Assembly: GCA_944383915.1 (NCBI GenBank)
Contig: CALWRJ010000023.1
Span: 10,274-74,273, forward strand
DNA: 64,000 bases
Direction: 5' to 3'
DNA from: an uncultured Clostridia bacterium
Lineage (GTDB): Bacteria > Bacillota > Clostridia > Christensenellales > UBA1242
In this document: piece by piece, positions 1 through 64,000 of the stretch
Numbering within the stretch: position 1 is the first letter of the stretch
How the letters are laid out: each line of letters starts with the position of its first letter
Position numbers and translations under genes: made by a program
Notes under the pieces: generated by a model
Seen by the model: the letters and a program-made list of their open reading frames with translations, nothing else
Database searches by the model: none
Told to the model about the DNA's origin: nothing

Positions 1-9111: not shown

Positions 9112-9810
9112 TTTAAAACGCCATAACACCCTATCACATAATGCAATAGTTATATTGATAAATTATTAAAGAGTAGCAAAAATGTATTATTTTTTAAAAC
9201 CTTTTAATTTAACATAATACAACGCACCACACCAAAAATTTAATATATAAAATAATTAAAACCTTACGAACCCACCCAAAATATAAACAAATAAAAGGAG
9301 TTTAAATAATAAATTTTAAATTAAAAAGACTGAAACTAAATTAAAAATTATAAAATTAACAAAACAAATTGCAAATTAGAAAACTTAATCAACAAAAAAT
9401 TAATTAAAAATTAGGAATAACATAATAAAAATTTTAAAAACAAAGTAAATTAGAAAATGAAAATAAATTAGAGAAGTTAAACAAAGTAAATTAGAGAATA
9501 AAATAAACTAGGTAATTAAAGAAATAACACTAAAATAAATAACTAGGTCAATCATAAAAACAAACTAATTGGAGATTATTTGTACAATGCCAAGAAAAAG
9601 GTAAATATTTTGTCCACACCCACTAAATTTTTTAAGAAATTTAGTTTTCGTAAAGGTTAAAAATTACTTTCACACACGGTTATTTAGTGTGTATTTTGTA
9701 TCTTTTTTTATATTTCGTCTAAATTAGGTTTAAAATTTGGAAATTTAACAATAATTGCATATGTAGTTACAATAATTTTTTGGTAAAATTGTCATAGGAG
9801 AAAATGTAAT

Positions 9811-10929
9811 ATGCGTAAATTTTTTATTTTTGGAACAGTCACTTGTTTGATGCTTTCGTGTTTTGTCGGCAGTGCGAATTTATCACCACTTAATGATTTT
9901 GAAACAACCCATCAAGTTATCACTTCATCACCGCTAGCAAGTAACAGTGAAACTTTATTGCAATTAGAAAATCAAGTTGCCACTTCATCACCGCTAGCAA
10001 ATCAAATTGAAATTTCGCCAACGCAAGTAAATGAAATTTCCACTTCACTAGCGCAAATAAGCCAAAGCGGAACATCAACATCAACAAATCAATTTAAAAC
10101 TTCGTTAGCAATCAATCAAAACAAAACCACATCACCGCTAGTAAATTTAAACTCAAGCCAAAGTACCGCACAGAATTCTGTAAATCTTGAAAATGCTAGT
10201 ATAGGCGAAATTTACTATCGAATTGTGAGCGAAAACGCTATTCTTTACCGCGCACCGCTTGAAAGCACGGAAAGTAGCAATGTTTATTTTTGCCTGCCCG
10301 CCACCTATTTTGTGCGTTTCAATAGCACTTTTGACGAAAAATTTTTAAATGTCACCTATCGCGATTTTACAGGCTATGTGCTTGCTGACGATGTCGAACG
10401 CGTTTACTCCACCCCACTCACTCCTTTTGCAAATCAAACTTTTTCGGTGCAAGGAATTGCGAATTTAGTTTTGCGCAGTGAACCTACGACAAGTAGCGAA
10501 TATATCGGCACCATTCCTTTTAACGCAACCGACATTGAATTTTTCGGCGCGATTGAAGGCGAACAAGCCAACAGCGAATTATCTAACCTTTGGTATTTTT
10601 GCAGATACACAAGTTTTGAACAAGGCATTTTAACAGGCTATGTCTATGCTCCACTCACTAACAATCTTACACCACTCGAGCCGAACACCGAAATTGTCGA
10701 AACCGAGCCGAGCGCCGAAGTTAATACTGACGGTGTGCTTGCTCCCGAACTCCAAAGTGGCACTAGCTTTTGGTTAATTATCGGCTTAACTATTCGAGCG
10801 CTTTTACTTTTACTGTTAGTTTTAAAACCTGGAAAGAACAGAAAAAACAAAGTCGCTAAAAGACAAATTGCGAATCTCAACAAACTTTCGCTTCCAGATA
10901 AAACCAACAAAGATGAATTTGATTTTTAA
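9811..10929 (+). CDS. membrane-anchored secreted protein with SH3b-like repeats (372 aa)
   Basis: AGGAG RBS and an N-terminal signal peptide (MRKFFIFGTVTCLMLSCFVGSA). Has S/T/Q-rich repeats (SSPLA) and two SH3b-like segments. Ends with a C-terminal TM helix plus a basic tail. Confidence 0.6.
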   Translation: MRKFFIFGTVTCLMLSCFVGSANLSPLNDFETTHQVITSSPLASNSETLLQLENQVATSSPLANQIEISPTQVNEISTSLAQISQSGTSTSTNQFKTSLAINQNKTTSPLVNLNSSQSTAQNSVNLENASIGEIYYRIVSENAILYRAPLESTESSNVYFCLPATYFVRFNSTFDEKFLNVTYRDFTGYVLADDVERVYSTPLTPFANQTFSVQGIANLVLRSEPTTSSEYIGTIPFNATDIEFFGAIEGEQANSELSNLWYFCRYTSFEQGILTGYVYAPLTNNLTPLEPNTEIVETEPSAEVNTDGVLAPELQSGTSFWLIIGLTIRALLLLLLVLKPGKNRKNKVAKRQIANLNKLSLPDKTNKDEFDF

Positions 10930-10982
10930 TTACTAAATTTATTTGTATTTTGTAAAAATTTGTAAAAATTTGCTATTTTTTA

Positions 10983-11010
10983 GTACTATGCACGGTATTA
11001 TGCATAGTAT
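10983..11010. repeat. inverted pair of the motif (GTACTATGCA ... TGCATAGTAT)
   Basis: GTACTATGCA at 10983-10992 and TGCATAGTAT at 11001-11010, between convergent genes. Confidence 0.8.
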
Positions 11011-11035
11011 TATGCATTATTTAAAGCATATTTTT

Positions 11036-11300
11036 TGTTTTTTAGCCAATTTCCCACCCAAACACACTTCGGCATCGACAAGGTATGATTTTTATTTATT
11101 AGCCAACTTTTGCCTAAACAAATTTCAACATCACCATAAAACTAATTTTTATTTTTAGCCAACCATCTACCCGAACGCACTTCGGCAACGACATAAAACT
11201 AATTGTTGTTTTTGGCAAACTTTCTGCCGAACACACTTAAACATCGACACGGGAAATATTTTTATTTTTAGCCAACTTCCTACCCTTTTGTGTTTTATTA
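11036..11300 (+). repeat. 56-57-bp tandem repeat, about 4.5 units
   Basis: The anchor TTAGCCAA (once TTGGCAAA) recurs at 11042, 11099, 11155, 11212 and 11268. The unit body ...ACACACTTCGGCATCGACA... is degenerate between copies. Confidence 0.8.
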
Positions 11301-11383
11301 TTTCTTAATGCTGATACACCGTGTTTATTACTTGTAAAGAATTATCCTGTAGCAATATAAAAACCACCACTATATTTTACTAA

Positions 11384-11929
11384 CTAGAAAAAGTTTGGCA
11401 CGCGCAACTTCCTAATTCGGTACGGTTGCTTTGGCTCTGGCAAAAATTCTTTTTTCCTTTTTGATGTTGTTTTGAGTAAAAACTTATTATAAATTCGCGC
11501 AAGGGGCAAATTGTTTTTCACAATATTCTCAACATCGATTTTTGAAATATTAATGCTACTTAAATTTTTAATAAACTTATTAAGTGCGTGCCTTAAATAC
11601 GCATTCGCAGTTAGCTGTCCAACATTACGCACAAATGCCAACTGCCCCATACTTAGCCCCTCTATATAATACTGCTTTAAAATTTTCGCGTCTGTATGAT
11701 TGAGTGTGTCAAGCCCCTCCTCAATCACGCACTTTAAAGTCACAAGTTGCTTTTTCTGCTCCATAATATCAATGATACCCTCGATGCCGTCAAGTGTGTA
11801 AAACGGGTCAAGCGTCAAAGTATAACTATTCGCGCAGTACCTGCTTATCGTTTTGTCAAACCGCTTTAAAACTCCGTCAAGCCGAGAGTACACCGAAAAA
11901 ATTGTTCTCGCTAAAATTAAATCATTCAT
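11384..11929 (-). CDS. sigma-70 region-4-like HTH protein (181 aa)
   Basis: The segment LDTLNHTDAKILKQYYIEGLSMGQLAFVRNVGQLTANAYLRHALNKF matches the sigma region 4 / LuxR-type HTH pattern. No region 2 recognised. Confidence 0.4.
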   Translation of the reverse strand: MNDLILARTIFSVYSRLDGVLKRFDKTISRYCANSYTLTLDPFYTLDGIEGIIDIMEQKKQLVTLKCVIEEGLDTLNHTDAKILKQYYIEGLSMGQLAFVRNVGQLTANAYLRHALNKFIKNLSSINISKIDVENIVKNNLPLARIYNKFLLKTTSKRKKEFLPEPKQPYRIRKLRVPNFF

Positions 11930-12152
11930 AATATCCCCCCTATTTGTCAGTTTACAAAAAATCTTTCGTATTTTTGCTTTTGCACTTTTTACAATTATTT
12001 TATTAATTTTGCCCTTTAAATAGACAACTTAAAAAACTTTAATTTTTAGGAAAAATATATAAGTTTAACGAATGAAGGTGAATATACAAAATTGTATCAG
12101 CAACAACCACCACTTAAAAATTTTTAAACGCAAATTTTTTAGTTTAATTTTG

Positions 12153-12410
12153 TTTAAGTTGCGTTTCTTTTATTTTAAATTTTATAAGTCGCACGCTTCT
12201 TTTTATTGTTTCTATAAAAATGTGCTTATGTTTTAAATTGGCTTTTGTTTTAAAATTTTAAAATTTCACATCATCCGTTTTTCAAGTTGGCTTTTGTTTA
12301 AAAATTTTTAAGTTGCACTTTGTTTGTTTTTAAACGGCCAAATTTTTTAAGCTGTTTTGCTTTGCTCGTTTTTTAAGTTGTCTTTCTTTTGTTTAAAATT
12401 TTTCAAGTTG
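12153..12410 (+). repeat. 7 dispersed direct copies of TT(T/C)AAG(T/C)TG in a T-rich spacer
   Basis: Copies at 12153, 12184 (TATAAGTCG), 12281, 12307, 12346, 12372 and 12402, all in the same orientation. Confidence 0.6.
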
Positions 12411-12511
12411 TGCCGATTTTTAAAATTGTTTTTGTGGACATCACTGCACCCCCTTACGAAAGATTTTTTTGCAAACATTCTGTAAATGTTCGAAACTTTC
12501 TCGTACATTTT

Positions 12512-12525
12512 AGAACATTTGTTCG
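12512..12525. promoter_or_regulatory. LexA (Cheo/SOS) box AGAACATTTGTTCG overlapping a putative promoter
   Basis: Matches the Gram-positive consensus CGAACN4GTTCG in 13/14 positions. TATAAT lies at 12531-12536, with a TTTAGA-like -35 overlapping the box. Confidence 0.55.
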
Positions 12526-12595
12526 CATTATATAATATAATTCCTGACAATGTGTGTCAACAATTATTAAAAAGTCGAAAAAATTTTGAAATATA

Positions 12596-12634
12596 TTGAA
12601 TTTTTTTGTCTAATGGCTTAAAATGTGCTATAAT
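12596..12634 (+). promoter_or_regulatory. putative sigma-A promoter(s) of the membrane-protein gene
   Basis: TTGAAT (12596-12601), 17-nt spacer, TAAAAT (12619-12624). There is also an extended -10, TGCTATAAT, at 12626-12634. Confidence 0.4.
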
Positions 12635-12655
12635 ATAGGGTGGAGAAATGAAATT

Positions 12656-14569
12656 ATGAGAAAATTTAAGTCGCGGGTTTTGATTTTTTGGATTTTGCTT
12701 TTAGGGGTGTTGCTGATTTTACCCCCTATTTTCGCGATTTTTCACAATAATACCAGCACGCAAAATGCGATGAGAGCCGTTTTAAGCCTTAAAAATGATA
12801 CTTTACCTATTGAAAATTCGGCTTTATTAAGCGCCAAAAACAGCAATTATGCAGAGTTCACCGCGATAAATCAAACGAACTATTCGCAAAACGCAACCGC
12901 ACGCTCCTTTGACCGCCAATCTATTTCGTTTATGAATGGAGTAGACAGCCTAACGAGTGTAACCGACCTTGCCTACTCTAGCGAAATTCTCTACGCGACT
13001 GACGGGCGCTACATTTGGTCAAATGACGGAACGACCGCGCAGATAATTTTCGAAAACACCGAAGGCACGATTGACGATTTTGTCGTGGTTGGAGATTTGA
13101 TTGTTTACTCAAAAGCCGATTTATACCTTTATGTGCTAGACCTTAACAGTCCGCTCGGCGACACCAACCCCGCAAGCATCACCGAATACTATACGACTTC
13201 CCCCGACCCGATTCGCTTGCCCGATGGACAAAAAAAATTGACCGCGAGTGCGACCGGCGAAATTTTCGTAATTTTCAACAACTTCGTTGCGCGCCTTGAC
13301 AGCGTCACCGCGAGCGCGCCCACCTATCGTTTAAATTATGTAAGCGAACTTTTTACTGATACGGAATTTAGCACGGGCGGGTTTTTCGCGAGTGAAAATG
13401 GAAATAAACTTTGGTACAGCGCGAGCACGGAAATTTTCTGCATCGATTTAGAAAACGCCACGACTAGCCAAACCGATATCGTGGCGAACGCCGAAATTCG
13501 CGAGTTGGCAGTCGATGTGCTTGGAAATATTTTCTACCTTACGGACACCGAGATTTGCAAAAACGACACGACCACCGGAATTGACGATTACACGCAAAAC
13601 GCGGTTTTTGACTTTGCGAGCGGAGCAATTTTCGCGACAAATGGTTCGCAAATTGTGCGAGCGACTGACAATATTGACCAAGATTTTATGACGAATTACA
13701 GCACGCAACCTGCCCCAATCGAGTTGGCGGACATTTCCGCATCCACCCAAATTTTCGAAGTGGTGAAAGTCAACGCGGGCACGAATTTGTACTTTTACAG
13801 TAGCCTTACGACAAGATTAAGCGAGTACGACACGGAGAAAAATCTCCTGCTCCTTTCAAGCGACAACGCCGATTTTTACTACATTTTGGACACAAATTAC
13901 CCTGATGGTAGCGGTTTTATCACAGGTTATATCGAAAAAACCGATGCAACTATTTTGGAAAATTCCACGACCGCCGACACCGCGCGCGTAGTGGTTGCCA
14001 GCACGAAACTTTACATTTTGCCGAGTAGCGTTGCACTTTATGAAAATTACACAGCCGATTTACAAAAAATCACTTATGGGAAAAATTTGACCATTTTATT
14101 TGCCCCAGCCTATCCCACCGACTCGAACGGCGCGACATTTTTCGCTGTTCAAATCGAAAATGACGAAAATGTTTACTATATCGACAGCCGAACCGTTGTT
14201 GGCGTAGAATTTGATAACGATATTCCAAACCAAGTCGTGTACAACACGAGCCTGCGCGCTGATACGATTGTGTATAGCGACCAAGGTTTAACGACCGAGT
14301 GCGACACGATAAAAAAAGGCACGATGGTGGCAATTCTTGAAACCGTTGACGGAGTCGCAAAAATCGAGTACCAACTTTTAAACGAAAATAACGAAGTCAT
14401 CGACACCGCGCAGGGCTACATTCCGCGTTCTTTCCTAAATGACGGAACGCTCAACGCGACTCAAATCGTTGGCATTGTTTTGATGTGCGTGTCGCTCGTA
14501 ATGGCAATTGTCATCGCGGTAGCCCTTCACCAAAACAACAAAAAGAAAAAAAGCCAAGCACTCGAATAG
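12656..14569 (+). CDS. large membrane protein with C-terminal SH3b-like domains (637 aa)
   Basis: ORF-track ORF 12623-14569. I prefer the ATG at 12656, downstream of GGTGGAG. Has an N-terminal TM, a long extracytoplasmic region, SH3b-like segments near the C-terminus, then a TM helix and a KKKK tail. Same overall architecture as ORF 9811-10929. Confidence 0.6.
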   Translation: MRKFKSRVLIFWILLLGVLLILPPIFAIFHNNTSTQNAMRAVLSLKNDTLPIENSALLSAKNSNYAEFTAINQTNYSQNATARSFDRQSISFMNGVDSLTSVTDLAYSSEILYATDGRYIWSNDGTTAQIIFENTEGTIDDFVVVGDLIVYSKADLYLYVLDLNSPLGDTNPASITEYYTTSPDPIRLPDGQKKLTASATGEIFVIFNNFVARLDSVTASAPTYRLNYVSELFTDTEFSTGGFFASENGNKLWYSASTEIFCIDLENATTSQTDIVANAEIRELAVDVLGNIFYLTDTEICKNDTTTGIDDYTQNAVFDFASGAIFATNGSQIVRATDNIDQDFMTNYSTQPAPIELADISASTQIFEVVKVNAGTNLYFYSSLTTRLSEYDTEKNLLLLSSDNADFYYILDTNYPDGSGFITGYIEKTDATILENSTTADTARVVVASTKLYILPSSVALYENYTADLQKITYGKNLTILFAPAYPTDSNGATFFAVQIENDENVYYIDSRTVVGVEFDNDIPNQVVYNTSLRADTIVYSDQGLTTECDTIKKGTMVAILETVDGVAKIEYQLLNENNEVIDTAQGYIPRSFLNDGTLNATQIVGIVLMCVSLVMAIVIAVALHQNNKKKKSQALE

Positions 14570-14830
14570 CAGTAGAAAAATAAAAACAACACTTTTTTAA
14601 ATAACAGTAGAAAAATGCTTTATCGAAAAACAAAGCATACTCAAATATAGAAAACTTACACTTTCGCAAACAACAATAAAAATTGCTCTTATGAATATCA
14701 AGATAAAAAACTTTTTCTTGAATAACTAAAAACACTTTCTCGATTAGTAAAATTACGCTCTATCGAATAACAAAAAAGCACTATCTTGAATAGCAGTAGA
14801 AATGCTTTCTCGAATAGCGAAATAAAAAAA
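14557..14830 (+). repeat. about 11 degenerate ~24-bp tandem units (core CTnTCGAATAnCA...AAAAA)
   Basis: Recurrent CTCGAATAGCAGTAGAAA, ATCGAATAACAAAAAA, CTTGAATAGCAGTAGAAA and similar, starting at the stop codon of ORF 12656-14569. Confidence 0.55.
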
Positions 14831-14865
14831 ACGCCGTTTGTTTTAAATGGCGTTTTTCTTTTTAA
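14829..14865 (+). terminator. putative intrinsic terminator
   Basis: Stem AAACGCC / GGCGTTT with a 13-nt loop, followed by a T-run. Confidence 0.45.
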
Positions 14866-15316
14866 AATTTTATGAAAGGCAAATAATAACATTGTCGGTA
14901 CTTAAAAAATTTGTATTAACAAAAAAACAATCAAAGCAAGCAAACAAAATAAATGTAGTGTTTTACCAACTGAACAATTAATAACAACGCAGAAAAGACT
15001 GTGTTTTTTTACTAATAAAATAAACGATAACAATGCATAATAAAAGCAAGCAAACAAAAAAGTTTTTGACAAAACAAAAATTAAGGCAGTGCTTTTTAAT
15101 AAAAATCACCGATACGAAATTAAAAAAGCAAAGTTAGTGCTTTGCTAAGAAATTATTAAAACAAAAGGCGTACTTTTTAAAGTACAATTCGCAGGCTTTT
15201 AAATTTGATAAGTAACAACTATTTTTTTACTTTCCCAAAAATCAAGAGAGAGGATATAAAAATAATTTATTATTTTATTTATTTTTTTATTAAGAAGCCG
15301 TATTATTAGTAATGCG

Positions 15317-15476
15317 TGTGGAAATGTGGAAAACTTTAATTCTCGCCTTCCCTTTTTGCCTTAGGTTAGCCAAAATTAGAACATATGTTTGAAAACTTTT
15401 TCTGTGGATAACTATGTGGACAACCACCCAAAACTTGTGGAAAAGATGTGGAAAAGTAGTAAAAAAGTGTGGAAAA
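15317..15476 (-). promoter_or_regulatory. cluster of 7 DnaA boxes in the same orientation
   Basis: Plus-strand boxes: TGTGGAAAT 15317, TGTGGAAAA 15325, TGTGGATAA 15403 (perfect complement of TTATCCACA), TGTGGACAA 15415, and TGTGGAAAA at 15436, 15447 and 15468. Confidence 0.8.
15378..15391. promoter_or_regulatory. LexA-like box AGAACATATGTTTG (weaker)
   Basis: Two mismatches to CGAACN4GTTCG. Located inside the DnaA-box cluster. Confidence 0.35.
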
Positions 15477-15504
15477 CTCGTTTTTTTATGTATTTTTTGA
15501 AAAT

Positions 15505-15681
15505 TTAAAATTTTTTGCCCTTATTTTGCCCTTTTTTCTCTCGGCGAAACCAATCTAAATAGCGCAAATTTTCAATCTGAAATTGCAAATTTCCATTCGT
15601 GCAATTTGCAATTAGAGCGTTGTATTTTTTGCGTGTGCCGCTATAAAAATTCGCACCATTTTGCCAAAATTTTGTTTTCAT
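15505..15681 (-). CDS. possible small basic protein (58 aa), not in the ORF track
   Basis: Hand translation: MKTKFWQNGANFYSGTRKKYNALIANCTNGNLQFQIENLRYLDWFRREKKGQNKGKKF. AGGGG lies 6 nt upstream of the ATG, with a TATAAT-like -10 further upstream. Ends about 30 nt from the DnaA-box cluster. Confidence 0.3.
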   Translation of the reverse strand: MKTKFWQNGANFYSGTRKKYNALIANCTNGNLQFQIENLRYLDWFRREKKGQNKGKKF

Positions 15682-15845
15682 AACCGCCCCTGCTCTTTAA
15701 AAATTTTCGTTTTTTAGTACTTAATATATAATATATTATACGAAGTTTAGTTTTAAGTCAAATGATTTATTAAGCCAAAAATGTTAAAAGGTGCGAAAAA
15801 TTGTGAAAAAACTGTAATTTTCATCGTTTTTTCGCGAAATTTTAG

Positions 15846-15949
15846 GTACTATGCAACAAATTTACAAAAATAATGAGGTACTATGCAATATATTTGGGAA
15901 AATTGAAGTACTATGCAATAAATTCGCAAAATATTGGGATACTATGCAA
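15846..15949 (+). repeat. 4 direct copies of GTACTATGCAA spaced 32/30/31 bp (three helical turns)
   Basis: Copies at 15846, 15878, 15908 and 15938 (GATACTATGCAA). This is the reverse-complement orientation of the TGCATAGTAC motif. Lies 120-220 nt upstream of ylbJ. Confidence 0.85.
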
Positions 15950-16068
15950 CTAAATTAACTTTTTATAATATTTTTAGGTATAAATTTGTTTCAAAATTAA
16001 AAATAATAAACCGCTAGTTTAAGTCTCCGCGGTGTTATATTTATTAAATTTTTAAAATAAAATACTAT

Positions 16069-17061
16069 ATGAAAGTTTTGTTTGTAAAAATACGGTACAT
16101 CGGGCTTGCGGTGTTGATTGTTTTTATTATGCTCGCCCTTGTACTTAACCCCGAAAGGTATATGCAGTCCGTCACGAACGGGCTAATGGTTTGGCTCTAT
16201 TCGGTACTCCCCGCGCTGTTCCCCTTCTTTTTCTTTTCGGGGCTACTAATTAAACTACACGTTGTGGACAATCTCGGCGCGCGTTTTAGCAAGTTTACGC
16301 AAAAAGCATTCCACTGCCCAGGCTCGAGCGGAATAATTTACCTATTAAGCATAGTTTCTGGCTACCCAGTCGGCGCAAAAATTGCGAGCGAGATGTACAA
16401 AAGTGGCGCGCTGACTCGCGAACAAGTTATGCGGGTGAACGCGTTTGCCTCGACTTCGGGACCCCTTTTTATTGTTGGCGCGGTTGGTGTTGGAATGTTT
16501 TTAGACCACACTTGCGGAATAATAATGTTGATTTCTCATTACATCGGCGCACTACTTAACGGGCTATTATACCGCAATTACGGGTACAAAAAGGAGAAAC
16601 TCGAAGCGCCATATGTACTTAACAAGAACACCGAGGACATTATGTCTGCGACAATGTACGACTCGATTATTTCGATTTTATTGGTCGGCGGATACATTGC
16701 AATTTTCTTTATTTTGATTGATATTTTAGGAAATTTTGGCATTTTAAGCGTAATTTCGCAATTTTTTAGCGTAATTTTAAACTTTTTGGGGCTGGACTCG
16801 TCACTTTCTGTTGGACTAGCGAGTGGGATTTTCGAAGTCACGCGTGGGTGTTTGGACTTGTCGCAAGCGGGCGCGAGCCTAAAAGTCATTATTCCCCTGG
16901 CGTGCGCGCTCATCTCGTGGGGTGGAATTAGTATTCACTTCCAGTCGCTCACCTTTTTATCGAAGTGCGGTATCAAAAAACGCGTCTTTTTCCTGCAAAA
17001 ATTCACGCAAAGCATAATTAGTGGGCTCGTTTGTTTAGTATTTGTGCTTTTGTTTTTGTAG
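16069..17061 (+). CDS. ylbJ: sporulation integral membrane protein YlbJ-like (nucleoside-recognition/gate domain)
   Basis: Polytopic membrane protein. The pattern LPALFPFFFFSGLL...SGYPVGAKIA...TSGPLFIVGAVG matches the YlbJ family from recall. Confidence 0.6.
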   Translation: MKVLFVKIRYIGLAVLIVFIMLALVLNPERYMQSVTNGLMVWLYSVLPALFPFFFFSGLLIKLHVVDNLGARFSKFTQKAFHCPGSSGIIYLLSIVSGYPVGAKIASEMYKSGALTREQVMRVNAFASTSGPLFIVGAVGVGMFLDHTCGIIMLISHYIGALLNGLLYRNYGYKKEKLEAPYVLNKNTEDIMSATMYDSIISILLVGGYIAIFFILIDILGNFGILSVISQFFSVILNFLGLDSSLSVGLASGIFEVTRGCLDLSQAGASLKVIIPLACALISWGGISIHFQSLTFLSKCGIKKRVFFLQKFTQSIISGLVCLVFVLLFL

Positions 17062-17174
17062 GTTTTTAATTTGCTTTATTGTTAGTTTTTGTGTGTTTTT
17101 GTTGTTTTTTATTTGTATTTTTAGTTTTATTTTGTTTTTTGCTACTTTTTTATCTTGTTCTGTTTATTTATATA

Positions 17175-17506
17175 GGCGAAAAAATTTTCGCTACGCGAAA
17201 AACATTTTCGCACTCAAAACAAAATGCTTATTCGCTACGCTCAAATTAGCAATTAGCAGGTAGCAATTAGCAATTATGGAGTTATTACTTAAATATTTAG
17301 GTATTCCTGCCTTAATTACTAATTAATTAAAGTTTTTTTTGTTACGCGCGGTTCGGCGGGGATAGAGCCCCCGCAGGCTCAATACGCCTTCGGCGAGTAC
17401 AATACTCTTTTATTATACCCAGCCTTAACTGCTAACTGCTAATTGCTAATTGCTAATTTGAGCGTAGCGAATAAGACTGCTAATTGTTAATTGCTAATTG
17501 TAAATT
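17175..17506. repeat. mosaic intergenic element L1
   Basis: GCGAAAA..TTTTCGC hairpins. AATTAGC-type array 17244-17275 is inverted relative to the GCTAATT-type array 17427-17458. The flanks CTTATTCGCTACGCTC / GAGCGTAGCGAATAAG are also inverted. GC cassette at 17343-17400. Preceded by a ~110-nt T/G-rich tract. Confidence 0.9.
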
Positions 17507-17526
17507 ACAACAAGGTTGTAATTTAC
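17500..17526 (-). terminator. 12-bp-stem hairpin overlapping the stop codon of ORF 17523-18320
   Basis: GTAAATTACAAC-AAG-GTTGTAATTTAC. Confidence 0.5.
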
Positions 17527-18320
17527 ATATAGTTCTCATAAAACGAAGCCAAGCGATTTTGGAGTTCCATATTATAAAATCTAACTGATTTAATGGGCGC
17601 GAGCAAATTATTTAGGCTGATTAGGAGCGCGTTTAAAATTTTAAAGTTTTTGAGTTCGATTGCGGTAATGAGAGCGTCTAGGGTGATGTTTAGGTCATCG
17701 AAGCGGTCGGGCTTGATGTGTGTGTCGAGTTTGATAGTTTCTTTAATTTGGTTGAAAATAATTTTCAAGTCCTCAAACAACGATTCGACCGAGTTCACCT
17801 CGTTCTCCTCCTCCAAAATTTCGTCATTTTCGTCTTGAATTCTTTCGTCTAAAATCATATTCTTTTGTTCCCCTTTTTTTGTTTTAAACCCCACCCAATC
17901 GCACAAGTATTCGCAAAACGGGTCGACCATTTCATCATTGAAACGGTGAAAACTTTCCGCCAAACTTTCCGCCGAAAAATACTGGTGCACGAACTCCTGC
18001 AAGTCTAGTTTCCTAGTATCAAATTCGGTGAGCACGCTAAAAACGAGGGCGATGACGCGGTAAGGCTCGGCAGGGAGATTGATGTGCTGATTTCCTTCCA
18101 AGTCTACGCTCGTGCATTTATTCATTTCGCTTTCAAGATTAAAGCCAACGAGCGCGTCCCCAACGATTTCCACAAGCGTAGGACTAGACACAATACTACG
18201 GAGCACTTTGCTAACTTTCGCGTCCGCTAAAATAATTTTTGAGCCTTTCAACTCCTGGCAAGCATCGTAAAATGCCTTGATTTGCTCGTTTTCCACAACA
18301 ACCGCCTCCATTTTTTGCAT
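17523..18320 (-). CDS. hypothetical acidic protein (265 aa)
   Basis: ORF track only. No motif recognised. The stop codon lies inside a 12-bp-stem hairpin. Confidence 0.5.
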   Translation of the reverse strand: MQKMEAVVVENEQIKAFYDACQELKGSKIILADAKVSKVLRSIVSSPTLVEIVGDALVGFNLESEMNKCTSVDLEGNQHINLPAEPYRVIALVFSVLTEFDTRKLDLQEFVHQYFSAESLAESFHRFNDEMVDPFCEYLCDWVGFKTKKGEQKNMILDERIQDENDEILEEENEVNSVESLFEDLKIIFNQIKETIKLDTHIKPDRFDDLNITLDALITAIELKNFKILNALLISLNNLLAPIKSVRFYNMELQNRLASFYENYM

Positions 18321-18461
18321 AATTATACATTATTATAGCATATATGCGAAAAAATTAAAAATGATTTTATGCCTTTTTCCAACAAAAATGTACAAAGTTT
18401 TAATTGCTTAAAGTAAATCATTGTGGTATAATAAAATCGTTTTATCAAGGGAGAAAGTTTT

Positions 18462-19004
18462 GTGAAATTAGAATTTAGCAATGATGATTTTAAGACGAAG
18501 TTAATGCTTCTTTATATGCTCGAGCAGATTGAAATTCCACTCACCGAACAATTTATTTTGGACATTTTGACGACTCGAAACGACTGGATAAATTATATGG
18601 AGTGCGTGTCCGTTTTCCACGATTTGCTTCGCGATGGCTTTATATACACCCCAGACGGCGAGGATTCGCAACGCCAAAGATACACGCTTTCGGCAAAAGG
18701 CAGGAGCGCGCTCGATATCTATTACGAGGAAGTCCCAGAAAATATTCGCCAGGAAATGAGCGAGTTCTGCAAATCAAACAGAATGTACTTTAAAAGGCTT
18801 CAAGAGTTTGTCGCCGATTTCCGCAAAAATAGTGACGGTACATACCTTGTCACCCTGCGAATTATCGAAACGGCGAGCAGTGAGCCGATGTTTGAGATTA
18901 GCATAAACTTGCAAACAAGGGCTGACGCTGTGCGTGCTGTCGAGGTTTGGACGGACAAAGCGCCAAGTATGTACGAATTTGTGTACACGAATCTTTTATC
19001 TTAA
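18462..19004 (+). CDS. DUF4364-family protein (180 aa)
   Basis: GTG start after AGGGAGAAAG. The N-terminal pattern KLMLLYML..I..PLT..QI.DIL resembles the Clostridia DUF4364 family (recall). Confidence 0.5.
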   Translation: MKLEFSNDDFKTKLMLLYMLEQIEIPLTEQFILDILTTRNDWINYMECVSVFHDLLRDGFIYTPDGEDSQRQRYTLSAKGRSALDIYYEEVPENIRQEMSEFCKSNRMYFKRLQEFVADFRKNSDGTYLVTLRIIETASSEPMFEISINLQTRADAVRAVEVWTDKAPSMYEFVYTNLLS

Positions 19005-19025
19005 AAATAAGGGGGCAAAAAAAAT

Positions 19026-19343
19026 ATGGAAGTTTATAGACCAGATGGCACCTGTGCCAGACAAATTTTATTTGAGGTGGACAAAAACGGAATTTTGACC
19101 GACCTTCGCATTTTAGGTGGTTGCCCAGGTGGAATGCAGGCACTAATTCGATTTAGTGTAGGGCGACCAGTGGCGGAAATTATAGACAAGTGCTACGGAA
19201 TAAAATGCAAGAACAACACGAGTTGCCCCGAACAACTCGCGCTCGCGCTCCGCTATTACATCGAGCGCAAACAAAGAGAAAGACAGGGCGAAATTAACGA
19301 ACACCACCCACGCGGACACCCAAAAACTTTGCCGATACACTGA
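19026..19343 (+). CDS. TSCPD-domain protein (TIGR03905-like, 105 aa)
   Basis: AAGGGGG RBS. Motifs GGCPGG and TSCPEQLALAL are typical of the small TSCPD-domain family. Confidence 0.65.
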   Translation: MEVYRPDGTCARQILFEVDKNGILTDLRILGGCPGGMQALIRFSVGRPVAEIIDKCYGIKCKNNTSCPEQLALALRYYIERKQRERQGEINEHHPRGHPKTLPIH

Positions 19344-19406
19344 TAACAAAAAGCACAAGCAATATGCTTGCGCTTTTTTGCACTTTATATTAACCGTTGC
19401 ACTTTT

Positions 19407-21515
19407 TTAAGCCGTTGTTCTGCCCCCATCACCTGCTGTGCGTTCAGTTGATGCGGTTGCTGCGTTTCTCTCTCGTGTGCTAGCATTGTTGCGTGCTGCT
19501 TGCTCTAGCCTTTCTTGAACATTTGCTGGGTTAATTGATTCCATATAACTATTTAAAAGGTCTATTTCCTCATCAGTTAAGGTGTCTCCTGCTGCCATTC
19601 TTTCCACTAAGTCTTGCGCTCTTGCGAAGTCGTCAGCAGTTAATGGTTGCTCGGTTTGCTCTTGTACAACTGGTGGCACTTCACCTTCTAATGCTTCCGC
19701 TTCCATTGGTGTTGCCTCGGGCGCTTGCGCTTCGGCGGCTTGTTGCCTACCTTCCCATGTACGCATATCAGGTCTTGAAGTCAACTCTGGATTAAACACT
19801 GCGTCCATTTGGTCTTGCGATACCCATCTTTCGTTGATAACTTCTTGATTAAATGGCTTTTGAATAGGGCCTTCATTCTTAAATTCCTCTTGTGCTTGCT
19901 TAACAACTTCATCAAGCCCTAATTTTGATGGTGGCGTGTTGCCACTAAGAATTGCATCAATGTTCGCCTGCGTAACAGGTTTGCCACGGTCTTGCAAAAC
20001 TTTGAGTTCCTCGTAAACTTGCAAGTCTACAACTTTTCCGTTTACCTCGTACTCCCCTTTTTCGTTCTTGCCTAATTGGTAACCAACAGGGTTGTTGTAA
20101 TAGTCTTGCATACCTTGGCTAGCGTTTGCCATTGCGTCTGCCATATCTTGAGTTCTTTGCTGTTCTGCTTGTTTTTGTTGTTCAACTTGCTGGTTGTATG
20201 CGTCAACGAAACCAGATTGTTGAAGGGTTTCCGCCATTTGTTTACCCATGGCTTCTCTCGCCTTTTTCTCTTGAAGTTCTACATCCCTACTCTGTCTTAA
20301 AGCAACTTCTTTAAAAGCAAGTCCGTTTATAGTAATAGTTTGTCCGTCCTTAGAGAAAGTAACCTCTTTGCCCTGGTTGATTTTAATCAAAGTGTTTTTG
20401 TTTGCCTCAATCATAGCAGTTGTGATTTCAACGCCGAATTGTTGAGTTAGGTAATCGCTCAATTCTTGCGCGTTTACCTGGTAATTAGCGATTTCATCCT
20501 TAGTTTGTTTAAGCCACGCGTCATAGTCCGCCGCGTTTTTCTTAATAAATGTACCGTCTTTTTGTTGAATGTAGTGGTAGTCCTTCGTCTTAATGTGGCG
20601 AAGTCCATCAAGGTCGGTCGTCATACTCTCAAAGTCTTTTGCTCTTAAAGTCTCGTCTACGCCTGGAATGTTGATTTTCGACCTCCACAAGTGCCAACGC
20701 GCGCGAAGTTTCAAGTCGCCCGTGTCACCCTTGTAACAGTGCGTTTCGGACAAAAACGGGTTACCTGTAATTTCCCTAACATTCGCACCAATATCAAGGC
20801 TCTTAATTTTCCAACATCCTGCGACACAGCCCTTTCCTATTACTTCTGTTTTTGGTGGGAACACAAAATCTCCACGCCCACCAAAACGCGCACGGCGTTG
20901 GTCCACAAGATTTTTGCACCCTGCCCACGCATAATCACCAATGATACGAACCTCACAGTCTGGTCCATATGTAACGTGGCGAAGGTGCGGGTTGTCCGCA
21001 CAAGCGCTGTTTCCTATTTCTACCACATTGCGCATTTTATCAAGTGGCAAATCACGAATTGCAGTGCCACGAAGTGCGTTGTCGCCGATATAGGTTGCTT
21101 GTTCTAGCACTTCAAAATTAGCATCTACAAGATTTCTAGCGCCATCAAAACTCCCCGCTGGAATTCCGTCAAGTATGGGTGAAAAACGAACCACACGCAA
21201 GTGCATTGCGTTTTGCGCATAGTTTGGGTCGATAGACCTAACGGTTGGGTCCATAACAATACGGAACATAGTTTTCTTGTCCGCATCACTAAAACGCCCT
21301 GCCTCTACCGCGTGAACGACCTTTTCTCCTAAAAATTTTGGAACGACTTGGCTCAAAGCATCACTGCTCGCCTCACGCATTTCTCTGCCTGCCAAAGTGA
21401 ATCTCATACCAAAATTAGATAATGCCGTTGCATAACGATTACGGTCGCGAGGTGGATTAGCATTCGCCATAGCAACTCTTTCTGCATCGGTCAATGGTTG
21501 GTTTGGTTCTGCCAT
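19407..21515 (-). CDS. large cytoplasmic protein with degenerate LRR_5 (BspA-type) repeats and a long Q/E-rich C-terminal region (702 aa)
   Basis: ORF-track ORF 19407-21560. I prefer the ATG at 21515, 8 nt after GGGAG. LRR_5-like units include IGDNALRG, IGNSACADN, IIGDYAWAGCKNL and VIGKGCVAGCWKIKSL. No signal peptide. Visibly higher GC than its neighbours. Confidence 0.55.
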   Translation of the reverse strand: MAEPNQPLTDAERVAMANANPPRDRNRYATALSNFGMRFTLAGREMREASSDALSQVVPKFLGEKVVHAVEAGRFSDADKKTMFRIVMDPTVRSIDPNYAQNAMHLRVVRFSPILDGIPAGSFDGARNLVDANFEVLEQATYIGDNALRGTAIRDLPLDKMRNVVEIGNSACADNPHLRHVTYGPDCEVRIIGDYAWAGCKNLVDQRRARFGGRGDFVFPPKTEVIGKGCVAGCWKIKSLDIGANVREITGNPFLSETHCYKGDTGDLKLRARWHLWRSKINIPGVDETLRAKDFESMTTDLDGLRHIKTKDYHYIQQKDGTFIKKNAADYDAWLKQTKDEIANYQVNAQELSDYLTQQFGVEITTAMIEANKNTLIKINQGKEVTFSKDGQTITINGLAFKEVALRQSRDVELQEKKAREAMGKQMAETLQQSGFVDAYNQQVEQQKQAEQQRTQDMADAMANASQGMQDYYNNPVGYQLGKNEKGEYEVNGKVVDLQVYEELKVLQDRGKPVTQANIDAILSGNTPPSKLGLDEVVKQAQEEFKNEGPIQKPFNQEVINERWVSQDQMDAVFNPELTSRPDMRTWEGRQQAAEAQAPEATPMEAEALEGEVPPVVQEQTEQPLTADDFARAQDLVERMAAGDTLTDEEIDLLNSYMESINPANVQERLEQAARNNASTRERNAATASTERTAGDGGRTTA

Positions 21516-21602
21516 AAAAAATTCTCCCTTTTTTCTTTTATTATAGTTATATTGTACCATTTTTCAAATAAAATGTCAATATTTGTAGGAAAAAAACTAA
21601 AT

Positions 21603-21805
21603 AATTAGTGCCGTAGGACACTAATTATTAATTAGCAATTAGCAATTAGCAATTAGCAGTTAAGGAAGGTATTTTCTAAATATAAAATTATTTTTGGAAA
21701 TAACTCCTTAATTCAAAATTTCTAATTCAAAATTCAAAATTGGAGCGTAAGCGAGTAGGCTTCGCGCGCACGCGCCCATTAACTGCTAATTGCTAATTGC
21801 TAATT
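21603..21805. repeat. mosaic intergenic element L2
   Basis: (AATTAGC)x4 at 21630-21657 is inverted relative to AACTGCTAATTGCTAATTGCTAATT at 21781-21805. AATTCAA-type array at 21710-21741. GC junction GTAGGCTTCGCGCGCACGCGC. Confidence 0.9.
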
Positions 21806-23036
21806 AAATTTTGAACTTGCGTTCAAAATTTTTAGACTGTCTGTGTATATTTAGTAAAATACCGAAAGACGCTAAAAACATAATTAAACTAGTGCTTCCT
21901 GCCGAAACGAGCGGAAGCGGTAGTCCAGTTGGTGGAATTGTGCCGGTAACAACTGCGATATTTAGGACGACTTGAATCGTAAGAATAGTTGTTATTCCCG
22001 TTGCGAGATAGCACCCAAAACGGTCTTTTGCGTGAATTGCGATTTTAAAGCCGAAGTAAATTACTCCCAAAAATGCTAAAATCAGCAAAATGCACCCAAC
22101 GAAGCCCAACTCTTCGCCTATTATGCTAAAAATGAAATCGCTTTCGCTAAACGGCAGAAAACTATATTTTTGGCGACTATTAAAGAGCCCAACGCCGAAC
22201 CACCCGCCCGAGCCGAGCGAATATAGAGATTGTATTAACTGAAAGCCTTCGCCCTGCGGACTCGCCCACGGGTCTAAAAATGCAAACAACCTATTTAGCC
22301 TATATGGTTCGATTATAATTAAGAGTGGAATAAGAAGTATTGCTGGAATTGCGAGAAGTGACAAGTGCTTAATTCGCATTCCGCCCACCAACAGCATCAC
22401 CACCATTAACGCGCCCACGCACATAGTTATAGACATATTCGGCTCTAATAAGATAAGCACGCACATTCCCGCCCCCGCGAGAAGCACAGGCAACGCACCG
22501 CGAAAGGTGTTCATTTTGTCCTTGTGGCTCGCCATATAACTAGCGCTAAAAATGATAAAGCAAAATTTCGCGACTTCGCTTGCCTGGAAAGAGAACGCAC
22601 CGAACCCTATCCACCGTTTCGCTCCGTACGACTCAATGCCGATTCCTGGTATAAAGACGATTGCAAGGAGAATAAACCCCACAGCGAGCGCGACATACCC
22701 GATTTTTGAAAGCCACGAGTAATTTATATTATAGCATAAAAATAGCGCTACTAGCCCTAACACCACGCCGATAATTTGTTTAGTGGCGAAAAACATCGAG
22801 TCGCCGTAGTTTTGGAGCGCGGTATAACTAGACGCCGAGTATACCATTATAATTCCAAAAATCGAGATACCTAGCACGAGCAAAAATAGTGGCAGGTGAA
22901 ATTTATTCTTTCCGCGATACCAAAATTCAACTTTGTTCGCTTTTTTTGGAATATTAAATATCTTTGTATTCGCTAACAAGTCCGCTGAAATATTCCCCCC
23001 TTTCCTCAAAATTTGCAAATTCATCAAAGGACGCAC
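21804..23036 (-). CDS. ftsW: FtsW/RodA/SpoVE-family peptidoglycan polymerase
   Basis: Polytopic SEDS protein (MVYSASSY..., GWFGVGL, LPLPLVSAGSTS) in dcw context after murD. The start is uncertain, because the ORF overlaps the murD 3' end by about 80 nt and no clean RBS is visible. The stop abuts a heptamer array. Confidence 0.8.
   Translation of the reverse strand: MRPLMNLQILRKGGNISADLLANTKIFNIPKKANKVEFWYRGKNKFHLPLFLLVLGISIFGIIMVYSASSYTALQNYGDSMFFATKQIIGVVLGLVALFLCYNINYSWLSKIGYVALAVGFILLAIVFIPGIGIESYGAKRWIGFGAFSFQASEVAKFCFIIFSASYMASHKDKMNTFRGALPVLLAGAGMCVLILLEPNMSITMCVGALMVVMLLVGGMRIKHLSLLAIPAILLIPLLIIIEPYRLNRLFAFLDPWASPQGEGFQLIQSLYSLGSGGWFGVGLFNSRQKYSFLPFSESDFIFSIIGEELGFVGCILLILAFLGVIYFGFKIAIHAKDRFGCYLATGITTILTIQVVLNIAVVTGTIPPTGLPLPLVSAGSTSLIMFLASFGILLNIHRQSKNFERKFKI
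21806..21831 (-). terminator. AT-rich hairpin covering the last codons of ftsW
   Basis: AAATTTTGAAC-TTGC-GTTCAAAATTT, directly abutting the heptamer array. Confidence 0.45.
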
Positions 23037-24303
23037 ACGCAGGGCTTAATAGCACGATTTCGTCCTTTTTCGCTCCCTGTTTTGCACAAATAAAGGCAGA
23101 AAGCAGATTTTTACACAAGAAAATTCCCTGCCTTTTCTCTTTTTGCGCGATTTTAGCAATTTTCTTACCCATTTTTCCAAAACACACAAGGCGAACAACA
23201 TTGTTCGGTAGTTTTGCGATAAATTTTTTAAAGTTCTCGCCCTTATCACTTCCGCCTAATAGTAGCCAAATTTTCTTATCGCCGAACGCGTCAACTGCCA
23301 TTTTTGATGACGCGATGTTTGTGGCTTTAGAGTCGTCATAATAAAGCGCACCATTGATTTTCCCCACAAACTCGAGCCTATGTTTCGGCGCTCGAAGTGT
23401 ACGCACCGCCTTTTCAATTACTTCGGGCAAAATGCCAGAATACAAAGCAAGCGAAACTGCGCACAATAGGTTACTTTTGTTATGCTCGCCCACAAGTTTA
23501 AATTTTGAAATATTAATAATCGGCTTTATTTCGTCACCCTTACGCGTAAAAATTTCGTTATCGCGCAAAAAAAAGCCGTTAAAACCGCGCGGAAGTTCGC
23601 CCGTACTAAAATACTCGCAGTTTGTCTTGTTTTCTCCTAGCGTGCGGGTAATGTAGTCATCAAAATTTAAGAAAACCCTGCCTTCTCCCACGCGACTTAA
23701 AATTATCTTTTTGGCATCGAGATAGTTATCAAAAGTCTTGTATCGGTCTAAATGGTCGGGCTCGATGTTCGTTATCCCCACCGCGTATGGCGAAAAGCCT
23801 GCCGAATTTTCGAGTTGAAAACTACTCACTTCGCACACAACGCTATCTTTCAGCGCGATTTTGTCCACAACGCTACTAAACGGCGTACCGATGTTACCGA
23901 GCGCCCAAGTTTTCTTTTTTGCGTACTTTAAAATTTGCGCTAAAAAAGTGGCTGTGGTCGTTTTTCCGTTCGTTCCCGTGATTGCGTAAATCGGCGCAGG
24001 ACAAAATCGGCTAGAATACGCAAGTTCGCCCTCTATTTCGATTCCTTTTTCTTTAATAATGTTTATTATCTTTTTATCAAGCACAACGCCAGGGCTAATT
24101 ATTATTTTCGTAACCCCCGAAAGCGATTTTGCGCAGAGTTTGTCCACGACTTCCACGCTTTTTGGTATCAAATTTTTGTCTATAAAATCACGCGCCTTGC
24201 CCTTTTCTTTATCAAATACTGCTGTATACTCATTATTTTTCACTAAAAAATTAGTTACACTTACTCCGCTAGAACCAAGTCCCACGACTAAAAACTTTTC
24301 CAT
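22954..24303 (-). CDS. murD: UDP-N-acetylmuramoylalanine--D-glutamate ligase
   Basis: Mur ligase P-loop GTNGKTTTATF. AAGGGGGG RBS. Position between mraY and ftsW. Confidence 0.85.
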   Translation of the reverse strand: MEKFLVVGLGSSGVSVTNFLVKNNEYTAVFDKEKGKARDFIDKNLIPKSVEVVDKLCAKSLSGVTKIIISPGVVLDKKIINIIKEKGIEIEGELAYSSRFCPAPIYAITGTNGKTTTATFLAQILKYAKKKTWALGNIGTPFSSVVDKIALKDSVVCEVSSFQLENSAGFSPYAVGITNIEPDHLDRYKTFDNYLDAKKIILSRVGEGRVFLNFDDYITRTLGENKTNCEYFSTGELPRGFNGFFLRDNEIFTRKGDEIKPIINISKFKLVGEHNKSNLLCAVSLALYSGILPEVIEKAVRTLRAPKHRLEFVGKINGALYYDDSKATNIASSKMAVDAFGDKKIWLLLGGSDKGENFKKFIAKLPNNVVRLVCFGKMGKKIAKIAQKEKRQGIFLCKNLLSAFICAKQGAKKDEIVLLSPACASFDEFANFEERGEYFSGLVSEYKDI

Positions 24304-24312
24304 TCGCCCCCC

Positions 24313-25305
24313 TTAGATAACGAGCATCGCACTAATGACGCCCGCCAAAATTGTTACAATTATATATATGGCGACAATTTTACTTTCATTCACACCTTTT
24401 TTCTCAAAATGATGATGGAGGGGCGCCATTAAGAAAATTCGCCTTTTCGTGCGCTTAAAGTGGAGCACTTGAATAATTACACTTACCGCACTTACCACAA
24501 AAACTATGCACAAAATTGGTAAAATTAGCGTTTCGCGAGAGAAAACCGCTAGACAAGTAATTAGTCCGCCCAACGCTAGCGAGCCTGTGTCCCCCATAAA
24601 AATTTTTGCAGGGTAACTATTGTACATCAAAAAGGCAAGGACGCCCCCACTTGCGCTCGCGCCTAATAATGCTAAATTATTAATTTCGCTTGAAAGCCCA
24701 AGACTTCCGCCTTCGCTTATATAACTTTGGTTAGAAACGCACAAAATCACCGTTAAAAAGGCGAGCATTACAAAACTTGTCCAGCCCGCGAGCCCGTCTA
24801 GTCCGTCTGTTAGGTTTGCCGAGTTCGTCATCGCAAGAAATACGAAAATAATAAGCGGAATAATTCCCCACGACAAGTCTAGTTCGCCCCACGGAGTATT
24901 TAAAATCGTGCCGATATCGGTATTTGTGTACACATAAATCGCTACAATCACCGCAATTCCCAACTGCCCGAGCGCCTTTTGGTATGCGCGCAGTCCTAAG
25001 TTTTTGTGCGTATGCACCTTTATAAAATCGTCTAAAAAGCCGAGCAACGCGTAACTAAAAAAGACACCGATTGCCACGTACAAAATACTTGCTTGTCCAC
25101 TCGCGAAAAACAAGGGCACGGTTATTATCGGCAGTATAAAAATCAGCCCGCCCATCGTTGGAGTGCCTTGTTTTCCCTTATGCGCGGTTACATACTGTAA
25201 AATTTCTTGCCTAGCGCCCACTTTTTTAGCCATTTTTATAACAAGTGGCCCCAGCACAGCGCCAAAGGCGAATGTAACCAAAAAGACAAGCAAAATCGTT
25301 AGCAT
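24313..25305 (-). CDS. mraY: phospho-N-acetylmuramoyl-pentapeptide transferase
   Basis: Polytopic protein with GTPTMGG, DDFIKV, NLTDGLDGLA and MGDTGSLALGG motifs. Its start overlaps the murE stop by 7 nt. Confidence 0.9.
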   Translation of the reverse strand: MLTILLVFLVTFAFGAVLGPLVIKMAKKVGARQEILQYVTAHKGKQGTPTMGGLIFILPIITVPLFFASGQASILYVAIGVFFSYALLGFLDDFIKVHTHKNLGLRAYQKALGQLGIAVIVAIYVYTNTDIGTILNTPWGELDLSWGIIPLIIFVFLAMTNSANLTDGLDGLAGWTSFVMLAFLTVILCVSNQSYISEGGSLGLSSEINNLALLGASASGGVLAFLMYNSYPAKIFMGDTGSLALGGLITCLAVFSRETLILPILCIVFVVSAVSVIIQVLHFKRTKRRIFLMAPLHHHFEKKGVNESKIVAIYIIVTILAGVISAMLVI

Positions 25306-26798
25306 CGTTTACTTTCGTTGCTCCTTTCTCTAAATTCTTGCACCGTTTCAAAGTCCGAATAATGCACTTTTTTGCCCATAATATCGAGATAATCTTCCGC
25401 GCCTTTGCCAGCAATCACCGCCACATCGCCACTATTTAGCCTTTCAAGCGCGTAGAATATGGCTTGCTTGCGGTCTGGAATCGAAATGTGGCTAGACTTA
25501 CTCATTCCTTTTTCGATGTCTAAAATAATGCTTTCGGGCTTTTCGAGTCGCGGGTTGTCGCTTGTTAGCACGGTAAAATCGGCAACATTTTCGCTAATTT
25601 CCCCCATAATCGCGCGTTTACTTGTATCCCTATTTCCGCCACAGCCGAATACTGAAATCAGCCTGCCTTTCGTTATTTTACGCATAGTTGAAAGGATATT
25701 TTCCAGTCCGTCTGGCGTGTGCGCGTAGTCGATTACAACCCCTGCGCCGTTGTTTAGCCTAATAATATTTATGCGCCCAGGCACGAAGTCCATACTATTT
25801 AGCCCCTCTTTTATCGCTTCCAAACTTACGCCCACCGAGTAGCAAGCAGAAGCCGATGCAAGTGCGTTATATATATTAAATTCCCCAATAAGTCGCGTAT
25901 TTATGCATATAAGATTGTCGTCAATATTCAAAAAATAGTGCGTGCCGTTAAGGTCGTACTTTATGGCGGTTGCAAAATTGTCCGCTGGCGAATTTATGCC
26001 GTAACTTACAACACAAAAATTACTTTTTTGTATATTTTGCATAGCGATAACTATATCTTGCCCAAGGCTATCATCGGCGTTCACAATGGTTATCGTGCAG
26101 TATTTAGGCTTTAAAAATTTCGATTTTGTATCTCGGTAATTTTCGAAAGTGCCGAAAAAGTCCAAGTGGTCTTGCGTAACATTTGTAAGCACGCCGACAT
26201 CGAAGCGGACGCCAGCGAGTTTGTTTAGTGCAATCGCGTGCGCGCTCACTTCCATAACGACTGTATCGACTTTACTATCCGCCATTTCCCTAAAAATTCG
26301 CTGTAATTCGAGGGGGTCTGGAGTTGTAAGGTTACTTTCAAAATGGTTTTCGCCGATAAAGTAACCGAGCGTGCCGATTAGCCCAACTTTCTGCCCCGCG
26401 CTCTCTAAAATGGACTTAATCATATAAGTTGTGGTCGTTTTGCCGTTTGTCCCCGTTATGCCGATTAGTCTAAAATTTTGCCGAGGGTTGCCGAAATAAT
26501 TCACCGCCATTTTGCTCAATGCCGAACGCGTTTCGCCCACGACAATTTGCGGAATTTCCAGCCCATCGATTTTTCGCTCGACAACAACGGCGCGCGCCCC
26601 CTTATCTTGTGCAGTCCGCGCGAAGTCGTGCCCGTCCGCCTTTTCCCCTTTCAAGCACACGAAAACATCACCCTGCCTCACCTTGTTACTGTCTATCTCA
26701 ATCTTGTTTATCTCTAATTCCCCAAAATCTTTTCCGCCAGCATTAATTCCGCCAAAATCTGCTAAATCAATTCCCTTTAAAATCTGCTCTAACTTCAC
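25299..26798 (-). CDS. murE: UDP-MurNAc-L-Ala-D-Glu--2,6-diaminopimelate ligase
   Basis: GTNGKTTTTYM P-loop and a DNPR motif (LTSDNPR) typical of meso-DAP-adding MurE. GTG start after AAGGAG. Confidence 0.85.
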   Translation of the reverse strand: MKLEQILKGIDLADFGGINAGGKDFGELEINKIEIDSNKVRQGDVFVCLKGEKADGHDFARTAQDKGARAVVVERKIDGLEIPQIVVGETRSALSKMAVNYFGNPRQNFRLIGITGTNGKTTTTYMIKSILESAGQKVGLIGTLGYFIGENHFESNLTTPDPLELQRIFREMADSKVDTVVMEVSAHAIALNKLAGVRFDVGVLTNVTQDHLDFFGTFENYRDTKSKFLKPKYCTITIVNADDSLGQDIVIAMQNIQKSNFCVVSYGINSPADNFATAIKYDLNGTHYFLNIDDNLICINTRLIGEFNIYNALASASACYSVGVSLEAIKEGLNSMDFVPGRINIIRLNNGAGVVIDYAHTPDGLENILSTMRKITKGRLISVFGCGGNRDTSKRAIMGEISENVADFTVLTSDNPRLEKPESIILDIEKGMSKSSHISIPDRKQAIFYALERLNSGDVAVIAGKGAEDYLDIMGKKVHYSDFETVQEFRERSNESKRC

Positions 26799-26956
26799 CC
26801 CATTATCTCCTTTTAATCTTATGATATGAAAATATTTTTTTCAAAATTAGCAATTAGCAATTAGCAATTAGCAGTTAAGGAAGTTATTTCCTAAATAATA
26901 ATTTATTAATTTCAACCACAATTCCTAATTACTAATTATTAATTATTTTATTTTTT

Positions 26957-27030
26957 GTCCTACGCGGACAGCGGTGCGGTAGACCGCACAAGTCATTAGC
27001 GTATGCAAGCATACGCGAAAGTCCGTAAAT
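26957..27030 (+). repeat. GC hairpin cassette c1 (74 nt), identical to 45057-45130
   Basis: GTCCTACGCGGAC, GTGCGGTAGACCGCAC, CATTA, GCGTATGC-AA-GCATACGC, GAAAGTCCGTAAAT. Confidence 0.9.
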
Positions 27031-27090
27031 ATTATTGCTTTTCTTTTTTTACTATACCCAGCCATAACTGCTAATTGCTAATTGCTAATT

Positions 27091-27156
27091 CGCGTGCAAC
27101 GCGTAAGCCCCCGCTGGCTCATTAGCGTATGCAAGCATACGCGAAAGTCCGTAAAT
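27091..27156 (+). repeat. GC hairpin cassette c3
   Basis: CGCGTGCAACGCG hairpin, then TAAGCCCCCGCTGGCTCATTA, then the same GCGTATGC-AA-GCATACGC hairpin and the GAAAGTCCGTAAAT tail. Confidence 0.9.
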
Positions 27157-27261
27157 AATATTGCTTTACTTTATTTTGTTTTTGATTAATTAAAAAAGGA
27201 AGTTTATTTATCTATTAAAAAGCTTCGCGCGCACGCGCACATTAACTGCTAATTGCTAATT

Positions 27262-27292
27262 TTTTATTAAAACTTTTCAAGTTTTAATAAAA
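27262..27292 (-). terminator. 12-bp AT-rich hairpin with the PBP stop codon in its loop
   Basis: TTTTATTAAAAC-TTTTCAA-GTTTTAATAAAA. Confidence 0.45.
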
Positions 27293-29184
27293 ACAATTCC
27301 CCCCTCAAACAGCAATTCCCCTGCTGGTACACTTTGCCACAACACCGTTCCGCCCTCGCCGTCTATTTCGTATTCCAACTTCATTTTTTTAATTAGGCTA
27401 ACCGCCTCGGTAACTGAAAGTCCAACTAGGTTTGGCACTTCGATATTCGGTTGCAATTTTTCTAAATCCTCGGTTAAATTCGTTGGTGCGATATTTAGAT
27501 AATTAAATAGCCCGCTGTAAATCTCCTTTGCATAGGGGGCGGCGACTAAACTTCCGTAATAAACCGCTGTTCCAGGCTCATTCACGCAAAAAAGCAAGAC
27601 ATATTTAGGGTTTTCAACGGGATAGCACCCCACGAAACTTGAAACATACTTTCCGCTCGCCACGTGTCCGTTTTCGTACTTTTGCGCAGTCCCAGTCTTT
27701 CCACCGATTCGGTAGCCAGGCACGAAACTATATAGCCCCTTCGTGCTTACTACTTGCTCCATAAGACTTGCAATCGTGCTACTTACACTCTCGCTAACTA
27801 CTCTACTTTTAGCCACCGCGCCAAACTCCTTCGTTTCGCCGTCTGGAGTCGTGATAGACTTGATAAAATGCGGTTCGTAAAGAGTGCCATTTAGAAGCGC
27901 ACAAACGCCTGTTATCATTTGTAGCGGAGTAACAGCAATCGCCTGCCCAAACGAAATACGCGCAAGGTCGACATTTTTTACGCTCTCGCTATTCATCATA
28001 ATTCCCGCACTCTCGCCTGCAAAGTCTACACCTGTCGCACTGCCTATCCCAAAACGAGTTAGATAACTATAAAGCGTATCAACGCCGAGCCTAAGCCCTA
28101 GGTCCATAAAAACGCTGTTACAACTGTTACAAAGTCCCTCAACAAGCGTCTGCGAACCGTGTCCGTTCGTGCGCCAGCACTTAATTCTCTCACCGTCAAC
28201 AACTCGGTAGCCAGGGTCGTAAAATTTTTCGTCTAGGCTCGTTTTATTCTCACTTAAAGCGCTAGCAAGGGTGAAAAGTTTAAAAGTACTTCCAGGCTCG
28301 TAAATGTCTACAATGTTTACATTCTTACTATATTCAAGCAACTTCTCCACATCATCGCGTGGCGGGTTGTTTAGGTCAAAACTAGGCTTAGACACCATTC
28401 CCAAAATCGCACCATTAGTCGCGTCCATCATAATCGCAGTTACGCCCTTCGCCTCGTGTTCTAATAATGCTCGCGCGGACACCGATTCGAGAATTTCTTG
28501 AATTTCGGCGTCAATGGTTAGAGTTACATCGCACCCAGGGATACCAGCCACGAAACTTGTTGTCGCGTTACTGAGTTCTAGCCCCGTAATCGTGCTTTCG
28601 GTGAGTGCCACTCCGTCCTGCCCTGTTAAAAAATTGTTGTAGTACGCCTCTAGCCCCGCTTGCCCAACATTATCAATAGTAGTGAAACCTAATACACTCG
28701 TTAACATATCACCGTACGGATATTGCCGAGTGCTCGTTTCCCCTAGGTAAATTCCGTCAATGTTGGCATTAATTATACTTTTTGCGGTGTCAATGTCGAC
28801 TTGCGCCTTTACTAAACTTTCCGAAATGTCCGTTTTGGTGGCAAGGCGGTAAACTTCGTCATACTCCACCCCTAGTGTGCTTGATAGCAAACTCGCTACT
28901 TTTTCCGCGTCTTTCACATTACTCGCGCGCACATAGACATTATAACTAGTATAACTCGATGCCAGCACTTGCCCGTTCGTGTCTAAAATTTTGCCACGAA
29001 GCCCCGAAAGCGTCAAATCTCGCGTCCACTGGTCAATGGCGCGCATCTGTAATTTTTGCCCACTTATAATCTGCACTACAAAAAGTTTGCCAATCACGAC
29101 TAAAAAAAGAAAGGCTATTATACCTAAAACGCATAATAGTCTCTTTTGTAATCTCGTAATCGTGTACTCTTGTTTTTGTTTCAT
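27277..29184 (-). CDS. class B penicillin-binding protein (PBP2B/SpoVD/FtsI-type) with a C-terminal PASTA domain
   Basis: Transpeptidase motifs STFK, SCN and KTGT. N-terminal TM anchor and one PASTA-like segment at the C-terminus. dcw position after the ftsL-like gene. Confidence 0.85.
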   Translation of the reverse strand: MKQKQEYTITRLQKRLLCVLGIIAFLFLVVIGKLFVVQIISGQKLQMRAIDQWTRDLTLSGLRGKILDTNGQVLASSYTSYNVYVRASNVKDAEKVASLLSSTLGVEYDEVYRLATKTDISESLVKAQVDIDTAKSIINANIDGIYLGETSTRQYPYGDMLTSVLGFTTIDNVGQAGLEAYYNNFLTGQDGVALTESTITGLELSNATTSFVAGIPGCDVTLTIDAEIQEILESVSARALLEHEAKGVTAIMMDATNGAILGMVSKPSFDLNNPPRDDVEKLLEYSKNVNIVDIYEPGSTFKLFTLASALSENKTSLDEKFYDPGYRVVDGERIKCWRTNGHGSQTLVEGLCNSCNSVFMDLGLRLGVDTLYSYLTRFGIGSATGVDFAGESAGIMMNSESVKNVDLARISFGQAIAVTPLQMITGVCALLNGTLYEPHFIKSITTPDGETKEFGAVAKSRVVSESVSSTIASLMEQVVSTKGLYSFVPGYRIGGKTGTAQKYENGHVASGKYVSSFVGCYPVENPKYVLLFCVNEPGTAVYYGSLVAAPYAKEIYSGLFNYLNIAPTNLTEDLEKLQPNIEVPNLVGLSVTEAVSLIKKMKLEYEIDGEGGTVLWQSVPAGELLFEGGIVFIKT

Positions 29185-29199
29185 CGAACCCCCTATGGA

Positions 29200-29994
29200 C
29201 TACCTACCAAACAAGTACGAGAAAAAATCAGTTATTTTATTGAAAACATTGTCGCTCGTTGTAATGTCAGTCGGCACTTCGGGTGCAACATTAATACTTC
29301 CGCCCGCGCCCGCATTCTCCATACCTTCGGGAATCTGCCCAGACTCGTTAGTAATACTTCCGTTAAGGTCGGCTAACTCCTGCTCTTGCACAATTATTCC
29401 GCTTGTAGCATCGCTGATTTCACGATTCACCGCCCCTAACGAGAAAATATTGCAAATTATCAAAGTTAGGAGCAAAACAATACAAACCGCGCCAACGCTA
29501 TACCACATAATTTTGCGCGTGGATACGCTTTTCGTCTTTGAAACCGTATTGTCTGGCGCTTTGTCCGCCTTGATTTCAAGTGTCGGCTGTTCGGTAGGCA
29601 TCTCAACAACATCGCGGTATGTCGGCTTTTTCTTTTCACGCATACGCGAAAGCACTTCGGGGTCGCCAAAAAATGGATTGTTTACCGTGTCCACCCTTTT
29701 TTGTGTAGTAGAAACCGTGTTTTGCGCCTTATAATATGTGGCTCGGTCAATCGCATCATAGGCAGAATTTAAATTTACCGCCGTGTGCGAATTGTCAAAA
29801 CGGTCAACTTCGCGCTCAATTTCCGTCTTGTTTATACTTTGTGGCTCACTTTCCGTACGGCTCGCGCTCTGTTGCTCTCTCTCCGCCCTTTTCTCAACTT
29901 CGGTGTTTTCTTGCACCCTCTCGTCAATCAAATCTAAAATCGTAGTTTTCGGCTTTTCAATGGTAGTCGTCCTGTCATCATCATAATTAGACAT
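29200..29994 (-). CDS. bitopic membrane protein in the FtsL position of the dcw cluster (264 aa)
   Basis: ORF-track ORF 29200-30027. I prefer the ATG at 29994, downstream of a GGGGGGTGAG purine-rich stretch. Long charged cytoplasmic N-terminus, a single TM (IMWYSVGAVCIVLLLTLIICNIF) and a short coiled exterior. Assignment is by synteny only. Confidence 0.45.
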   Translation of the reverse strand: MSNYDDDRTTTIEKPKTTILDLIDERVQENTEVEKRAEREQQSASRTESEPQSINKTEIEREVDRFDNSHTAVNLNSAYDAIDRATYYKAQNTVSTTQKRVDTVNNPFFGDPEVLSRMREKKKPTYRDVVEMPTEQPTLEIKADKAPDNTVSKTKSVSTRKIMWYSVGAVCIVLLLTLIICNIFSLGAVNREISDATSGIIVQEQELADLNGSITNESGQIPEGMENAGAGGSINVAPEVPTDITTSDNVFNKITDFFSYLFGR

Positions 29995-30499
29995 AGTAGT
30001 ATACTCACCCCCCTTCGCAAATATCACAAAGTCTTAACTTATTGTTTTTAAGTGCTAACAATTTCCCTTTTACTTCTTTGCTTTTAAAGTGCTATCAATT
30101 TTTAGTCGCCTTTTACTTCTTTGCTTTTTAAGTGCCAACGAAATTTTTCCTAAATAATGATTAGAGTTAGCAAAATAATTTAAAAAACTAACTAGAATAC
30201 ACTTCTAATTACATATATTATATAATTTTTTTCGCAAATCTCCAAATAAAATGAACAAAAATTTTTCTGCAAATAAAAAAATTTTTAAAATTAGGAATTA
30301 GAAATTAGGAATTAGGAATTGCGGAGTTATTATCTTGAATATTAACTTTCTTATATATAATCATCTATTTATATTATTTAGAGAACAATATAATAAATCA
30401 TTTTATTTAACAAATTATTTAATAAATTAATAAATAGAGCAAACATAACCAGCAAATAAAAAACACTTGTTAAAAAAGTGTATAACTTAATTGTACCAA

Positions 30500-30513
30500 C
30501 GAACAAATGTTCT
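30500..30513. promoter_or_regulatory. LexA (Cheo) box CGAACAAATGTTCT within a promoter-like context
   Basis: 13/14 match to CGAACN4GTTCG. Plus strand: TTGTAC (30491-30496), 16-nt spacer, TAAAAT (30513-30518). Minus strand: TACAAT immediately adjacent. Confidence 0.55.
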
Positions 30514-30852
30514 AAAATATTTCAAGAGCAAAAAAGTAACAAAAAGGAAGTTTATATATTGCGTGCAAAGGAAGTAATATTTAATTAAATATTAATTTTA
30601 TATCCAGCCACAATTACTAATTCCTAATTTCTAATTATTAATTTGGAAGGTTTCCTTCCTTAATTCCTAATTAAACAAAAGCAATGAGAGTAAAACTCTC
30701 AAAGTACTATAACAAGCGATTATTGAAATACAACAACTAAAAAATCAAGGATATATCATGAGAGTAAAACTCTCATTGTATTATAATTATTTTATTAATT
30801 GACATAGTCTTTAATGTGCTTAAATTATAAGTTAATGCTTTATTCGTACTAA

Positions 30853-30866
30853 CGAACATATGTTCT
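30853..30866. promoter_or_regulatory. LexA (Cheo) box CGAACATATGTTCT
   Basis: 13/14 match to the consensus. Lies in a direct repeat of the 30493-30550 module. Confidence 0.5.
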
Positions 30867-30968
30867 AAAAATATTAAGGGTAAAAAAGCAACAAAAAACA
30901 AAACAACAAAAAAGGATAAAATATTAATTTCATCCTTAATTCCTAATTACTAATTCCTAATTGCTAAT

Positions 30969-31001
30969 TTAGAAAAAATTTGTATTTCAAATTTTTTCTA
31001 A
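30969..31001 (-). terminator. 14-bp AT-rich hairpin covering the rsmH stop codon
   Basis: TTAGAAAAAATTTG-TATTT-CAAATTTTTTCTAA. Confidence 0.45.
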
Positions 31002-31925
31002 AACGCGCAGTTTCGCCGAATGCGAGCGCGGGTTATTTTTCAGTTCGTCAGGGCTCGGCAGAATCGGTTTTTTGCTAACAAGGCGCACTTCGGCTTTGTG
31101 GTGGCACACGCAAACGGGCAATTTTTTATCGCAAATGCAGTCGCTTGCGAGCAAATTGAACGCCTCTTTCACGATTCTATCCTCGAGTGAATGGAAAGTG
31201 ATGACCGCGAGCCTTCCGCCCGTGTTGAGTCCATTGCGCACCATCGAAAGAAGTCCCTCTTTCAAGCCCTCCAACTCGCCGTTTACCTCGATTCGAATTG
31301 CTTGAAAAACGCGTTTTGCAGGGTGTCCCGCACCGAATCTCGCGCGCGCTGGAATTGCGTTTGTAATAATTTCCGCCAACTCCTTTGTTGTCGTGATTTT
31401 TTTAGTTTTGCGAATAGTTGTTATGGCTTTTGCTATGCGACCAGCAAATTTTTCCTCGCCGTAATCACGAAAAATTCGCTCTAGGGCGCTCTCCGTATAC
31501 TCGTTTACCACAATCTCGGCATTAAGGCGCGCGTGCTCGTCCATCGCCATATTAAGTTCGCCGTCCTGCATATAACTAAACCCGCGCGAAGCCGTGTCTA
31601 TCTGGTAACTGCTCACCCCCAAATCGAGAATAATTCCGTCAAAACCGCCGATTTTTTCATCGTCCATAACGGAAAGAAAATTTTTAAAATTGTTGTGTAC
31701 AAAAGTTTTTTGGCAGTTAAAAGGCTCTAAACGCTTTTTCGCAAAATTAATGGCAGTTTCGTCCAAATCGAACATCACGAGTCGGCCATTTTCTCCCAAA
31801 CGCTTCGCAATCTCGCTACTATGCCCGCCACCACCCAAAGTGCCGTCCATATAAACTCCGTCACTCTTAATGTTTAAGGCATCAATGCTCTCTCCCAACA
31901 ACACCGAAATATGACAAAATTCCAT
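30987..31925 (-). CDS. rsmH: 16S rRNA (cytosine1402-N4)-methyltransferase
   Basis: MraW family pattern (HISVLL, DGTLGGGGHS, DLGVSSYQID, SLEDRIVK). AAGGAGG RBS. Confidence 0.9.
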   Translation of the reverse strand: MEFCHISVLLGESIDALNIKSDGVYMDGTLGGGGHSSEIAKRLGENGRLVMFDLDETAINFAKKRLEPFNCQKTFVHNNFKNFLSVMDDEKIGGFDGIILDLGVSSYQIDTASRGFSYMQDGELNMAMDEHARLNAEIVVNEYTESALERIFRDYGEEKFAGRIAKAITTIRKTKKITTTKELAEIITNAIPARARFGAGHPAKRVFQAIRIEVNGELEGLKEGLLSMVRNGLNTGGRLAVITFHSLEDRIVKEAFNLLASDCICDKKLPVCVCHHKAEVRLVSKKPILPSPDELKNNPRSHSAKLRVLEKI

Positions 31926-31955
31926 ACTTTTACCTCCTTACGCAACTTCGTTGCG

Positions 31956-32352
31956 AATTAGCAATTAGTAATTAGCAATTAGCAGTTAAGGATGAAATTA
32001 ATTTTTTATCCTTTTTTATTGTTACCAATCTCGTTTAAATTAGCAATTAGCAATTAGCAGTTAAGGAGTTATTTCTTTAAATACTTATAATCTAATAGAT
32101 TTCAGCCTTAATTCCTAATTACTAATTCCTAATTCCTAATTATTTTGCACTCCGTGCGGGGCGGGGATAGAGCCCCCGCTGGCTCATTAGCGAACAAAGT
32201 TCGCGTTCGCTCCGCTCAAATTAGCAATTAGAAATTAGGAATTAGGAATTAATGAATTTATTTATCTTAAATAATATATTTTTTAATATTCCTTCCTTAT
32301 TACTAATTACTAATTTGGAAGGTTTCCTTCCTTAACTGCTAATTGCTAATTC
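31956..32352. repeat. mosaic intergenic element L5 (upstream of rsmH)
   Basis: AATTAGC/AATTAGT arrays at 31956-31985 and 32039-32060. CCTAATT arrays at about 32109-32141. GC cassette at 32147-32205. AATTAGG array at about 32219-32250. GGAAGGTTTCCTTCC. GCTAATT array ending about 32351. The CGCAAC-TTC-GTTGCG hairpin (31941-31955) abuts the rsmH RBS. Confidence 0.9.
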
Positions 32353-32374
32353 GCGCGCCAGCGAGTAACTTCGC

Positions 32375-32775
32375 AAACTTCTACCAGTTTACAATCTTTG
32401 TAGGAGCAGATTGTCGCTCCGCTCAATCTGGTTGCGGTAGATTGCAAGTTTTTATATCTTGCAAACTTCAACCAACCTGCAATCTTTGTAGGAGCAGATT
32501 GTCGCTTCGCTCAATCTGGTTGCGGTGAATTTTATGCTAACGCATTTTTAGTTGGTTTCACATACGCTCTACCATCACAATTCTATAAGAGCAGATTGTC
32601 GCTCCGCTCAATCTGGTTGCGGTAGATTGCATGTTTTTATATCTTGCAAACTTCAACTAACCTGCAATCTTTGTAGGAGCAGATTGTCGCTCCGCTCAAT
32701 CTGGTTGCGGTGAATTGTATGCTAACGCATTTTTAGTTGGTTTCACATACGCTCACCAACTCACAATTCACCTGA
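32375..32775 (+). repeat. ~185-bp higher-order tandem repeat containing four 47-nt units
   Basis: CAATCTTTGTAGGAGCAGATTGTCGCTCCGCTCAATCTGGTTGCGGT at 32392-32438, 32480-32526, 32578-32623 (5' part diverged) and 32665-32711. The interleaved segments are also repeated. The last unit runs into the 3' end of the metallophosphoesterase gene. Confidence 0.9.
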
Positions 32776-33437
32776 TCACAACTGCAAAGCAGGTATTTTA
32801 CATCATTTTGGACAAGTTCGTGTTTGACTCGGCAATTTTTTCCGTGCAAATGCCCGTACACGACATAATCGACTTTATACTGTTCGCAAAGGCGCGTAAA
32901 ATCGGACGGGAGCATTTTTGCGTTAAACGGCGGATAGTGAATCATTACGATTCGTTTATCCCCTTCGACAAACAACTTGTCCAAATCTTTTAGTCCTAGT
33001 TCGAGCCTAATAACTTCGCGCTTGTAGATTTTTTCGTCATCGGCGTCTTTAAAATCTTTTTCGGGCACAGTCCAGCCACGAGTACCGCATATCACCGCGC
33101 CATCAAAACGAATTGCGTCATTTTGGAGCGCGTACATATTAGGTGGCAAAATCGAGCGCACCGCCGAAATTGATTTCCACCAATAATCGTGATTTCCGCG
33201 CGTGATAATCTTTTTACCCTTCAATGCGCCAATAAGTTTTATGTCTGGCTCGGCCTCCGTAAGATACATTCCCCAACTAATATCCCCAGGAATTAGCACC
33301 AAGTCATCGTCCCCGACCTTTTCATTCCAATCGGCACAAATGCGCTCAAAGTGGTTATCCCACCCAGGACCAAAAATATCCATAGGCTTTTTAACCACGC
33401 TAGATAAGTGCGTATCCCCTATTGCAAAAATTTTCAT
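32733..33437 (-). CDS. calcineurin-like metallophosphoesterase (234 aa)
   Basis: Motifs IGDTHL, GDISW, GNHDYW and YGHLH. Its RBS lies in a repeat-derived module. Its last ~50 nt are duplicated in the downstream tandem repeat. Confidence 0.75.
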   Translation of the reverse strand: MKIFAIGDTHLSSVVKKPMDIFGPGWDNHFERICADWNEKVGDDDLVLIPGDISWGMYLTEAEPDIKLIGALKGKKIITRGNHDYWWKSISAVRSILPPNMYALQNDAIRFDGAVICGTRGWTVPEKDFKDADDEKIYKREVIRLELGLKDLDKLFVEGDKRIVMIHYPPFNAKMLPSDFTRLCEQYKVDYVVYGHLHGKNCRVKHELVQNDVKYLLCSCDQVNCELVSVCETN

Positions 33438-33450
33438 AAAAACTCCTTCT

Positions 33451-33619
33451 GTCGCTTGCGCTCCAATTTTGAATTAGGAATTTTGAATTTTGAATTATTG
33501 CTAGGTATATTATTTAATTTTATATAATACCTTCCGCAATTCCTAATTTCTAATTCCTAATTCCTAATTTGGAAGGTTTCCTTCCTTAACTGCTACCTGC
33601 TAATTGCTAATTGCTAATT
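33451..33619. repeat. mosaic intergenic element L6
   Basis: TTGAATT-type array, CCTAATT array, GGAAGGTTTCCTTCC and a GCTAATT array. Sits between the metallophosphoesterase RBS and the TGCATAGTAC cluster. Confidence 0.9.
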
Positions 33620-33692
33620 CCTTATTGTTTTATTATACCAATTTACCAACTCATTTGCAAGTGTTTTCTCTTTTAAAACGCAATAAAGCAAT

Positions 33693-33747
33693 TGCATAGT
33701 ACTAAATAAAGTTTGCATAGTACTTGCGTAATACCTATGCATAGTAC
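33693..33747 (+). repeat. 3 copies of TGCATAGTAC (spacing 21 and 24 nt)
   Basis: Copies at 33693-33702, 33714-33723 and 33738-33747. Confidence 0.9.
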
Positions 33748-33974
33748 TTAAAAATTGTGTAAAAATGGCAAATTTGTTAAATTTTGCAAAAATACAATGA
33801 AAATTTCAGCCTAAAAACTATTTTAGGTTTAACAAATAACTTTTCAAAAATTTCTTTCGCCTACCCTATTTTCTAGTAAAGGTAGCAATAAAATAATAAA
33901 AAAACCACCCCTAAATTTACTTTACTTATAATTTATTTTAAAATGTTTAATATGTCCAAATTTTTAGTTTTATA

Positions 33975-34003
33975 TAAAAAGGCGTGCTAGATTAAGCACA
34001 CCT
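33975..34003 (-). terminator. rho-independent terminator of ORF 34073-34741
   Basis: Minus-strand AGGTGTGCT-TAATCT-AGCACGCCT, followed by TTTTTAT. Confidence 0.7.
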
Positions 34004-34072
34004 AAAAGGTAAAATTACCTAAAATATATTTACTTAGCCAAACGCTAAGGTGCAGAGATAAATCTTACGGGT

Positions 34073-34741
34073 TTAAAATTCGTTTGTCGTAAGGTTTGAA
34101 ATCGGGTTTGTTGACGGGAACAATGGCAGTTCAAAGAAGCCCTGACAAACATTTGTAGAAAACTCTTGACATTGTGGAATGAAGCAATAACCATAACTTG
34201 GTACCAAAAGTTCAGTTTCTGCCACAATCTTAATAATCAACATCACACAGCCTTCAACCGTTGCAATACTACCATCAAATGTTGCTTCCGATATAATTGC
34301 GCTTGCCACAAGTTCTACTTGATAAGGAATAATTGATGCCTGCGGTAAAAACAGCACTACATCTTGCGGAAGGGCTATTACCCCCGTTGCTACTCCTTGG
34401 ACATTGTTTGCATCAGTGTACACGATTTCAATAGGTATGTTGGCGGTCGCAGAAATGCGTGCAAAGTTCGGGCGGTCGTCAAAACGCGTAACAGTAAGAT
34501 TAGACAAAGTCGGCGCAACTGTCATACTAGACTGACCCGAAACAAAGGTTAATGGCGCAGTAGGGTTTGCCGGCGTAAAACTCGTCAACTGTACTTGGGT
34601 GTTGGTTATGTGCTGTTGCTTTAAACACGCATCAAAAACCTTTTTCACTTGAATACAGACCTTTTCGCAAAGACCACGAGTTGGGTTGCCATTAATTGGC
34701 CCTGGAATCTGCTCGGACCTAATACCAGAGAAAAAAGACAT
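34073..34741 (-). CDS. hypothetical protein (222 aa), Cys-containing, probably beta-rich
   Basis: GGAGG RBS and a good minus-strand terminator downstream (33975-34003). No family recognised. Visibly higher GC than its surroundings. Confidence 0.55.
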   Translation of the reverse strand: MSFFSGIRSEQIPGPINGNPTRGLCEKVCIQVKKVFDACLKQQHITNTQVQLTSFTPANPTAPLTFVSGQSSMTVAPTLSNLTVTRFDDRPNFARISATANIPIEIVYTDANNVQGVATGVIALPQDVVLFLPQASIIPYQVELVASAIISEATFDGSIATVEGCVMLIIKIVAETELLVPSYGYCFIPQCQEFSTNVCQGFFELPLFPSTNPISNLTTNEF

Positions 34742-34823
34742 TGCAAATTACCTCCATAAGATTTGCCCGTACATTATATAGTATGCAACCGCTCTTTTTT
34801 GTGACACTTTACTCGCTACGCTC

Positions 34824-34916
34824 GAATTTTGCCTTGGAGTGTGCAATGCACACGGAAAGCCAGCCGAAAGTAAGAGTAATTGTCAAAGTGAGTGGCTCAC
34901 GGCTGAACTTTGAATT
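34824..34916 (+). repeat. conserved 93-nt module, copy 1 (candidate structured RNA)
   Basis: GAATTTTGCCTTGGAG-[GTGTGCA-A-TGCACAC]-GGAAAGCCAGCCGAAAGTAAGAGTAATTGTCAAAGTGAGTGGCTCACGGCTGAACTTTGAATT. Confidence 0.8.
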
Positions 34917-35180
34917 AGGAATTTTGAATTAAGGCTTTACGCTTCGCCTTTGGCTACGCTAAATTAGAAATTAGGAATTAGGAATTAGGAATTAAGGAAG
35001 GAAACCTTCCAAATTAGTAATTAGAAATTAGGAATTTTATTCGCTACGCTCAAATTAGCAATTAGCAGTTAGCAATCTACCACGCAAAGCGAGAATTAGC
35101 AATGAGCAATTAGCAATTAGCAGTTATTGTGCGCGTGCGCGCGAAGCAATTATAGATAAATAAACTTCCTTACAATATTT

Positions 35181-35276
35181 GAATTTTGCCTTGGAGTGTA
35201 CAATAATGTACACGGAAAGCCAACCGAAAGTAAGAGAGATTGTTAAAATGAAAGGCTCACGGCTGAACTTTGAATT
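35181..35276 (+). repeat. conserved module, copy 2
   Basis: Same flanks as copy 1. The hairpin is changed to GTGTACA-ATAA-TGTACAC. Confidence 0.8.
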
Positions 35277-35349
35277 TTGAATTTTGAATTATGGCAGGAA
35301 TTATCAAAAATATATAATATACCCAGCCATAACTGCTAATTGCTAATTG

Positions 35350-37431
35350 CTAACTGCTAATTCTCGCGGAGCGAGTAAGATTCTTTGTTCTCTCGAATAT
35401 ATTTTTTAGTAAAAACTGTTCGTCCGCGTCAGTGTAACCGTTATAGTCCTCTAAATATTTAGGATTGTCAACCTTATCAAAATTATCTTGCAAAATTTTA
35501 TTAAAGTCGTTATAACCTGCCCCGACCGTGATTTTTTTGACGCGATAGTGCGTTTCATCGTTCATCGCTTTATCAAAGCCTACACACACGCGTTTTAAAC
35601 ACTCCACAATCTCATCTTGCAAAACTTTATCGGAGTTGATAATTTTTAAAACACGGCTTGGCACTTCGATGTTGTCTAACGTTACCTGCTTGCGCTTTTC
35701 GTCATACCACACCCACGCCTGCCCAAGTATTCTTTCCCCTTTTTTTATCACCAAAAAACCCGAATTTGCTCGCGTCATACCGTACTCCACGCACTCCTGC
35801 GCCGAATTTCCATAAGTTTGGCAACAGTTCGTTATGTCTCCGAGCACAGCGCCGAGCGGGTCATTTTTAGAAAGAAGTTCGTACGAAACCTTCGTTTTTT
35901 CGGTATCGGGAGCGCATTTAAGTGTTAACTCGTCATCGGGAATGCTAATTCCCTTTAAGTACCACTTTGAAATCGCGTCAAAATCGTCTTGCGAATAACC
36001 GTAATTTGCTAGTAAACTAGCGAGTTTTTCCGTTTTTTCGGTAACATTTTGGTAATTTACGCTTAACAAATAATCTCTTACCATTTTTGGAGTAAGGCGC
36101 TCGTTGTCTTGACGCGTAATTATCTTTTTATTAGGAAAATCTCTCAAAATTTTATTGAAGTTATCGTGCGCCCTGTACATTAAATTCACCCCGTCTTTCA
36201 CCATAAAATCAGGGTTTTCAGGGAAATACAGCATAAAAAACTGTGCAAATTCGTGATTGTATTTTTTGTTTTTAGAGTTGAAATCAAACATTTCGTGAAT
36301 TTGAGTTTCATTATAAACGCCAAGAATATGCTCTTTTATAAAATTTGTAGCAATGCTAGACTCTTTTCCGTCTCTACTAAACACCCCTAGCGCGTGCGCA
36401 AGCCCAAAAAGCGAAATTCGATTTACATCGTTTTGAATATTCGCAATTTTTGAGATTTCACGCCAATTTTTTTCGTTGTTATTGCAGTAAAATAAAGGAA
36501 TTTCAGATAAAAATAGGTTGTCTACAAGTGAATAGTGCGGAATAGTTTTATCGAGTTTTAGCCACTCGATTAGTGCTGGATAACTATCATAATTGCCGAT
36601 TAATTTATCTAAATTGTTCCATTTTGTCGCCTTGCTTTTGATAATCTCGTCATTTATTACCCTAAAATCGCCACTTAAATCATATATATAGCAGTTTCCT
36701 TTTCTATCTAAAAACATAGCGTTTGTGTTATTCGTTTCTAACCTTTTTAAACCGTCATTTTCGGTAAAAAAATGCACATTTTCGTATGCTCGAAGTTCGG
36801 TTACGCCGTTATAAACATCGGCAAGCGTATAAATCCCAATAGAAGTATGTTTAATGCTATCAAAATGGCTATTATGATATTTCCGCAAGCCGTTTGGCAA
36901 AAAAATGCTGTGAATATTTGTATTTGTAAGTGCTTCGCTTTCAATAAAAAGTAAATTGTCGTTTAATTTGATTTTTTGTAAACTTTCGCAACCGAAAAAA
37001 GCCCTAGCCATAATCATAAGCACATTTTTAGGACAAGCAAAACTTGATAGTGATTTGCACCCTTCAAAACAACTTTCGCCCAACTCGATTACTCCGTCCG
37101 CCGAAACAAACTCAACACTATTAAGGCTCTCGCACCCCATAAACGCACCAAAGGGAATGTTCTTTAAATTAGGACAATCAATTTTCACCCTTTTTAAACT
37201 TGTACACCCTAAAAAAGCGCACTCGCCAAACTCGGTTAAAGATTTTGGCAAGTCCACTTCCTCTAAATTTACAAAATCTTTAAAAGTCTCGCTTTTTATT
37301 CCCGAAAAATCATTAGGAAAATTAATTTTTCTAACACTTCTTTTGTCTAATCCTTCCAACTTCTCAGGCGACATCGTGCTGTCTTTTAGTATAAGCGTTC
37401 CGTCCGCCTGTAAAATATAATTCTCCGCCAA
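35350..37431 (-). CDS. LRR_5 (BspA-type leucine-rich repeat) protein with an uncharacterised Cys-rich C-terminal domain (693 aa)
   Basis: TTG start after GGAAGGAAGG. Clear LRR_5 units in the N-terminal 200 aa (ECAFLGCTSLKRV, FGAFMGCESLNSV, ESCFEGCKSLSS, RAFFGCESLQKI). The C-terminal domain carries DITNCCQTYGNSAQECVEYG...GQAWVWYD. No signal peptide. The last ~10 codons and the TAG stop lie in repeat-derived sequence. Confidence 0.7.
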   Translation of the reverse strand: MAENYILQADGTLILKDSTMSPEKLEGLDKRSVRKINFPNDFSGIKSETFKDFVNLEEVDLPKSLTEFGECAFLGCTSLKRVKIDCPNLKNIPFGAFMGCESLNSVEFVSADGVIELGESCFEGCKSLSSFACPKNVLMIMARAFFGCESLQKIKLNDNLLFIESEALTNTNIHSIFLPNGLRKYHNSHFDSIKHTSIGIYTLADVYNGVTELRAYENVHFFTENDGLKRLETNNTNAMFLDRKGNCYIYDLSGDFRVINDEIIKSKATKWNNLDKLIGNYDSYPALIEWLKLDKTIPHYSLVDNLFLSEIPLFYCNNNEKNWREISKIANIQNDVNRISLFGLAHALGVFSRDGKESSIATNFIKEHILGVYNETQIHEMFDFNSKNKKYNHEFAQFFMLYFPENPDFMVKDGVNLMYRAHDNFNKILRDFPNKKIITRQDNERLTPKMVRDYLLSVNYQNVTEKTEKLASLLANYGYSQDDFDAISKWYLKGISIPDDELTLKCAPDTEKTKVSYELLSKNDPLGAVLGDITNCCQTYGNSAQECVEYGMTRANSGFLVIKKGERILGQAWVWYDEKRKQVTLDNIEVPSRVLKIINSDKVLQDEIVECLKRVCVGFDKAMNDETHYRVKKITVGAGYNDFNKILQDNFDKVDNPKYLEDYNGYTDADEQFLLKNIFERTKNLTRSARISS

Positions 37432-37574
37432 AATAACCTTCCTTCCTTTTCAATAAGGGACAACTTGCCAGTCTGCTTTGCTTTAATTTAGAATTATAAT
37501 AAATTCCATTAAAATAGCCCCTTATAATTCGTCTAGCAGATTATACACCAAAAAGCATGAAAATGCAAGACTAT

Positions 37575-37959
37575 GGCGCGAGCGCGAATTTAAACTTCAC
37601 GCTTCGCTCAAATTTTGAATTGCGAATTTTGAATTTTGAATTATTGCTGGGTATATTATTTAATTTAGATAATATACTCCGTAATTCCTAATTAAACAAT
37701 AGTGTGAGAGTAAAACTCTCAAAGTATGTATTTTTTTAAAAAATAAATTTAGATATTTCAAAATTTCTAAAAGCGGAGAAATTATAAAAACCGTATAAGT
37801 AGCAAGAAATTTTGTCCTTAATTCAAAATTCAAAATTAAGCAAAGCGCTAAGCCTTAATTCCTAATTACTAATTCCTAATTCCTAATTTGCGCTATGCGC
37901 ATAGGCTTGCGCGCACGCGCACATTAATTCCTAATTTCTAATTCCTAATTACTAATTAA
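37575..37959. repeat. mosaic intergenic element L8
   Basis: TTGAATT arrays. GAGAGTAAAACTCTC module (37706-37720). Fold-back module CAAAATTTCT...AGAAATTTTG (37759-37814). AATTCAA and CCTAATT arrays. Junction GCATAGGCTTGCGCGCACGCGC. Confidence 0.9.
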
Positions 37960-37981
37960 TTTAAAGCGCCTGCGCTTTAAA
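37960..37981 (-). terminator. terminator hairpin at the topoisomerase A-subunit stop
   Basis: TTTAAAGCGC-CT-GCGCTTTAAA, overlapping the stop codon at 37977-37979. Confidence 0.6.
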
Positions 37982-40445
37982 TTTTATTGACAAACCCTTC
38001 TGTTATTGGCGTTTCGACTTTGTTTAGTGGCGCGCCCTTCTTTTCGCGCGGGATAATCTCGATTTTTTCACTATTTATGCCGACATTTTCCATTTTTGTT
38101 TTAAGAATAACATCGACAGGATTTGTAATGCAAGTTGCAAAGATGATTTTATCCTCTTTATTTAATAGAATTGAGCGCACACCCTTACGATACCTAGGAA
38201 GTTTGTCGATTTTTGCGAGAATTACGCGTTTTGCGACACCATTTTCGGTAACGATGACCATTTCGCCCTCGTCTGAAGCGAGCCCAGCGAACACACAGTA
38301 ATCGCCGTCATAGAGGCTAACACCTTTAACACCGCCCGAAATACGCCCTTGAAGTGGAATATCGTCTTTCGTTGCAAAAAGGACTTGTCCGTACGCAGTT
38401 GCAAAAATCATATCGTTGCCCTCGGTATCAAATTCGACATCGATAACAGTATCATCGTCCTTAATTTTAACCGCCTGAATATAACTTTTCACCGCGTTAT
38501 ACTCTTTAAATGCAGTTTTCTTTACCATACCGCCACGCGTAAAGAATAGCAAATTGCGGTTGTCGTCCTCGCTAAATTCGGCTGGAATTAGCGCGACAAT
38601 TTTTTCGTCCATTCCAAAATCGTGGAAAATCTCGCGGGGCGAAGTTCCTTTGTCGCGGAATTTGTTCGGCTTTAAATCGGACACATTAAAGCGGATACAG
38701 TATCCCGCGCTCGTGAACGCCAAAATGTCCGCATCGGACTTTGTGTGTAGTAGTATCGTATGCACTTGCGACAGGCTTCCGCCGTTCTTAAACTCTTTAC
38801 TTGCGCCACTAAAAGTCTTGCTTTCAAAGAGTTTGAGATTGCCTTCGGCAGTTACGCCTAATACTACAGGCACTGCCACATCGACCTTAACTGTTTCGAC
38901 TTCAACTTCGTCCATTTTGTCTATAATTTGAGTACGGCGCGGGTTTTTGTATCTCTTTTTAATGTCCAAAATCTCGTCTTTAACAGTTTGGTATTGAAGC
39001 GCGGTGCTTTTTACTATGGCTGTTAATTTATCTATTAAAATTTTTAGTTCTTTGAGTTCGTCCGTAATCTTGTTTACTTCAAGGTGCGTTAGTCTTGCTA
39101 GACGCAAATCAAGAATCGCCTGCGCCTGCCTTTCGGACAAGACAAAACGCTCTTTAAGTTTCATTTTTGCATCGGCAGTTGATACCGATTTTTTAATGAT
39201 TTTAACGACTTCGTCAATATTTTTTATAGCAATAAGCAAGCCTTCTAAAATGTGGCTACGCTCTTTTGCAACTTCGAGGTCATACTTGCTCCTACGCAAG
39301 ATAACTTCGCGCTGGTACTCGACATAATAACTAATGATTTCCATTAAACCAAGAGTTTTTGGCTTTCCGCCCGCGATTGCGACCATATTTATAGCAAAAG
39401 AACACTTCATATCCGTGCTTTTTAGCAAGTTGTCTATGATTGCGTTTACATTGCCTTCTTTTTTAATAGTGATGACCGCGCGCATACCATTTCTATCGGA
39501 CTCGTCACGGACTTCGGATATAAATGAGAGCGGTCCGCCGTTCTTTTCCTCGCTAAGTTCTACGATATTTTGTAATAGTTTTGCCTTGTTTACCTGGTAC
39601 GGAAGTTCGGTAATAACTATATTTTTCTTGTCGTTCTTGCCTTCCTCGATGTGATACTTTGCGTACATAATAATTTTGCCCTTCCCTGTTTCGTACGCCT
39701 TAGCAAGTTCGTCAATAGTCATAAGCGCGCCCGTTGGGAAGTCTGGACCTTTAATGATTTTCATCATTTGCTTTAAAGTGATTTTAGGGTTATCTATGTA
39801 GGCAACGACACCGTCAATTACTTCTGCCAAATTGTGTGGCGGAATGTTTGTAGCAAGTCCAACGGCAATTCCACTTGCGCCGTTTACGAGCAAATTTGGA
39901 AAACGCCCGGGGAGCATATCGGGCTCTTTTGTCGTGTCGTCAAAGTTTAGGCTCCACTTTACCGTGTCTTTGTCCAAATCTCGCAAAAGTTCGAGCGCAA
40001 GCGGAGCAAGGCGCGCCTCGGTATAACGCATTGCAGCGGCGGAGTCCCCGTCATTACTACCAAAGTTTCCGTGCCCCTGCACCAAAATCTCGCGCATATT
40101 GTGCGGTTGTGCCATACGGACCATTGCGTCATAAACCGATGTATCGCCGTGCGGGTGGTACTTACCTAGGCATTCACCGACAATTCTCGCAGACTTACGG
40201 AACGGCTTATCAGGGTCGAGCCCCAAGTCCATCATCGCGTACAAAATTCGGCGTTGCACGGGTTTTAGTCCGTCCTCGACACGCGGAAGCGCGCGGTCAA
40301 GAATTACAAACTCGCTGTATGGAATCATACTATTGTGGAGCACTTCGTCCATATCGCACTCAATTATTCCGCCAGACTCGGCAACCTCGCCCGTATTTAA
40401 CTTTTTGTCTTTTAATTCTTTGTTTTTATCATTTTCTTTTTTCAT
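37977..40445 (-). CDS. type IIA topoisomerase subunit A (GyrA/ParC family; probably topoisomerase IV ParC-like)
   Basis: Motifs [20 protein letters not shown] and [10 protein letters not shown] (catalytic Tyr region). I found no GyrA-box (QRRGGKG) in the C-terminal domain, and there is no dnaA/dnaN/recF context. Confidence 0.85.
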
Positions 40446-40542
40446 AAAAATTTACCTTAAAGTTTTTTGTTTTTGGTATTTTAATTTGTTTGCTTTGTTA
40501 TTTGTTTTTTTATTTTTATTTGCTTTGTTATTTGTACTTTTT

Positions 40543-40938
40543 GGCGAAAAGATTTTTGACTTCGCAAAAAACATTTTCGCACATAAAACAAAATTTTTAA
40601 ATTTTCATCCTTAATTCCTAAATCCTAATTCCTAATTATATGCACTCCGTGCGGGGCGGGGATAGAGCCCCCGCTGGCTCAATATGCCTACGGCGAGTAC
40701 TTTTACTATATCAAATCTATCCTGTTTGCACTTATCGAATATTTATTGTAAAAAGGATTTATATTTCTAATTATTATTAAAAGGATTTTTATCCTTAATT
40801 CCTAATTTTCTAATTACTAATTTAAGCGTAGCCGAATGGCGAAGCGTAAAGCCTTAATTACTAATTTCTAATTACTAATTACTAATTTGGAAGGTTTCCT
40901 TCCGCAATCCCTAAGTCCTAATTCCTAATTCCTAATTC
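40543..40938. repeat. mosaic element L9 between the topoisomerase B and A subunit genes
   Basis: GCGAAAA hairpins. CCTAATT arrays. GC cassette at 40642-40700. Junction TAAGCGTAGCCGAATGGCGAAGCGTAAAGCC. ACTAATT arrays. GGAAGGTTTCCTTCC. Preceded by an ~80-nt T/G-rich tract. Confidence 0.9.
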
Positions 40939-40959
40939 ATTTTGAACTGCGATCAAAAT
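40939..40959 (-). terminator. short AT-rich hairpin just after the B-subunit stop
   Basis: ATTTTGA-ACTGCGA-TCAAAAT. Confidence 0.35.
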
Positions 40960-42918
40960 TTAATGTGGCTCAAAATTATCCACCTTATTAAAGTTTGCGT
41001 GCTCTGTAATATACGCCTTTCTAGCCTCAATATTGTCCCCCATAAGCGTTGTAATCATAAGTTCGGCATTCGCAGCGTCCTCCAAGGTTACGCGCATTAG
41101 CGAACGCGTTTTCGGGTCCATAGTCGTATCCCACAACTGCTCGGGGTTCATTTCACCCAAACCTTTATAGCGCTGAATTTGATAACCTTTCCCCACGCGC
41201 TCTAAAACCTCTGGCAACTCGGCATCACTATACACATATTCGACATAATCGCGTTTTTGCACGCGGTAAAGTGGCGGAAGTCCAATGTAGACATTGCCAT
41301 TTAGCACGAGTTCTTTCATATACCTAAAAAAGAATGTTAGAAGTATCGCTCGAATGTGCGCACCGTCTTGGTCGGCATCACTTAAAATGATAACCTTATG
41401 ATATTTTAAGTTTGTCAAATTAAAGTCCTCGCCGATACCTGTACCGAGTGCGCTAATAATTGTGCGAATTTCCTCGTTGGCTAGCACCTGCGCAAGCCTT
41501 TTTTTCTCGGCATTAAGTGGTTTTCCGCGAAGTGGCAAAATCGCCTGGAATGACCTATCTCGCGCCATTTTTGCGCTCCCGCCTGCCGAATCACCCTCCA
41601 CGATAAACAATTCATTTAGTTCGGGCTTTTTCCCAGAACAACTGCTCAATTTCCCTACAAGGTTGCTATTTTCAATACTGTTTTTCGCGCGCGTAATCTC
41701 TTTTGCCTTGCGCGCAGCCTCACGCACTTTCGCCGCGTTCTTTGCTTTGTTAATCGCAAGTTCTAAAACGCTCTTGTTCGCGCCCTTATCAAAATATTCC
41801 ATCAACTTTTGGTAGCACAGCGCCTCGACTTCGGGCTTGATTTCGGTATTTCCAAGTTTCGTCTTTGTCTGCCCTTCAAATTGCACATTCCTAGCCTTAA
41901 TCGCAAGCACGGTGGTTAGCCCTTCGCGGAAGTCCTCGGCAGTTAGCGTAATATCTTTATCTTTTATTAGATTGTTGCGCTTGCCAAGGTCGGTGAATGC
42001 GCGCGTAATCGCACTTTTGAGCCCTGCCTCGTGAGTTCCGCCCTCGCTTGTTGGAATATTGTTTACATAACTAAAAGTATTTTCAACATAACCGTTCGTG
42101 TACTGCATCGCGCAAGCCACTTTTACTAAATCACTGCTCGCTTCAAAGTAAATCGGTGTTTGGTGCTCAACGGACTTGTTTTCATTTAAGTATTTAACAA
42201 AATCACTAAGTCCGCCGTCATACTTAAATTCGAGAGTGAACGGTTCGCCGTTTTCGAGTTTGCGCTCGTCTACTAAAATAATGCGTATTCCTTTATTTAA
42301 AAATGCAATCTCACGAAGTCTACGCGATACCGTGTCCAAATCAAAAACGATATCCTCAAAAACGCGGTCGTCTGGCATAAAGCGAACAAGCGTACCTGTT
42401 CTATCGGTTTTGCCCACCTTTTTAAGCGGAGCAACAGGAACACCACTTTTTATTTTATTGCCACTCCCCTTGCTCTCAAACTGCATCTCGTACTCGTATC
42501 CTTCACGGAAAACGGAAACAGTTAGCCAGCGAGAAAGCGCATTCGTTACCGATGCACCTACACCGTGTAGCCCGCCCGAGAACGAATAGTTTTCGTTGTT
42601 AAATTTTCCGCCCGCGTGCAACTGCGTAAACACAACCTCGACACCGCTCACTTTCATCTGCGGGTGAATGTCTACCGGTACTCCGCGCCCGTTGTCCTCG
42701 ACTTGCGCGCTTCCGTCCTCTTCAAGTGTAACTTTTATCGTATCGCCGTAACCGTTCGCGATTTCGTCTACCGAATTATCTACAATCTCCCATAACAGAT
42801 GATGAAGCCCTTTTGGACCTGTCGTACCAATGTACATACCAGGACGCATACGCACCGCGTCCAAGCCCTCCAATACTACAATATCTTTTGAATCATAACT
42901 TTTCGCCACAATAAACAC
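40960..42918 (-). CDS. type IIA topoisomerase subunit B (GyrB/ParE family; probably ParE-like)
   Basis: GHKL ATPase motifs (LHHLLWEIVDNSVDE, GGLHGVG) and Toprim motifs (EGDSAGG, DADQDGAHI). Alternative GTG start at 42909, 8 nt after AAAGGGG. Confidence 0.85.
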   Translation of the reverse strand: MFIVAKSYDSKDIVVLEGLDAVRMRPGMYIGTTGPKGLHHLLWEIVDNSVDEIANGYGDTIKVTLEEDGSAQVEDNGRGVPVDIHPQMKVSGVEVVFTQLHAGGKFNNENYSFSGGLHGVGASVTNALSRWLTVSVFREGYEYEMQFESKGSGNKIKSGVPVAPLKKVGKTDRTGTLVRFMPDDRVFEDIVFDLDTVSRRLREIAFLNKGIRIILVDERKLENGEPFTLEFKYDGGLSDFVKYLNENKSVEHQTPIYFEASSDLVKVACAMQYTNGYVENTFSYVNNIPTSEGGTHEAGLKSAITRAFTDLGKRNNLIKDKDITLTAEDFREGLTTVLAIKARNVQFEGQTKTKLGNTEIKPEVEALCYQKLMEYFDKGANKSVLELAINKAKNAAKVREAARKAKEITRAKNSIENSNLVGKLSSCSGKKPELNELFIVEGDSAGGSAKMARDRSFQAILPLRGKPLNAEKKRLAQVLANEEIRTIISALGTGIGEDFNLTNLKYHKVIILSDADQDGAHIRAILLTFFFRYMKELVLNGNVYIGLPPLYRVQKRDYVEYVYSDAELPEVLERVGKGYQIQRYKGLGEMNPEQLWDTTMDPKTRSLMRVTLEDAANAELMITTLMGDNIEARKAYITEHANFNKVDNFEPH

Positions 42919-42952
42919 CCCTTTATGTTATTTTGGACAAAGTCCAAAATAA

Positions 42953-43427
42953 AATTAGCAATGAGCAATTAGCAGTTAGCAGTTAAGGATGAAATTTATA
43001 TTTTATCCTATTTATTGCTTACTAACTCGTTTTAATTTTACTTGCTACACAAGAATTAGCAATTAGCAAAGAATGAAGGAAATTTATCTAATTAATATCT
43101 TTAAATAATTCCCAGAATATTTACTAATGCCTAATCACTCATTAAATAGAATAAAACTTTCCAACTGCGCAACATAAATTAGCAATGCTTAATTTAAATA
43201 TTACCTTATTGTTGACTTTTTGCTTTGTCACCTTCGCTTTAAATTTTGAATTAGGAATTTTGCCTTGGAGTATGCAACGCATACGGAAAGCCAGACGATA
43301 GTTAGAGTAATTGTCAAAGTGAACGGCTTACGGCTGAACTTTGAATTAAGGAGTTATTTTCAAAAGTAATTTTATATTTAGAAAATTCCTTCCTTAACTG
43401 CTAATTGCTAATTGCTAATTGCTAATT
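42953..43427. repeat. mosaic intergenic element L10
   Basis: AATTAGC-type arrays at 42953-42983 and about 43054-43068. 93-nt module copy 3 (43255-43347). (GCTAATT)x4 ending at 43427. The hairpin TTATTTTGGAC-AAA-GTCCAAAATAA (42928-42952) lies in the B-subunit leader. Confidence 0.85.
43255..43347 (+). repeat. conserved module, copy 3
   Basis: Same flanks as copies 1 and 2. The hairpin is changed to GTATGC-AAC-GCATAC. Confidence 0.8.
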
Positions 43428-43717
43428 TTATGAATTTTAATTCATAATCAGTTTGATTTTACCACAAATTTTCAAAAATAGAAAATTATTTTGCGCATAA
43501 ATTTCCACTTTTTCGCAGAATTTCACCCAAATCGCCCGTATTTTTGCCAAAAATATTATAATTATGCCTTATAATTTTTTATTTTTTTCTAAAAAAAGCA
43601 CTATAATTAAAAAGTGATAAACTGTTAAAAAGCATAGTTTTTTCTACTTATCATAATTTACTTATAAAATTAAATTACTTGCATATAATATAATTATTAT
43701 TAAAGGGGGTAAAGAGT

Positions 43718-44785
43718 ATGGCGAGCAACACGATTGTTTTAACAGGGGGCGGAACGGCTGGGCATGTCGTGCCAAATTTAAATTTAATTCCCCTACTTCA
43801 AAAGAATTTTGATAGAATTGTATATATAGGAAGCGAAAACGGAATTGAGCGCGAAATGCTAAACGGGCTAAACGGCGTTGAGTACATTCCAATTCCAACC
43901 ACCAAACTTCGCCGAAGTTTAGATATAAAAAACCTGCTAATTCCCTTCCAACTTGCGAAATCGAAAAAACTTGCCAAACGCGCGCTCCTTGCAAGCGACC
44001 CGTGCGTCATTTTTTCAAAAGGCGGATATGTAGGGCTTCCAGTCGCTCTCGCTTCGCGCAAACTAAAAATTCCCCTAATCACGCACGAAAGCGACTTTTC
44101 GTTAGGGCTTGCGAATAAAATCGCGAGCAAGTCCGCACGCGTTGTGCTAACGACATTCCCAGACACCGCGGACACGCTAAACAACGGGCTTTATGTTGGA
44201 CCGCCCTTAAAAAATAGCGAAATCACGCAAGCCGAGAAAAACCGCGTTCGCCAGATGTACAATATCGCTCTAAACCGACCGCTACTTTTAATAATCGGCG
44301 GAAGTTTAGGCGCGAAAAAACTAAACGAAACAATTTGGAGCGCGCTTGATTCCCTTTTAAAAACTCACCAAATCGTGCATATTACAGGCAAAAATAAGGG
44401 AAATAGCGAAATTAAACGCGAGGGCTACACCCAAATCGAGTTTACGAAATTTATGCCTGTGCTTCTTGAAATTTGCGATGTTGCAATCACGCGCGGTGGC
44501 TCAAATATGATATTCGAACTACTAAATAAATCAGTGCCGATGATAATTGTTCCGTTATCAAAAGGAAGCCGTGGCGACCAAGTCGAGAACGCGCTGTATT
44601 TTGAGAAAAAGGGCTACGCGCTCACCTTAATGGACGATGAATTAAACAAAAATACCCTGCTCCAAACTTTCCAAAATCTGCTTACTCGCGCCCCTATAAT
44701 GCGCGCAAATACGCAACACGCACTCCCCCACGATTCACTCCAAAAAATAGTGTCGCAGATTATGAAATACAAATTAAAAAATTGA
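43718..44785 (+). CDS. murG: undecaprenyldiphospho-muramoylpentapeptide beta-N-acetylglucosaminyltransferase
   Basis: GGGTAGHVVP N-terminal motif. GT28 architecture (ITGKNKG, RGGSNMIFELL). AAAGGGGG RBS. Confidence 0.85.
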   Translation: MASNTIVLTGGGTAGHVVPNLNLIPLLQKNFDRIVYIGSENGIEREMLNGLNGVEYIPIPTTKLRRSLDIKNLLIPFQLAKSKKLAKRALLASDPCVIFSKGGYVGLPVALASRKLKIPLITHESDFSLGLANKIASKSARVVLTTFPDTADTLNNGLYVGPPLKNSEITQAEKNRVRQMYNIALNRPLLLIIGGSLGAKKLNETIWSALDSLLKTHQIVHITGKNKGNSEIKREGYTQIEFTKFMPVLLEICDVAITRGGSNMIFELLNKSVPMIIVPLSKGSRGDQVENALYFEKKGYALTLMDDELNKNTLLQTFQNLLTRAPIMRANTQHALPHDSLQKIVSQIMKYKLKN

Positions 44786-44801
44786 AACCTTTCAATTTTT
44801 T
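44776..44801 (+). terminator. AT-rich hairpin at the murG stop
   Basis: AAAAAATTGAAA-CC-TTTCAATTTTTT, including the TGA at 44783-44785. Confidence 0.5.
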
Positions 44802-44883
44802 AATTTTAATTTTATTATTTTGCCACTTTTAGTTCTTGTTTTTTATTTTTGTTTTTATTTATTTTTGGTACTTTTTCTGCTTA

Positions 44884-45516
44884 AAAATTTCCGCTACGCG
44901 AAAACATTTAAGCAAAACAAACAAAATGCTTATTCGCTACGCTCAAATTAGCAATTAGCAGGTAGCAATTAGCAATTATGGAAGTTATTTTCTAAATAAT
45001 ATTTTAATTAATTCCCAGCCACAACTCCTAATTCCTAATTCCTAATTACTATTTATGTCCTACGCGGACAGCGGTGCGGTAGACCGCACAAGTCATTAGC
45101 GTATGCAAGCATACGCGAAAGTCCGTAAATTTTTAACTGTTGTTTTTATATTTACTTAATTTTAAACTTAAAGGCTATAATATATCAATATTTTTTAGAT
45201 ACTTTCAAAATTTCTAAAAGCGGAGTAAAATTAAATAAGTATAAGTAGCAAGAAATTTTGTCCGTAATTCAAAATTCAAAATTCAAAATTGCGCGAAGCG
45301 CTAAGCCTTAACTGCTACCTGCTAATTGCTAATTGCTAATTCGCGTGTAACGCGTAAGCCCCCGCTGGCTCAATAGCGAACAAAGTTCGCAAATAATTAA
45401 ATTACCCAGCAATAATTCAAAATTCCTAATTCAAAATTCAAAATTCGAGCGTCAGCAAGTAGGCTTGCGCGCTAGCGCCCCGTAATTCAAAATTCAAAAT
45501 TCAAAATTCAAAATTT
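44884..45516. repeat. mosaic intergenic element L11 (longest, about 630 bp)
   Basis: Order: GCGAAAA module; CTTATTCGCTACGCTC; AATTAGC array; AT linker; CCTAATT array; GC cassette 45057-45130; fold-back module 45206-45260; AATTCAA array; GCGCGAAGCGCTAAGCC; GCTAATT array; GC cassette 45342-45390; AATTCAA arrays flanking GTAGGCTTGCGCGCTAGCGCC. Confidence 0.9.
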
Positions 45517-45542
45517 AAAAAAGGCACTTCTGTGCCTTTTTT
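45517..45542 (-). terminator. bidirectional rho-independent terminator at the fba stop
   Basis: AAAAAAGGCAC-TTCT-GTGCCTTTTTT. Confidence 0.7.
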
Positions 45543-46476
45543 AGTGCGCTTTCCCCGCGCTAAGTAATACATCTTTCATTTTGCCAGCCACAAAATCGCG
45601 CATAGCGTCTTTGCAGGCTTGCAAGTATTTACGGGGGTCAAAAATGGTTGGGTTCTCTACTAAAAACTTGCGAATTGTTGCGGTAAACGCAAGACGCAAG
45701 TCTGTATCGCAGTTGACTTTGCTAATGCCGTGCTTACAAGCCTCGCGAATTTCCTCCTCGGGCACGCCCTTTGCCCCTACGATATTTCCGCCGTACTCGT
45801 TAATAGTTTTAACAAAATTTTGTGGCACGCTACTTGCTCCGTGCAAAACGAGTGGCACTTCGGGAAGTAACGAATTGATTTGCTCCAAAATATCGATGCG
45901 CAACTTCGCGTCCCCTGTAAACTTGTACGCGCCGTGACTTGTGCCGATTGCGATTGCAAGGCTATCCACCCCTGTTTTCTTGACAAAATCGACTGCTTGC
46001 TCGGGGTCTGTGTATTTGTGAACATCGCTTTTTACATCGTCCTCAACACCCGCAAGCACGCCCAATTCCCCTTCGACAACGACTCCGTGCTTGTGCGCGT
46101 ATTCCACGACTTTTTTAGTAATCGCGATATTTTCCTCGTACGGCAAACTACTTCCGTCTATCATAACAGAATTAAACCCTAAATCAATGACATCGCGAAC
46201 AATTTCAAAGTTCTTTCCGTGGTCCAAATGCAAAGCCACTGGAATATCTGTCATCTCGGTTACCACGCCTACAACGTGCTTTATATAGCGCGGTTCGGCA
46301 TATTTTAGCCCGCCTTCACTAAGTGCTAAAATTACAGGCGAACGCGACATTTCCGCCGCGTCTACAATAGCACGCATAATTTCAATACTGCTAAAATTAA
46401 AAGCGCCGACAGCGTAGTGTTCTTTCTTCGCTTTTAATAGCATATCGCATTCATTTGTTAATTGATTAAGTCTCAT
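45541..46476 (-). CDS. fba: class II fructose-bisphosphate aldolase
   Basis: ORF-track ORF 45541-46488. I prefer the ATG at 46476, preceded by GGAGGG. Motifs ALHLDHG, GELG and GTSHGAYKF. Confidence 0.85.
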   Translation of the reverse strand: MRLNQLTNECDMLLKAKKEHYAVGAFNFSSIEIMRAIVDAAEMSRSPVILALSEGGLKYAEPRYIKHVVGVVTEMTDIPVALHLDHGKNFEIVRDVIDLGFNSVMIDGSSLPYEENIAITKKVVEYAHKHGVVVEGELGVLAGVEDDVKSDVHKYTDPEQAVDFVKKTGVDSLAIAIGTSHGAYKFTGDAKLRIDILEQINSLLPEVPLVLHGASSVPQNFVKTINEYGGNIVGAKGVPEEEIREACKHGISKVNCDTDLRLAFTATIRKFLVENPTIFDPRKYLQACKDAMRDFVAGKMKDVLLSAGKAH

Positions 46477-46687
46477 AATACCCTCCATAACTTTCGCTTA
46501 AAAAACTTTATAGTTTTAAGCAAAATCAAAAATAGTATGATAATTTTACCCTAATTCATTTAAAAATGCAAACAAATTACAAATATATGCTTAAATTCAT
46601 TTGAAAAAAAACAAATAAAATAATATAATATGTATAAACTATTTGTATAATGTAGTTTTTTAAGAGAAAAATAGAGAGGTATCGACT

Positions 46688-48091
46688 ATGATTTCACTCG
46701 TGGTTACCGCGGACACCAAAAATTACAACCCCGCCGAGCGCGACTTAGCCTTTTCGGCGTTGCTTGCAAAGTACAAAGAACCATTTGAAATTGTGTATGT
46801 TGCGAACGCAGACTACCCCTACCTTGACGAACTCCGTAAAATCGCTTCTGGAAATGACAGAAAACTTGTAGTTACTGCGCCAACAACGAATATTAATACA
46901 CAAATCTACACAGCACTAGACTATACGGACAACGGTGATGTTTTGCTAGCGACACTAGACACCAATCTTGCTCTAATTCAGAAAATTATCGAAAAGCACC
47001 GTGAAGGCGCTGATTTGGTATTTGTTAAGCAACAAGAAAATTGGTTTAAAAATATGTTTATCGCACTTGGGCGCGCTACCTATCAATTAGGGCTAAAAAT
47101 ACTCGGGCGCGGGCACGATATGTGCTGTGACGCGCGCGTCTTGTTTTTAAACAATCGTTCGGTAAATACAATTATTTTAAACCCAACTTTAAGTAAGGCT
47201 TTAAGGCTTGTCAACCCAGACCCTGACAAAACTTCGCGCATTCTTGACGAAAAAGTCATTTACGACAACCCCACGCCTACGCAAAAAGGCGCAAACAATT
47301 CGTTTATGTCGCTTGGTATCGTTTCGCTATTTTATATAATTGCCCTACTTGTCCTTGCAATCGTTTTCCCACTATGCAATTCGGGCGTTTACACCGTTTG
47401 GATACTTGTCGCACTAATTTTGTGGCTTGTACTAGGAATTATCGGCTGTGTCGTTGTCGCGAAATTTATTTACAACACGCGACTAGGACTGCCCGTTGCT
47501 ATAAATCTGGCTGGCGAGCCGATAATTAATATTACCGAAGTCGTGGCAAGCGAATACCAAACTGTATTTGACGAAAACGAACCAATTACTACCCCAAACA
47601 CCGCTTTCGCTGATGAAATTGATGAAAATGAAAGCGAAAATGTCGATGTTGATGTAGTAAATCTTGACGAAACGATTGTAGACCTTGATAACACAGAAAC
47701 CGCAGAAAATGACACAAAGTCTGCGCAAAACGAAACAAAGGACGCAAAAACAAGCGCTAAGGCAAAACAAAGCGCAACTTCAAAAGCGAAAATTACTTCA
47801 AGTAAAGCAAGAGCGCAAAGCGAAACAGACACTTTAAATATTGCTGAAACCGAAAACACGACTAAAAAAGCAGAAAACACTTCAAGCGATGCTAAAACGG
47901 AAAGCGCCAAAACAACTAAAAAAGCAACACAATCCCCTAGCACCGCAAAGAAAACAACAACTAATAAGAAAACGACTAAATCAAGCACGAAAACAACAAC
48001 CAAAAAAGCAAGTGCTACTAAAACAACCGCAAAAAAATCAACTAAAACAGGCGCAAAGAAACCGAAGGTTTCAGTGCGTAACCGCACTTCA

Positions 48092-48097
<6 letters not shown>
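46688..48097 (+). CDS. membrane protein with a degenerate GT2-like N-terminal domain and a K/T-rich disordered tail (469 aa)
   Basis: N-terminal 190 aa loosely GT2-like (EIVYVANADYP, GDVLLATLDTN). Two TM helices and a low-complexity lysine/threonine tail. The TAG stop (48095-48097) is inside the first AATTAGC heptamer of the downstream repeat. Confidence 0.55.
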
Positions 48098-49514
<1,417 letters not shown>

Positions 49515-49515
49515 A

Positions 49516-49572
49516 ACAACTTCGTTGTAAATCAAAAATCTTTTAAAAAACAATTCTTAACAACGAAGTTGT
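49516..49572 (+). terminator. 13-bp inverted repeat after gap (31-nt loop)
   Basis: ACAACTTCGTTGT (49516-49528) and ACAACGAAGTTGT (49560-49572). Confidence 0.35.
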
Positions 49573-49743
49573 AATTAGCAATTAGCAATTAGCAGTTGTT
49601 GTGCGCGTGCGCGCAAGCCTACTTGCTTCGCAAGAATTATCAGTTAATGCTGGGTATTAAATTAATATTATTTAGATAATTTCATCCTTAATTCAAAATT
49701 CCTAATTCAAAATTCAAAATTGGAGCGAAAGCGACAAAAGGAG
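49573..49743. repeat. mosaic intergenic element L13
   Basis: (AATTAGC)x3, then GTGCGCGTGCGCGCAAGCCTAC, an AT linker and an AATTCAA-type array. The terminal module GGAGCGAAAGCGACAAAAGGAG carries the RBS of the TM2 gene. Confidence 0.9.
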
Positions 49744-49750
49744 TCCCCCA

Positions 49751-50224
49751 ATGCGCTGTCCAAACTGTGGTGCAAGAATGAATAAACAAGCGGGCATTTG
49801 CCTAAAATGTGGAACGCGCTTATCTCAAATCCAGACAGCGAGTTTTCAGGCAGTAAAAAAAGCCCGCGCCGAATATCAGCCCGAAAAAGTTGTATACATT
49901 ACCTATTGGCCAAAAGACCTAAACTGGTTACATACGCTATTGTGGTGTATATTCCTAGGGCTTTTTGGCGCGCACTACTTTTATGTTAGGCGCTATGTCC
50001 CAGGGCTAATTTTTCTAATCGGCTGGACAGTTTTTGTGCTCTTTTTTACAATCTCAGGAATAACTCTCGGCGGTGGCGGAATACCTGTGTTTACGGGAAA
50101 CCTGCAAATACTCTCGATTTTTATTGCAATGATGGGCGCGCTAATTTTTGTGTATTGGATATACGACATCATTCGCATCGCCTTAAAGCGCTTTAAAGTC
50201 CCTGTTGTAATTGAAACAAAATAA
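49751..50224 (+). CDS. zinc-ribbon plus TM2-domain membrane protein (157 aa)
   Basis: N-terminal CPNCG...CLKCG zinc ribbon. TM2-like segment LLWCIFLGLFGAHYFYVRRY. Its RBS (AAAGGAG) is part of a repeat-derived module. Confidence 0.65.
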   Translation: MRCPNCGARMNKQAGICLKCGTRLSQIQTASFQAVKKARAEYQPEKVVYITYWPKDLNWLHTLLWCIFLGLFGAHYFYVRRYVPGLIFLIGWTVFVLFFTISGITLGGGGIPVFTGNLQILSIFIAMMGALIFVYWIYDIIRIALKRFKVPVVIETK

Positions 50225-50227
50225 CAA

Positions 50228-50255
50228 GCGAAGCAGTAATTACGCTCCGCTTTTT
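50228..50255 (+). terminator. putative terminator after the TM2 gene
   Basis: GCGAAGC...GCTCCGC stem (1 mismatch) followed by TTTTT. Confidence 0.45.
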
Positions 50256-50289
50256 AAATTTTAAATTTTGTTTTAATTTTATGATATTT

Positions 50290-50565
50290 AGCAAAAATTT
50301 TTGCTGGTAGCAAAATCTTTTTGCACATAAAACAAAATGCTTCGCATTATTTTTTGCACTCCGTGCAGGGCGGGGATAGAGCCCCCGCAGGCTCAATAGC
50401 GTATGCAAGCATACGCGGAAGTCCGTAAATACAATTTCTTTGCTTTTTTATGTTAATGCTAAATTATGCTAGTTAAAAAAGGTTTTCATTTTCTTTAAAG
50501 CTTCGCGCGCTAGCGCCCCTTAATTCAAATTTCCTAATTCAAAATTTAAAATTCGAGCGATAGCG
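50290..50565. repeat. mosaic intergenic element L14
   Basis: GCAAAAATTTTTGC-type hairpins. GC cassette at 50356-50430. Junction GCTTCGCGCGCTAGCGCC. AATTCAA-type array. CGAGCGATAGCG module. Confidence 0.85.
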
Positions 50566-50572
50566 AAAAAAG

Positions 50573-50597
50573 GCGCAGGGTTTCCCCTGCGCTTTTT
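50573..50597 (+). terminator. strong GC-rich terminator hairpin
   Basis: GCGCAGGG-TTTC-CCCTGCGC, flanked by an A-run and a T-run. Confidence 0.65.
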
Positions 50598-50913
50598 CTT
50601 TTGTAAAAATGTAAAATAAAATTGTAATTTTCTTTTGTACTTTTATGACCTTTTCATTTGTACGAAATAAATATATCATTTTATTTTATAAAAAGCAATG
50701 TTTTAGACAAAAAAAGACAATATTTAACATAAAAATTAAAATGATAGGATAATAGAAATATCGAACGGTGTGCAGGAGTTGAACACGATTGTTCAAACTA
50801 AAAAAGCCTTAAAAGCACTTCCCTTTCTTTCCAAAATTTAAATATCATCAAGCAAACAGCGCAAGTTTCGGTAATAAAAATGCTTATACTTTATATAAAG
50901 CCCTACGCATAAC

Positions 50914-50936
50914 AAAAAAGCACCAAAAAAGGTGCT
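50914..50936 (-). terminator. terminator of the ogg-NYN operon
   Basis: AGCACC-AAAAAA-GGTGCT with a T-run on the minus strand. Confidence 0.55.
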
Positions 50937-50980
50937 ACTTTTTATTTTACGCAGAATTATAGTGCTTTTTCCGTACTTTT

Positions 50981-51628
50981 CTATTTCAAAATTGAAAGCA
51001 AATCTTCAAGACTGCTGTAAAGGTCCTCTTCCTCCTCGTCAATATCATCACCTTTTGACGCGAGAATTTCCTCGATTTCGCTTATCAACTCTTGTCTTTC
51101 TTTCATAGCCGAAGCGTCATCGCTCATCGCAGCGCTCGAACGCTCACTAATGTTGCGCAAGCGGTCCGAAAGTTCCTTTTTAGATAGTTTGCTCGGCTTT
51201 GCATAATGTACGCTCAAAGTGATTTTTTGGTCGTACATATGGTCGTTACCGTCTGTCGTTTCGGTGGCAACGGTCAAAAGTTGCTTGTTGTTTGCACGCA
51301 AGAACGAAAGAAGTGGCACAAGGTCGCCGTCCCCCGCTACGATTGCGAACGCGTCAATAAATGGCTTTGTGTGTACTAAATTAACAGCGTCAATAATGAT
51401 TCGCGTGTCGAGTTGCGACTTTGCGCGCTTTTTATAGCGCATTGTTGGGGTGCTTTCAAAACCGTATTTTTCGATTACTTCATCAAAACGAATGTGCTTG
51501 CGCTCGTTAAAGCCGTACACCTTGCAGTACGCGAGTTTCCCCACCTTACTCACCTGTTCGATAATGTCCTTAAAGACATTTAAACTAACTTTTGCGTTGT
51601 CTATGTCGATTAAAAGTGCAATTTGCAT
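50981..51628 (-). CDS. NYN/LabA-like domain protein with an acidic C-terminal tail
   Basis: ORF-track ORF 50981-51643. I prefer the ATG at 51628, 8 nt after GGAGG. Pattern IALLIDIDN ... DTRIIIDAV ... IVAGDGDLVPLL is typical of NYN (LabA-like) domains. Starts 18 nt after the ogg stop. Confidence 0.6.
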   Translation of the reverse strand: MQIALLIDIDNAKVSLNVFKDIIEQVSKVGKLAYCKVYGFNERKHIRFDEVIEKYGFESTPTMRYKKRAKSQLDTRIIIDAVNLVHTKPFIDAFAIVAGDGDLVPLLSFLRANNKQLLTVATETTDGNDHMYDQKITLSVHYAKPSKLSKKELSDRLRNISERSSAAMSDDASAMKERQELISEIEEILASKGDDIDEEEEDLYSSLEDLLSILK

Positions 51629-51646
51629 AATTTTTTCCTCCAAAAT

Positions 51647-52489
51647 TTACTTTCTGCTTAAATAACGCTTGTAGTAAAAGAGATATTGCTGGCAGTAACC
51701 ACTGTCTAATTTGAAAGTGTCCACAAAGTACTTCGCAATTTTGTTGCGGTTCGTTTCCGTGCCTTTAAAGTCCTCGTGGTAAACCTTATCAATCCAAGTG
51801 TCCACAGGGAAAACATCATACTTATTTAGCCCGAATAAAAGAATGCAGTCCGCCACCTTAGGCCCAACACCTTTTAGCGTCAGCAATTTTTCCCGAGCGT
51901 TTAGAGTATCTAACTCTTTTACTTCGTCAAGAAAATCAGTCGTATTAAGTCTTGAAATCGTGTCTACCAAATACGGCGCGCGGTAACCACAACCAGCCGA
52001 AACAAAATCATCGACTGTCGCGTGGCTCAACTCTTTTAAAGTTGGAAAAGCGTACCCCCACGGCATCTTTTTACCAAACTTTCTCGCGATTTTCTCAACG
52101 CTTCCCTGTATTCGCGGAATGTTGTTGTTTGCCGAAATGATAAAGTTTATAATGACCTCGGCTAGCGGTTGGCGAAGCAGTCTAACACCACGCCCATAAG
52201 CGAGAGCGGGTTGCAATATCTCAAATTTCTCCAGCCTTGATAGTATCATATCATAATTTGTGCCAAAATCAAAATAATTTGCAAAGAATTTTGGATTTGT
52301 TGTGCAAATTTCGTAATTTTTGGGGGTTATCTCGCAAATTTTAGCAATATTATCCCCAGAAATCACCCACCAAGTGCCATCTTTTTCGTGACCATAGCGA
52401 AAAACTTGCCCGCTCGCAAGCACGCCGTCAGGGGTAAATGTGTCCGCATCAGTGAGTATTATTTTGTCATTCGTTACTTCGTATTTCAT
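51647..52489 (-). CDS. ogg: 8-oxoguanine DNA glycosylase / HhH-GPD family base-excision enzyme
   Basis: HhH-GPD signature LTLKGVGPKVADCILLFGL...FPVDTW, plus an OGG-like N-terminal domain. Confidence 0.7.
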   Translation of the reverse strand: MKYEVTNDKIILTDADTFTPDGVLASGQVFRYGHEKDGTWWVISGDNIAKICEITPKNYEICTTNPKFFANYFDFGTNYDMILSRLEKFEILQPALAYGRGVRLLRQPLAEVIINFIISANNNIPRIQGSVEKIARKFGKKMPWGYAFPTLKELSHATVDDFVSAGCGYRAPYLVDTISRLNTTDFLDEVKELDTLNAREKLLTLKGVGPKVADCILLFGLNKYDVFPVDTWIDKVYHEDFKGTETNRNKIAKYFVDTFKLDSGYCQQYLFYYKRYLSRK

Positions 52490-52533
52490 AACTTCTATTA
52501 TATCATTATAAATAGAATTTGTAAATAAATTTA

Positions 52534-52905
52534 CTCGCTTTGCGTGAATTAGCAGTTAGCAATATACTACGCAAAGCGAGAATTAGCAATGAGCAATCTT
52601 ATTCGCTAACGCTCAAATTAGCAATTAGCAATTAGCAGTTAATGTGCGCTAGCGCGCAAACAATTTATAGTTAAATAAACTTTCTTTTAATTTAAAATTA
52701 ACAAAATAAAGAAATGTAATAATATTTACGGACTTCCGCGCATTTATGCGCTATTGGGAGTGCGCCTTCGCACCGCACCGCGCGTAGCGGAAAAAATAAA
52801 ATAATTAGGAATTAGTAATTAGGAATTAAGGATAAATATATATTTATTTTGTTTCTGTGCAAAAAGATTTTGCGCTAGCAAAAATTTTTGCCAAAATCTA
52901 ACAAA
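52534..52905. repeat. mosaic intergenic element L15
   Basis: 12-bp-stem hairpin CTCGCTTTGCGT...ACGCAAAGCGAG (52534-52580) enclosing a heptamer array. CTTATTCGCTAACGCTC plus an AATTAGC array. GTGCGCTAGCGCGC. GC cassette at 52734-52790 (minus orientation). AATTAGG/AATTAGT array. GCAAAAA hairpins. Confidence 0.9.
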
Positions 52906-52934
52906 AACAAAAACTCTACAAAAAAAACAAAAAA

Positions 52935-53726
52935 TTAATTTTTGCTCTCATTGTTTTTCATTAACATAGCGATTTTTGTGTTTTCGTAAACGATTGGCAC
53001 ATCGAGTTTGCTTTTAGCGAAATCAAGAAGTTCCTGACTCGTGGTCGCGATTTGTATACCATTATTTAAAATTGTGCAGTACAGCCCTGCGTTTTGGCAC
53101 GCAAAATAACCTGGGAAAACATCCCACGGATACGCCTTTTTATTCACCACCGCATTCACCTTTCCCGCGAGCAAAAAAGCATAACTTGCGACCGAAGTCC
53201 CAAGGCTACGCACCCCTTGACTAGTTTTAAACAACGCATCCCAAAGCAAGTGCCTAGGCTCGTTGCCGTCTATTAGCCACATCGAATGCTCTAAGTCCGT
53301 CTTTAAAAACTCGGCTTTTTCGCCGTTTACGAGCGTCCCCATACCTTTTGCCGACTCGATAAAAATTTTAAACTCTGGTAAATATATCACGCTCGCCACC
53401 GTGTCCCCGTTTTCAAAATATGATAACTGTATCCCCCAAAACGGAAGCCCGTGCGAAAAATTTTTCGTACCGTCTATTGGGTCGATTGTAAAGCAAGTGT
53501 TAGAAATGGCTTGGTCGCTGTTGTACTCCTCACTCACAATACTTGCGTTTGGATAATGCTTGTTAATCTCGTCTATGCAGTGGCGCTCAATCATTAAGTC
53601 TAGGTCAGTAACAACATCGCGCGCCCCTTTATCCATAATTTTATAAACCTTGTTCTTATTTATGATTTTTTCGGCATCGCGCGCGAGTTTTGCCATAAAT
53701 TTAACAACATTAGCGTAATTTTCCAC
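52935..53726 (-). CDS. inositol monophosphatase family protein
   Basis: ORF-track ORF 52935-53831. I prefer the GTG at 53726, 8 nt after AAAGGAG. Motifs EE(Y), IDPIDGTKNF and WDV. Confidence 0.75.
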   Translation of the reverse strand: MENYANVVKFMAKLARDAEKIINKNKVYKIMDKGARDVVTDLDLMIERHCIDEINKHYPNASIVSEEYNSDQAISNTCFTIDPIDGTKNFSHGLPFWGIQLSYFENGDTVASVIYLPEFKIFIESAKGMGTLVNGEKAEFLKTDLEHSMWLIDGNEPRHLLWDALFKTSQGVRSLGTSVASYAFLLAGKVNAVVNKKAYPWDVFPGYFACQNAGLYCTILNNGIQIATTSQELLDFAKSKLDVPIVYENTKIAMLMKNNESKN

Positions 53727-53934
53727 TTTATTTACTCCTTTTTGCAATAAAAAATTAGAAAAAAACTTTCTCCCCTTTTGCACTATATTATGAAATTTAA
53801 AACAAACTCTGCGCAAAAAGGAAATTTTCAAAATATTGCCAACTTTTTTAAATTTTTAGCCTTTCGAATTATTTTTTGTTAGAATAAAAATTATTATATC
53901 ACATTTTTTTATTTTTTCAAAACAAAAAAGAGTC

Positions 53935-54828
53935 CTAAAACTCTCTTTTATCTTTTTTATTTAAATCACCGATTGTGGCGTTACTGCGGACAAATTCATC
54001 AAAATGCCTTGCGCTTTCGTCAATCTGCCTAAACGACTCAATGAAATCTGCCCCGTCTACTCGCTCATACAAATCACCATTTTTGCGGAAAGAGTCCATC
54101 ATTTCATAAATTTTTGTCGAACTCAAATTTTCCTTCTGCTTAAAATCAATGTTGAAATTTTTAAAAATATACTCGGTGGCGCTCTTTACATCGCTAATTT
54201 CGTCTTGCGGAATATTTTTAAACTTCTTGCGCTCGTCATCTAATGGATTAATTTTCATAGGCTCGGTATAAAATAATTTTGCATCATCGCCATCGAAGCC
54301 ACCGCGAAGTCCTAGCAAAGTGCAGTCGCCGTCCTTATACCCTCCAACAACCGCCTTCGCCCTAAACCCGAAAAACTTTTCAGAACGCGGAGATTGCAAA
54401 ACTTCAAGGTTATATATAACTGGCAACGAATCATTCTTTATCCAAGGCGCGAGCATATAAAACCTAGTTACCGAATAATCGTTATGCGATTCTGAAACAT
54501 ATTTTGAGGACGCATTTTTAATAATAATTTTGGGAGTTGAAAGCATTTCTTGCAAATCGTCTGCGGTGTAATAAAAATTATACTTTGTCGGCGAAAAACT
54601 TTTAGGAAGGTTCGCCGTAGTATAATCTACCCCTGTTTTAAATCTAGGGTCAGTTATATCATACCCCTTTTCCCAGTAACGAAATTTCTCTTTTTCAGTT
54701 AAGACTGATGCAAGCATAGATACAAACGCAGGCTTGTTGTTAAGACTCATTTTTACATATTCTTTTTTAGGCTCTTCAAAATGCACTCTGTATTTGTTGT
54801 ACTTGCTCTTTTTTCCGTAATTTTCCAC
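53935..54828 (-). CDS. hypothetical protein (297 aa)
   Basis: ORF track with a GTG start. No family recognised. A TGCATAGTAC motif cluster lies 170-245 nt upstream. Confidence 0.5.
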   Translation of the reverse strand: MENYGKKSKYNKYRVHFEEPKKEYVKMSLNNKPAFVSMLASVLTEKEKFRYWEKGYDITDPRFKTGVDYTTANLPKSFSPTKYNFYYTADDLQEMLSTPKIIIKNASSKYVSESHNDYSVTRFYMLAPWIKNDSLPVIYNLEVLQSPRSEKFFGFRAKAVVGGYKDGDCTLLGLRGGFDGDDAKLFYTEPMKINPLDDERKKFKNIPQDEISDVKSATEYIFKNFNIDFKQKENLSSTKIYEMMDSFRKNGDLYERVDGADFIESFRQIDESARHFDEFVRSNATIGDLNKKDKREF

Positions 54829-54997
54829 TTTTTCTACCTATATCCTTTCACTTTTATTTTACCACAAAATTTATATTTAATCAATCTTTTTTATTGCCAA
54901 ACACTAATTATTAAATAAAATTTCCCCATATCTATTTACTTTCTCTAAAAATTTTATTGCAATATTAGTTTTAAATAATAATTTTAAGCAAAATATA

Positions 54998-55073
54998 TGC
55001 ATAGTACCTAAATTTGCGCATAATTTTATGTTAAAATGCGTGCATAGTACTATGCATACTACTTGCATAGTAC
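54998..55073. repeat. cluster of 4-5 TGCATAGTAC-type motifs including a perfect 16-bp palindrome
   Basis: TGCATAGTAC at 54998, 55041 and 55064. TGCATACTAC at 55053. Degenerate TGCGCATAAT at about 55015. TGCATAGTACTATGCA at 55041-55056 is a perfect palindrome. Confidence 0.9.
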
Positions 55074-55142
55074 CTTATTTTTTACTTTTCAAATATCCTT
55101 AAAGAAACAAAAAAACACCGCTTTTGCGATGTCTTAATATAT

Positions 55143-55415
55143 TTAAGCAATTACAGAAACAACTTTCTTGTTTTGCTTTGTGCGTGTAAATTTCACAGTA
55201 CCTGCTTTTGTGGCAAAAAGTGTGTAATCTCTACCACAGCCGACATTGTCCCCAGCGTGCACTTGTGTGCCGCGTTGACGCACAATAATTTCGCCTGCTT
55301 TAACAAGTGTGCCGTCCGAACGCTTGATACCTAAACGCTTTGCTTCGCTATCTCTACCGTTCTTACTGCTACCTTGTCCTTTCTTGTGGGCGAATAATTG
55401 AATATTAATAAACAT
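55143..55415 (-). CDS. rpmA: 50S ribosomal protein L27 with a cleavable N-terminal extension
   Basis: ORF-track ORF 55143-55469. True start is the ATG at 55415, after [18 protein letters not shown] matches the Prp cleavage motif of Firmicutes L27. Confidence 0.9.
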
Positions 55416-55737
55416 TGTTGACCTCCAATTCAATAAAATCGCTGTACTCGCTATATAAGTCCCCAACACCGCACATCATTGTTGCAAAAATTACTTGCAC
55501 ATCGTGTGCGACTTCGCTAGACAAATTTTGCGGTACTATTATTTCCAAATAGGCTTCATCGCGAATTATTTCGACCCCAGCACCCGCAACCGTGAGCATT
55601 CCCAGCGCCGCCGTCTGCACTATGCTACTAATCGCACTGCAAACGATGTCCTCGCCTTCTACTCCGTAGCCTGTGTGCCCAGAACAAATAATTCTAGTGT
55701 ACTTATCGCCTTTTTTGAAAACTTGTATACTTGTCAT
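55405..55737 (-). CDS. prp: ribosomal-processing cysteine protease Prp
   Basis: Located between rplU and rpmA. Motifs SGHTGY and DIVCSAISS are typical of Prp/YsxB. GGAGG RBS. Confidence 0.8.
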
Positions 55738-55758
55738 AATGACCTCCTACTTTAAGGT

Positions 55759-56067
55759 CTATTTCTTTATAGCATCGATTTTAATCTTGCTAAAAGGTTG
55801 TCGGTGACCTTGTGCACGGTGGTGCCCATTCATCTTTTTGTAAATGGCTAGTTGCACCTTTTTACCTTTTCCGTGTTCAAGAACGGTAGCAGTAACACTC
55901 GCGCCTGCGATTTCAGGGTTGCCGAAAACGCTTCCCTTCTCATCACCAAGCATAAGCGGAACAAAAGTAACCTTAGAATTAACTTCTGCGTCAAGGCGTT
56001 CTACATTAATAACATCGCCAGCCTGCACCTTGTACTGCTTGCCACCTGTTTTGATAATAGCGTACAT
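55759..56067 (-). CDS. rplU: 50S ribosomal protein L21
   Basis: MYAIIKTGGKQYKV N-terminus and GHRQPFSKIKI. First gene of the rplU-prp-rpmA operon. Confidence 0.9.
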   Translation of the reverse strand: MYAIIKTGGKQYKVQAGDVINVERLDAEVNSKVTFVPLMLGDEKGSVFGNPEIAGASVTATVLEHGKGKKVQLAIYKKMNGHHRAQGHRQPFSKIKIDAIKK

Positions 56068-56254
56068 AAATTTCCCTCCTCATACCAATCTCGCTGTATG
56101 GGGCGCGCCAATTTTTAATATTGTGCAATTTTAGAAATTCAAAACAAATAATTTTTGCTTTAAAAACATCTGCTTTACTCTAAATGCTTTAAATAATTTC
56201 TAAATAGCACCAAAACGCAAATTTGATTGCATTTTTTAAAAAAAGTTTTGGCGA

Positions 56255-56291
56255 CTTAAAAAGAAAGCCCGTTCCATGCGGATACGGGTTT
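56255..56291 (-). terminator. rho-independent terminator after ORF 56336-57202
   Basis: Minus-strand AAACCCGT-ATCCGCATGGA-ACGGGCTT, followed by TCTTTTT. Confidence 0.6.
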
Positions 56292-56335
56292 AAGTATAAC
56301 ATAATTAATTAAAAGTGTCAATATTAATTTAATCA

Positions 56336-57202
56336 TTAGAGAAATTTTTTAAAAGTCTTAATTACTTCGTTTTGCTCATCGGTCAAACTGTAACTGTTTC
56401 CCATACTCTCTAACTTTTTAGAAAAATACTCAAGTTCGGCTTTGTCGGCTGGCTTAATAATAGTATCGTACACAACTTTCAACTTCGCCATACGCTCAGT
56501 TTTATCTCCAATCTTTAAAGCACTGCGAATATCTTTAACAGCCGTCATAAAGTGGTTTTTATATTCGTCATTATTACCATTTAAAACATTTTGTGCAGAA
56601 TTTGCGCCTTCACTCTTGAAATTAGACTTGCTCGTTTGCTCGTTAGCGTTGTTAAGTTGTGGTGCGCTATTTAAATTTGAATTTTCAATATTTAAATTAT
56701 TTTGTGCGTTTTGCAGTGCGTCACTGTTTATAGTAGTGCCATTTGCATTGTTTTGCGCTTGCATTTTTGCCATTTTCTTGACATTAAGTTTGAATGATAC
56801 AAAGTAAATCACAACACCGATTATCGCAAATACCACATTAAGAAGCGAATCTCTTAAAAATGCATTTTGCATTTCATTATCATTACTTAGCATATCTATA
56901 AAAATATCAAACGCTTCATTAAATGAATAGCCATAATAATTACCAACTATAAAACCGGCAGATATTAAAAACGCAACTTCACTTAACGCGATTGTCCAAA
57001 ACAGCACCCAAACGAACGATAGCCAATTCACTTTATAAAACTTTTGATAAATATAAAACGAAAGCCCAGCAATCGCTATTGAAATCCAAGCAGATATAAA
57101 GTTAGCATAATAAATTAGCCCCGAAATGACCGCACCAACCAAGCAAACAACAAAACTTAACACTAGCGCAAGCCAAATAGAGTTACGCTTAACTTTTTCC
57201 AT
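56336..57202 (-). CDS. hypothetical membrane protein (288 aa)
   Basis: Four predicted N-terminal TM helices, an N/Q-rich linker and a soluble C-terminal domain. A terminator lies downstream. Confidence 0.5.
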   Translation of the reverse strand: MEKVKRNSIWLALVLSFVVCLVGAVISGLIYYANFISAWISIAIAGLSFYIYQKFYKVNWLSFVWVLFWTIALSEVAFLISAGFIVGNYYGYSFNEAFDIFIDMLSNDNEMQNAFLRDSLLNVVFAIIGVVIYFVSFKLNVKKMAKMQAQNNANGTTINSDALQNAQNNLNIENSNLNSAPQLNNANEQTSKSNFKSEGANSAQNVLNGNNDEYKNHFMTAVKDIRSALKIGDKTERMAKLKVVYDTIIKPADKAELEYFSKKLESMGNSYSLTDEQNEVIKTFKKFL

Positions 57203-57287
57203 AAACTTTCCTACCTTTTTAAAGTATAATAAGATTATATCTTAATTATTATATTATGTCAATTTGAATGCTATGTGATTTCAACTT

Positions 57288-57707
57288 TTAAAGCAACAAA
57301 TCGTCAATATAGCAGTTTAAATATTTTGCAATTTCAAGTAGGTTCGCAACACTCGGCACAACGCCCTTTTTCCACCTTAAAATATTATCTGGCGAATAAT
57401 TTAAATCTCGGCAAAATTTCCTAAACGATATATTTTTATTTTTTATAAAAGTTGATAAATTATGATAAAAAATTTCGCTATCGAACGAATAATTGCCCGA
57501 AAAGTCGTTTTCGTCCTTTAAATTAAACAAATAATCAATCGAAACTTTTAAATAATTCGCAATTTTTATTACAGAATTAAGGCTTGGATACCTTTGCTTA
57601 TATTTATAAAAGGTATTTTTTGAAATTACATTATCAATAAATAAATTTTCCGTACTTTTATTTTGCTCGGCTAAAATATTTTTAACTAACTCCGAAAAAG
57701 TAATCAT
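57288..57707 (-). CDS. XRE-family transcriptional regulator with two tandem HTH domains (139 aa)
   Basis: Two HTH_XRE-like segments (SLNSVIKIANYLKVSIDYLF and SVANLLEIAKYLNCYIDDLL). AGGGGAAAA RBS. A TGCATACTAC site lies about 55-65 nt upstream of the start. Confidence 0.65.
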   Translation of the reverse strand: MITFSELVKNILAEQNKSTENLFIDNVISKNTFYKYKQRYPSLNSVIKIANYLKVSIDYLFNLKDENDFSGNYSFDSEIFYHNLSTFIKNKNISFRKFCRDLNYSPDNILRWKKGVVPSVANLLEIAKYLNCYIDDLLL

Positions 57708-57760
57708 TTTTCCCCTAAAAAATTAATAATTAAATTGCTTTATTGTGCTTTAAATACTTT

Positions 57761-57770
57761 TGCATACTAC
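57761..57770 (+). promoter_or_regulatory. single TGCATACTAC site upstream of the XRE regulator gene
   Basis: Located about 55-65 nt upstream of the ATG at 57707, next to a direct repeat (TTAGGTA) read on the minus strand. Confidence 0.5.
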
Positions 57771-58050
57771 CTAATTAGGATACCTAATACACTTTAAAAA
57801 ATCAAGCAAACTACCAAATAAACGCGAAATTCCCTGTAATATAATGTATTTTTAGGCGAATTTTATATAATTAATTTGATTTTTTTATAATTTATTGTTA
57901 TAATTAAAATTGTTATTAAATTAAGAGTTTTTAATATATTATTTAAAAAGCGCTAATTTGCTAGTTAACTTCCCTTTTGCGACTAAATTCTAAAATGATT
58001 ATCGAAATATTGTTTTATTTTTAATAAATTTAATAAAGAAGGAAAAAGTT

Positions 58051-59340
58051 ATGTATAAAATTGTGCCTGTTACAAACAAAAAATTATTGCGCAAGTTTGT
58101 GAATTTCCCCGTAAAATTGTACAAGGACTGCCCATATTATGTGCCTGCGCTTTACGATGACGAACTAAAAGCGCTCGACCCGATAAAAAGTGTTCACCAA
58201 GGCGAATACGCGACCGCGCAGTGTTTTTTGTGCTATAAAGACGGCGAAATTGTGGCGCGCGCGTGCGGAATTATTAGCAATCTTTATAATGAAAAAAACA
58301 ACGCAAAGCGCGTCCGCATCAGCCGTTTTGATACAATTAACGACCTTGAAGCCGCAAAGGCTGTGCTAACCGCTGTTGAAAATTGGGGGCGCGAAAAAGG
58401 AATGGAAATTATCCACGGGCCGTTAGGTTTTAACGACCTCGAGCGCGAGGGAATGCTTGTAGAAGGCTTTGATAAAATTTCCACTTTTGAAACGAACTAC
58501 AACTTCCCCTACTACCAAGAATTAATTGAAAAATTAGGCTACACAAAAGAAGTGGACTGGCTCGAATTTCAAATGTCCGTTCCCGAAAAGTGCGATGAGC
58601 GCAACGCTCGCCTTGCCGAAGTCGTTTCAAAACGTTTAGGTATTCACGAACTCGAAATAAAAAGTATAGGCTGGCTTCTTAAAAATTATTATGACAAGAT
58701 TTTCGACCTTTTAGACGAAGCGTACGGCGTGCTTTACGGTACAATTCCCATTACTATGCGCGTCCGCCAAAGCCTAGTTTCGCAATTTAAAATGGTGCTA
58801 AATAAAAATCTAATTAGCGTGCTTGTAGACAAAGACGACAGAGTCGTTGGCTTTGGGCTAATATTCCCCAGCATCGCAAAAGGCGTGCAAAAGGCGAAAG
58901 GCCGTCTATTCCCGTTCGGCTGGATACCTGTGCTTCGCTCTATTAAAAAATACGAAAATGTAGACTTCGCGCTAATCGGCGTGCGCCAAGACTACCAAGA
59001 CAAAGGCATTACTTCGATTATTTTCCATAATGTGTTACAGCGCTTCATTGACCACGGTGTAAAAATGGCGGAAACTAACCCACAGTTAGAGGAAAACGAA
59101 AAAGTCCAGCAGTTGTTCACAATATACAACCCAACACAAGTGCGCAGGCGTAGGTGTTATGTGAAAAGTTTAACAGGTAAAGAATTAACTCTTGCTAAAC
59201 CAATAAACAAAAACGCAAAGAAACTTAAAAAAGCACCAAGCACCGAACCCCACAAAAAAACACATAGACTAACATCAAAAATTGCCACAAGACACAAACG
59301 CAAAGTAAACGCCAAAATCAACAAACCATTAGTAGAATAA
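58051..59340 (+). CDS. GNAT-like N-acyltransferase family protein with a basic C-terminal tail (429 aa)
   Basis: The N-terminal pattern LRKFVNFPVKLYKDCPYYVPALYDDELKALDP and later GPLGFNDLEREGMLVEGFD match a widespread uncharacterised GNAT-like family (recall). Confidence 0.5.
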   Translation: MYKIVPVTNKKLLRKFVNFPVKLYKDCPYYVPALYDDELKALDPIKSVHQGEYATAQCFLCYKDGEIVARACGIISNLYNEKNNAKRVRISRFDTINDLEAAKAVLTAVENWGREKGMEIIHGPLGFNDLEREGMLVEGFDKISTFETNYNFPYYQELIEKLGYTKEVDWLEFQMSVPEKCDERNARLAEVVSKRLGIHELEIKSIGWLLKNYYDKIFDLLDEAYGVLYGTIPITMRVRQSLVSQFKMVLNKNLISVLVDKDDRVVGFGLIFPSIAKGVQKAKGRLFPFGWIPVLRSIKKYENVDFALIGVRQDYQDKGITSIIFHNVLQRFIDHGVKMAETNPQLEENEKVQQLFTIYNPTQVRRRRCYVKSLTGKELTLAKPINKNAKKLKKAPSTEPHKKTHRLTSKIATRHKRKVNAKINKPLVE

Positions 59341-59343
59341 AAA

Positions 59344-59372
59344 AGCATTTCAAAAATCGAAATGCTTTTTTT
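59344..59372. terminator. bidirectional terminator between convergent genes
   Basis: AGCATTTC-(loop)-GAAATGCT, flanked by an A-run and a T-run. Confidence 0.65.
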
Positions 59373-59401
59373 AATAAAATCTATCCAAGTCAAAGTCTGT
59401 G

Positions 59402-60412
59402 TTATAATGTGTGTGTTTCTCGGGAATTCTCGTTAGCACCGCGGAGTTCCATACTTTCGATAACATCTTTCATAGTTTCGGGAGTATAGAGTGGCTCAAA
59501 AATATCTTTATCGTAATTTATCTTAGAATTGCAAACCGCAAAGCCGAGCGCATAAGCACCACAGCGCGAGAAAACTTCGGCGCGATAGTTATTTTGCGAC
59601 CAATCAGGTTCGAGCAAGAAGGAGCGAATATCGTGGTCAGGCAAAATTTCGTCATCCATATTGCGATATTCGTCATCATATGATTCGTCTCTATCTTTAA
59701 AAAACCTGCGGTCGTTGATTTTATCGGCGTAAAGGTTTAGGGTATTGTCTTTTATAACTAACTCTCCGCACTTTAAATCACAAGGCTCGTCTTTTGTTTT
59801 ATGCGTCAATTTTCTGTACTCGGCTTCGTAAAATCTGCCGAAAAAGTTATCTTTAAAAGTTTTTAGCGCAAAAGTAGTTGGAAGTTTTGAAACATTTTTT
59901 GGCGCGTATGCAAGGTGGAAAATTTGCCCTAGAATTTTTTGCGTTTCCTCTTGGCTGTATCCGTAAATATCCATGGTTTTAGATAAATCATCAATTAAAT
60001 TATAGACAAACTTACTTCCATAACTAAACGAAAACAAGTTAACATTTCGCATATTTTTTATTGCCTGATTCGTTGAAATGCGCTCGCCCTGTCTAACAAC
60101 TAACGGCAAAAATAAGTGCTTGTTTATTGTTTTTATATCGAGCGATGGCATTTTCGCAATGTCTGTATTTTCATCGTGATTATACGAAATTGAATAAATA
60201 TCTAAATAATTATCCTCTGGTGTTAAATTTAGCAAACGCTCGGCAGTCTTTGCCATAAAGTTTGCATACCTATCAATAACCGTGTTGTTTCCCCCAAAAC
60301 ATAACAACACAGGCTTTTTTGTATCGATATCAGTTAATTCTACGCGCTCCCACCCGACATTGTTTTCGCTAGTTTTAGGAACGCGGTGACCAAAAAACAT
60401 TTCCACTGCCAT
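59402..60412 (-). CDS. hypothetical protein, possible alpha/beta-hydrolase fold (336 aa)
   Basis: Strand-turn LLCFGGNN and a nucleophile-elbow-like SFSYGS, with a later LPDHD. Weak, motif-level only. Confidence 0.4.
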   Translation of the reverse strand: MAVEMFFGHRVPKTSENNVGWERVELTDIDTKKPVLLCFGGNNTVIDRYANFMAKTAERLLNLTPEDNYLDIYSISYNHDENTDIAKMPSLDIKTINKHLFLPLVVRQGERISTNQAIKNMRNVNLFSFSYGSKFVYNLIDDLSKTMDIYGYSQEETQKILGQIFHLAYAPKNVSKLPTTFALKTFKDNFFGRFYEAEYRKLTHKTKDEPCDLKCGELVIKDNTLNLYADKINDRRFFKDRDESYDDEYRNMDDEILPDHDIRSFLLEPDWSQNNYRAEVFSRCGAYALGFAVCNSKINYDKDIFEPLYTPETMKDVIESMELRGANENSRETHTL

Positions 60413-60560
60413 AATTTCACTTCCTTAAATTTAAAAATTAAAGCAGATATTACTATAAAATATATAAGTAAACCGCCTACATAAACAGCGCGTTAATTCT
60501 CTTTATGCATACAATTATACCACAAAAATAGCCACTTGTAAAGGGCTTTATCGCAAATCC

Positions 60561-60789
60561 TTACGCTTCGCCGTTCGGCTTTGCTTAAATTAGTAATTAG
60601 GAATTAGAAATTAAGAATTAAGGCTTAGCGCTTCGCCGTTGGCTCGCTTTAATTTTGAATTAGGAATTAGGAATTTTGAATTAAGGCTGAAATAATCTAA
60701 ATTATATTTTATACCCAGCAATAATTGCTCATTGATAATTGCTAATTGCTAATTCGCGTGCAACGCGTAAGATTGCTAATTTGAGCAAA
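60561..60789. repeat. mosaic intergenic element L16
   Basis: CTTACGCTTCGCCGTTCGGCTTTGCTT plus AATTAGT/AATTAGG arrays. CTTAGCGCTTCGCCGTTGGCTCGCTT plus TTGAATT/AATTAGG arrays. AT linker ending in ACCCAGCA. GCTAATT array. CGCGTGCAACGCG hairpin. Confidence 0.9.
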
Positions 60790-60809
60790 GCGCAAAAGCG
60801 CTTTTGCGC
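60790..60809 (-). terminator. perfect 20-bp palindrome terminator of the pgk-tpiA-gpmI operon
   Basis: GCGCAAAAGCGCTTTTGCGC, 9 nt downstream of the stop at 60818. Confidence 0.7.
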
Positions 60810-60817
60810 GTACGCGT

Positions 60818-61060
60818 TTACATCACCACCGCAAAGAATATTGCAAGGCCAAATAGTATTACGGCGAGTATAAAATACCCCCACTTCATAGGCTTTTTGT
60901 CGTGGTCCTTGCCTTTGTTTATCGAAAGTGCCATAAAAAAGAATGTAAAAAGTAGCAGTGCCAAAATTATAACACCACGAAGCGTGCCGTCCATCGTACG
61001 CACGCCGTTTATTATTGTATTCCACAAAGTCGCCATTAGACTAATCATCATTTTCATCAC
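60818..61060 (-). CDS. possible small two-TM membrane protein (up to 80 aa)
   Basis: ORF overlapping the gpmI stop. Hydrophobic segments VIILALLLFTFFFMAL and YFILAVILFGLAIFFAVV. Followed by a strong palindromic terminator. Start uncertain. Confidence 0.4.
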   Translation of the reverse strand: MMKMMISLMATLWNTIINGVRTMDGTLRGVIILALLLFTFFFMALSINKGKDHDKKPMKWGYFILAVILFGLAIFFAVVM

Positions 61061-62576
61061 CTACCACGATACATTTCCCTGTCATCTCAAGCGGTTGATA
61101 CAAGTCCATTAATTTTAACACGGTAGGCGCAAAAGTGTCAAGCCCGAATTTTCCGCGAGCAAGATTTACTGTTTTATCGGTTATTATAAAGGGAACGGGG
61201 TTAAGAGTGTGAGTCGTACTTGTACCGTTACTTGTGCGCATATCCTCGACATTCCCGTGGTCAGCAGTAATAATGCAGGTGTACCCCGCCATCATAGCCG
61301 AAGTTACTGTTTTTTCGAGAGCCTTATCAAGCGTTTCAAGCGCAAGCACAGCCGCGTCAAAATTGCCCGTATGCCCTACCATATCGCCGTTGCTAAAATT
61401 AATTAGGATAAAATCATAAATCTTTTTAGCGACTTCGGTACTCGCGATATTTGCTATTTCCATAGCGCGCATTTGTGGAAAATCCGCGAAGTTGTCTACA
61501 AACTTACTTTCTACCAAAGTTCGCTTTTCGCCACGATAAGCCTTTTCTACACCACCGTTAAAGTAATAAGTAACGTGCGCGTACTTTGTGGTTTCGGCAA
61601 GTTTTAGTTGCTTGCACCCTACTTTTGATAATCTCTCTGAAAGGGTATTTTTAGGAATATTAGGACCAAATAGATACGGCAAATTCGTTTCATGCTCATC
61701 GTACATACACATAGCCGTTGCACGCACGCGCGGAAAAGACTTGCGGTTAAAGCACAAGAAAGATTTACTTACAAAGGCAGTCGAGATTTGTCTCATTCTG
61801 TCTGGACGGAAGTTAAAGAAAAATATTTCGTCACCGTCTTTCATACCTTCATATCCACCGATTACAAAGGGTGGCATAAATTCATCACTAATGTTTCGTT
61901 CGTAAGTCTTTTTAAAAGCCTCGTAAATACTATTTGTACGCGTGCCGACAGCCGAAACCATTAGGTCAAAGGCAACTTCGGTTCGATTCCAGCGTTCCTC
62001 TCTATCCATCGCATAAAAACGCCCGACAAGTGTCGCGATTTTACCAACACCGAGTTTGCCAAGTTCTGTTTCAATTTCCTCGACAAAGTGACTCCCGCTA
62101 TTTGGCTTTGTGTCCCTACCGTCAGTAAAACAGTGGACGCAAATGTCTTTCACCCCAGCGTGCACCGCAAGACGAAGCAAGTACTTTAAGTGGTCGATAC
62201 TACTATGTACACCACCATTTGAAACAAGCCCCGCAAAGTGTAGAGTCGACTTGTTCGTAATCACCCTTTCAAACATTTCATCAAGCACGGAATTTTTAGC
62301 GAGCGACTCGTCTTTAATTGCATTATTTATGCGCATAAAATCTTGGTAAACGACTCTACCAGCACCAAGATTTATGTGACCTACTTCACTATTCCCCATT
62401 TGCCCTTTTGGAAGCCCGACATACTCTTCACTAGCATAAATTGCTTTGTTAGGAAATTCCGCTAATAATTTATTGAAAAAGGGCATTTTTGCGACTTTCA
62501 TAGGATTGCCTTCCGTCTCATCGCGCAACCCAACACCATCTAAAATAATGCCAACAATTCCGTTTTTGACTTTCAT
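61041..62576 (-). CDS. gpmI: 2,3-bisphosphoglycerate-independent phosphoglycerate mutase
   Basis: 511 aa. Motifs ILDGVG, MGNSEVGH, DGRDT and ADHGN. Follows tpiA. Confidence 0.9.
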   Translation of the reverse strand: MKVKNGIVGIILDGVGLRDETEGNPMKVAKMPFFNKLLAEFPNKAIYASEEYVGLPKGQMGNSEVGHINLGAGRVVYQDFMRINNAIKDESLAKNSVLDEMFERVITNKSTLHFAGLVSNGGVHSSIDHLKYLLRLAVHAGVKDICVHCFTDGRDTKPNSGSHFVEEIETELGKLGVGKIATLVGRFYAMDREERWNRTEVAFDLMVSAVGTRTNSIYEAFKKTYERNISDEFMPPFVIGGYEGMKDGDEIFFFNFRPDRMRQISTAFVSKSFLCFNRKSFPRVRATAMCMYDEHETNLPYLFGPNIPKNTLSERLSKVGCKQLKLAETTKYAHVTYYFNGGVEKAYRGEKRTLVESKFVDNFADFPQMRAMEIANIASTEVAKKIYDFILINFSNGDMVGHTGNFDAAVLALETLDKALEKTVTSAMMAGYTCIITADHGNVEDMRTSNGTSTTHTLNPVPFIITDKTVNLARGKFGLDTFAPTVLKLMDLYQPLEMTGKCIVVGDENDD

Positions 62577-62585
62577 AATCTCCTC

Positions 62586-63311
62586 CTAATATAGACATGA
62601 ACCAATTTGCACAAATTTATCACTATCAAGACTCGCGCCCCCGATTAGCGCTCCGTCAACATTTTCAATATGCAAAATCTCACTTGCGTTCGCGGGATTT
62701 ACACTCCCACCATAAAGTATTGGATAATCAACTTTTAGCGCATTTAACTCATCTTTAATAAACGCGGTCGTGTCTTTTATAATTTCAGCGCTCGCACTTT
62801 TGCCTGTACCAATCGCCCAAACAGGCTCGTAGGCAATAATCATTTCTTTTTTAAGGTCAAGTCCGTCAAGCGCGCTTTTAATTTGCTCGGACAAAACGCT
62901 TTTAGTCTTGTTTGCTTCAAATTCCTCCAAAGTTTCACCGATACAAAGAATAGGAAGCATATCATATTCTTGTAAGCGCTTTAATTTATTATTTACATCG
63001 GCATTGCTTTCATTAAATAAATGCCTGCGTTCGCTATGCCCAACTATGCAAAAGTCTAGCCCAACATCAGCAAGCATTTCAGCAGAAATTTCTCCAGTAT
63101 AAGCCCCGTTTTCGTGGCTCGATACATTCTGCGCGCCGATTAAAAAGTGCCCTTGCAACTTTGACATTCCTAGTAAATATACATACGGAACAGCAAGCCC
63201 AAAAATTACATTGCTATTTTTAGGGAACTTGTATTTTTTAAGCCCACGAGTAAATTCTACAATCTCGCCAGCCGTCTTATTCATTTTCCAATTACCAATA
63301 ATGTACTTCAT
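62586..63311 (-). CDS. tpiA: triosephosphate isomerase
   Basis: Motifs GNWKMN, VGHSERR and AYEPVWAIGTG. Confidence 0.9.
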   Translation of the reverse strand: MKYIIGNWKMNKTAGEIVEFTRGLKKYKFPKNSNVIFGLAVPYVYLLGMSKLQGHFLIGAQNVSSHENGAYTGEISAEMLADVGLDFCIVGHSERRHLFNESNADVNNKLKRLQEYDMLPILCIGETLEEFEANKTKSVLSEQIKSALDGLDLKKEMIIAYEPVWAIGTGKSASAEIIKDTTAFIKDELNALKVDYPILYGGSVNPANASEILHIENVDGALIGGASLDSDKFVQIGSCLY

Positions 63312-63320
63312 AATTTTCTC

Positions 63321-64000
63321 CTATAATTTCTCGCTAATCGCTTGAAGCCCAGGGAGCGCAACGCCTTCCAACAATTTTAGCGCAGCACCGCCCCCTGTCG
63401 AAACGAAATCAATTTTGTTCTGCAAATTCAACTGTTCAATCGCTTTTGCGCTATCACCACCACCAACTATTGTATAAGCCTTCGCGTTTGCAAGCGTCTT
63501 TGCAATTTCATTTGTCCCCGTGGCAAAACGCTGGAACTCGGATACCCCTAAAGGACCATTCCAAAATACCGTTTTAGCCTTGTTTATATAATGTTCAAAT
63601 AGTTTAATCGTCTTTGGACCAATATCCATACCCATACCAGTACGCGGGAATTTTTTAGTGGTTGAAACGACATAATCAGCCGAGAAACTAAACTCACCTG
63701 TTACTATGTGGTCAACAGGCAATACTATTTTTACATTTTGCGTTTTTGCCTTTTCCAAAAGAAGTCTAGCAAGGGTAATTTTATCTTTTTCGATAATCGA
63801 TTTACCTACATTATGCCCTTGCGCACGCAAGAATGTATACGCCATCGCTCCCCCTATTAACACAGCATCTGCTACTTCAATAAGCCTGCTAATAAGCGCG
63901 ATTTTGTCCTTGACTTTTGCCCCACCAATTATTACGACAAAAGGACGCGCTGGGTTCTCTAACGCACCGCCTAAAACAGATAACTCTTTCTCTACAAGCA
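63321..64000 (-). CDS. pgk: phosphoglycerate kinase (C-terminal part; 5' end beyond the window)
   Basis: The reading frame is open to the window edge. C-terminal PGK motifs FWNGPLGV, GGGDS and STGGGAALKLLEG. The ORF track lists only the part from an internal Met. Confidence 0.85.
   Translation of the reverse strand, partial: LVEKELSVLGGALENPARPFVVIIGGAKVKDKIALISRLIEVADAVLIGGAMAYTFLRAQGHNVGKSIIEKDKITLARLLLEKAKTQNVKIVLPVDHIVTGEFSFSADYVVSTTKKFPRTGMGMDIGPKTIKLFEHYINKAKTVFWNGPLGVSEFQRFATGTNEIAKTLANAKAYTIVGGGDSAKAIEQLNLQNKIDFVSTGGGAALKLLEGVALPGLQAISEKL

What the first reader, a model, noticed from the sequence alone, without database searches (positions are those of the whole stretch)
15317..15476. 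Seven co-oriented DnaA boxes in a 1.5-kb gene-free region with no dnaA nearby
The boxes are one perfect TTATCCACA complement, one TTGTCCACA, four TTTTCCACA and one ATTTCCACA. They sit within 160 bp of the 14570-16068 non-coding region, flanked by T/A-rich DNA. No dnaA, dnaN or rpmH is in the window. Nearly all core genes to the right (dcw, topoisomerase, ribosomal and glycolytic operons) are on the minus strand. In Firmicutes that argues the replication fork travels leftward through them, so this site is unlikely to be the chromosomal oriC. Alternatives:
- A DnaA-titrating or regulatory cluster, like the B. subtilis DnaA-box clusters or E. coli datA.
- An origin belonging to the adjacent foreign segment.
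- A DnaA-regulated promoter for the small ORF 15505-15681 or for ylbJ.
Basis: partly seen in the sequence, partly recalled or inferred. Interest (0 to 1): 0.7.

Follow-up and report, generated by a model that had tools for sequence, protein, structure and literature searches.

The report
Orphan replication origin beside a prophage
A complete copy of the DNA module that bacteria use to start chromosome replication sits here without its usual partner genes, at the edge of virus-derived DNA, which suggests a mobile element that borrows the host's own starter protein.

Summary
The seven co-oriented DnaA boxes are real and far beyond chance: 7 in 160 bp, against at most 2 in 300 simulated windows. 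They are more than a box cluster. Together with their left flank they form a complete origin-unwinding module:
- an AT tract at 15254-15294, the least stable 40-mer of the whole window
- four DnaA-trios
- a 4-nt GC spacer
- an overlapping box doublet
- a helically phased box array, with start-to-start spacing of 12, 21, 11 and 21 bp

A search for the array spacing alone returned 35 metagenome loci. In 25 of them the same doublet, spacer and trios lie upstream, and the module sits between dnaA and dnaN.

The window has no dnaA or dnaN. There is no GC-skew or gene-strand switch here. Relatives carry scpA, scpB and dacB at this position and have no boxes.

The module lies about 550-700 bp inside the right end of a foreign segment of at least 16 kb. 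That segment carries podophage head and packaging genes and lacks the host's ubiquitous heptamer repeats.

Best reading: an orphan dnaA-dnaN-type origin carried by a mobile element. It is probably that element's DnaA-dependent origin. A DnaA sink or a relic remain possible. It is a new variant of a known kind, and its function is untested.

The parts
15254..15294 (.). AT-rich DNA unwinding element (DUE) candidate
   Evidence: Almost entirely A+T. It is the least stable 40-mer of the whole 64-kb window by nearest-neighbour free energy (-35.4 kcal/mol, rank 1). It lies 7 nt from the trios, on the side the basal unwinding system (BUS) layout predicts.
15301..15312 (+). Four DnaA-trios, TAT TAT TAG TAA (central A in each; the two next to the boxes match the consensus 3'-GAT/AAT-5')
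   Evidence: Read. It meets the BUS search rule (NAN) x >=3 (PMC8287927). The same position holds 5-8 TAG/TAA trios in 25 dnaA-dnaN origins.
15313..15316 (.). 4-nt GC-rich spacer (TGCG) between trios and boxes
   Evidence: The equivalent spacer in the dnaA-dnaN loci is the 4-nt GGCC/GGGC/GCCC. The paper gives 4 bp on average.
15317..15333 (-). Overlapping DnaA-box doublet, TGTGGAAATGTGGAAAA (boxes 1 and 2, 8-bp offset)
   Evidence: The same 8-bp-offset doublet (TGTGGATATGTGGATAA) occurs in 11 of the 25 canonical origins, and a 9-bp offset in the rest.
15403..15455 (-). Phased four-box array (boxes 3-6), start-to-start spacing 12, 21, 11 bp
   Evidence: The identical spacing was recovered in 35 metagenome loci and 3 viral contigs.
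15468..15476 (-). Seventh box (TTTTCCACA), 21 bp after box 6
   Evidence: It keeps the helical phasing.
15505..15681 (-). 58-aa orphan ORF, probably not a gene
   Evidence: Its only match in the protein collection is itself. No Pfam or NCBIfam hit.
15846..15949 (+). Four copies of GTACTATGCAA at 30-32 bp spacing; not origin iterons
   Evidence: The 11-mer occurs 22 times in the window against 1.1 expected. It forms arrays upstream of TerL and at 33.7 and 55.0 kb. In relatives it is found only in or at the edge of the related prophage, never upstream of ylbJ.
16028..16068 (+). Conserved ylbJ promoter -10 and leader; the junction with foreign DNA lies just to its left (about 16000-16030)
   Evidence: Alignment with four relatives shows conservation only in the last ~40 bp before the ATG. 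blastn homology starts at 16046-16057.
16069..17061 (+). ylbJ (sporulation integral membrane protein); the first host gene to the right
   Evidence: TIGR02871, E 9e-70, below the curated cut-off. Pfam Gate domain. Relatives are 69-81% identical.
299..8910 (-). Podophage head and packaging module: two major head proteins, portal, TerL
   Evidence: PHROGs and Pfam hits. tblastx to 113 viral contigs related by TerL. TerL is at most 30% identical to any cultured phage terminase; the best matches include T7-like podophages.
9811..10929 (+). 372-aa membrane protein, phage-associated
   Evidence: Homologues lie divergently next to TerL in viral contigs L009, L010, L011, L250 and L253.
11384..11929 (-). 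181-aa protein resembling sigma-70 region 4; candidate phage late regulator
   Evidence: phrog_36 'transcriptional regulator', E 1.4e-5. Weak Sigma70_r4 hit. Otherwise an orphan.
12623..14569 (+). 648-aa protein with a C-terminal hydrophobic segment (probable membrane anchor); orphan cargo gene
   Evidence: No family hit and no homologue.
14827..14857 (+). Intrinsic terminator-like hairpin after the 648-aa gene

Best explanation
The cluster is a complete, orphan copy of the replication-origin module that normally lies between dnaA and dnaN (the B. subtilis incC / C. difficile oriC2 type, called the 'basal unwinding system', BUS). Here it has neither gene beside it. It lies a few hundred bp inside the right end of a foreign, podophage-derived insertion of at least 16 kb that abuts ylbJ.

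Inferred mechanism:
1. Host DnaA-ATP binds the helically phased boxes 3-7 and the box doublet.
2. From the doublet, DnaA oligomerises across the 4-nt GC spacer onto the four DnaA-trios.
3. This melts the adjacent AT tract at 15254-15294, where the host helicase would be loaded.

The most likely role is a host-DnaA-dependent vegetative origin for the mobile element. While the element is integrated, the module would also act as a strong DnaA-binding site.

What is shown: the anatomy, the match to bona fide dnaA-dnaN origins, the absence of dnaA and dnaN, the non-oriC chromosomal context, and the foreign nature of the surrounding DNA.

What is inferred: DnaA binding, unwinding, and use by the element.
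For: Anatomy
- There are seven boxes with at most 2 mismatches, all on one strand. Boxes 3-7 are spaced 12, 21, 11 and 21 bp.
- On the side that the box orientation predicts lie the doublet, the TGCG spacer, the trios TAT TAT TAG TAA, and the AT tract.
- This satisfies the published BUS search rule: a box with at most 2 mismatches, a spacer of 0-16 bp, and at least 3 NAN trios (PMC8287927).
- The AT tract is the single least stable 40-mer in 64 kb.

Independent comparison
- A pattern encoding only the four-box spacing found 35 metagenome loci.
- In 25 of them, features that were not in the query appear in the same order: a doublet with 8-9 bp offset lying 34-45 nt upstream, a ~4-nt GC spacer, and 5-8 trios.
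- Wherever the contig reaches far enough, these 25 loci have a DnaA-motif ORF on one side and a ~385-aa ORF on the other (some short contigs end before one of the two genes). The ORFs checked in L095, L096 and L114 were confirmed as DnaA and DnaN by Pfam.
- One of these loci (L095, 32% GC) has a DnaN closest to Firmicute beta clamps.

Orphan status
- No dnaA or dnaN, and no remnant of either, is in the window.
- Both flanking genes have vanished while the module is intact. That argues for selection on the module, or for a very precise capture.

Foreign context
- Relatives have M50 peptidase, scpA, scpB, ytfJ and dacB directly left of ylbJ, with intergenic regions of 211-810 bp and no boxes.
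- Phage genes run from 299 to about 12 kb.
- The host-specific (AATTAGN)n heptamer arrays occupy 15 intergenic regions between 17 and 61 kb. Only one weak 2-mismatch match (15603) falls within 1-17,243.
- The 11-mer array that bounds the region on the right occurs, in relatives, only with the related prophage.

Precedent
- Viral contigs carry phased DnaA-box arrays with the same spacing next to TerL (L090/L129, L092) or next to an integrase (L091).
- Many other viral contigs carry multi-box clusters.
Against: - None of the TerL-related viral contigs (the 80 fetched of 113) has a DnaA-box cluster in the sequence available, and neither do the related prophages in L003 and L004. The module is therefore not a conserved part of this phage lineage. 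However, no close relative could be read as far as 6 kb upstream of TerL.
- The whole 11-16 kb stretch is orphan DNA, so no conservation test is possible.
- The left end of the insertion is outside the window. It is therefore not proven that the module lies inside the mobile element rather than in a strain-specific host island next to it.
- Only four trios are present, and two are non-consensus (TAT).
- The gap between doublet and array is 69 nt, against 34-45 nt in the canonical loci. The reverse-oriented boxes that follow the canonical arrays are absent.
- For C. difficile, unwinding in vitro needed both oriC1 and oriC2 (PMC7561715). An isolated oriC2-type module may therefore be insufficient.
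- No binding or replication data exist.
Confidence: 0.4

Rival explanations
1. The module is a DnaA sink or regulator. It does not fire. Instead it titrates DnaA or changes its nucleotide state, like the B. subtilis DnaA-box clusters or E. coli datA. This would delay host initiation, to the benefit of either the prophage or the host.
For: There are seven good boxes in phased array outside oriC. B. subtilis has six such clusters, and deleting them causes early initiation (PMC3245932 abstract). In C. difficile in vitro, an isolated oriC2-type module did not unwind without oriC1.
Against: Titration needs only boxes. Here the trios, the GC spacer and the most unstable AT tract of the window are all kept, in the exact register of true origins. 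The cluster is not conserved in four related genomes.
Confidence: 0.2
2. The module is a non-functional relic. A piece of a Clostridial dnaA-dnaN intergenic region was picked up by illegitimate recombination, or by a packaging or transduction accident. It persists by chance in fast-evolving junk DNA.
For: The surrounding 11-16 kb is orphan, repeat-ridden DNA with no homologues. The module is absent from related phages and hosts. The longer gap and the two weak trios could be early decay.
Against: No trace of the dnaA or dnaN coding sequence remains on either side. Yet every element of the 220-bp module is intact and in register. A recent, imprecise capture should have left gene fragments. An old capture should have eroded the boxes.
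Confidence: 0.17
3. The module is an active second chromosomal origin, or a recently relocated one.
For: It has all the sequence features of an origin. Skew and gene orientation record only long-term history, so a very recent change would be invisible.
Against: GC skew is negative on both sides. Ribosomal, dcw and gyrase genes to the right would be replicated head-on. The syntenic locus in relatives is mid-replichore, between scpAB and the dcw cluster, with no switch.
Confidence: 0.05
4. The boxes are a DnaA-regulated promoter, for the small ORF, for ylbJ, or for a short leftward transcript. This would be like sda in B. subtilis.
For: A sigma-70-like site overlaps the doublet (TCCACA-17-AATAAT, minus strand, 15330-15302). 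A terminator-like hairpin follows at 15146-15127.
Against: Promoter-like sites are no more frequent here than in shuffled sequence (10 against 7.8). The 58-aa ORF is an orphan, and the boxes lie downstream of it. The ylbJ promoter is conserved close to its ATG, and relatives have no boxes. No Rfam family matches.
Confidence: 0.05

Closest known systems
dnaA-dnaN intergenic origin with basal unwinding system (B. subtilis incC; C. difficile oriC2)
   Same: - Co-oriented boxes. B. subtilis incC also has seven (PMC6669920).
- A tandem box pair next to a short GC spacer, DnaA-trios and an AT-rich DUE.
- The same element order and the same 12/21/11 array spacing as in 25 loci where the module lies between dnaA and dnaN.
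   Different: - No dnaA or dnaN beside it, and no oriC1 partner in view.
- It lies in phage-derived DNA in mid-replichore.
- Only 4 trios.
- A 69-nt gap instead of 34-45 nt.
- No reverse-oriented boxes after the array.
B. subtilis DnaA-box clusters (DBCs) and E. coli datA
   Same: A dense cluster of DnaA boxes away from oriC that could titrate or inactivate DnaA (PMC3245932).
   Different: As far as I know, those clusters are not described as having trios or an unwinding element, and they are conserved chromosomal loci. This one carries a full unwinding module and is absent from relatives.
Plasmid and phage origins that use host DnaA together with their own initiator (P1 oriR, pSC101, F, RK2; from general knowledge)
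   Same: A mobile element recruiting host DnaA through DnaA boxes at its origin.
   Different: Those origins pair a few DnaA boxes with iterons and a Rep gene. Here there is no Rep gene. The nearby direct repeats belong to a dispersed motif and are not iterons. The layout is that of a chromosomal origin.
Secondary oriC-like region of Pseudomonas (oriCII)
   Same: An extra oriC-like DnaA-box region in a chromosome that binds DnaA (PMC13438810 abstract).
   Different: oriCII sits upstream of gidA and regulates that operon. The module here has no conserved neighbouring operon and lies in foreign DNA.

Membership tests
BUS / dnaA-dnaN-type origin module (sequence architecture) | A DnaA box with at most 2 mismatches, oriented toward the trios, usually as a tandem pair | tested here: met
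   TTTTCCACA has 1 mismatch and ATTTCCACA has 2. They are at 15317-15333 and read toward 15312.
BUS / dnaA-dnaN-type origin module (sequence architecture) | A spacer of 0-16 bp followed by at least 3 trinucleotides with a central A (DnaA-trios) | tested here: met
   The spacer is TGCG. The trios are TAA, TAG, TAT and TAT at 15301-15312. The better box lies 12 bp from the first trio, within the typical 10-13 bp.
BUS / dnaA-dnaN-type origin module (sequence architecture) | An AT-rich unwinding element next to the trios | tested here: met
   15254-15294 is the least stable 40-mer of the window.
BUS / dnaA-dnaN-type origin module (sequence architecture) | The same upstream box array as in genuine dnaA-dnaN origins | tested here: met
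   The 12/21/11 spacing is shared with 25 origins that lie beside dnaA and dnaN. The gap is longer (69 nt against 34-45 nt) and the reverse boxes are absent.
BUS / dnaA-dnaN-type origin module (sequence architecture) | DnaA- and ATP-dependent strand separation | not testable with these tools
   This needs purified DnaA and a strand-separation or P1-nuclease assay.
Functional chromosomal oriC of this genome | A switch of GC skew and of gene orientation at the site | tested here: not met
   Skew is -0.09 to the left and -0.11 to the right. Core genes to the right are on the minus strand.
Functional chromosomal oriC of this genome | Adjacency to dnaA or dnaN, as is usual in Firmicutes | tested here: not met
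   Neither gene, nor any remnant, is present in 64 kb.
Functional chromosomal oriC of this genome | Conservation at the syntenic locus in relatives | tested here: not met
   L002-L005 have no box cluster upstream of ylbJ, and scpA, scpB and dacB are its neighbours.
DnaA-titrating cluster (DBC / datA type) | Several DnaA boxes clustered outside oriC | tested here: met
DnaA-titrating cluster (DBC / datA type) | An effect on initiation timing, or on the DnaA-ATP level | not testable with these tools
   This needs deletion or ChIP experiments.
Iteron-type plasmid or phage origin | Origin-specific iterons next to the DnaA boxes | tested here: not met
   The four direct repeats at 15846-15949 belong to an 11-mer found 22 times across the window, including upstream of TerL and in host intergenic regions.
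Iteron-type plasmid or phage origin | An adjacent Rep initiator gene | tested here: not met
   No Rep-like family was found among the ORFs from 9 to 16 kb. The nearest ORF is a 58-aa orphan.
DnaA-regulated promoter (sda-like) | Boxes positioned upstream of the promoter of a conserved gene | tested here: not met
   The boxes lie downstream of the orphan ORF and about 590 bp from the ylbJ ATG. The conserved ylbJ -10 element is about 35 bp from the ATG.

The most novel reading that the evidence does not exclude
A temperate podophage-like element encodes no replication initiator of its own. Instead it carries a captured, fully formed chromosomal-type origin (phased box array, doublet, trios and DUE). 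After excision it would replicate as an 'oriC minichromosome' under the host's DnaA cell-cycle control. While integrated, it would act as a strong DnaA-binding site or a potential ectopic origin. The phased DnaA-box arrays found beside TerL or integrase genes in unrelated viral contigs would then mark a wider, undescribed phage strategy.
Probability: 0.3. Interest if true: 0.75.

Novelty: new variant of a known kind. Interest (0 to 1): 0.6.

Why it matters
Origins of the dnaA-dnaN type are regarded as a chromosomal hallmark. Mobile elements that use DnaA normally add their own Rep protein and iterons.

A complete unwinding module without dnaA or dnaN, sitting in phage-derived DNA, would matter in two ways. 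If it fires, it would be a natural 'oriC plasmid or phage' in Clostridia. If it only binds DnaA, it would be a mobile modulator of host initiation. Either way it offers a compact, natural test substrate of about 220 bp for what is sufficient for DnaA-dependent unwinding in a Firmicute.

The by-product is also useful. The same array spacing, doublet offset, spacer and trio layout recurs in origins from genomes of 32-69% GC, which gives a sharper signature for origin prediction.

The limits are real. This is a single occurrence, no relatives carry it, and no functional data exist.

Tried and rejected
1. Iteron-type origin. The four GTACTATGCAA repeats looked like iterons. They turned out to be a motif dispersed through the window, and there is no Rep gene.

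2. The small ORF 15505-15681 as an sda-like gene. It is an orphan, and the boxes lie downstream of it.

3. Decayed dnaA or dnaN in the flanks. tblastn with DnaA and DnaN proteins found nothing.

4. Homology of 14570-16068 to known phages or plasmids. None was found.

5. Homologues of the neighbouring 648-aa and 181-aa proteins, to reach related loci. Only self-hits came back. Exact-protein look-ups returned only contigs under 2 kb or nothing, so the 148.7-kb source contig and the left end of the insertion could not be read.

6. The window's exact box pattern in metagenomes, and the doublet plus spacer in viral contigs. Both gave 0 hits.

7. A viral-contig search with the 372-aa protein. No relatives were found.

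8. RNA families. Nothing reached threshold.

9. A doublet-only pattern in viral contigs. It was mostly chance matches; only a few had trios (L141, L238) and their context was ambiguous.

10. Mis-assembly at the junction. Independent ENA contigs are 100% identical over 15448-17271. The link from there leftward to the phage genes rests on this record alone.

Full report
**Observation**

They are ATTTCCACA (15317), TTTTCCACA (15325, 15436, 15447, 15468), TTATCCACA (15403) and TTGTCCACA (15415). Exact TTNTCCACA occurs 12 times in the window, and six of those fall within 152 bp here. In 300 first-order Markov simulations, no 160-bp stretch held more than two such sites; the observed number is seven.

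The 14570-16068 stretch has only short AT-rich ORFs. It holds the dcw cluster, gyrB/gyrA, L21-Prp-L27 and glycolytic genes, mostly on the minus strand. There is no dnaA or dnaN, by Pfam or by tblastn with DnaA and DnaN proteins from the retrieved dnaA-dnaN loci.

**Anatomy beyond the boxes**

Boxes 3-7 start 12, 21, 11 and 21 bp apart, so they lie on one face of the helix. Boxes 1 and 2 form an overlapping doublet (TGTGGAAATGTGGAAAA, 8-bp offset).

Immediately to the left of the doublet, on the side that the box orientation points to, come three further elements:
- TGCG, a 4-nt GC spacer (15313-15316).
- TAA, TAG, TAT, TAT, four trinucleotides with a central A (15301-15312).
- After 6 nt, an A+T tract at 15254-15294.

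This is the layout of the 'basal unwinding system' defined for B. subtilis and used to scan bacterial origins. That definition is a box with at most 2 mismatches, a spacer of 0-16 bp (typically 10-13 from the better box, including a weaker second box and about 4 GC-rich bp), and at least 3 NAN trios (PMC8287927; trio polarity checked against the C. difficile example in PMC7561715). The AT tract is the least stable 40-mer of the entire 64-kb window by nearest-neighbour energy.

**Independent test against real origins**

I searched public metagenome contigs with a pattern that encodes only the four-box spacing: TGTGGAHAA-N3-TGTGGAHAA-N12-TGTGGAHAA-N2-TGTGGAHAA. It returned 35 loci.

In 25 of them, features that were not in the query appear in the same order as in the window:
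- a box doublet with an 8- or 9-bp offset, 34-45 nt upstream of the array
- a ~4-nt GC spacer
- 5-8 TAG/TAA trios
- AT-rich DNA

Wherever the contig reaches far enough, these loci have a ~450-aa ORF with DnaA motifs on the array side and a ~385-aa ORF on the AT-rich side (a few short contigs end before one of the two genes). Pfam confirmed Bac_DnaA, Bac_DnaA_C and DnaA_N for the L096 ORF, and the three beta-clamp domains for the L095, L096 and L114 ORFs.

The loci span 32-69% GC. The 32% GC locus (L095) has a DnaN closest to the beta clamps 3t0p, 7ybd and 4tr6. From memory, these are from Clostridia and Bacilli.

The window's cluster is therefore, element for element, a dnaA-dnaN intergenic origin (incC/oriC2 type) that lacks both genes. 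It differs in four ways: only four trios, of which two are TAT; a 69-nt gap; a fifth same-strand box; and no reverse-oriented boxes after the array.

**Not the chromosome's origin**

GC skew is negative on both sides of the site: -0.09 for 1-16 kb and -0.11 for 16-64 kb.

Seven related genomes were found through YlbJ. Four of them are 69-81% identical and are uncultured Clostridia or Christensenella MAGs. In these, ylbJ is preceded by an intergenic region of 211-810 bp and then by M50 peptidase, scpA, scpB, ytfJ, dacB and rluB. All are on the minus strand with negative skew, and there is no DnaA-box cluster. The locus is natively mid-replichore.

**Context: foreign, phage-derived DNA**

- From 299 to 8910 the minus strand encodes two major head proteins, a portal and TerL. 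These are related to 113 viral contigs.
- The 372-aa gene at 9811-10929 has homologues next to TerL in those contigs.
- The 181-aa gene at 11384-11929 resembles a sigma-region-4 phage regulator.
- The 648-aa gene and the non-coding stretch have no relatives anywhere.
- Homology to the relatives' chromosome resumes only about 12-40 bp before the ylbJ ATG, where a conserved -10 element lies.

Two further observations argue that 14570 to about 16030 is not native intergenic DNA.
- First, this genome's (AATTAGN)n heptamer arrays occupy 15 intergenic regions between 17.2 and 60.8 kb. Only one 2-mismatch match (15603) falls within 1-17.2 kb, although that stretch contains about 3.5 kb of non-coding DNA.
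- Second, the four GTACTATGCAA repeats at 15846-15949 belong to a motif that, in L003 and L004, occurs only within or at the edge of their related prophage.

Independent ENA contigs are identical over 15448-17271, so the junction is not an artefact of this one assembly.

One caveat remains. The left end of the insertion is outside the window, and the 148.7-kb source contig could not be retrieved.

**Is the module part of this phage lineage?**

No fetched TerL-related viral contig, and neither of the L003/L004 prophages, shows a DnaA-box cluster. However, the close relatives end 0.1-4 kb upstream of TerL, whereas the module here is 6.4 kb upstream. The test is therefore weak.

Phage-borne DnaA-box arrays do exist. 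The same four-box spacing occurs in three viral contigs:
- 240 bp upstream of TerL in a 36-kb contig (L090, which is the same contig as L129; its TerL is 32% identical to the window's)
- 1.8 kb from TerL in L092
- just 3' of an integrase gene in L091

Many other viral contigs carry 4-10 co-oriented boxes. I found no paper describing chromosomal-type origin modules in phages.

**Interpretation**

The anatomical conclusion is secure; I put it at about 0.9. The module is an orphan dnaA-dnaN-type origin, it is not the chromosome's origin, and it lies in or at the edge of phage-derived DNA.

Function is inferred.
- Both flanking genes have disappeared without trace, yet every element of the 220-bp module is intact and in register. 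This favours selection on the module over a decaying relic.
- The retention of trios and DUE is unnecessary for titration, so it favours an unwinding (origin) role over a pure DnaA sink.
- The visible 16 kb of the element encodes no recognisable initiator.

I therefore rank the readings as follows:
- a host-DnaA-dependent origin of the mobile element: 0.40
- a DnaA sink or regulator: 0.20
- a relic: 0.17
- a second or relocated chromosomal origin: 0.05
- a DnaA-controlled promoter: 0.05

Three points weigh against the leading view. The module is absent from related phages. The C. difficile in vitro work found a requirement for both oriC1 and oriC2. No conservation or expression data exist.

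**Novelty**

This is a new variant of a known kind. The module itself is textbook; its orphan, mobile-element context is not.

Noticed in passing
window 250-272, 8905-9111, 10983-11011, 15846-15949, 33692-33747, 54997-55073, 57760-57770: The 11-mer GTACTATGCAA occurs 22 times against 1.1 expected. It forms same-strand arrays with 20-32 bp periods upstream of genes, both in the phage part (6-7 copies before TerL, the last one containing the TerL ATG) and in host intergenic regions. One site is a perfect 16-bp palindrome, TGCATAGTACTATGCA (55041-55057). It is probably the binding site of an unidentified regulator.
   Followed up: partly
window 15844-15862 (+) and 8899-8917 (-): The first repeat upstream of ylbJ shares a 19-nt identical stretch (aggtactATGcaacaaatt) with the TerL ribosome-binding and start region. 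This hints at duplication or recombination between these sites.
   Followed up: no
window 17244-60754 (15 intergenic regions, e.g. 17244-17506, 21630-21805, 26845-27261, 31956-32351, 48092-48377): Tandem heptamer arrays (AATTAGC/AATTAGG)n give 116 matches against 1.9 expected. They often occur as inverted arrays around a GC-rich hairpin and fill most host intergenic regions. They are absent from the related genomes L003-L008 (a single match in L002) and essentially absent from window 1-17,243 (one 2-mismatch match at 15603). This is a species-specific dispersed repeat family of unknown function.
   Followed up: partly
L095-L126 (25 metagenome loci): dnaA-dnaN intergenic origins from genomes of 32-69% GC share one precise layout: trios, a ~4-nt GC spacer, a box doublet offset by 8-9 bp, a gap of 34-45 nt, four boxes spaced 12/21/11, and then (as seen in the sequences) usually 3-4 reverse-oriented boxes before the dnaA 3' end. 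This is a sharper signature for origin prediction than box counts alone.
   Followed up: partly
L090/L129 (array 240 bp upstream of TerL), L092, L091 (next to an integrase), and L133, L159/L186, L165, L167, L169, L171, L174/L178, L211, L212, L244: Many IMG/VR viral contigs carry phased or multi-copy DnaA-box clusters. Several lie at the boundary between the early or lysis genes and the packaging genes, or near contig ends. I could not rule out host flanks of proviruses for some of them.
   Followed up: partly
L003 15148-20937 and L004 12880-20346: Two related genomes carry a related podophage-like prophage (holin, DUF7934, internal virion protein, head proteins). It sits on the other side of the ylbJ-DUF4364-TSCPD block, within about 3-5 kb of the insertion site seen in the window. 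This small neighbourhood appears to be an insertion hot spot.
   Followed up: partly
window 676-1863 and 1883-3058: Two tandem paralogous major head protein genes (both phrog_14242). The related viral contig L253 has only one.
   Followed up: no
window 14548-14830 and 11039-11285: There are degenerate ~35-bp repeats that look derived from the 3' end of the 648-aa ORF (AGCACTCGAATAGCAGTAGAAA). There are also 57/113-bp tandem repeats downstream of the 372-aa gene. The foreign segment is unusually rich in decaying tandem duplications.
   Followed up: no
window 15330-15302 (-) and 15146-15127 (-): A sigma-70-like promoter overlaps the box doublet, and a terminator-like hairpin lies about 160 nt downstream on the same strand. 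Together they could define a short transcript running through the DUE. No Rfam match was found, and promoter-like sites are not enriched in this region.
   Followed up: partly
window 37977-42918: gyrB-gyrA lie together on the minus strand without the dnaA-dnaN-recF genes that precede them in many Firmicutes. murG lies upstream instead.
   Followed up: no

Follow-up and report, generated by a model that had tools for sequence, protein, structure and literature searches.

The DNA analysed here (the window) is a 64-kb stretch of a metagenome-assembled genome from an uncultured gut bacterium, one of the Clostridia (Christensenellales-like) and not a cyanobacterium, and all copy counts refer to this visible portion of the genome. 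Positions 1-16 kb are a prophage, which is repeat-free. Right of 17 kb, around genes such as ftsW, murE, mraW, gyrA, gyrB, murG and fba, repeats fill sixteen spacers (Table 1), the number given in a preliminary description of the sequence. That description had them in most long spacers from 17 kb onward, but self-BLAST found the spacers at 53.8-60.4 kb to be without the repeat family. Conservative self-BLAST gave a repeat coverage of ~4.9 kb of spacer DNA, lower than the ~6 kb first estimated. The density is extreme, as had been claimed: right of 17 kb, repeats make up 45% of the non-coding DNA, compared to 0.3% of the coding DNA.

Table 1. Repeat features of the window (I, inverted repeat; D, composite family)
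Feature	Position	Strand	Basis	Details
L1, spacer between two convergent stop codons	17062..17522		sequence	
L1, T/G-rich tract	17062-17174		sequence	
L1, two GCGAAAA..TTTTCGC hairpins	17175-17211		sequence	
L1, fold-back unit	17227-17475		53-nt arms: CTTATTCGCTACGCTCA plus AATTAGC array	I1, 91% complementary; fold -100.3 kcal/mol, z -10.6
L1, GC-hairpin cassette inside fold-back unit	17345-17402		sequence	
L1, additional array	17481-17506		sequence	
Fold-back unit downstream of ftsW	21622..21807		I13/I14	96-100% complementary; fold z -7.8; order: AATTAGC array, TTAAGG..CCTTAA AT-rich linker, AATTCAA array, GC junctions (GGAGCGTAAGCGAG, GCTTCGCGCGCACGCGC), inverted GCTAATT array; right arm includes ftsW stop codon
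Nested fold-back, PBP gene-murE spacer	26827..27280		I10-I12, I18; D12	Inner arms 26845-26880 and 27062-27090; fold z -8.1; cassette ..CAWTAGCG-GCGTATGCAAGCATACGC-GAAAGTCCGTAAAT in two copies, 26963-27030 and 27106-27156
Arrays and fold-back, mraW to ftsL-like spacer	30279..30969		I5	Arms 30279-30324 and 30608-30653; GGAAGGTTTCCTTCC palindrome at 30645; TGAGAGTAAAACTCTCA hairpins at 30685 and 30759; CCTAATT array near stop, 30937-30969
Six-array cluster with overlapping fold-backs	31942..32369		I8, I9, I17	GGGGCGGGGATAGAGCCCCCGCTGGCTCATTAGCG cassette 32149-32209; GGAAGGTTTCCTTCC palindrome at 32317
Mosaic 5' of metallophosphoesterase gene	33465..33627	-	sequence	Between promoter-like TTGCAA-17-TATAAT (33660-33632) and ribosome-binding site (RBS)/start of the gene; sense order: AATTAGC array, GGAAGGAAACCTTCC, AATTAGG array, AT linker, AATTCAA array, GGAGCGCAAGCGAC, AGAAGGAG, ATG; junction and RBS recur upstream of gene starting 49751
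Composite spacer at LRR gene end	34824..35382		D15, D17; I2	~100-nt structured module twice, 34824-34924 and 35184-35284; four direct arrays broken up by small cassettes (GGAAGGAAACCTTCC at 34996; ATCTACCACGCAAAGCGAG at 35075); arms 35074-35127 and 35329-35382, LRR gene stop codon within right arm
AATTTTG, AATTCAA and two CCTAATT arrays with GC junctions, downstream of gyrA	37605..37960		TRF, D16	D16 94% identical to copy at 33459
gyrB-gyrA intercistronic mosaic	40446..40940	-	sequence	A/C-rich tract adjoining gyrA start; GCGAAAA hairpins; GGGGATAGAGCCCCC cassette 40645-40700; arrays either side of GGAAGGTTTCCTTCC (40889)
Fold-back unit, inferred gyrB 5'UTR	42949..43431	-	I3, 49-nt arms, 92% complementary	Between conserved gyrB promoter block (43450-43513, -10-like tgtggtaaaat) and gyrB start 42918
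Spacer between convergent murG and fba	44786..45520		D14; I4, I20	T/G tract, hairpin, junction, AATTAGC array, 93% identical to 17199-17280; cassettes 45061-45122 and 45355-45390; three AATTCAA arrays; arms 44928-44981 and 45306-45359, variant AGGTAGC mirrored as GCTACCT
Fold-back around 160-nt GC-rich core	48089..48504		I6	Arms 48089-48127 and 48342-48380; reverse-oriented end module (junction, hairpins, A-rich leader and RBS) reaches true gap start 48505; first TAG of array is upstream gene's stop codon
AATTAGC array, GC palindrome, AT linker, AATTCAA array	49566..49735		D18	Palindrome GTGCGCGTGCGCGC; GGAGCGAAAGCGAC immediately 5' of RBS of gene starting 49751
T-rich tract, GCAAAA..TTTTGC hairpins, AATTCAA array and junction	50225..50567		D12, D20	Full-length GC cassette 50358-50423
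Arrays with CGCAAAGCGAG inverted junctions, AATTAGG array	52513..52934		D15	Reverse-oriented cassette 52733-52786; reverse-oriented end module adjoins stop codon 52935
Three arrays (AATTAGN, AATTTTG/AGG, GCTAATT) with GC junctions	60561..60800		sequence	

Heptamer arrays are the basic element of these spacers. Counting AATT cores in phase, we detected 44 arrays right of 17 kb, and 42 of these lay in the spacers (10.4 kb), where 200 dinucleotide shuffles led us to expect 0.05 (maximum 1). TRF reported period-7 arrays by the dozen across 17.2-60.8 kb, and a strict scan retained 30 arrays totalling 898 nt, built from AATTAGC, AATTAGG, AATTCAA and AATTACT in either orientation, with AGGTAGC and AACTGCT as variants. 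The cores are separated by the triplets AGC, AGG, CAA or ACT, or their complements. Array length was strikingly uniform (5 cores in 30, 4 in 13 and 6 in one of the 44; sd 0.49), so that the 2-5 copies originally described are corrected to 4-5 for nearly all arrays. Five AATT cores at 7-bp spacing, 33 nt in all, make up the basic block. Patterns of variant units (AGC-AGC-AGGTAGC-AGC; CCT-ACT-CCT-CCT) were repeated at unlinked loci. The arrays are fixed-length copied modules, not free microsatellites.

A window scan located the motifs named in the preliminary description, all of them at multiple loci: GAGCGTAGCGAATAAG (5 copies), GCGAAGCGTAAAGCC (2), GTAGGCTTGCGCGCACGCGC (3), ACCCAGCC (4) and AGCAGTTAAGG (11). 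GGAAGG(W3)CCTTCC was present in 5 copies against 0 expected, and CGCTACGC in 11 against 2.5. Both array pairs proposed to fold back (17244/17426 and 21630/21780) were verified as inverted. In the fold-back units, which measure 150-480 nt, arrays form the inverted arms (26-54 nt, 78-100% complementary) around AT-rich TTAAGG..CCTTAA linkers or GC-hairpin cassettes, with fold z-scores of -7.8 to -10.6; direct arrays also contain small GC hairpins. Mismatches between the arms (14 G:T, 13 A:C and 42 other) carried no strand-specific wobble bias, and by this absence the units are palindromes at the DNA level. Composites of 50-100 nt that are themselves non-repetitive (families D12, D14, D15, D16 and D17) were common to unlinked spacers at 85-96% identity, and the order of tract, hairpins, junction and array recurred. 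Cassette hairpins at equivalent positions had perfect stems that differed in sequence. The reshuffling proposed earlier is borne out by modules reappearing in varied combinations between spacers, and their fixed length, common internal variants and near-identical composites identify the modules as copies from a few masters.

The units begin at, or a few bases from, stop codons, and fill gene junctions whose counterparts in relatives measure 0-73 nt. Where a spacer is co-directional, the array nearest the stop has AATTAGN on its sense strand in 10 of 11 cases. The same polarity was seen across phyla, where, in the 20 nt following a stop codon, 41 arrays were co-oriented with it and 13 had the opposite orientation; this cross-phylum set had no such bias at start codons. 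Of the five GGAAGG-N3-CCTTCC stems, four are bordered, in the sense reading, by arrays that contain UAG. Terminator-like or promoter-like sites were not overrepresented in the units. Judging from the conserved promoter, which lies 29-50 nt from the gyrB start codon in relatives, the units in the gyrB 5'UTR, the gyrB-gyrA junction and the dcw operon are probably transcribed.

In six related lineages that share this gene order, the spacers are 0-73 nt long at sites where the window has 461-959 nt. In L284, the closest relative, whose gene order is as here, the convergent stops at L1 are separated by 0 nt (461 nt here), and the mraW to ftsL-like spacer, the spacer with the six-array cluster and the PBP gene-murE spacer measure 29, 30 and 73 nt (959, 807 and 478 nt here); L286 has the same 29 and 73 nt. 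The gyrB-gyrA spacer of 514 nt is reduced to 10-13 nt in L126, L282 and L128. Neither arrays nor modules were found in ~94 kb of non-redundant syntenic DNA from L123, L126, L128, L280 and L282, and L284 had one miniature unit only. These empty sites point to a lineage-specific burst. No target-site duplication could be defined from the comparison, because the relatives are only ~75% identical to the window at the DNA level. The presence/absence comparison suggested earlier yielded empty orthologous sites in relatives but no whole-unit polymorphism in the small number of contigs from the same species. Between these contigs there were 8 SNPs and one indel, all of them in ~4.4 kb of spacers, with 0 in ~9.7 kb of coding DNA; repeat spacers evolve fast, and some of the repeat SNPs may be assembly noise (contig coverage ~2.8x).

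We consider it somewhat probable that the spacers hold a lineage-specific, non-autonomous, copy-and-paste family of intergenic modules, MITE-like and forming a REP/BIME-like mosaic. The heptamer arrays would have arisen once via replication slippage, as part of the general heptanucleotide-repeat phenomenon, and would later have become terminal repeats or recombination handles for dispersed units. Spread would have depended on an enzyme supplied in trans from another part of the genome, or on recombination of one array with another; no transposase, RAYT, recombinase or other mobilising gene was found in the 64-kb window. Insertions would survive only where coding ends, promoters and ribosome-binding sites are respected, and some may now furnish the gene that follows with its leader and ribosome-binding site.

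The family had not been recognised in the preliminary description, and we found no Rfam match even at E<=1, nor any match for the heptamer strings in the bacterial literature searched. The analogies drawn there to STRR, REP/BIME and BOX elements were upheld. MITEs such as the Correia elements, Nezha and the bcr1 repeats resemble the present units in length (150-480 nt), in terminal inverted repeats of 26-54 nt, in being non-coding and present in many copies, in insertion into transcribed spacers, and in orthologous sites that are empty in relatives. Unlike MITEs, the terminal repeats here are internally periodic, and the units, instead of copying a single master, are strongly modular and reshuffled; neither a target-site duplication nor a parent insertion sequence was identified in the window. 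Pneumococcal BOX elements, composed of boxA, a variable number of boxB and boxC, are likewise modular, intergenic in Bacillota and predicted to form stable hairpins, but their modules are different, without sequence similarity, and many more module types occur here.

The cyanobacterial STRR and the TAACTGA heptanucleotide repeats, the latter known from Beggiatoaceae, Cyanobacteria and Bacteroidetes, are also tandem 7-nt units, strictly intergenic and often adjoining gene ends, with related heptamers mixed within one spacer (MacGregor, 2015; PMC4679880). Although an array-end unit here, TAACTGC, is one base off TAACTGA, the unit sequences are otherwise unlike, and the AATT core, the fixed five-core length, the composites with inverted arms and the Clostridia host set the present arrays apart; moreover, most TAACTGA sets in the Beggiatoaceae genome are found immediately upstream of starts (PMC4679880), whereas the arrays here are most strongly associated with stop codons. 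REP/BIME mosaics and REPINs share the extragenic alternation of short palindromic units with a few linker motifs, the location after stop codons and within operons, and single strands that form hairpins (PMC3116915). They differ in sequence, CGCTACGC recalling the GTAG head of REPs only loosely, and in having single 20-40-nt palindromes in place of heptad-array arms (PMC3116915), and the 64 kb visible contain no RAYT gene. Nostoc SDR elements, as summarised in PMC4390886 and PMC3116915 (Elhai, 2008), are hairpin-prone cassettes of 15-27 nt at precise positions in other repeats; GGAAGGTTTCCTTCC and ATMTACYACGCAAAGCGAG are similarly lodged within direct heptamer arrays, but sequences and host phylum differ.

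In a second reading, which we regard as possible but unlikely, the arrays would be functional platforms to which an oligomeric protein binds by recognising sites at heptad spacing. As RNA, AAUUAGN arrays in 3'UTRs and intercistronic regions would offer UAG every 7 nt, often flanking a GC stem, much as hexameric HutP at the hut terminator contacts XAG motifs, one per 7 nt, to either side of a GC-rich stem (PMC2425495). As DNA, four to five contiguous 7-bp repeats, direct or inverted, would suit a protein such as the ribbon-helix-helix omega/ParB of pSM19035, whose parS site (like its operators) is heptad-based and requires at least four contiguous heptads, orientation being free (PMC9499535). 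The resemblance to both systems is confined to 7-unit periodicity and layout. The constancy of the AATT core and of the 4-5-unit length while the triplets vary, the polarity at stop codons in the window and across phyla, and the UAG-containing arrays beside the GGAAGG stems are consistent with such a platform. However, AATTCAA arrays contain no UAG, half of the arrays in fold-back units are necessarily antisense, the arm mismatches lack an RNA-type wobble bias, and the units show no excess of terminator-like or promoter-like sites. Five related lineages lack the elements and the closest has one miniature unit; the elements are therefore dispensable for these essential operons. Neither a HutP-like nor an omega-like gene lies within the 64-kb window. 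AATTAGS arrays are present in many phyla, whereas HutP is, to our knowledge, confined to Bacillota, and the omega heptad is WATCACW, not the AATTNNN seen here.

It is also conceivable, though improbable, that nothing moved, and that the spacers grew in situ by heptamer slippage and palindrome-making template switching, with convergence and gene conversion accounting for the similarity between loci. Heptanucleotide arrays are indeed general, with more than 119 stretches in many phyla and 261 period-7 arrays at cross-phylum loci against 29 in total for the other periods from 5 to 11; the heptanucleotide predominance of Mrazek (2007), in the summary given in PMC4679880, agrees with this. Composition-matched control heptamers also form arrays in viral contigs (7-14 stretches, against 37 for AATTAGS), and the differing but perfect cassette stems are what template switching would be expected to leave. 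Growth in place is nevertheless difficult to reconcile with the quantised array length, the non-repetitive composites in unlinked spacers and the repeated module order, and relatives show no gradual growth, their sites being empty or, once, holding a single mini unit. An origin of the repeats in misassembly or chimerism of the contig is scarcely credible: although repeat-rich metagenome contigs mis-join easily and the between-strain differences cluster in the repeats, two further samples (ERZ28614008, ERZ24773235) supplied four contigs that cover eight repeat-filled spacers, fully or partly, at 99.7-99.96% identity with module order and flanking genes unchanged, and three independent metagenome assemblies contain the repeats. 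For the ~16 kb spanned by independent contigs, the artefact is refuted.

The repeats belong to a known class of bacterial junk or regulatory DNA, of which they are a private family and not a novel type of system; its small, hairpin-forming modules have invaded the majority of the spacers between genes. In all array types the AATT core and five-unit length are kept, and stop-adjacent arrays are strictly polar. Both features hint that the sequence is constrained by something that reads it, which would not be expected from purely selfish spread. The rule that AAUUAGN follows stop codons, here and across phyla, leaves room for a protein-binding role within the mobile-family reading, and if the arrays were binding platforms, the mosaic would constitute a genome-wide regulatory or insulating network.

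Most long spacers to the right of 17 kb had been described, in a preliminary description, as filled with reshuffled heptamer arrays and hairpin modules, and the period-7 arrays, the listed motifs and their inverted arrangement were all found again. Tandem Repeats Finder detected dozens of period-7 arrays at 17.2-60.8 kb; no array of this kind was listed for 1-17 kb. A strict scan yielded 30 arrays (898 nt) composed of AATTAGC, AATTAGG, AATTCAA and AATTACT units in both orientations, and the point variants reported earlier were present in them. When runs of in-phase AATT cores were scored, 44 arrays were detected right of 17 kb, 42 of them within 10.4 kb of concatenated spacers, where a mean of 0.05 (maximum 1) was expected from 200 dinucleotide-preserving shuffles. 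The junction and hairpin motifs each recurred at several loci, and the family was present in sixteen spacers. Conservative self-BLAST marked as repeated 4,885 of the 10,971 non-coding bases right of 17 kb, 124 of 35,968 coding bases and none of the 4,427 non-coding bases in 1-17 kb; the modules are confined to spacers.

A local assembly or chimera artefact is ruled out, for about 16 kb of the window, by four contigs of the same species from two other metagenome samples (L001, L002, L122 and L130), which carry the same mosaics with the same flanking genes. Over this stretch they are 99.7-99.96% identical to the window, and the differences amount to eight SNPs and a 185-nt tandem-copy indel. Every one of these falls in the spacers (about 4.4 kb), and the coding DNA (about 9.7 kb) has none, so that the mosaic changes faster than coding DNA, although some of the SNPs may be noise because the contigs are of low coverage. 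Several SNPs turn a variant heptamer into a match of its neighbours in the other strain, a pattern compatible with homogenisation by gene conversion or slippage, or with low-coverage assembly noise.

Orthologous sites in relatives are clearly empty. We sampled 15-22 kb around gyrB from each of five related lineages (L123, L126, L128, L280 and L282; about 94 kb in total), whose GyrB proteins are 77-90% identical to that of the window, with DNA identity of about 75%. Neither heptamer arrays nor a BLAST match to any module was found in these 94 kb, and the gyrB-gyrA spacer, 514 nt long in the window, measures 10-13 nt in L126, L282 and L128. The closest relative found, L284, keeps the gene order of the window and has a PBP that is 85% identical. 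Its spacers measure 30 nt between the metallophosphoesterase gene and mraW (807 nt in the window), 29 nt between mraW and the ftsL-like gene (959 nt), 73 nt between PBP and murE (478 nt) and 0 nt between the convergent stops of the Gate gene and its neighbour (461 nt). L284 carries a single miniature unit at 7335-7438, in the spacer orthologous to window 33438-34072, which consists of (TTTGTAG)3, GTGTGCTAGCGCTC, an AT linker and CCTAATT-GCTAATT-GCTAATT. The family therefore predates the split and expanded massively in the lineage of the window, and the miniature unit possibly represents its ancestral state.

The arrays are length-quantised, with five AATT cores (33 nt) in 30 of them, four in 13 and six in one. 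They are copies rather than independent expansions, because identical internal variants recur at unlinked loci (see table). The unit nearest the linker is regularly AGTTAAG(G). Array orientation flips across the AT-rich linkers (TTAAGG..CCTTAA, or ending in ACCCAGCC), generating fold-back units, whereas small GC hairpins inside arrays, namely GGAAGG-N3-CCTTCC (five copies) and ATMTACYACGCAAAGCGAG, leave the orientation unchanged. Inverted-repeat arms of 26-54 nt, 78-100% complementary and 115-416 nt apart, confirmed the inverted arrangement noted earlier, and the folds predicted for the units exceed those of shuffles in stability by 8-10 sd. GC junctions at the bases of the arms form inverted pairs, for example CTTATTCGCTACGCTCA ... 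TGAGCGTAGCGAATAAG. Mismatches within the arms comprised 14 G:T, 13 A:C and 42 others, and RNA-level selection on the arms, tested by wobble asymmetry, was not found. In the absence of strand-specific wobble, the complementarity appears to be that of a DNA-level palindrome rather than of an RNA helix under selection.

Ten full or partial copies of the GC hairpin cassette were found, in the order CGCGG..CGG, hairpin A, ..CAWTAGCG, hairpin B and CGCGRAAGTCCGTAAAT. The stems of hairpin A are CGGGG/CCCCG, GTGCGG/CCGCAC, GTGCG/CGCAC and GGACGG/CCGTCC, and those of hairpin B are GCGTATGC/GCATACGC, GCGAAC/GTTCGC and GCGCAT/ATGCGC. Stems at equivalent positions are different yet perfect, a compensatory pattern read qualitatively from four distinct stems, for which MAFFT lost register. 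A metagenome scan with the 17-nt cassette core GGGGATAGAGCCCCCGC returned 79 matches, all without conserved flanks and in unrelated, mostly GC-rich sequence; since their number is about what chance predicts, the cassette looks private to the lineage. End modules run from a T/G-rich tract through two GCGAAAA..TTTTCGC hairpins, ACTCAAAACAAAATG and the junction CTTATTCGCTACGCTCA to an array. The tract always adjoins a gene, either following a stop codon or, with the module on the opposite strand, as an A/C-rich leader reaching up to a start codon. A further hairpin, TGAGAGTAAAACTCTCA, was absent from the earlier list.

Several units lie among expression signals. The divergent murG/gyrB region retains a promoter-like block, TTATGCGCAAAATAATTTT...TTGTGKTAAAAT, in all relatives, where 29-50 nt separate it from the gyrB start downstream. 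A fold-back has been inserted in the window between this block and the gyrB start codon, and would form part of the gyrB 5'UTR. A TTGCAA-17-TATAAT site and the metallophosphoesterase ribosome-binding site likewise enclose another mosaic, and at two unrelated genes A(G/A)AAGGAG and ATG come immediately after the junction GGAGCGNAAGCGAC. Arrays also supply the stop codons of three genes. Sites resembling intrinsic terminators (GC-rich stem plus T run) numbered 16 at 26.5-46.4 kb, compared with 21.9 expected; the repeat hairpins are without T runs, and promoter-like sites were not enriched in a promoter scan. The mechanical ORF of GAPDH starts within a repeat module, upstream of its true start, and repeat modules can therefore inflate ORF calls.

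Positions of repeat features and landmarks in the window
Feature	Position	Remark
Prophage-like region	1-15950	to about 16 kb
P22-like portal gene	4462-6384	in prophage-like region
Large terminase gene	7462-8910	in prophage-like region
Array variant AGC-AGC-AGGTAGC-AGC	17244, 44946, 48345	inverted at 48345
Array variant CCT-ACT-CCT-CCT	32110, 37857	
Array variant CAA-CCT-CAA-CAA	45414, 49690	
End-module tract after stop codon	17062, 44786, 50225, 52934	on the gene's own strand
End module as leader to start codon	40445, 48505	gyrA; gap
Stop codons supplied by arrays	21804, 35350, 48097	
Fold-back upstream of gyrB	42949-43431	
Metallophosphoesterase mosaic	33465-33627	
Gene starts after junction GGAGCGNAAGCGAC	33437, 49751	minus strand; plus strand
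Repeat module in GAPDH mechanical ORF	48399-48504	ORF starts at TTG
True GAPDH start	48505	ATG, AAGGAG ahead of start
Hairpin TGAGAGTAAAACTCTCA	30685-30701, 30759-30775, 37705-37721	three copies, similar flanks
Motif TGCATAGTAC	251-272, 8906-9111, 10983-11016, 15846-15948, 33693-33747, 54998-55073, 57761	
XRE/RstR-like repressor gene	57288-57707	
Tandem repeat	11039-11285	57/113-nt period, prophage
Tandem repeat	30045-30139	43-nt period, just upstream of ftsL-like gene
Tandem repeat	32373-32769	88-nt period, 185-nt super-unit, overlaps 3' end of metallophosphoesterase ORF
SNPs relative to same-species contigs	30322, 32473, 37896, 40860, 40909, 40915, 40938, 40952	all in repeat spacers
rplU-prp-rpmA-like ORFs	55143-56067	three small ORFs
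BspA-type LRR genes	19407-21560, 35350-37431	after ftsW and after gyrA

Other repeats were seen in the window. With one mismatch allowed, the motif TGCATAGTAC has 30 occurrences compared with 2.3 expected, in intergenic clusters of 3-7 copies at 10-30-nt spacing in prophage and host alike. It is unrelated to the heptamer family and could serve some regulator as an operator array; the window also encodes an XRE/RstR-like repressor. Of the three longer tandem repeats, those in the prophage and near the ftsL-like gene are unrelated to the heptamers. The third lacks one 185-nt copy in the same-species contig L001, and part of its unit has a homologous counterpart in the related lineage L286, in the 3' end region of the metallophosphoesterase orthologue.

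The heptamers might suggest a cyanobacterial origin of this DNA, which is ruled out by a contiguous dcw cluster in the window (mraW, a PASTA-domain PBP, murE, mraY, murD and ftsW) and by best protein matches, those nearest to GyrB/ParE and the PBP coming from uncultured gut Clostridia/Christensenellales MAGs. The window also encodes a gyrB/gyrA-type topoisomerase pair, murG, fba, gap, tpi, pgm and BspA-type LRR proteins. In L123 and L280 (12319-14580), BspA-type LRR genes lie between gyrB and gyrA, and such genes seem to have been moved or duplicated without involvement of the repeats. Repeat-free spacers could mark acquired islands, and this is true of the prophage-like region, which has no AATT-core repeats despite 4.4 kb of non-coding DNA; the prophage is missing beside the orthologous Gate-domain gene of L284, and homologous phage-like genes occupy other places in L126 and L282. 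The idea fails at 53.8-60.4 kb, a stretch that appears to hold a core rplU-prp-rpmA operon. The three ORFs resembling this operon are flanked by spacers without AATT repeats. A Prp-type peptidase PHROG is matched by the middle ORF; the two candidate ribosomal protein genes are assigned by their size and their place in the gene order alone. An overlap of 65 nt between two of the mechanical ORFs means that one start is probably mis-set.

Among known families, MITEs are similar in unit structure, having terminal inverted repeats, a length below about 600 bp, no ORF and multiple copies, all of which we see here in the 16 spacers. A target-site duplication is not definable, because the flanks are about 75% identical to relatives; beside the gyrB fold-back the palindrome goes on (ATAA..TTAT), with no direct repeat. 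The mosaic resembles REP/BIME elements in its short imperfect palindromes of alternating orientation, its few linker motifs and its extragenic location. CGCTACGC is present in 11 copies compared with 2.5 expected, in a placement unlike that of the REP GTAG head, and neither a RAYT (IS200/IS605-like TnpA) nor any other mobilising gene was found within the 64-kb window. As in STRRs, the arrays are tandem heptanucleotide units in intergenic DNA. The STRR1-3 units are CCCCA[A/G]T, TTGGTCA and CAACAGT, in heterocystous cyanobacteria, whereas the window host clusters with gut Clostridia and its units are AATT+NNN. The contiguous 7-nt units have no regular repeat-spacer structure and are not a CRISPR array. 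An Rfam search, advised in the preliminary description, gave no match of any module to a described RNA family: no Rfam 15 covariance model matched at its gathering threshold, and six weak matches at E<=1, below gathering scores, fitted no module, two of them overlapping the edge of the 50225-50567 part (terminator hairpin at 50570). A tRNA scan gave nothing relevant.

The heptamer itself is widespread. Scanning GTDB representative genomes with (AATTAGS)3AATTAG returned at least 119 stretches, the matches listed coming from Bacteroidota, Acidobacteriota, Verrucomicrobiota, Cyanobacteria, Patescibacteria, Chloroflexota, Myxococcota, Bacillota and others, with no likeness to the window beyond the heptamers. 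Loci of these listed matches contained 261 period-7 arrays compared with 29 in total for the other periods 5-11, many neighbouring arrays were also AATT-cored, and a layout of array, GC hairpin and inverted or direct array recurred. None of 131 arrays in the matches listed fell within an ORF of at least 100 codons. Arrays within 20 nt downstream of a stop were co-oriented in 41 cases and opposite in 13, across many phyla, with no orientation bias at start codons among the same matches. The window shows the same polarity, with AATTAGN as the sense-strand reading of the array nearest the stop in 10 of its 11 co-directional spacers. In a viral collection, AATTAGS gave 37 stretches and three composition-matched controls gave 7, 14 and 12, indicating that AATTAGS is favoured about three- to five-fold yet is not unique. 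This preference fits the excess of heptanucleotide repeats in bacterial genomes (Mrazek 2007, as summarised in PMC4679880) and likewise the TAACTGA repeats known from Beggiatoaceae, Cyanobacteria and Bacteroidetes (MacGregor, PMC4679880). The exact strings AATTAGCAATTAGC and AATTAGGAATTAGG and their complements did not occur in the bacterial literature searched.

The evidence is best explained by a non-autonomous family of modular fold-back repeats that expanded in a lineage-specific burst. The family has MITE-like unit structure, BIME/BOX-like mosaic grammar and STRR/LSSR-type heptanucleotide arrays as its base, and this reading upholds and sharpens the earlier view of a modular intergenic fold-back family. 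Spread would be driven by a trans-acting enzyme encoded elsewhere, or by array-array recombination; the units would be transcribed along with flanking genes, and a selection filter would leave as survivors those insertions that respect stops, promoters and ribosome-binding sites. Pure selfish spread does not predict the conserved AATT core, the five-unit length and the stop-codon polarity, and these features leave room for a reading in which a heptad-reading oligomer binds the arrays. HutP binds XAG triplets every 7 nt on either side of a GC stem (PMC2425495), and the omega/ParB parS site requires a minimum of four contiguous heptads, whichever their orientation (PMC9499535); both resemble the window arrays in layout only. 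By analogy, five-core AATT arrays might be bound by an oligomeric protein on heptad-spaced sites in RNA (HutP/TRAP-like) or DNA (omega-like), a proposal we consider improbable. If it were true, the polarity of AAUUAGN on the sense strand directly after stops, in the window as in over 100 arrays across many phyla, would be the trace of an undescribed but widespread mechanism that acts on 3' ends or intercistronic regions, and the mosaic of the window would be its most expanded form.

Under the preferred reading of a lineage-specific burst, what is new is a heptanucleotide-repeat-based MITE/BIME-like mosaic in an uncultured gut Clostridia lineage; the kind itself is known. On the practical side, such repeats break up MAG assemblies and inflate ORF calls. 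The five-heptad arm and its stop-codon polarity provide a link to the long-unexplained heptanucleotide excess of bacteria, and possibly a testable handle on it. The window is a clean natural example of the rapid remodelling of a compact genome by tiny repeats, in which spacers of essential operons (dcw, gyrB/gyrA) have grown from 0-73 nt to 460-960 nt in one lineage, with proteins still 85-90% identical to those of relatives. Units lie in putative 5'UTRs, between cistrons and after stops, and sometimes furnish a gene with its leader and ribosome-binding site, which makes them candidate agents of an expression rewiring specific to this lineage.

What the first reader, a model, noticed from the sequence alone, without database searches (positions are those of the whole stretch)
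26957..27156. GC-rich cassette family whose hairpins differ in sequence but stay self-complementary at the same position
At least 10 cassettes share the frame (5' hairpin part)-CA(A/T)TA-(hairpin)-tail. Coordinates:
- Plus orientation: 17343-17400, 26957-27030, 27091-27156, 32147-32205, 40642-40700, 45057-45130, 45342-45390, 50356-50430.
- Minus orientation: 48151-48282, 52734-52790.
The hairpin after CAATA/CATTA takes six different forms: GCGTATGC-AA-GCATACGC (4 copies), GCGCAT-AA-ATGCGC, GCGAAC-AAA-GTTCGC (2 copies), CGCC-TTC-GGCG, TGCC-TAC-GGCG and GTACTC-GCAA-GAGTAC. The 5' hairpin also switches between GCGGGG-ATAGAG-CCCCGC, GTGCGG-TAGA-CCGCAC and GGGACGG-TAG-CCCGTCC. Retention of pairing with a changed sequence is the classical signature of selection on secondary structure, whether in RNA or in single-stranded DNA. 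The 130-nt copy at 48151-48282 contains all parts and may be the full-length form. The 74-nt copies at 26957 and 45057 are identical, which suggests recent spread.
Basis: seen in the sequence. Interest (0 to 1): 0.75.

Follow-up and report, generated by a model that had tools for sequence, protein, structure and literature searches.

The report
Mosaic hairpin repeats filling intergenic DNA
The GC-rich "cassettes" are real: they are small, modular, hairpin-forming repeats sitting at the tips of long heptamer-repeat palindromes that have invaded the spaces between genes in one uncultured gut Clostridia lineage, and they look like selfish mosaic repeat DNA (similar in kind to REP/BIME, BOX, bcr or cyanobacterial SDR elements), not a conserved functional RNA.

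Summary
All 10 cassettes exist where stated and share the frame hairpin A, hairpin B, CA(A/T)TA, hairpin C, tail. GC-rich perfect hairpins are about 13 times more frequent in intergenic DNA than in shuffles. Pairing is kept while sequence changes: 48 of 48 cells paired, 5 of 6 stem positions change on both sides, and no wobble pairs occur.

The cassettes are not free-standing. They sit at the apex of 250-310 nt foldback composites whose about 50-nt arms are heptamer arrays (DNA fold z = -11 and -6.3).

Cassette history is decoupled from the flanks. One pair is 74/74 identical inside flanks that are 83.5% identical. Another pair has flanks about 95% identical but different cassettes.

Orthologous spacers in a sister species are 13 and 23 bp, against about 405 and 236 bp here. 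More distant relatives lack the repeats altogether. There are no matches in Rfam, in GTDB representative genomes (11 hits, at chance level), in JGI metagenomes, or in the phage and plasmid collections. The cassettes are not terminator-like and show no strand-specific G·U signal.

Verdict: this is a lineage-specific family of mosaic palindromic repeat DNA, a new variant of a known kind. Selection on an RNA structure is not needed to explain it. The mobilising mechanism is unknown. Interest is moderate.

The parts
17343..17400 (+). Short cassette: TACGCGCGG, then GCGGGG-ATAGAGC-CCCCGC, then AGGCTCAATA, then CGCC-TTC-GGCG, then AGTAC.
   Evidence: It lies at the apex of the foldback 17227-17475.
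26957..27030 (+). Cassette: GTCC-TACGC-GGAC, then GTGCGG-TAGA-CCGCAC, then AAGTCATTA, then GCGTATGC-AA-GCATACGC, then GAAAGTCCGTAAAT.
   Evidence: It is 74/74 identical to 45057-45130.
27091..27156 (+). 5'-truncated cassette: arm-terminal module CGCGTGCAACGCGTAAG, then CCCCCGCTGGCTCATTA, then the GCGTATGC hairpin, then the tail.
32147..32205 (+). Cassette: GCAC-TCC-GTGC, then the GCGGGG/CCCCGC hairpin, then TGGCTCATTA, then GCGAAC-AAA-GTTCGC.
   Evidence: It lies between the inverted heptamer arms 32108-32141 and 32219-32252.
40642..40700 (+). Cassette in the gyrB-gyrA spacer: GCACTCCGTGC, then the GCGGGG/CCCCGC hairpin, then TGGCTCAATA, then TGCCTACGGCGAGTAC.
   Evidence: The spacer is 514 bp here, 10 bp in L015.
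45057..45130 (+). Cassette identical to 26957-27030.
45342..45390 (+). 5'-truncated cassette with the same junction as 27091 (CGCGTGTAACGCGTAAG|CCCCCGCTGGCTCAATA) but with the inner hairpin GCGAAC-AAA-GTTCGC.
50356..50430 (+). Cassette: GCACTCCGTGC, then the GCGGGG/CCCCGC hairpin, then AGGCTCAATA, then the GCGTATGC hairpin, then GGAAGTCCGTAAAT.
48151..48282 (-). Longest cassette (132 nt): CCGC-TACGC-GCGG, then GGACGG-TAGC-CCGTCC, then AAGCAATAGCCTCCTTGAA, then GTACTC-GCAA-GAGTAC, then GGAAAGT, then CATCCGT...ACGGATG, then CCAGCGAGTAC.
   Evidence: It lies in the apex of the foldback 48089-48397. It is inserted where the sister species has a 13-bp spacer.
52724..52790 (-). Cassette: CCGCTACGCGCGG, then GTGCG-AAGG-CGCAC, then TCCCAATA, then GCGCAT-AA-ATGCGC, then GGAAGTCCGTAAAT.
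34824..34924 (+). Related element of the 'D17' family: GCCTTGGA|GTGTGC-AAT-GCACAC|GGAAAGC-CAGCCG...CGGCTG. It is homologous to the 3' two-thirds of the long cassette.
35181..35284 (+). D17-family element with hairpin GTGTACA-ATAA-TGTACAC.
43255..43355 (+). D17-family element with hairpin GTATGC-AAC-GCATAC.
17227..17475 (+). Foldback composite. It has 53-nt inverted arms made of heptamer arrays plus a CTTATTCGCTACGCTCA end module, and it encloses cassette 17343.
   Evidence: arms 91% complementary. (DNA fold -60.6 kcal/mol, z = -11.0).
26845..27090 (+). Foldback composite, (AATTAGC)n ... (GCTAATT)n, enclosing cassette 26957.
   Evidence: 29-nt arms, 97% complementary..
44928..45359 (+). Foldback composite enclosing cassette 45057. 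It is a paralogue of 26845-27127 with an extra insert of about 170 nt.
48089..48397 (-). Foldback composite, near-identical in its flanks to 17190-17480 but carrying the long cassette.
   Evidence: z = -6.3.
60755..60771 (+). CGCGTGCAACGCGTAAG module followed directly by ATTGCTAATT. This may be the unoccupied state of the junction that carries the truncated cassettes at 27091 and 45342.
   Evidence: The interpretation as an empty site is an inference.

Best explanation
The cassettes are non-coding, non-autonomous repeat DNA. They are chains of two to four short perfect palindromes occupying the apex of long foldback composites whose arms are heptamer arrays (AATTAGC / GCTAATT and variants).

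Shown:
- The composites and cassettes are insertions that expanded the intergenic spacers of this lineage.
- Cassettes are copied or replaced as units, independently of the flanking composite.
- Smaller palindromic cores vary inside otherwise constant frames.

Inferred:
- The hairpins matter at the DNA level. They would form as single-stranded or cruciform DNA during replication or recombination.
- In that form they are either the substrate recognised by a trans-acting enzyme (by analogy with REP/RAYT and IS200/IS605 ends), or they are kept perfectly complementary by hairpin-templated repair or template switching.
- This would explain why complementarity is strictly Watson-Crick and strand-symmetric.
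- Any effect on co-transcribed mRNAs is a by-product. The trend towards antisense orientation relative to flanking genes would then reflect selection against the orientation that places GC hairpins in front of U-rich tracts.
For: Host and distribution:
- The host is an uncultured gut Clostridia. Evidence: GyrB relatives named Clostridia or Christensenellales MAGs, a YlbJ sporulation-protein homologue, a penicillin-binding protein with a PASTA domain, and no HIP1 motif.
- Relatives with GyrB 87-90% identical carry none of the modules. Their gyrB-gyrA spacer is 10 bp, against 514 bp here.
- In the sister species (about 80% DNA identity) the spacers are 13 bp and 23 bp where the window has about 405 bp (foldback plus long cassette) and 236 bp.
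- Only D17-type pieces are shared with about 190 kb of relatives' DNA.
- The divergent promoter spacer 46489-46687 is conserved with the sister species and free of repeats.
- The prophage-bearing 1-16 kb lacks the repeats.

Architecture and decoupling:
- The cassettes sit at the apex of foldbacks with 29-54-nt arms that are 78-97% complementary (z = -11 and -6.3).
- Decoupling in one direction: cassette 74/74 identical against flank 91/109 (p = 6e-5).
- Decoupling in the other direction: flanks 195/206 identical against cassette 36/64 plus 68 gap columns (p = 4e-12).
- 27091 and 45342 share a truncated junction but differ in the inner hairpin.

Nature of the pairing:
- Pairing is strictly Watson-Crick, 48/48 cells with no wobble.
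- Mismatch types are symmetric between strands, 6 against 6.

Negative searches:
- No Rfam match.
- Not terminator-like; the real terminators lie elsewhere.
- No match in phages or plasmids, in IMG/VR or in JGI metagenomes.
- In GTDB representatives, the scan with the B1-CAWTA junction pattern (AGCCCCCGCWGGCTCAWTA) gave only chance hits.
Against: - No transposase, HUH/RAYT, TnpB or reverse transcriptase gene lies in the 64 kb, so no mobilising enzyme is identified.
- No target-site duplications could be defined.
- No clean empty/filled pair exists within one species.
- The stem variants follow a shared G-Y-R-Y-R-Y pattern and differ mostly by paired transitions. This is what gradual compensatory evolution under selection for structure would also give.
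- The D17 element is conserved across two species, with a second covarying helix (CAGCCG/CGGCTG against CATCCG/CGGATG).
- The sample is small: 13 elements plus 1-2 from the sister species.
- There are no expression data.
Confidence: 0.6

Rival explanations
1. The cassettes, or at least the long/D17 form, are structured RNA elements. They would act either as cis-acting parts of mRNAs (stabilisers, processing sites, attenuators) or as small RNAs, and their helices would be maintained by selection on RNA folding.
For: - Covariation is present in P1 (4-5 of 6 pairs) and in one pair of P2.
- Many copies lie inside probable operons, so they must be transcribed.
- 7 of 8 copies in co-directional spacers have the same orientation relative to the genes.
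- Fold z-scores for single cassettes reach -3.7 and -4.5.
Against: - No G·U pairs at all, and no strand asymmetry of mismatches.
- The orientation bias is not significant (p = 0.07).
- Most single-cassette folds are not better than shuffles, with z from -0.3 to -2.4.
- Truncated and rearranged copies exist.
- The cassettes are absent from orthologous spacers of relatives.
- No Rfam match, and no terminator-like architecture in the one interval scanned (44700-52950).
Confidence: 0.2
2. The elements are classical MITEs or REP-type elements moved by a specific enzyme encoded elsewhere in the genome. That enzyme would be either a DDE transposase recognising the heptamer-array inverted repeats, or a Y1/HUH enzyme (RAYT or IS200/IS605 TnpA type) recognising the GC hairpins on single-stranded DNA.
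For: - Long terminal inverted repeats and strong foldback potential.
- Filled against empty orthologous sites.
- A recent identical copy.
- 10 of 13 elements lie in one orientation along a region of uniformly negative GC skew.
Against: - No target-site duplication was found.
- The shared sequence extends beyond the inverted repeats.
- GTAG occurs only inside loops, not as a 5' tag.
- The cassettes are not arranged as inverted doublets.
- No candidate enzyme lies in the window.
- The orientation bias is not significant (p = 0.09).
Confidence: 0.25
3. The 'covariation' is purely mutational. Quasi-palindrome correction by intramolecular template switching, or hairpin-templated repair, continually makes imperfect inverted repeats perfect and creates new local palindromes. 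No selection on structure or mobility would be involved.
For: - Stems are perfect, with zero wobble intermediates despite transition-type differences.
- Palindromes are interleaved: GCGGGG...CCCCGC overlaps ATAGAGCC...GGCTCAAT.
- In GCGAAC-AAA-GTTCGC, the 3' arm aligns with the tail GTCCGT of other copies, and the 5' arm looks like its newly made complement.
Against: - This does not explain dispersal to new loci or the cassette-versus-flank decoupling.
- It does not explain the conserved unpaired frames CAWTA and GGAAAGYC.
Confidence: 0.15

Closest known systems
Small dispersed repeats (SDR1-8) of Nostoc punctiforme and relatives (Elhai et al. 2008, Genome Res 18:1484; paper not held here, recalled from memory; SDR5 insertion into HIP1 is mentioned in PMC4390886)
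   Same: Both are very small hairpin-forming modules embedded in tandem heptamer arrays and minitransposon-like elements. In both, different sequences share one predicted structure with compensatory changes, the arrangements are nested or mosaic, and the mobilising mechanism is unknown.
   Different: - The host here is a gut Clostridia, not a cyanobacterium, and there is no HIP1.
- The heptamers are AATTAGC-type.
- The modules are chained into 50-130-nt cassettes at foldback apices.
- Sequence relatedness to SDR1-8 could not be tested.
REP / BIME / REPIN elements with RAYT transposases (PMC3116915; PMC3733652)
   Same: Both are extragenic GC-rich palindromes in high local copy number. Both combine motifs into mosaics, as BIMEs do, and form hairpins presumed to act as single-stranded DNA.
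   Different: - There is no 5' GTAG or CGTC tag; GTAG occurs only in the loops of two variants.
- There is no inverted-doublet (REPIN) organisation.
- No RAYT is seen in the window.
- The cassettes are embedded in AT-rich heptamer foldbacks.
BOX elements of Streptococcus pneumoniae and S. suis (PMC3049150)
   Same: Both occur in Firmicutes hosts and are modular (boxA-boxBn-boxC, with alternative modules in S. suis). Both predict stem-loops, insert in transcribed intergenic regions, and have an undefined mobilisation mechanism.
   Different: There is no sequence similarity. The modules here are 11-20-nt perfect palindromes rather than 45-60-nt boxes. Heptamer arms are absent from BOX.
bcr1 and other bcr repeats of the Bacillus cereus group (reviewed in PMC3184786)
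   Same: Both are interspersed repeats in Firmicutes with base-pair compensatory changes that keep a cruciform-like structure. Their distribution is not conserved between relatives.
   Different: bcr1 is a roughly 155-bp unit with 5-bp direct repeats and documented transcription. Here no direct repeats were found, there are no expression data, and the internal modularity is much greater.
MITEs such as Nezha or Correia (PMC3184786)
   Same: Both have terminal inverted repeats, strong fold-back potential, and empty versus filled sites between related species.
   Different: No target-site duplication and no parent IS were identified. The arms are tandem heptamers rather than IS-derived inverted repeats.

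Membership tests
REP/REPIN-RAYT | A 20-40-bp imperfect palindrome with an unpaired GTAG (or CGTC) tag at one end | tested here: not met
   GTAG is present only within the loops of GTGCGG-TAGA-CCGCAC and GGACGG-TAGC-CCGTCC. No cassette hairpin has a terminal tag.
REP/REPIN-RAYT | Two REPs in inverted orientation forming a REPIN doublet | tested here: not met
   Each cassette is a chain of different hairpins in one orientation. The inverted repeats around them are heptamer arrays, not REP copies.
REP/REPIN-RAYT | A RAYT (Y1 HUH transposase) gene in the same genome | not testable with these tools
   Only 64 kb are available, and Pfam/NCBIfam scans found none there. The 148.7-kb source contig could not be retrieved.
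MITE | Terminal inverted repeats | tested here: met
   Arms are 29-54 nt and 78-97% complementary. Fold z-scores are -11.0 and -6.3.
MITE | Target-site duplications flanking the element | tested here: inconclusive
   No consistent direct repeats were seen at the ends. The sequence shared between copies extends beyond the inverted repeats.
MITE | Empty and filled orthologous sites in related genomes | tested here: met
   Spacers are 13 bp and 23 bp in L024 against about 405 bp and 236 bp in the window. The gyrB-gyrA spacer is 10 bp in L015 against 514 bp.
MITE | A parent IS with matching inverted repeats | not testable with these tools
   No IS lies in the window, and the rest of the genome is unavailable.
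Cyanobacterial SDR elements | Small hairpin modules embedded in tandem heptamer repeats | tested here: met
Cyanobacterial SDR elements | Different sequences sharing one structure, supported by compensatory changes | tested here: met
Cyanobacterial SDR elements | Sequence identity to SDR1-8, and confinement to Nostocaceae | tested here: not met
   The host is a Clostridia, and HIP1 (GCGATCGC) occurs 0 times in the window. The SDR sequences themselves were not available for comparison.
Any Rfam RNA family | A covariance-model match at or near the gathering score | tested here: not met
   There were 0 matches at gathering thresholds. At E <= 5, no hit was specific to a cassette; the one overlapping match (MIR828, a plant miRNA model, 17227-17475, E = 3.8) spans a whole foldback and is at chance level.
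Intrinsic terminators | A GC hairpin immediately followed by a T run on the transcribed strand | tested here: not met
   The scan of 44700-52950 reports true terminators at 50568-50597 and 45516-45543, but none at cassettes 45057, 45342, 48151, 50356 or 52724.

The most novel reading that the evidence does not exclude
A Firmicute counterpart of the cyanobacterial 'smallest mobile elements': 10-20-nt palindromic modules that insert or are rewritten at the apex of heptamer-array foldbacks. They would be mobilised or maintained by an undescribed enzyme or replication-linked process specific for single-stranded DNA hairpins, one that enforces strictly Watson-Crick complementarity. If so, two unrelated phyla would share one unknown mechanism, and this lineage would be a tractable second system for finding it.
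Probability: 0.25. Interest if true: 0.7.

Novelty: new variant of a known kind. Interest (0 to 1): 0.45.

Why it matters
About 22% of this window is intergenic. Much of that is built from a small vocabulary of heptamer arrays and mini-palindromes that close relatives lack.

That makes the lineage a natural experiment in how very small repeats invade a compact bacterial genome. The invasion reaches operons such as gyrB-gyrA and the spacers flanking the GAPDH gene, and it even supplies a new stop codon.

The mechanism that moves or rewrites such sub-100-nt modules has been unknown since they were described in Nostoc. A second, unrelated host with a low-copy sister species for comparison could make that question testable.

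For genome annotation the practical lesson is that covariation in dispersed palindromic repeats should not be read as evidence for a functional RNA without strand-specific signals.

Tried and rejected
1. Cyanobacterial origin. This was my first guess, from the heptamers. It is rejected: there is no HIP1, the gene content includes sporulation-type genes such as a YlbJ homologue, and the GyrB relatives are Clostridia or Christensenellales MAGs.
2. Known RNA family. Rfam gave nothing on the cassettes at gathering or at E-value thresholds.
3. Intrinsic terminators. The cassettes are not predicted as terminators.
4. Finding more copies elsewhere.
   - A GTDB-representative scan with AGCCCCCGCWGGCTCAWTA gave 11 hits, all single chance matches, mostly in GC-rich or coding contexts.
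   - JGI metagenome scans with the D17 frame and with the heptamer boundary gave 0 hits.
   - IMG/VR gave only a coding-sequence chance match, or nothing.
   - The plasmid and phage BLAST searches gave nothing.
5. Retrieving the source contig or other strains. The exact-protein look-ups failed for the window's own proteins. Only a sister species was reachable.
6. A covariance model of the D17/long form found no further copies in 190 kb.
7. REP/RAYT membership fails on the tag and doublet criteria.
8. Integron attC sites were considered only from the anatomy. There are no gene cassettes and no integrase, and the insertions lie between core genes. This was not pursued.
9. A small ORF in D17 was considered. 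It lacks a conserved start codon and the frame is broken in the long form. This was inspected by eye only.
10. An H-type pseudoknot formed by the interleaved GCGGGG/CCCCGC and ATAGAGCC/GGCTCAAT helices. It is rejected as sterically impossible, because the connecting loops are 0-1 nt.
Full report
OBSERVATION

They are modular. A short 5' hairpin comes first: GCAC-TCC-GTGC, GTCC-TACGC-GGAC, CCGC-TACGC-GCGG, or in two copies the module CGCGTGYAACGCGTAAG. A second hairpin follows: GCGGGG-ATAGAGC-CCCCGC, GTGCGG-TAGA-CCGCAC, GGACGG-TAGC-CCGTCC or GTGCG-AAGG-CGCAC. Then come a linker ending in CA(A/T)TA, a third hairpin, and one of two tails, G(A/G)AAGTCCGTAAAT or GCGAGTAC.

Some corrections are needed:
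- The copy given as 52734-52790 extends to 52724.
- In the 132-nt copy the GTACTC/GAGTAC hairpin lies 11 nt after CAATA.
- Two of the hairpin 'forms' have only 3-4 bp.
- Copies 27091 and 45342 are 5'-truncated.

The pattern is far beyond chance. Intergenic DNA holds 34 perfect GC-rich hairpins, against 2.6 +/- 1.6 in dinucleotide shuffles, and their density is 5.6 times that in coding DNA.

HOST AND DISTRIBUTION

I first suspected a heterocystous cyanobacterium because of the heptamer arrays. The evidence says otherwise. HIP1 is absent. The genes include a YlbJ sporulation-protein homologue, a penicillin-binding protein with a PASTA domain, and a cell-wall/division (dcw) cluster. The GyrB relatives are MAGs named Clostridia or Christensenellales from human and animal gut metagenomes.

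The repeat system is lineage-specific:
- Relatives with GyrB 87-90% identical have none of the modules or heptamers. In L015 gyrB and gyrA are 10 bp apart, against 514 bp here.
- A sister species (about 80% DNA identity in gyrB) has a few heptamer arrays and one related element.
- The pattern AGCCCCCGCWGGCTCAWTA gave only chance hits in 185,579 GTDB representative genomes.
- Two JGI metagenome scans, two IMG/VR scans and the plasmid and phage BLAST searches found nothing real.
- Rfam has no match at gathering or at permissive thresholds.

Printing the intergenic regions shows that they are built from a small vocabulary. It includes heptamer arrays (AATTAGC, AATTAGG, AATTCAA and their complements), AT-rich hairpins, and mini-palindromes such as GGAAGG-TTT-CCTTCC (five copies) and GCGCG-CA-CGCGC. 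It also includes end modules such as CTTATTCGCTACGCTCA.

The cassettes sit inside long inverted repeats whose arms are heptamer arrays:
- 17227-17279 with 17423-17475 (53 nt, 91% complementary)
- 26852-26880 with 27062-27090 (29 nt, 97%)
- 32108-32141 with 32219-32252 (34 nt, 91%)
- 44928-44981 with 45306-45359 (54 nt, 78%)
- 48089-48127 with 48342-48380 (39 nt, 90%)

Folded as single-stranded DNA, 17227-17475 gives -60.6 kcal/mol (z = -11.0) and 48089-48397 gives -54 kcal/mol (z = -6.3). In both, the cassette lies in the branched apex.

A second family, here called 'D17', lies at 34824-34924, 35181-35284 and 43255-43355, with one copy in the sister species. It has the frame GCCTTGGA|hairpin|GGAAAGC-CAGCCG...CGGCTG and is homologous to the 3' two-thirds of the 132-nt cassette.

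The short forms look like the long form in two ways. The GCGAGTAC type (17343, 40642) looks like it with an internal deletion. The GTCCGTAAAT type looks like it with a 3' truncation. The direction of change, deletion or accretion, is an inference.

COVARIATION

I used only the unpaired anchors to define columns: CAWTA or CTTGRA on the 5' side and G(G)AAAGYC on the 3' side. Eight distinct sequences (seven distinct 6-bp stems) then give 48/48 paired cells, 5 of 6 pairs changed on both sides and 17 double-change cells, with 0 of 500 shuffles as high.

In the five-sequence D17/long alignment, P1 is 100% paired with 4 of 6 covarying pairs. A second helix changes from CAGCCG/CGGCTG to CATCCG/CGGATG.

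Three features argue that this is not the usual RNA signature:
1. There is not a single one-sided (G·U) cell, even though most differences are transitions along a G-Y-R-Y-R-Y pattern.
2. Among hairpins with one mismatch, G·T and A·C are equally frequent, 6 against 6, so neither strand is favoured.
3. Single cassettes mostly do not fold better than shuffles on either strand.

CASSETTES ARE EXCHANGED AS UNITS

Loci 26830-27200 and 44925-45440 are paralogous composites. The cassette is 74/74 identical, but the left flank is only 91/109 identical (83.5%; Fisher p = 6e-5).

Conversely, 17190-17480 and the reverse complement of 48085-48430 have flanks that are 141/148 and 54/58 identical. They carry different cassettes, 58 nt against 132 nt, with 36/64 aligned identities and 68 gap columns (p = 4e-12).

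Copies 27091 and 45342 share the same truncated junction (CGCGTGYAACGCGTAAG|CCCCCGCTGGCTCAWTAGCG) but differ in the core of the next hairpin, TATGCAAGCATA against AACAAAGTT, inside a constant GCG...CGC.

At 60755-60771 the same junction module is followed directly by ATTGCTAATT, which may be an unoccupied site (inference).

Most of the 'different hairpin forms' between cassettes therefore arise by replacement or rewriting of modules, not by slow compensatory drift of one homologous helix. The stems in the hairpin|GGAAAG frame are a partial exception, and they do look like a graded series.

INSERTIONS RELATIVE TO THE SISTER SPECIES

In L024 the 455-aa gene, the GAPDH gene and the TM2-domain gene are separated by 13 bp and 23 bp. 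In the window the same junctions are about 405 bp (foldback with the long cassette, 48098-48503) and 236 bp (heptamers and mini-palindromes, 49515-49750).

The stop codon of the window's 469-aa ORF lies in the first heptamer (AATTAG), so the insertion rewrote the gene's 3' end.

The divergent promoter spacer between the fructose-bisphosphate aldolase gene and the 469-aa gene is conserved between the two species and free of repeats. The repeats are also missing from the prophage-bearing 1-16 kb and from 53.8-58 kb.

None of the cassettes is terminator-like, while genuine terminators are found nearby. In co-directional spacers 7 of 8 elements are antisense to the genes (p = 0.07), and 10 of 13 share one orientation along a stretch of uniformly negative GC skew (p = 0.09). 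These are suggestive trends only.

INTERPRETATION

Shown:
- This is a lineage-specific family of mosaic, palindrome-rich repeat DNA that has expanded intergenic spacers.
- Its GC cassettes occupy foldback apices and are copied or replaced independently of their flanks.
- Complementarity is maintained, strictly Watson-Crick.

Inferred:
- The hairpins act at the DNA level. One possibility is that they are substrates for a trans-acting enzyme specific for single-stranded DNA hairpins, as with REP/RAYT or IS200/IS605 ends. The other is that they are kept perfect by hairpin-templated repair or template switching.
- Effects on mRNA are by-products.

No enzyme candidate lies in the window and no target-site duplications could be defined, so the mobilisation step is unknown.

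The main rival is a selected RNA structure, most plausibly for the D17/long form, which is shared by two species. It is not excluded, and I rate it at about 0.2.

COMPARISON WITH KNOWN SYSTEMS

The closest in kind are the small dispersed repeats of Nostoc. As I recall from Elhai et al. 2008 (not held in the library), these are hairpin modules embedded in heptamer arrays, with a shared structure supported by compensatory changes and an unknown mechanism. The SDR5/HIP1 relation is mentioned in PMC4390886.

Other comparable systems:
- REP/BIME/REPIN elements (PMC3116915, PMC3733652)
- modular BOX elements (PMC3049150)
- bcr1, which shows compensatory changes (PMC3184786)
- MITEs (PMC3184786)

Membership in REP/REPIN fails on the tag and doublet criteria. 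The MITE criteria are met for inverted repeats and for empty/filled sites, but not for target-site duplications or a parent IS. The SDR-like features are met, except for taxon and the untested sequence identity.

I therefore file this as a new variant of a known kind of element, in an unexpected host, with moderate interest.

Noticed in passing
window 1-16068: This is a prophage-like region, with a P22-like portal protein at 4462-6384 and a large terminase at 7462-8910. Its large intergenic spaces lack the heptamer arrays and GC cassettes. They carry instead their own repeats based on TGCATAGTAC / GTACTATGCA, for example a 20-nt unit repeated 5 times at 8989-9090, and further arrays at 10981-11017 and 15837-15956. 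The same decamer occurs again at 33700-33760 and 54984-55073.
   Followed up: partly
whole window: Tetranucleotide bias is extreme. GATC occurs 2 times (222 expected), GGCC 13 and CCGG 11 (88 expected each). CGCG occurs 415 times, GCGC 439 times (88 expected each) and GCGCGC 61 times (3.3 expected). This suggests strong restriction-avoidance or methylation-related pressure and a general excess of alternating GC.
   Followed up: partly
window 48037-48097: The stop codon of the 469-aa ORF (46688-48097) lies inside the first heptamer of the inserted array (..TCAAATTAG). The C-terminus differs from that of the sister-species orthologue. The repeat insertion has therefore remodelled a gene end.
   Followed up: partly
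window 32373-32769: A 185-nt unit is tandemly duplicated (2 copies, 96% matches) with an 88-nt sub-period. It contains CAGATTG-TCGCTCCGCT-CAATCTG hairpins whose loop is the common TCGCTCCGCTCA module. It overlaps the mechanically called start of ORF 32733-33437.
   Followed up: no
window 40446-40540 (complement), 17062-17140, 44786-44870; L017 5600-5760 and 17636-17800: Low-complexity (C)AAAACAAA-type tracts about 100 nt long lie next to genes, in both the window and the sister species. On the sense strand they lie upstream of gyrA. They might be A/C-rich leaders.
   Followed up: no
window 17160-17200, 40546-40575, 44880-44905, 48425-48450, 50290-50320, 52855-52900: This is another class of AT-rich palindromes with GC clamps (GCGAAAA..TTTTCGC, GCAAAAATTTTTGC). 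They recur next to the composites, and shared sequence extends beyond the heptamer inverted repeats.
   Followed up: no
window 19407-21560, 35350-37431; L012, L017 and L020: Several large BspA-type leucine-rich-repeat (LRR_5) proteins are interleaved with core genes such as gyrB and gyrA. Their number and position differ between relatives.
   Followed up: no
L017 2859-3147: This intergenic stretch lies a short ORF (2718-2858) downstream of smpB in the sister species and ends in ...GGTTCGACTCCCATCGCTTCCACCA. It looks like the tmRNA gene. The identification is by eye only and was not run through ARAGORN.
   Followed up: no

What the first reader, a model, noticed from the sequence alone, without database searches (positions are those of the whole stretch)
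34824..35276. Conserved ~93-nt module in three copies with a compensatory hairpin, all on the plus strand
Copies lie at 34824-34916, 35181-35276 and 43255-43347. They share GAATTTTGCCTTGGAG ... GGAAAGCCA ... GTAAGAG.ATTGT.AAA ... GGCT.ACGGCTGAACTTTGAATT. The internal hairpin reads GTGTGCA/TGCACAC, GTGTACA/TGTACAC and GTATGC/GCATAC in the three copies, so the paired positions change together. A second pairing, AGCC...GGCT, is kept in all three. Each copy is embedded in TTGAATT-type heptamers. The size, conservation and stem covariation make it a candidate small structured RNA, or a protein- or transposase-recognised DNA hairpin.
Basis: seen in the sequence. Interest (0 to 1): 0.65.

Follow-up and report, generated by a model that had tools for sequence, protein, structure and literature searches.

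The report
Structured repeat module in intergenic mosaics
A roughly 80-base sequence that folds into three base-paired stems is scattered through the spaces between genes of two uncultured gut bacteria, and it behaves like a lineage-specific, probably selfish, structured repeat rather than a regulator of any particular gene.

Summary
Three ~93-nt copies lie at the stated coordinates and their hairpin covaries. A covariance model found a fourth, divergent copy at 48159-48239 in the opposite orientation. It also found seven copies in one other genome, the MAG CALWEW01 ('uncultured Clostridia bacterium BRZ_DV bin98', GyrA 88% identical).

Across the 11 copies, three helices are kept: P1 CAGCCG/CGGCUG around a ~33-nt loop, P2, and the variable hairpin P3. 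175 of 176 pair cells are paired, and 7 of 17 pairs show changes on both sides.

No Rfam family matches. Virus, plasmid and JGI metagenome collections gave nothing, and no other species representative has it.

Copies sit at non-orthologous sites next to unrelated genes, inside units closed by inverted heptamer arrays. Relatives with 82-85% GyrA identity have neither module nor arrays, and in four of them the gyrB-gyrA spacer is 9-10 nt, against 515-583 nt here. No consistent promoter, terminator or downstream gene class was seen.

Best reading: a new family of structured, dispersed, invasive intergenic repeat, like bcr1 or BOX. Its single-strand fold is under selection. It is not a free-standing sRNA gene or a riboswitch. 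Interest is moderate.

The parts
34824..34916 (-). Copy 1 (c1). The covariance-model core is 34829-34908. Helices in + coordinates: P2 34831-34835 with 34856-34860; P3 34839-34844 with 34848-34853; P1 34861-34866 with 34900-34905. The strand given is the one on which all pairs are standard or G.U, and is tentative.
   Evidence: 93.2 bits, E 1e-20
35181..35276 (-). Copy 2 (c2). Core 35186-35268. P2 35188-35192 with 35216-35220; P3 35196-35202 with 35207-35213 (7 bp, loop ATAA); P1 35221-35226 (CAACCG) with 35261-35266.
   Evidence: 82.5 bits
43255..43347 (-). Copy 3 (c3). Core 43260-43339. P2 43262-43266 with 43287-43291; P3 43270-43275 with 43279-43284; P1 43292-43297 (CAGACG, one mismatch) with 43331-43336. 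It lies 337 nt upstream of gyrB, in the divergent gyrB/murG-like spacer.
   Evidence: 85.7 bits
48159..48239 (+). P1 48162-48167 (CATCCG) with 48202-48207 (CGGATG); P2 48209-48212 with 48234-48237; P3 48215-48220 (GTACTC) with 48225-48230 (GAGTAC). It lies upstream of the GAPDH gene (48399-49514 +).
   Evidence: 37.3 bits with R1 (built without it), 62.1 bits with R2
35094..35126 (.). AATTAGC heptamer array, left arm of the inverted arrays that close the ~280-nt unit containing copy 2.
   Evidence: unit 35090-35365 folds at -98 kcal/mol, z = -10
35330..35362 (.). TAATTGC heptamer array, right arm of the copy 2 unit.
48092..48124 (.). AATTAGC array, left arm of the unit containing copy 4.
   Evidence: unit 48088-48380, -102.5 kcal/mol, z = -9.7
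48345..48377 (.). TAATTGC array, right arm of the copy 4 unit.
43395..43427 (.). TAATTGC array to the right of copy 3. Its partners are the AATTAGC arrays at 43054-43069 and 42953-42985.
35316..35328 (-). -10-like motif GGCTGGGTATATT at the inner edge of the array, about 50 nt upstream of copy 2 when read on the - strand.
   Evidence: 11 matches in the window against 2.0 expected; any promoter function is inferred only
48126..48138 (+). The same motif, GGCTGGGTATAAT, 20 nt upstream of copy 4 when read on the + strand.

Best explanation
The module is a lineage-restricted, non-coding, structured dispersed repeat with a ~78-nt core.

What it is: one cargo module of the heptamer-array-bounded mosaic DNA that has invaded the intergenic spaces of this Christensenellales-like gut lineage.

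Fold: two adjacent domains. P1 is a 6-bp helix closing a ~33-nt loop of conserved sequence. It is followed directly by P2, an internal loop, and the variable hairpin P3. The fold is kept by compensatory change.

How it most likely works:
1. The fold is read in single-stranded form, as ssDNA or as RNA, by a trans-acting factor that copies or moves the module. It may also be needed so that the module is tolerated when it is co-transcribed with neighbouring genes.
2. The flanking heptamer arrays give it its insertion context or the homology needed to move.
3. It does not regulate a particular gene class.

Shown here: the copies, the fold, the covariation, the non-orthologous sites, the restriction to array-bearing genomes, and the inserted nature of the mosaic.

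Inferred only: mobility of the module itself, which strand is active, and the existence of a trans factor.
For: - Eleven copies are known, four in the window and seven in about 62 kb of bin98. A second model run with filters off found no more.
- Structure: 99.4% of 176 pair cells are standard pairs. Seven of 17 pairs carry changes on both sides (P1 two, P2 one, P3 four). None of 500 shuffles reaches this, and slid registers give 27-47% paired. Examples: P1 G-C to U-A in copy 4 (CAUCCG/CGGAUG); P1 A-U to C-G and P2 G-C to A-U in L011b.
- Distribution: only bin98 among 185,579 species representatives. None in 119 array-bearing loci from other phyla, in JGI metagenomes, in viruses, or in plasmids and phages.
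- Turnover: bin98 carries the module in its gyrB-gyrA spacer and the window does not. The window carries it upstream of gyrB and bin98 does not. Copy 1 and L001a share flank motifs but adjoin unrelated genes.
- Inserted DNA: the gyrB-gyrA spacer is 9-10 nt in four relatives with 82-84% identical GyrA, against 515 and 583 nt here. All six close relatives (82-85%) have no arrays and no module.
- Nesting: copies 2 and 4 sit at the apex of ~280-nt hairpin units closed by ~35-bp inverted arrays. Seven of 11 copies have the left junction AATT|TTGCC.
- Modularity: the same core joins different 3' pieces, namely an AU hairpin in four bin98 copies and a ~400-bp shared repeat in L001b and L011a.
- Precedent: bcr1 of the Bacillus cereus group has two stem-loops, compensatory changes, a non-conserved distribution and is transcribed (PMC3184786). 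BOX, RUP and SPRITE are lineage-restricted, judged parasitic and co-transcribed (PMC3049150).
Against: - No transposase, RAYT or reverse transcriptase was seen in the 36 of 46 window ORFs scanned.
- The core has no terminal inverted repeats and no clear target-site duplication. The TTTG on both sides could simply be array sequence.
- No presence/absence polymorphism between strains could be obtained. The other-sample contigs are 99.7-100% identical and carry copy 1 wherever they reach it.
- Divergent copies (copy 4, L011b) still keep all helices. That would also fit selection on each copy in place, which points to a host-level RNA function.
- Only 11 copies from two genomes exist, and the alignment was fitted to the model, so the covariation statistics lean towards the structure.
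Confidence: 0.55

Rival explanations
1. A cis-acting RNA domain with a host-level role. The module is transcribed as part of 5' leaders or operon spacers, with the strand complementary to the reader's being the sense strand. There it acts as a processing, stability or insulating element for mRNAs that now carry long mosaic spacers. Each copy would be kept by selection where it sits.
For: - In 9 of 11 copies the G.U-compatible form points the same way as the flanking genes.
- Twelve G.U cells are compatible only with that strand: 175/176 paired against 163/176 on the other.
- A -10-like motif, GGCTGGGTATAWT, lies 20-50 nt upstream of that form in copies 2 and 4.
- Fold z-scores are better on that strand (-2.5, -4.5, -1.0 against -0.7, -0.4, -1.2).
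- Divergent copies keep all helices through compensation.
- The gyrB-gyrA spacer must be read through, or carry a promoter, for gyrA to be expressed (inference).
Against: - 9 of 11 is weak evidence. The one-sided binomial probability is about 0.03, and copies 1/2 and L011a/b are not independent.
- In the one clear operon spacer, bin98 gyrB-gyrA, the opposite form is the sense strand.
- Eleven of the 12 G.U cells come from a single invariant pair.
- Unpaired residues are A/G-rich on the other strand (A 149, G 140, U 99, C 57), which is the more usual composition for functional RNAs (own knowledge).
- No consistent promoter or terminator was found, and the downstream genes are unrelated.
- The module is absent from close relatives, which do without it.
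Confidence: 0.25
2. A miniature derivative of a single-strand transposon (IS200/IS605-type PATE, or a REP/RAYT-type element). P2/P3 and P1 would be the subterminal hairpins recognised by an HUH (Y1) transposase on the lagging-strand template. Insertion would occur next to a fixed short sequence (TTTG) in the AATTTTG heptamers. This is a specific version of the best explanation.
For: - There are no terminal inverted repeats, and there are imperfect hairpins near both ends.
- The left flank is fixed...AATTTTG|CC, in 7 of 11 copies, and TTTG recurs on the right in the window copies.
- Three of the four window copies place the G.U-compatible strand on the G-rich strand. GC skew is negative on the + strand in 31 of the 32 windows. 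By the usual skew rule this G-rich strand is the lagging-strand template (own knowledge).
- The covariation is indifferent to RNA versus ssDNA.
Against: - No Y1/HUH gene was found in the sequence available, although only about 2-3% of a genome was seen.
- P1 closes a 33-nt loop, unlike the compact hairpins of IS608 or REP (own knowledge).
- There is no GTAG-type 5' tetranucleotide.
- Flanks differ in 4 of 11 copies.
- No empty and filled site pair was available to define the ends.
Confidence: 0.12
3. There is no selection for structure. The apparent compensation in the hairpin would come from DNA-level palindrome homogenisation (template switching within an inverted repeat), and the rest is shared ancestry of recently duplicated DNA.
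For: - P3 is a near-perfect palindrome in every copy, and quasi-palindrome correction is a known mutational process (own knowledge).
- Most P1 and P2 columns never vary.
Against: - P1 arms are 33-35 nt apart and P2 arms 20-23 nt apart, with non-palindromic sequence between them. They still show three double changes, in copy 4 and L011b.
- The blocks TTGCCTTGGAG and CGGAAAGCCA are unchanged in seven and nine of the 11 copies respectively, in both species. Meanwhile the flanks and the surrounding spacers in the two genomes (GyrA 88% identical) show no evident similarity by eye.
Confidence: 0.05
4. A short protein-coding gene. In copies 1 and 2 an ATG in the hairpin loop opens a 24-28-codon frame (MHTESQPKVRVIVKVSGSRLNFELGILN and MYTESQPKVREIVKMKGSRLNFEF).
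For: Read directly from the sequence of copies 1 and 2. A GGAG lies 6-9 nt upstream of the ATG.
Against: - Copy 3 and all bin98 copies lack a start codon in that frame.
- The length of the hairpin varies out of frame (14-18 nt).
- The copy 1 versus copy 2 differences are mostly non-synonymous: GTA to GAG, GTG to ATG, AGT to AAA, against one synonymous change.
Confidence: 0.02

Closest known systems
bcr1 repeat of the Bacillus cereus group (about 155 bp)
   Same: Both are dispersed intergenic repeats restricted to a narrow lineage. Their genomic positions are not conserved between close relatives. Both fold as two independent stem-loops, and base-pair compensatory changes maintain the structure (PMC3184786; here).
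   Different: bcr1 is flanked by 5-bp direct repeats and is known to be transcribed. Here no clear duplication is seen and transcription is untested. There is no sequence similarity. This module is half the size and is nested in heptamer arrays.
BOX, RUP and SPRITE repeats of Streptococcus pneumoniae
   Same: Like BOX (boxA-boxB-boxC), this is a modular mosaic built of sub-elements. It has extensive secondary structure, occurs in one species and at lower density in its nearest relative, is absent from other relatives, and is judged parasitic and co-transcribed with neighbours (PMC3049150). Here the window has 4 copies in 64 kb and 18 arrays, bin98 has fewer arrays, and relatives have none.
   Different: There is no sequence relationship. 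No heptamer arrays are described for BOX. RUP has terminal inverted repeats and an IS630-type parent, whereas none is found here.
REP/BIME elements with RAYT transposases, and IS200/IS605-derived miniature elements
   Same: Short imperfect palindromes are combined with other motifs into intergenic mosaics. The hairpin is recognised in single-stranded form, there are no terminal inverted repeats, and there is an orientation bias.
   Different: No GTAG-type tetranucleotide and no RAYT or TnpA gene was found in the sequence available. The core contains a long-range helix around a 33-nt conserved loop, which REPs lack.
Small dispersed repeats (SDR) and heptameric STRR arrays of Nostoc and other filamentous cyanobacteria (Elhai et al. 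2008, Genome Res 18:1484; own knowledge, since the paper could not be retrieved)
   Same: Very short mobile-looking modules are nested inside tandem heptamer arrays and hairpins in intergenic DNA. The same heptamer, AATTAGC, occurs in tandem arrays in many cyanobacterial genomes.
   Different: SDRs are 21-27 nt with no three-helix fold. This organism is a gut Clostridia-class bacterium. The module itself is absent from all 119 array-bearing loci of other taxa.

Membership tests
Any Rfam 15 RNA family | Score at or above the family's gathering threshold, or at least a credible E-value, against one of the 4227 covariance models. | tested here: not met
   No hits at gathering score over the whole window. 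With the E-value threshold, nothing overlaps the module in a meaningful way for copies 1/2, copy 3 or bin98 loci L001, L010 and L011.
Riboswitch or cis-regulatory leader | Fixed position in the 5' UTR of functionally related genes, conserved at orthologous sites, with an expression platform (terminator or SD-sequestering helix). | tested here: not met
   Downstream genes are unrelated: a 222-aa hypothetical protein, gyrB, gap, a 164-aa ORF, a giant ORF and gyrA. Two of 11 copies are antisense to both neighbours. Sites are not orthologous between the two species. No terminator-like site was found.
Independent small-RNA gene | Its own promoter and terminator, or defined transcript ends. | tested here: inconclusive
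   No consistent sigma-70 consensus promoter or intrinsic terminator was found. A -10-like motif lies upstream of 2 of the 4 window copies. Transcript ends cannot be tested with these tools.
MITE with terminal inverted repeats | Terminal inverted repeats at the ends of the element. | tested here: not met
   The core ends TTGCCTTGGAG... and ...CGGCTGAAC are not inverted copies of each other. The larger ~280-nt units do end in ~35-bp inverted heptamer arrays, so the composite unit meets this feature but the module does not.
MITE with terminal inverted repeats | Target-site duplication, and a related autonomous IS in the genome. | tested here: inconclusive
   TTTG occurs on both sides of the three + strand window copies and of L001a, but it is also part of the heptamer. 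No transposase was found in 36 of 46 window ORFs. The whole genomes were not available.
REP / REPIN with RAYT | A 20-40-nt imperfect palindrome preceded by a conserved GTAG-like tetranucleotide, with a RAYT gene flanked by REPs. | tested here: inconclusive
   P3 is a 5-7-bp palindrome that always starts GT and ends AC (except the shortened L011b), but it is preceded by GGA/CC, not GTAG. No RAYT was seen in the window. Neither genome could be searched in full.
IS200/IS605-derived miniature element (PATE) | Subterminal hairpins at both ends, no inverted repeats, no duplication, insertion 3' of a fixed tetra- or pentanucleotide, and TnpA present in the genome. | tested here: inconclusive
   Hairpins lie near both ends and there are no inverted repeats. 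The left flank is fixed at TTTG in 7 of 11 copies. TnpA was not found in the limited sequence available.
Structured dispersed repeat of the bcr1/BOX kind (a functional class, not a homology family) | Multi-copy, intergenic, lineage-restricted, at non-orthologous positions, with a conserved secondary structure maintained by compensatory change. | tested here: met
Short protein-coding gene | A conserved start codon and frame, with substitutions biased towards synonymous changes. | tested here: not met
   A start codon is present only in copies 1 and 2. The hairpin length varies out of frame and the substitutions are mostly non-synonymous.

The most novel reading that the evidence does not exclude
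The three-helix fold is the cis-acting recognition element, as RNA or ssDNA, of an undescribed mobilisation system that uses tandem heptamer arrays as its landing pads or homology arms. That system would account for a mosaic of arrays and structured cargo modules invading a gut Clostridia lineage within the divergence time of one genus. It might also connect to the AATTAGC arrays seen across cyanobacteria, Acidobacteriota, Bacteroidota and other phyla. A variant of this reading is that the module is a small self-processing RNA.
Probability: 0.15. Interest if true: 0.75.

Novelty: new member of a known kind. Interest (0 to 1): 0.42.

Why it matters
If the reading is right, this is a clean, small example of a repeat whose fold, and not only its sequence, is under selection. 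Three helices are supported by compensation in only 11 copies.

It sits inside a recent and massive invasion of intergenic DNA. An operon spacer has grown from 9 nt to more than 500 nt within one genus of uncultured gut bacteria.

It gives a concrete handle, in the form of a covariance model and defined junctions, on two open questions: how such mosaics spread, and how essential operons such as gyrBA and the dcw cluster tolerate them.

It also matters in practice. These repeats break metagenome assemblies (contigs L005-L007 end in or next to copy 1) and could be mistaken for regulatory RNAs.

Tried and rejected
- Rfam at gathering and at permissive thresholds, on the window and on bin98 loci: nothing relevant.
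- Pattern scans of virus contigs and JGI metagenomes: the virus scan returned nothing and the metagenome hits are chance matches in coding DNA. blastn against plasmids and phages found nothing.
- Covariance-model search of 119 AATTAGC-array loci from other phyla and of 22 gyrA loci from relatives: only the already known bin98 copy was found.
Copies 4 and L004 break it without compensation, whereas CAGCCG/CGGCUG and GCUUU/AAGGC are compensated.
- Other structural ideas were checked by eye. A three-base pseudoknot (GGA of the internal loop with UCN before P1) shows one compensation and two breaks, so it is not established. The internal loop does not fit a kink-turn reading. Hammerhead, twister and pistol core motifs are not present.
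- The mini-ORF reading is rejected (see rival explanations).
- Promoter and terminator scans show no enrichment over shuffles and no consistent site.
- A protein family recurring next to AATTAGC arrays across phyla was looked for. Only ABC-transporter and two-component proteins recur.
- Strain-level presence/absence could not be tested. Three look-ups of neighbouring proteins were not on record, and the contigs found for the 222-aa protein are 99.7-100% identical to the window.
- Elhai et al. 2008 could not be retrieved. Literature searches for the heptamer gave nothing specific.

Full report
**1. The observation**

They align at 82% mean column identity, with long invariant blocks. Two separate core patterns each hit exactly these three sites, with up to three mismatches allowed. 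Shuffles of the window give 0.00 and 0.14 expected hits. The hairpin arms read GTGTGC/GCACAC, GTGTACA/TGTACAC and GTATGC/GCATAC, so two pairs change on both sides. Each copy abuts heptamer sequence, AATTTTG on the left and TTTGAATT on the right. The window as a whole is packed with tandem heptamers such as AATTAGC, AATTAGG and AATTCAA, usually as inverted arrays in intergenic DNA.

**2. More copies and a fuller structure**

A pattern scan of one genome per species (185,579 species) found related modules in only one other genome. This is the MAG CALWEW01, 'uncultured Clostridia bacterium BRZ_DV bin98'. The other hits were chance matches inside coding sequence.

A covariance model built from eight copies found three more:
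- a fourth window copy at 48159-48239, in the opposite orientation (37 bits, E 3e-7);
- two further bin98 copies.

A second model built from all 11 copies, run with filters off, found no more in the window or in 62 kb of bin98.

On the 11-copy alignment the structure has three helices:
- P1 is CAGCCG/CGGCUG and closes a loop of about 33 nt.
- P2 is GCUUU/AAGGC and follows P1 directly.
- P3 is the variable hairpin. It is separated from P2 by a CC/UCC internal loop.

Of 176 pair cells, 175 are standard pairs. Seven of the 17 pairs have changes on both sides (two in P1, one in P2, four in P3). None of 500 column shuffles reaches any of the main measures, and sliding the partners by 1-3 columns drops pairing to 27-47%.

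The changes outside the hairpin are the informative ones:
- P1 G-C to U-A in the fourth window copy (CAUCCG/CGGAUG).
- P1 A-U to C-G in L011b.
- P2 G-C to A-U in L011b.

The alignment was fitted to the model and there are only two genomes, so these figures lean towards the structure. The compensations are nevertheless plain in the raw sequences.

**3. Which strand**

Eleven of those 12 cells are one invariant pair, so this amounts to about two independent observations.

Single-sequence folds are also better on the complementary strand, with z-scores of -2.5, -4.5 and -1.0 against -0.7, -0.4 and -1.2.

I lean towards the complementary strand, but the question is not settled.

**4. Context**

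The window is ordinary chromosome. It carries prophage genes near the start, then the dcw cell-wall cluster, gyrB-gyrA, a murG-like gene, fba and gap.

The module sits at these places:
- twice in the spacer between an LRR protein gene and a 222-aa hypothetical gene;
- upstream of gyrB;
- upstream of gap.

In bin98 it lies next to unrelated genes, including inside the gyrB-gyrA spacer.

The G.U-compatible form points the same way as its neighbouring genes in 9 of 11 copies. That is weak support for a transcribed sense, because two pairs of copies share a spacer and two copies are antisense. No consistent sigma-70 promoter or intrinsic terminator is present. A -10-like motif, GGCTGGGTATAWT, recurs at the inner edge of arrays. 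It lies 20-50 nt upstream of two window copies.

Copies 2 and 4 sit in the apical part of ~280-nt units. The ends of these units are ~35-bp inverted AATTAGC arrays. The units fold with z about -10, and the module's helices form as separate sub-domains.

**5. Inserted, fast-turning-over DNA**

GyrA places the organism among Christensenellales-like gut MAGs. bin98 is 88% identical, and six other species are 82-85% identical. None of those six has the module within about 10 kb of gyrA, and none has a single heptamer array.

In four of them gyrB and gyrA are 9-10 nt apart. In the window they are 515 nt apart, and in bin98 583 nt apart. Those spacers are filled with mosaic that looks unrelated between the two genomes.

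The module is at different sites in the two species that have it. Copy 1 and L001a share even the flank motif TTCGCTACGCTC, yet they adjoin unrelated genes. The same core is joined to different 3' pieces: nothing extra in the window, an AU hairpin in four bin98 copies, and a ~400-bp shared repeat in two.

Two findings need separate explanations. The non-orthologous sites, the modularity and the restriction to array-bearing genomes point to a mobile or recombining cargo module. The compensated helices, and the core blocks that stay unchanged in most copies of both species while the surroundings diverge, point to selection on a single-strand fold.

**6. What it is not**

- It is not an Rfam family.
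- It is not on known plasmids or phages.
- It is not a riboswitch, because there is no common downstream gene class, no expression platform and no orthologous conservation.
- It is not a mini-gene, because the start codon and frame are not conserved.
- Palindrome homogenisation cannot explain it alone, because P1 and P2 are long-range helices with compensated changes.

**7. Mechanism and comparison**

My best explanation (confidence 0.55) is a structured, non-autonomous dispersed repeat. Its fold would be read in single-stranded form by a trans factor that propagates it. The heptamer arrays would serve as its landing context or as homology arms.

The main rival (0.25) is a host-level cis-acting RNA role in the long mosaic-bearing transcripts. 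The two are not exclusive. bcr1 and BOX elements are both parasitic-looking and transcribed (PMC3184786; PMC3049150).

bcr1 is the nearest precedent in kind, with two stem-loops, compensatory changes and non-conserved positions. BIMEs and BOX are the nearest for modular mosaic build. The SDR/STRR system of Nostoc is the nearest for nesting in heptamer arrays (own knowledge). There is no sequence relationship to any of them.

A single-strand-transposon origin (0.12) fits the absence of inverted repeats and the fixed left flank. It lacks a transposase and empty-site evidence.

**8. Verdict**

The feature is real and the covariation is real. The interpretation as a structured element is right. 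It is best filed as a new family within a known kind, structured invasive intergenic repeats, and not as a new regulatory RNA. Interest is 0.42. The surrounding phenomenon may deserve more attention than the module itself: a heptamer-array mosaic that expanded operon spacers fifty-fold within one genus, built on a heptamer that also forms arrays in many other phyla.

Noticed in passing
About 0.3 are expected for a random 21-mer (own estimate). No protein family recurs next to them beyond ABC-transporter and two-component genes. Why the same heptamer forms arrays so widely is unexplained.
   Followed up: partly
window 40446-40959; L143 9376-9958; L145, L147, L148, L164: The gyrB-gyrA spacer is 9-10 nt in four close relatives but 515 nt in the window and 583 nt in bin98. 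It is filled with heptamer arrays and hairpin modules. Spacers inside the dcw cluster are similarly inflated, for example 478 nt between murE and the PBP gene.
   Followed up: yes
window 26958-27030, 45057-45130; partial copies 27106-27155 and 50380-50430: A second structured module, GTCCTACGCGGAC AGC GGTGCGG-TAGA-CCGCAC ... GCGTATGC-AA-GCATACGC GAAAGTCCG. It has a possible long-range CGGAC/GUCCG helix enclosing two hairpins. It shares the 'hairpin + GAAAGTCC' feature with the divergent module copies, but neither covariance model detects it. No credible Rfam hit (one weak sub-threshold miRNA match elsewhere in the region).
   Followed up: partly
window 32143-32192, 40638-40687, 50352-50401, 17338-17387, 27078-27127: A GC-rich hairpin module, GCACTCCGTGCGGGGCGGGGATAGAGCCCCCGCTGGCTCA, is present in about five copies, often joined to the module above (family D20).
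   Followed up: no
window 17412-17424, 27051-27063, 35316-35328, 37645-37657, 48126-48138, 60708-60720 and others: The motif GGCTGGGTATAWT, which contains a -10-like TATAAT, recurs at the inner edge of heptamer arrays and faces into the unit. There are 11 matches against 2.0 expected. It could be an inward-facing promoter of the array-bounded units.
   Followed up: partly
window 32404-32769: A 185-nt unit is repeated in tandem (two copies, 96-97% identical) just upstream of, and overlapping the start of, the metallophosphatase ORF. A contig from another sample (L005) appears to have one copy fewer.
   Followed up: partly
window 4462-8910: Phage genes: a P22-like portal and a large terminase. 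No exact heptamer array starts before 17244, so the prophage-like segment has none.
   Followed up: no
L005 1-67, L006 1-123, L007: Metagenome contigs from other samples that carry the 222-aa gene end inside copy 1 or in the heptamer repeats next to it. The repeat therefore breaks short-read assemblies.
   Followed up: yes
L010 7613-7765: A sub-threshold match to the Rfam Clostridiales-1 RNA (37.8 bits against a gathering score of 48, E 4e-5), next to a tRNA gene in bin98.
   Followed up: no
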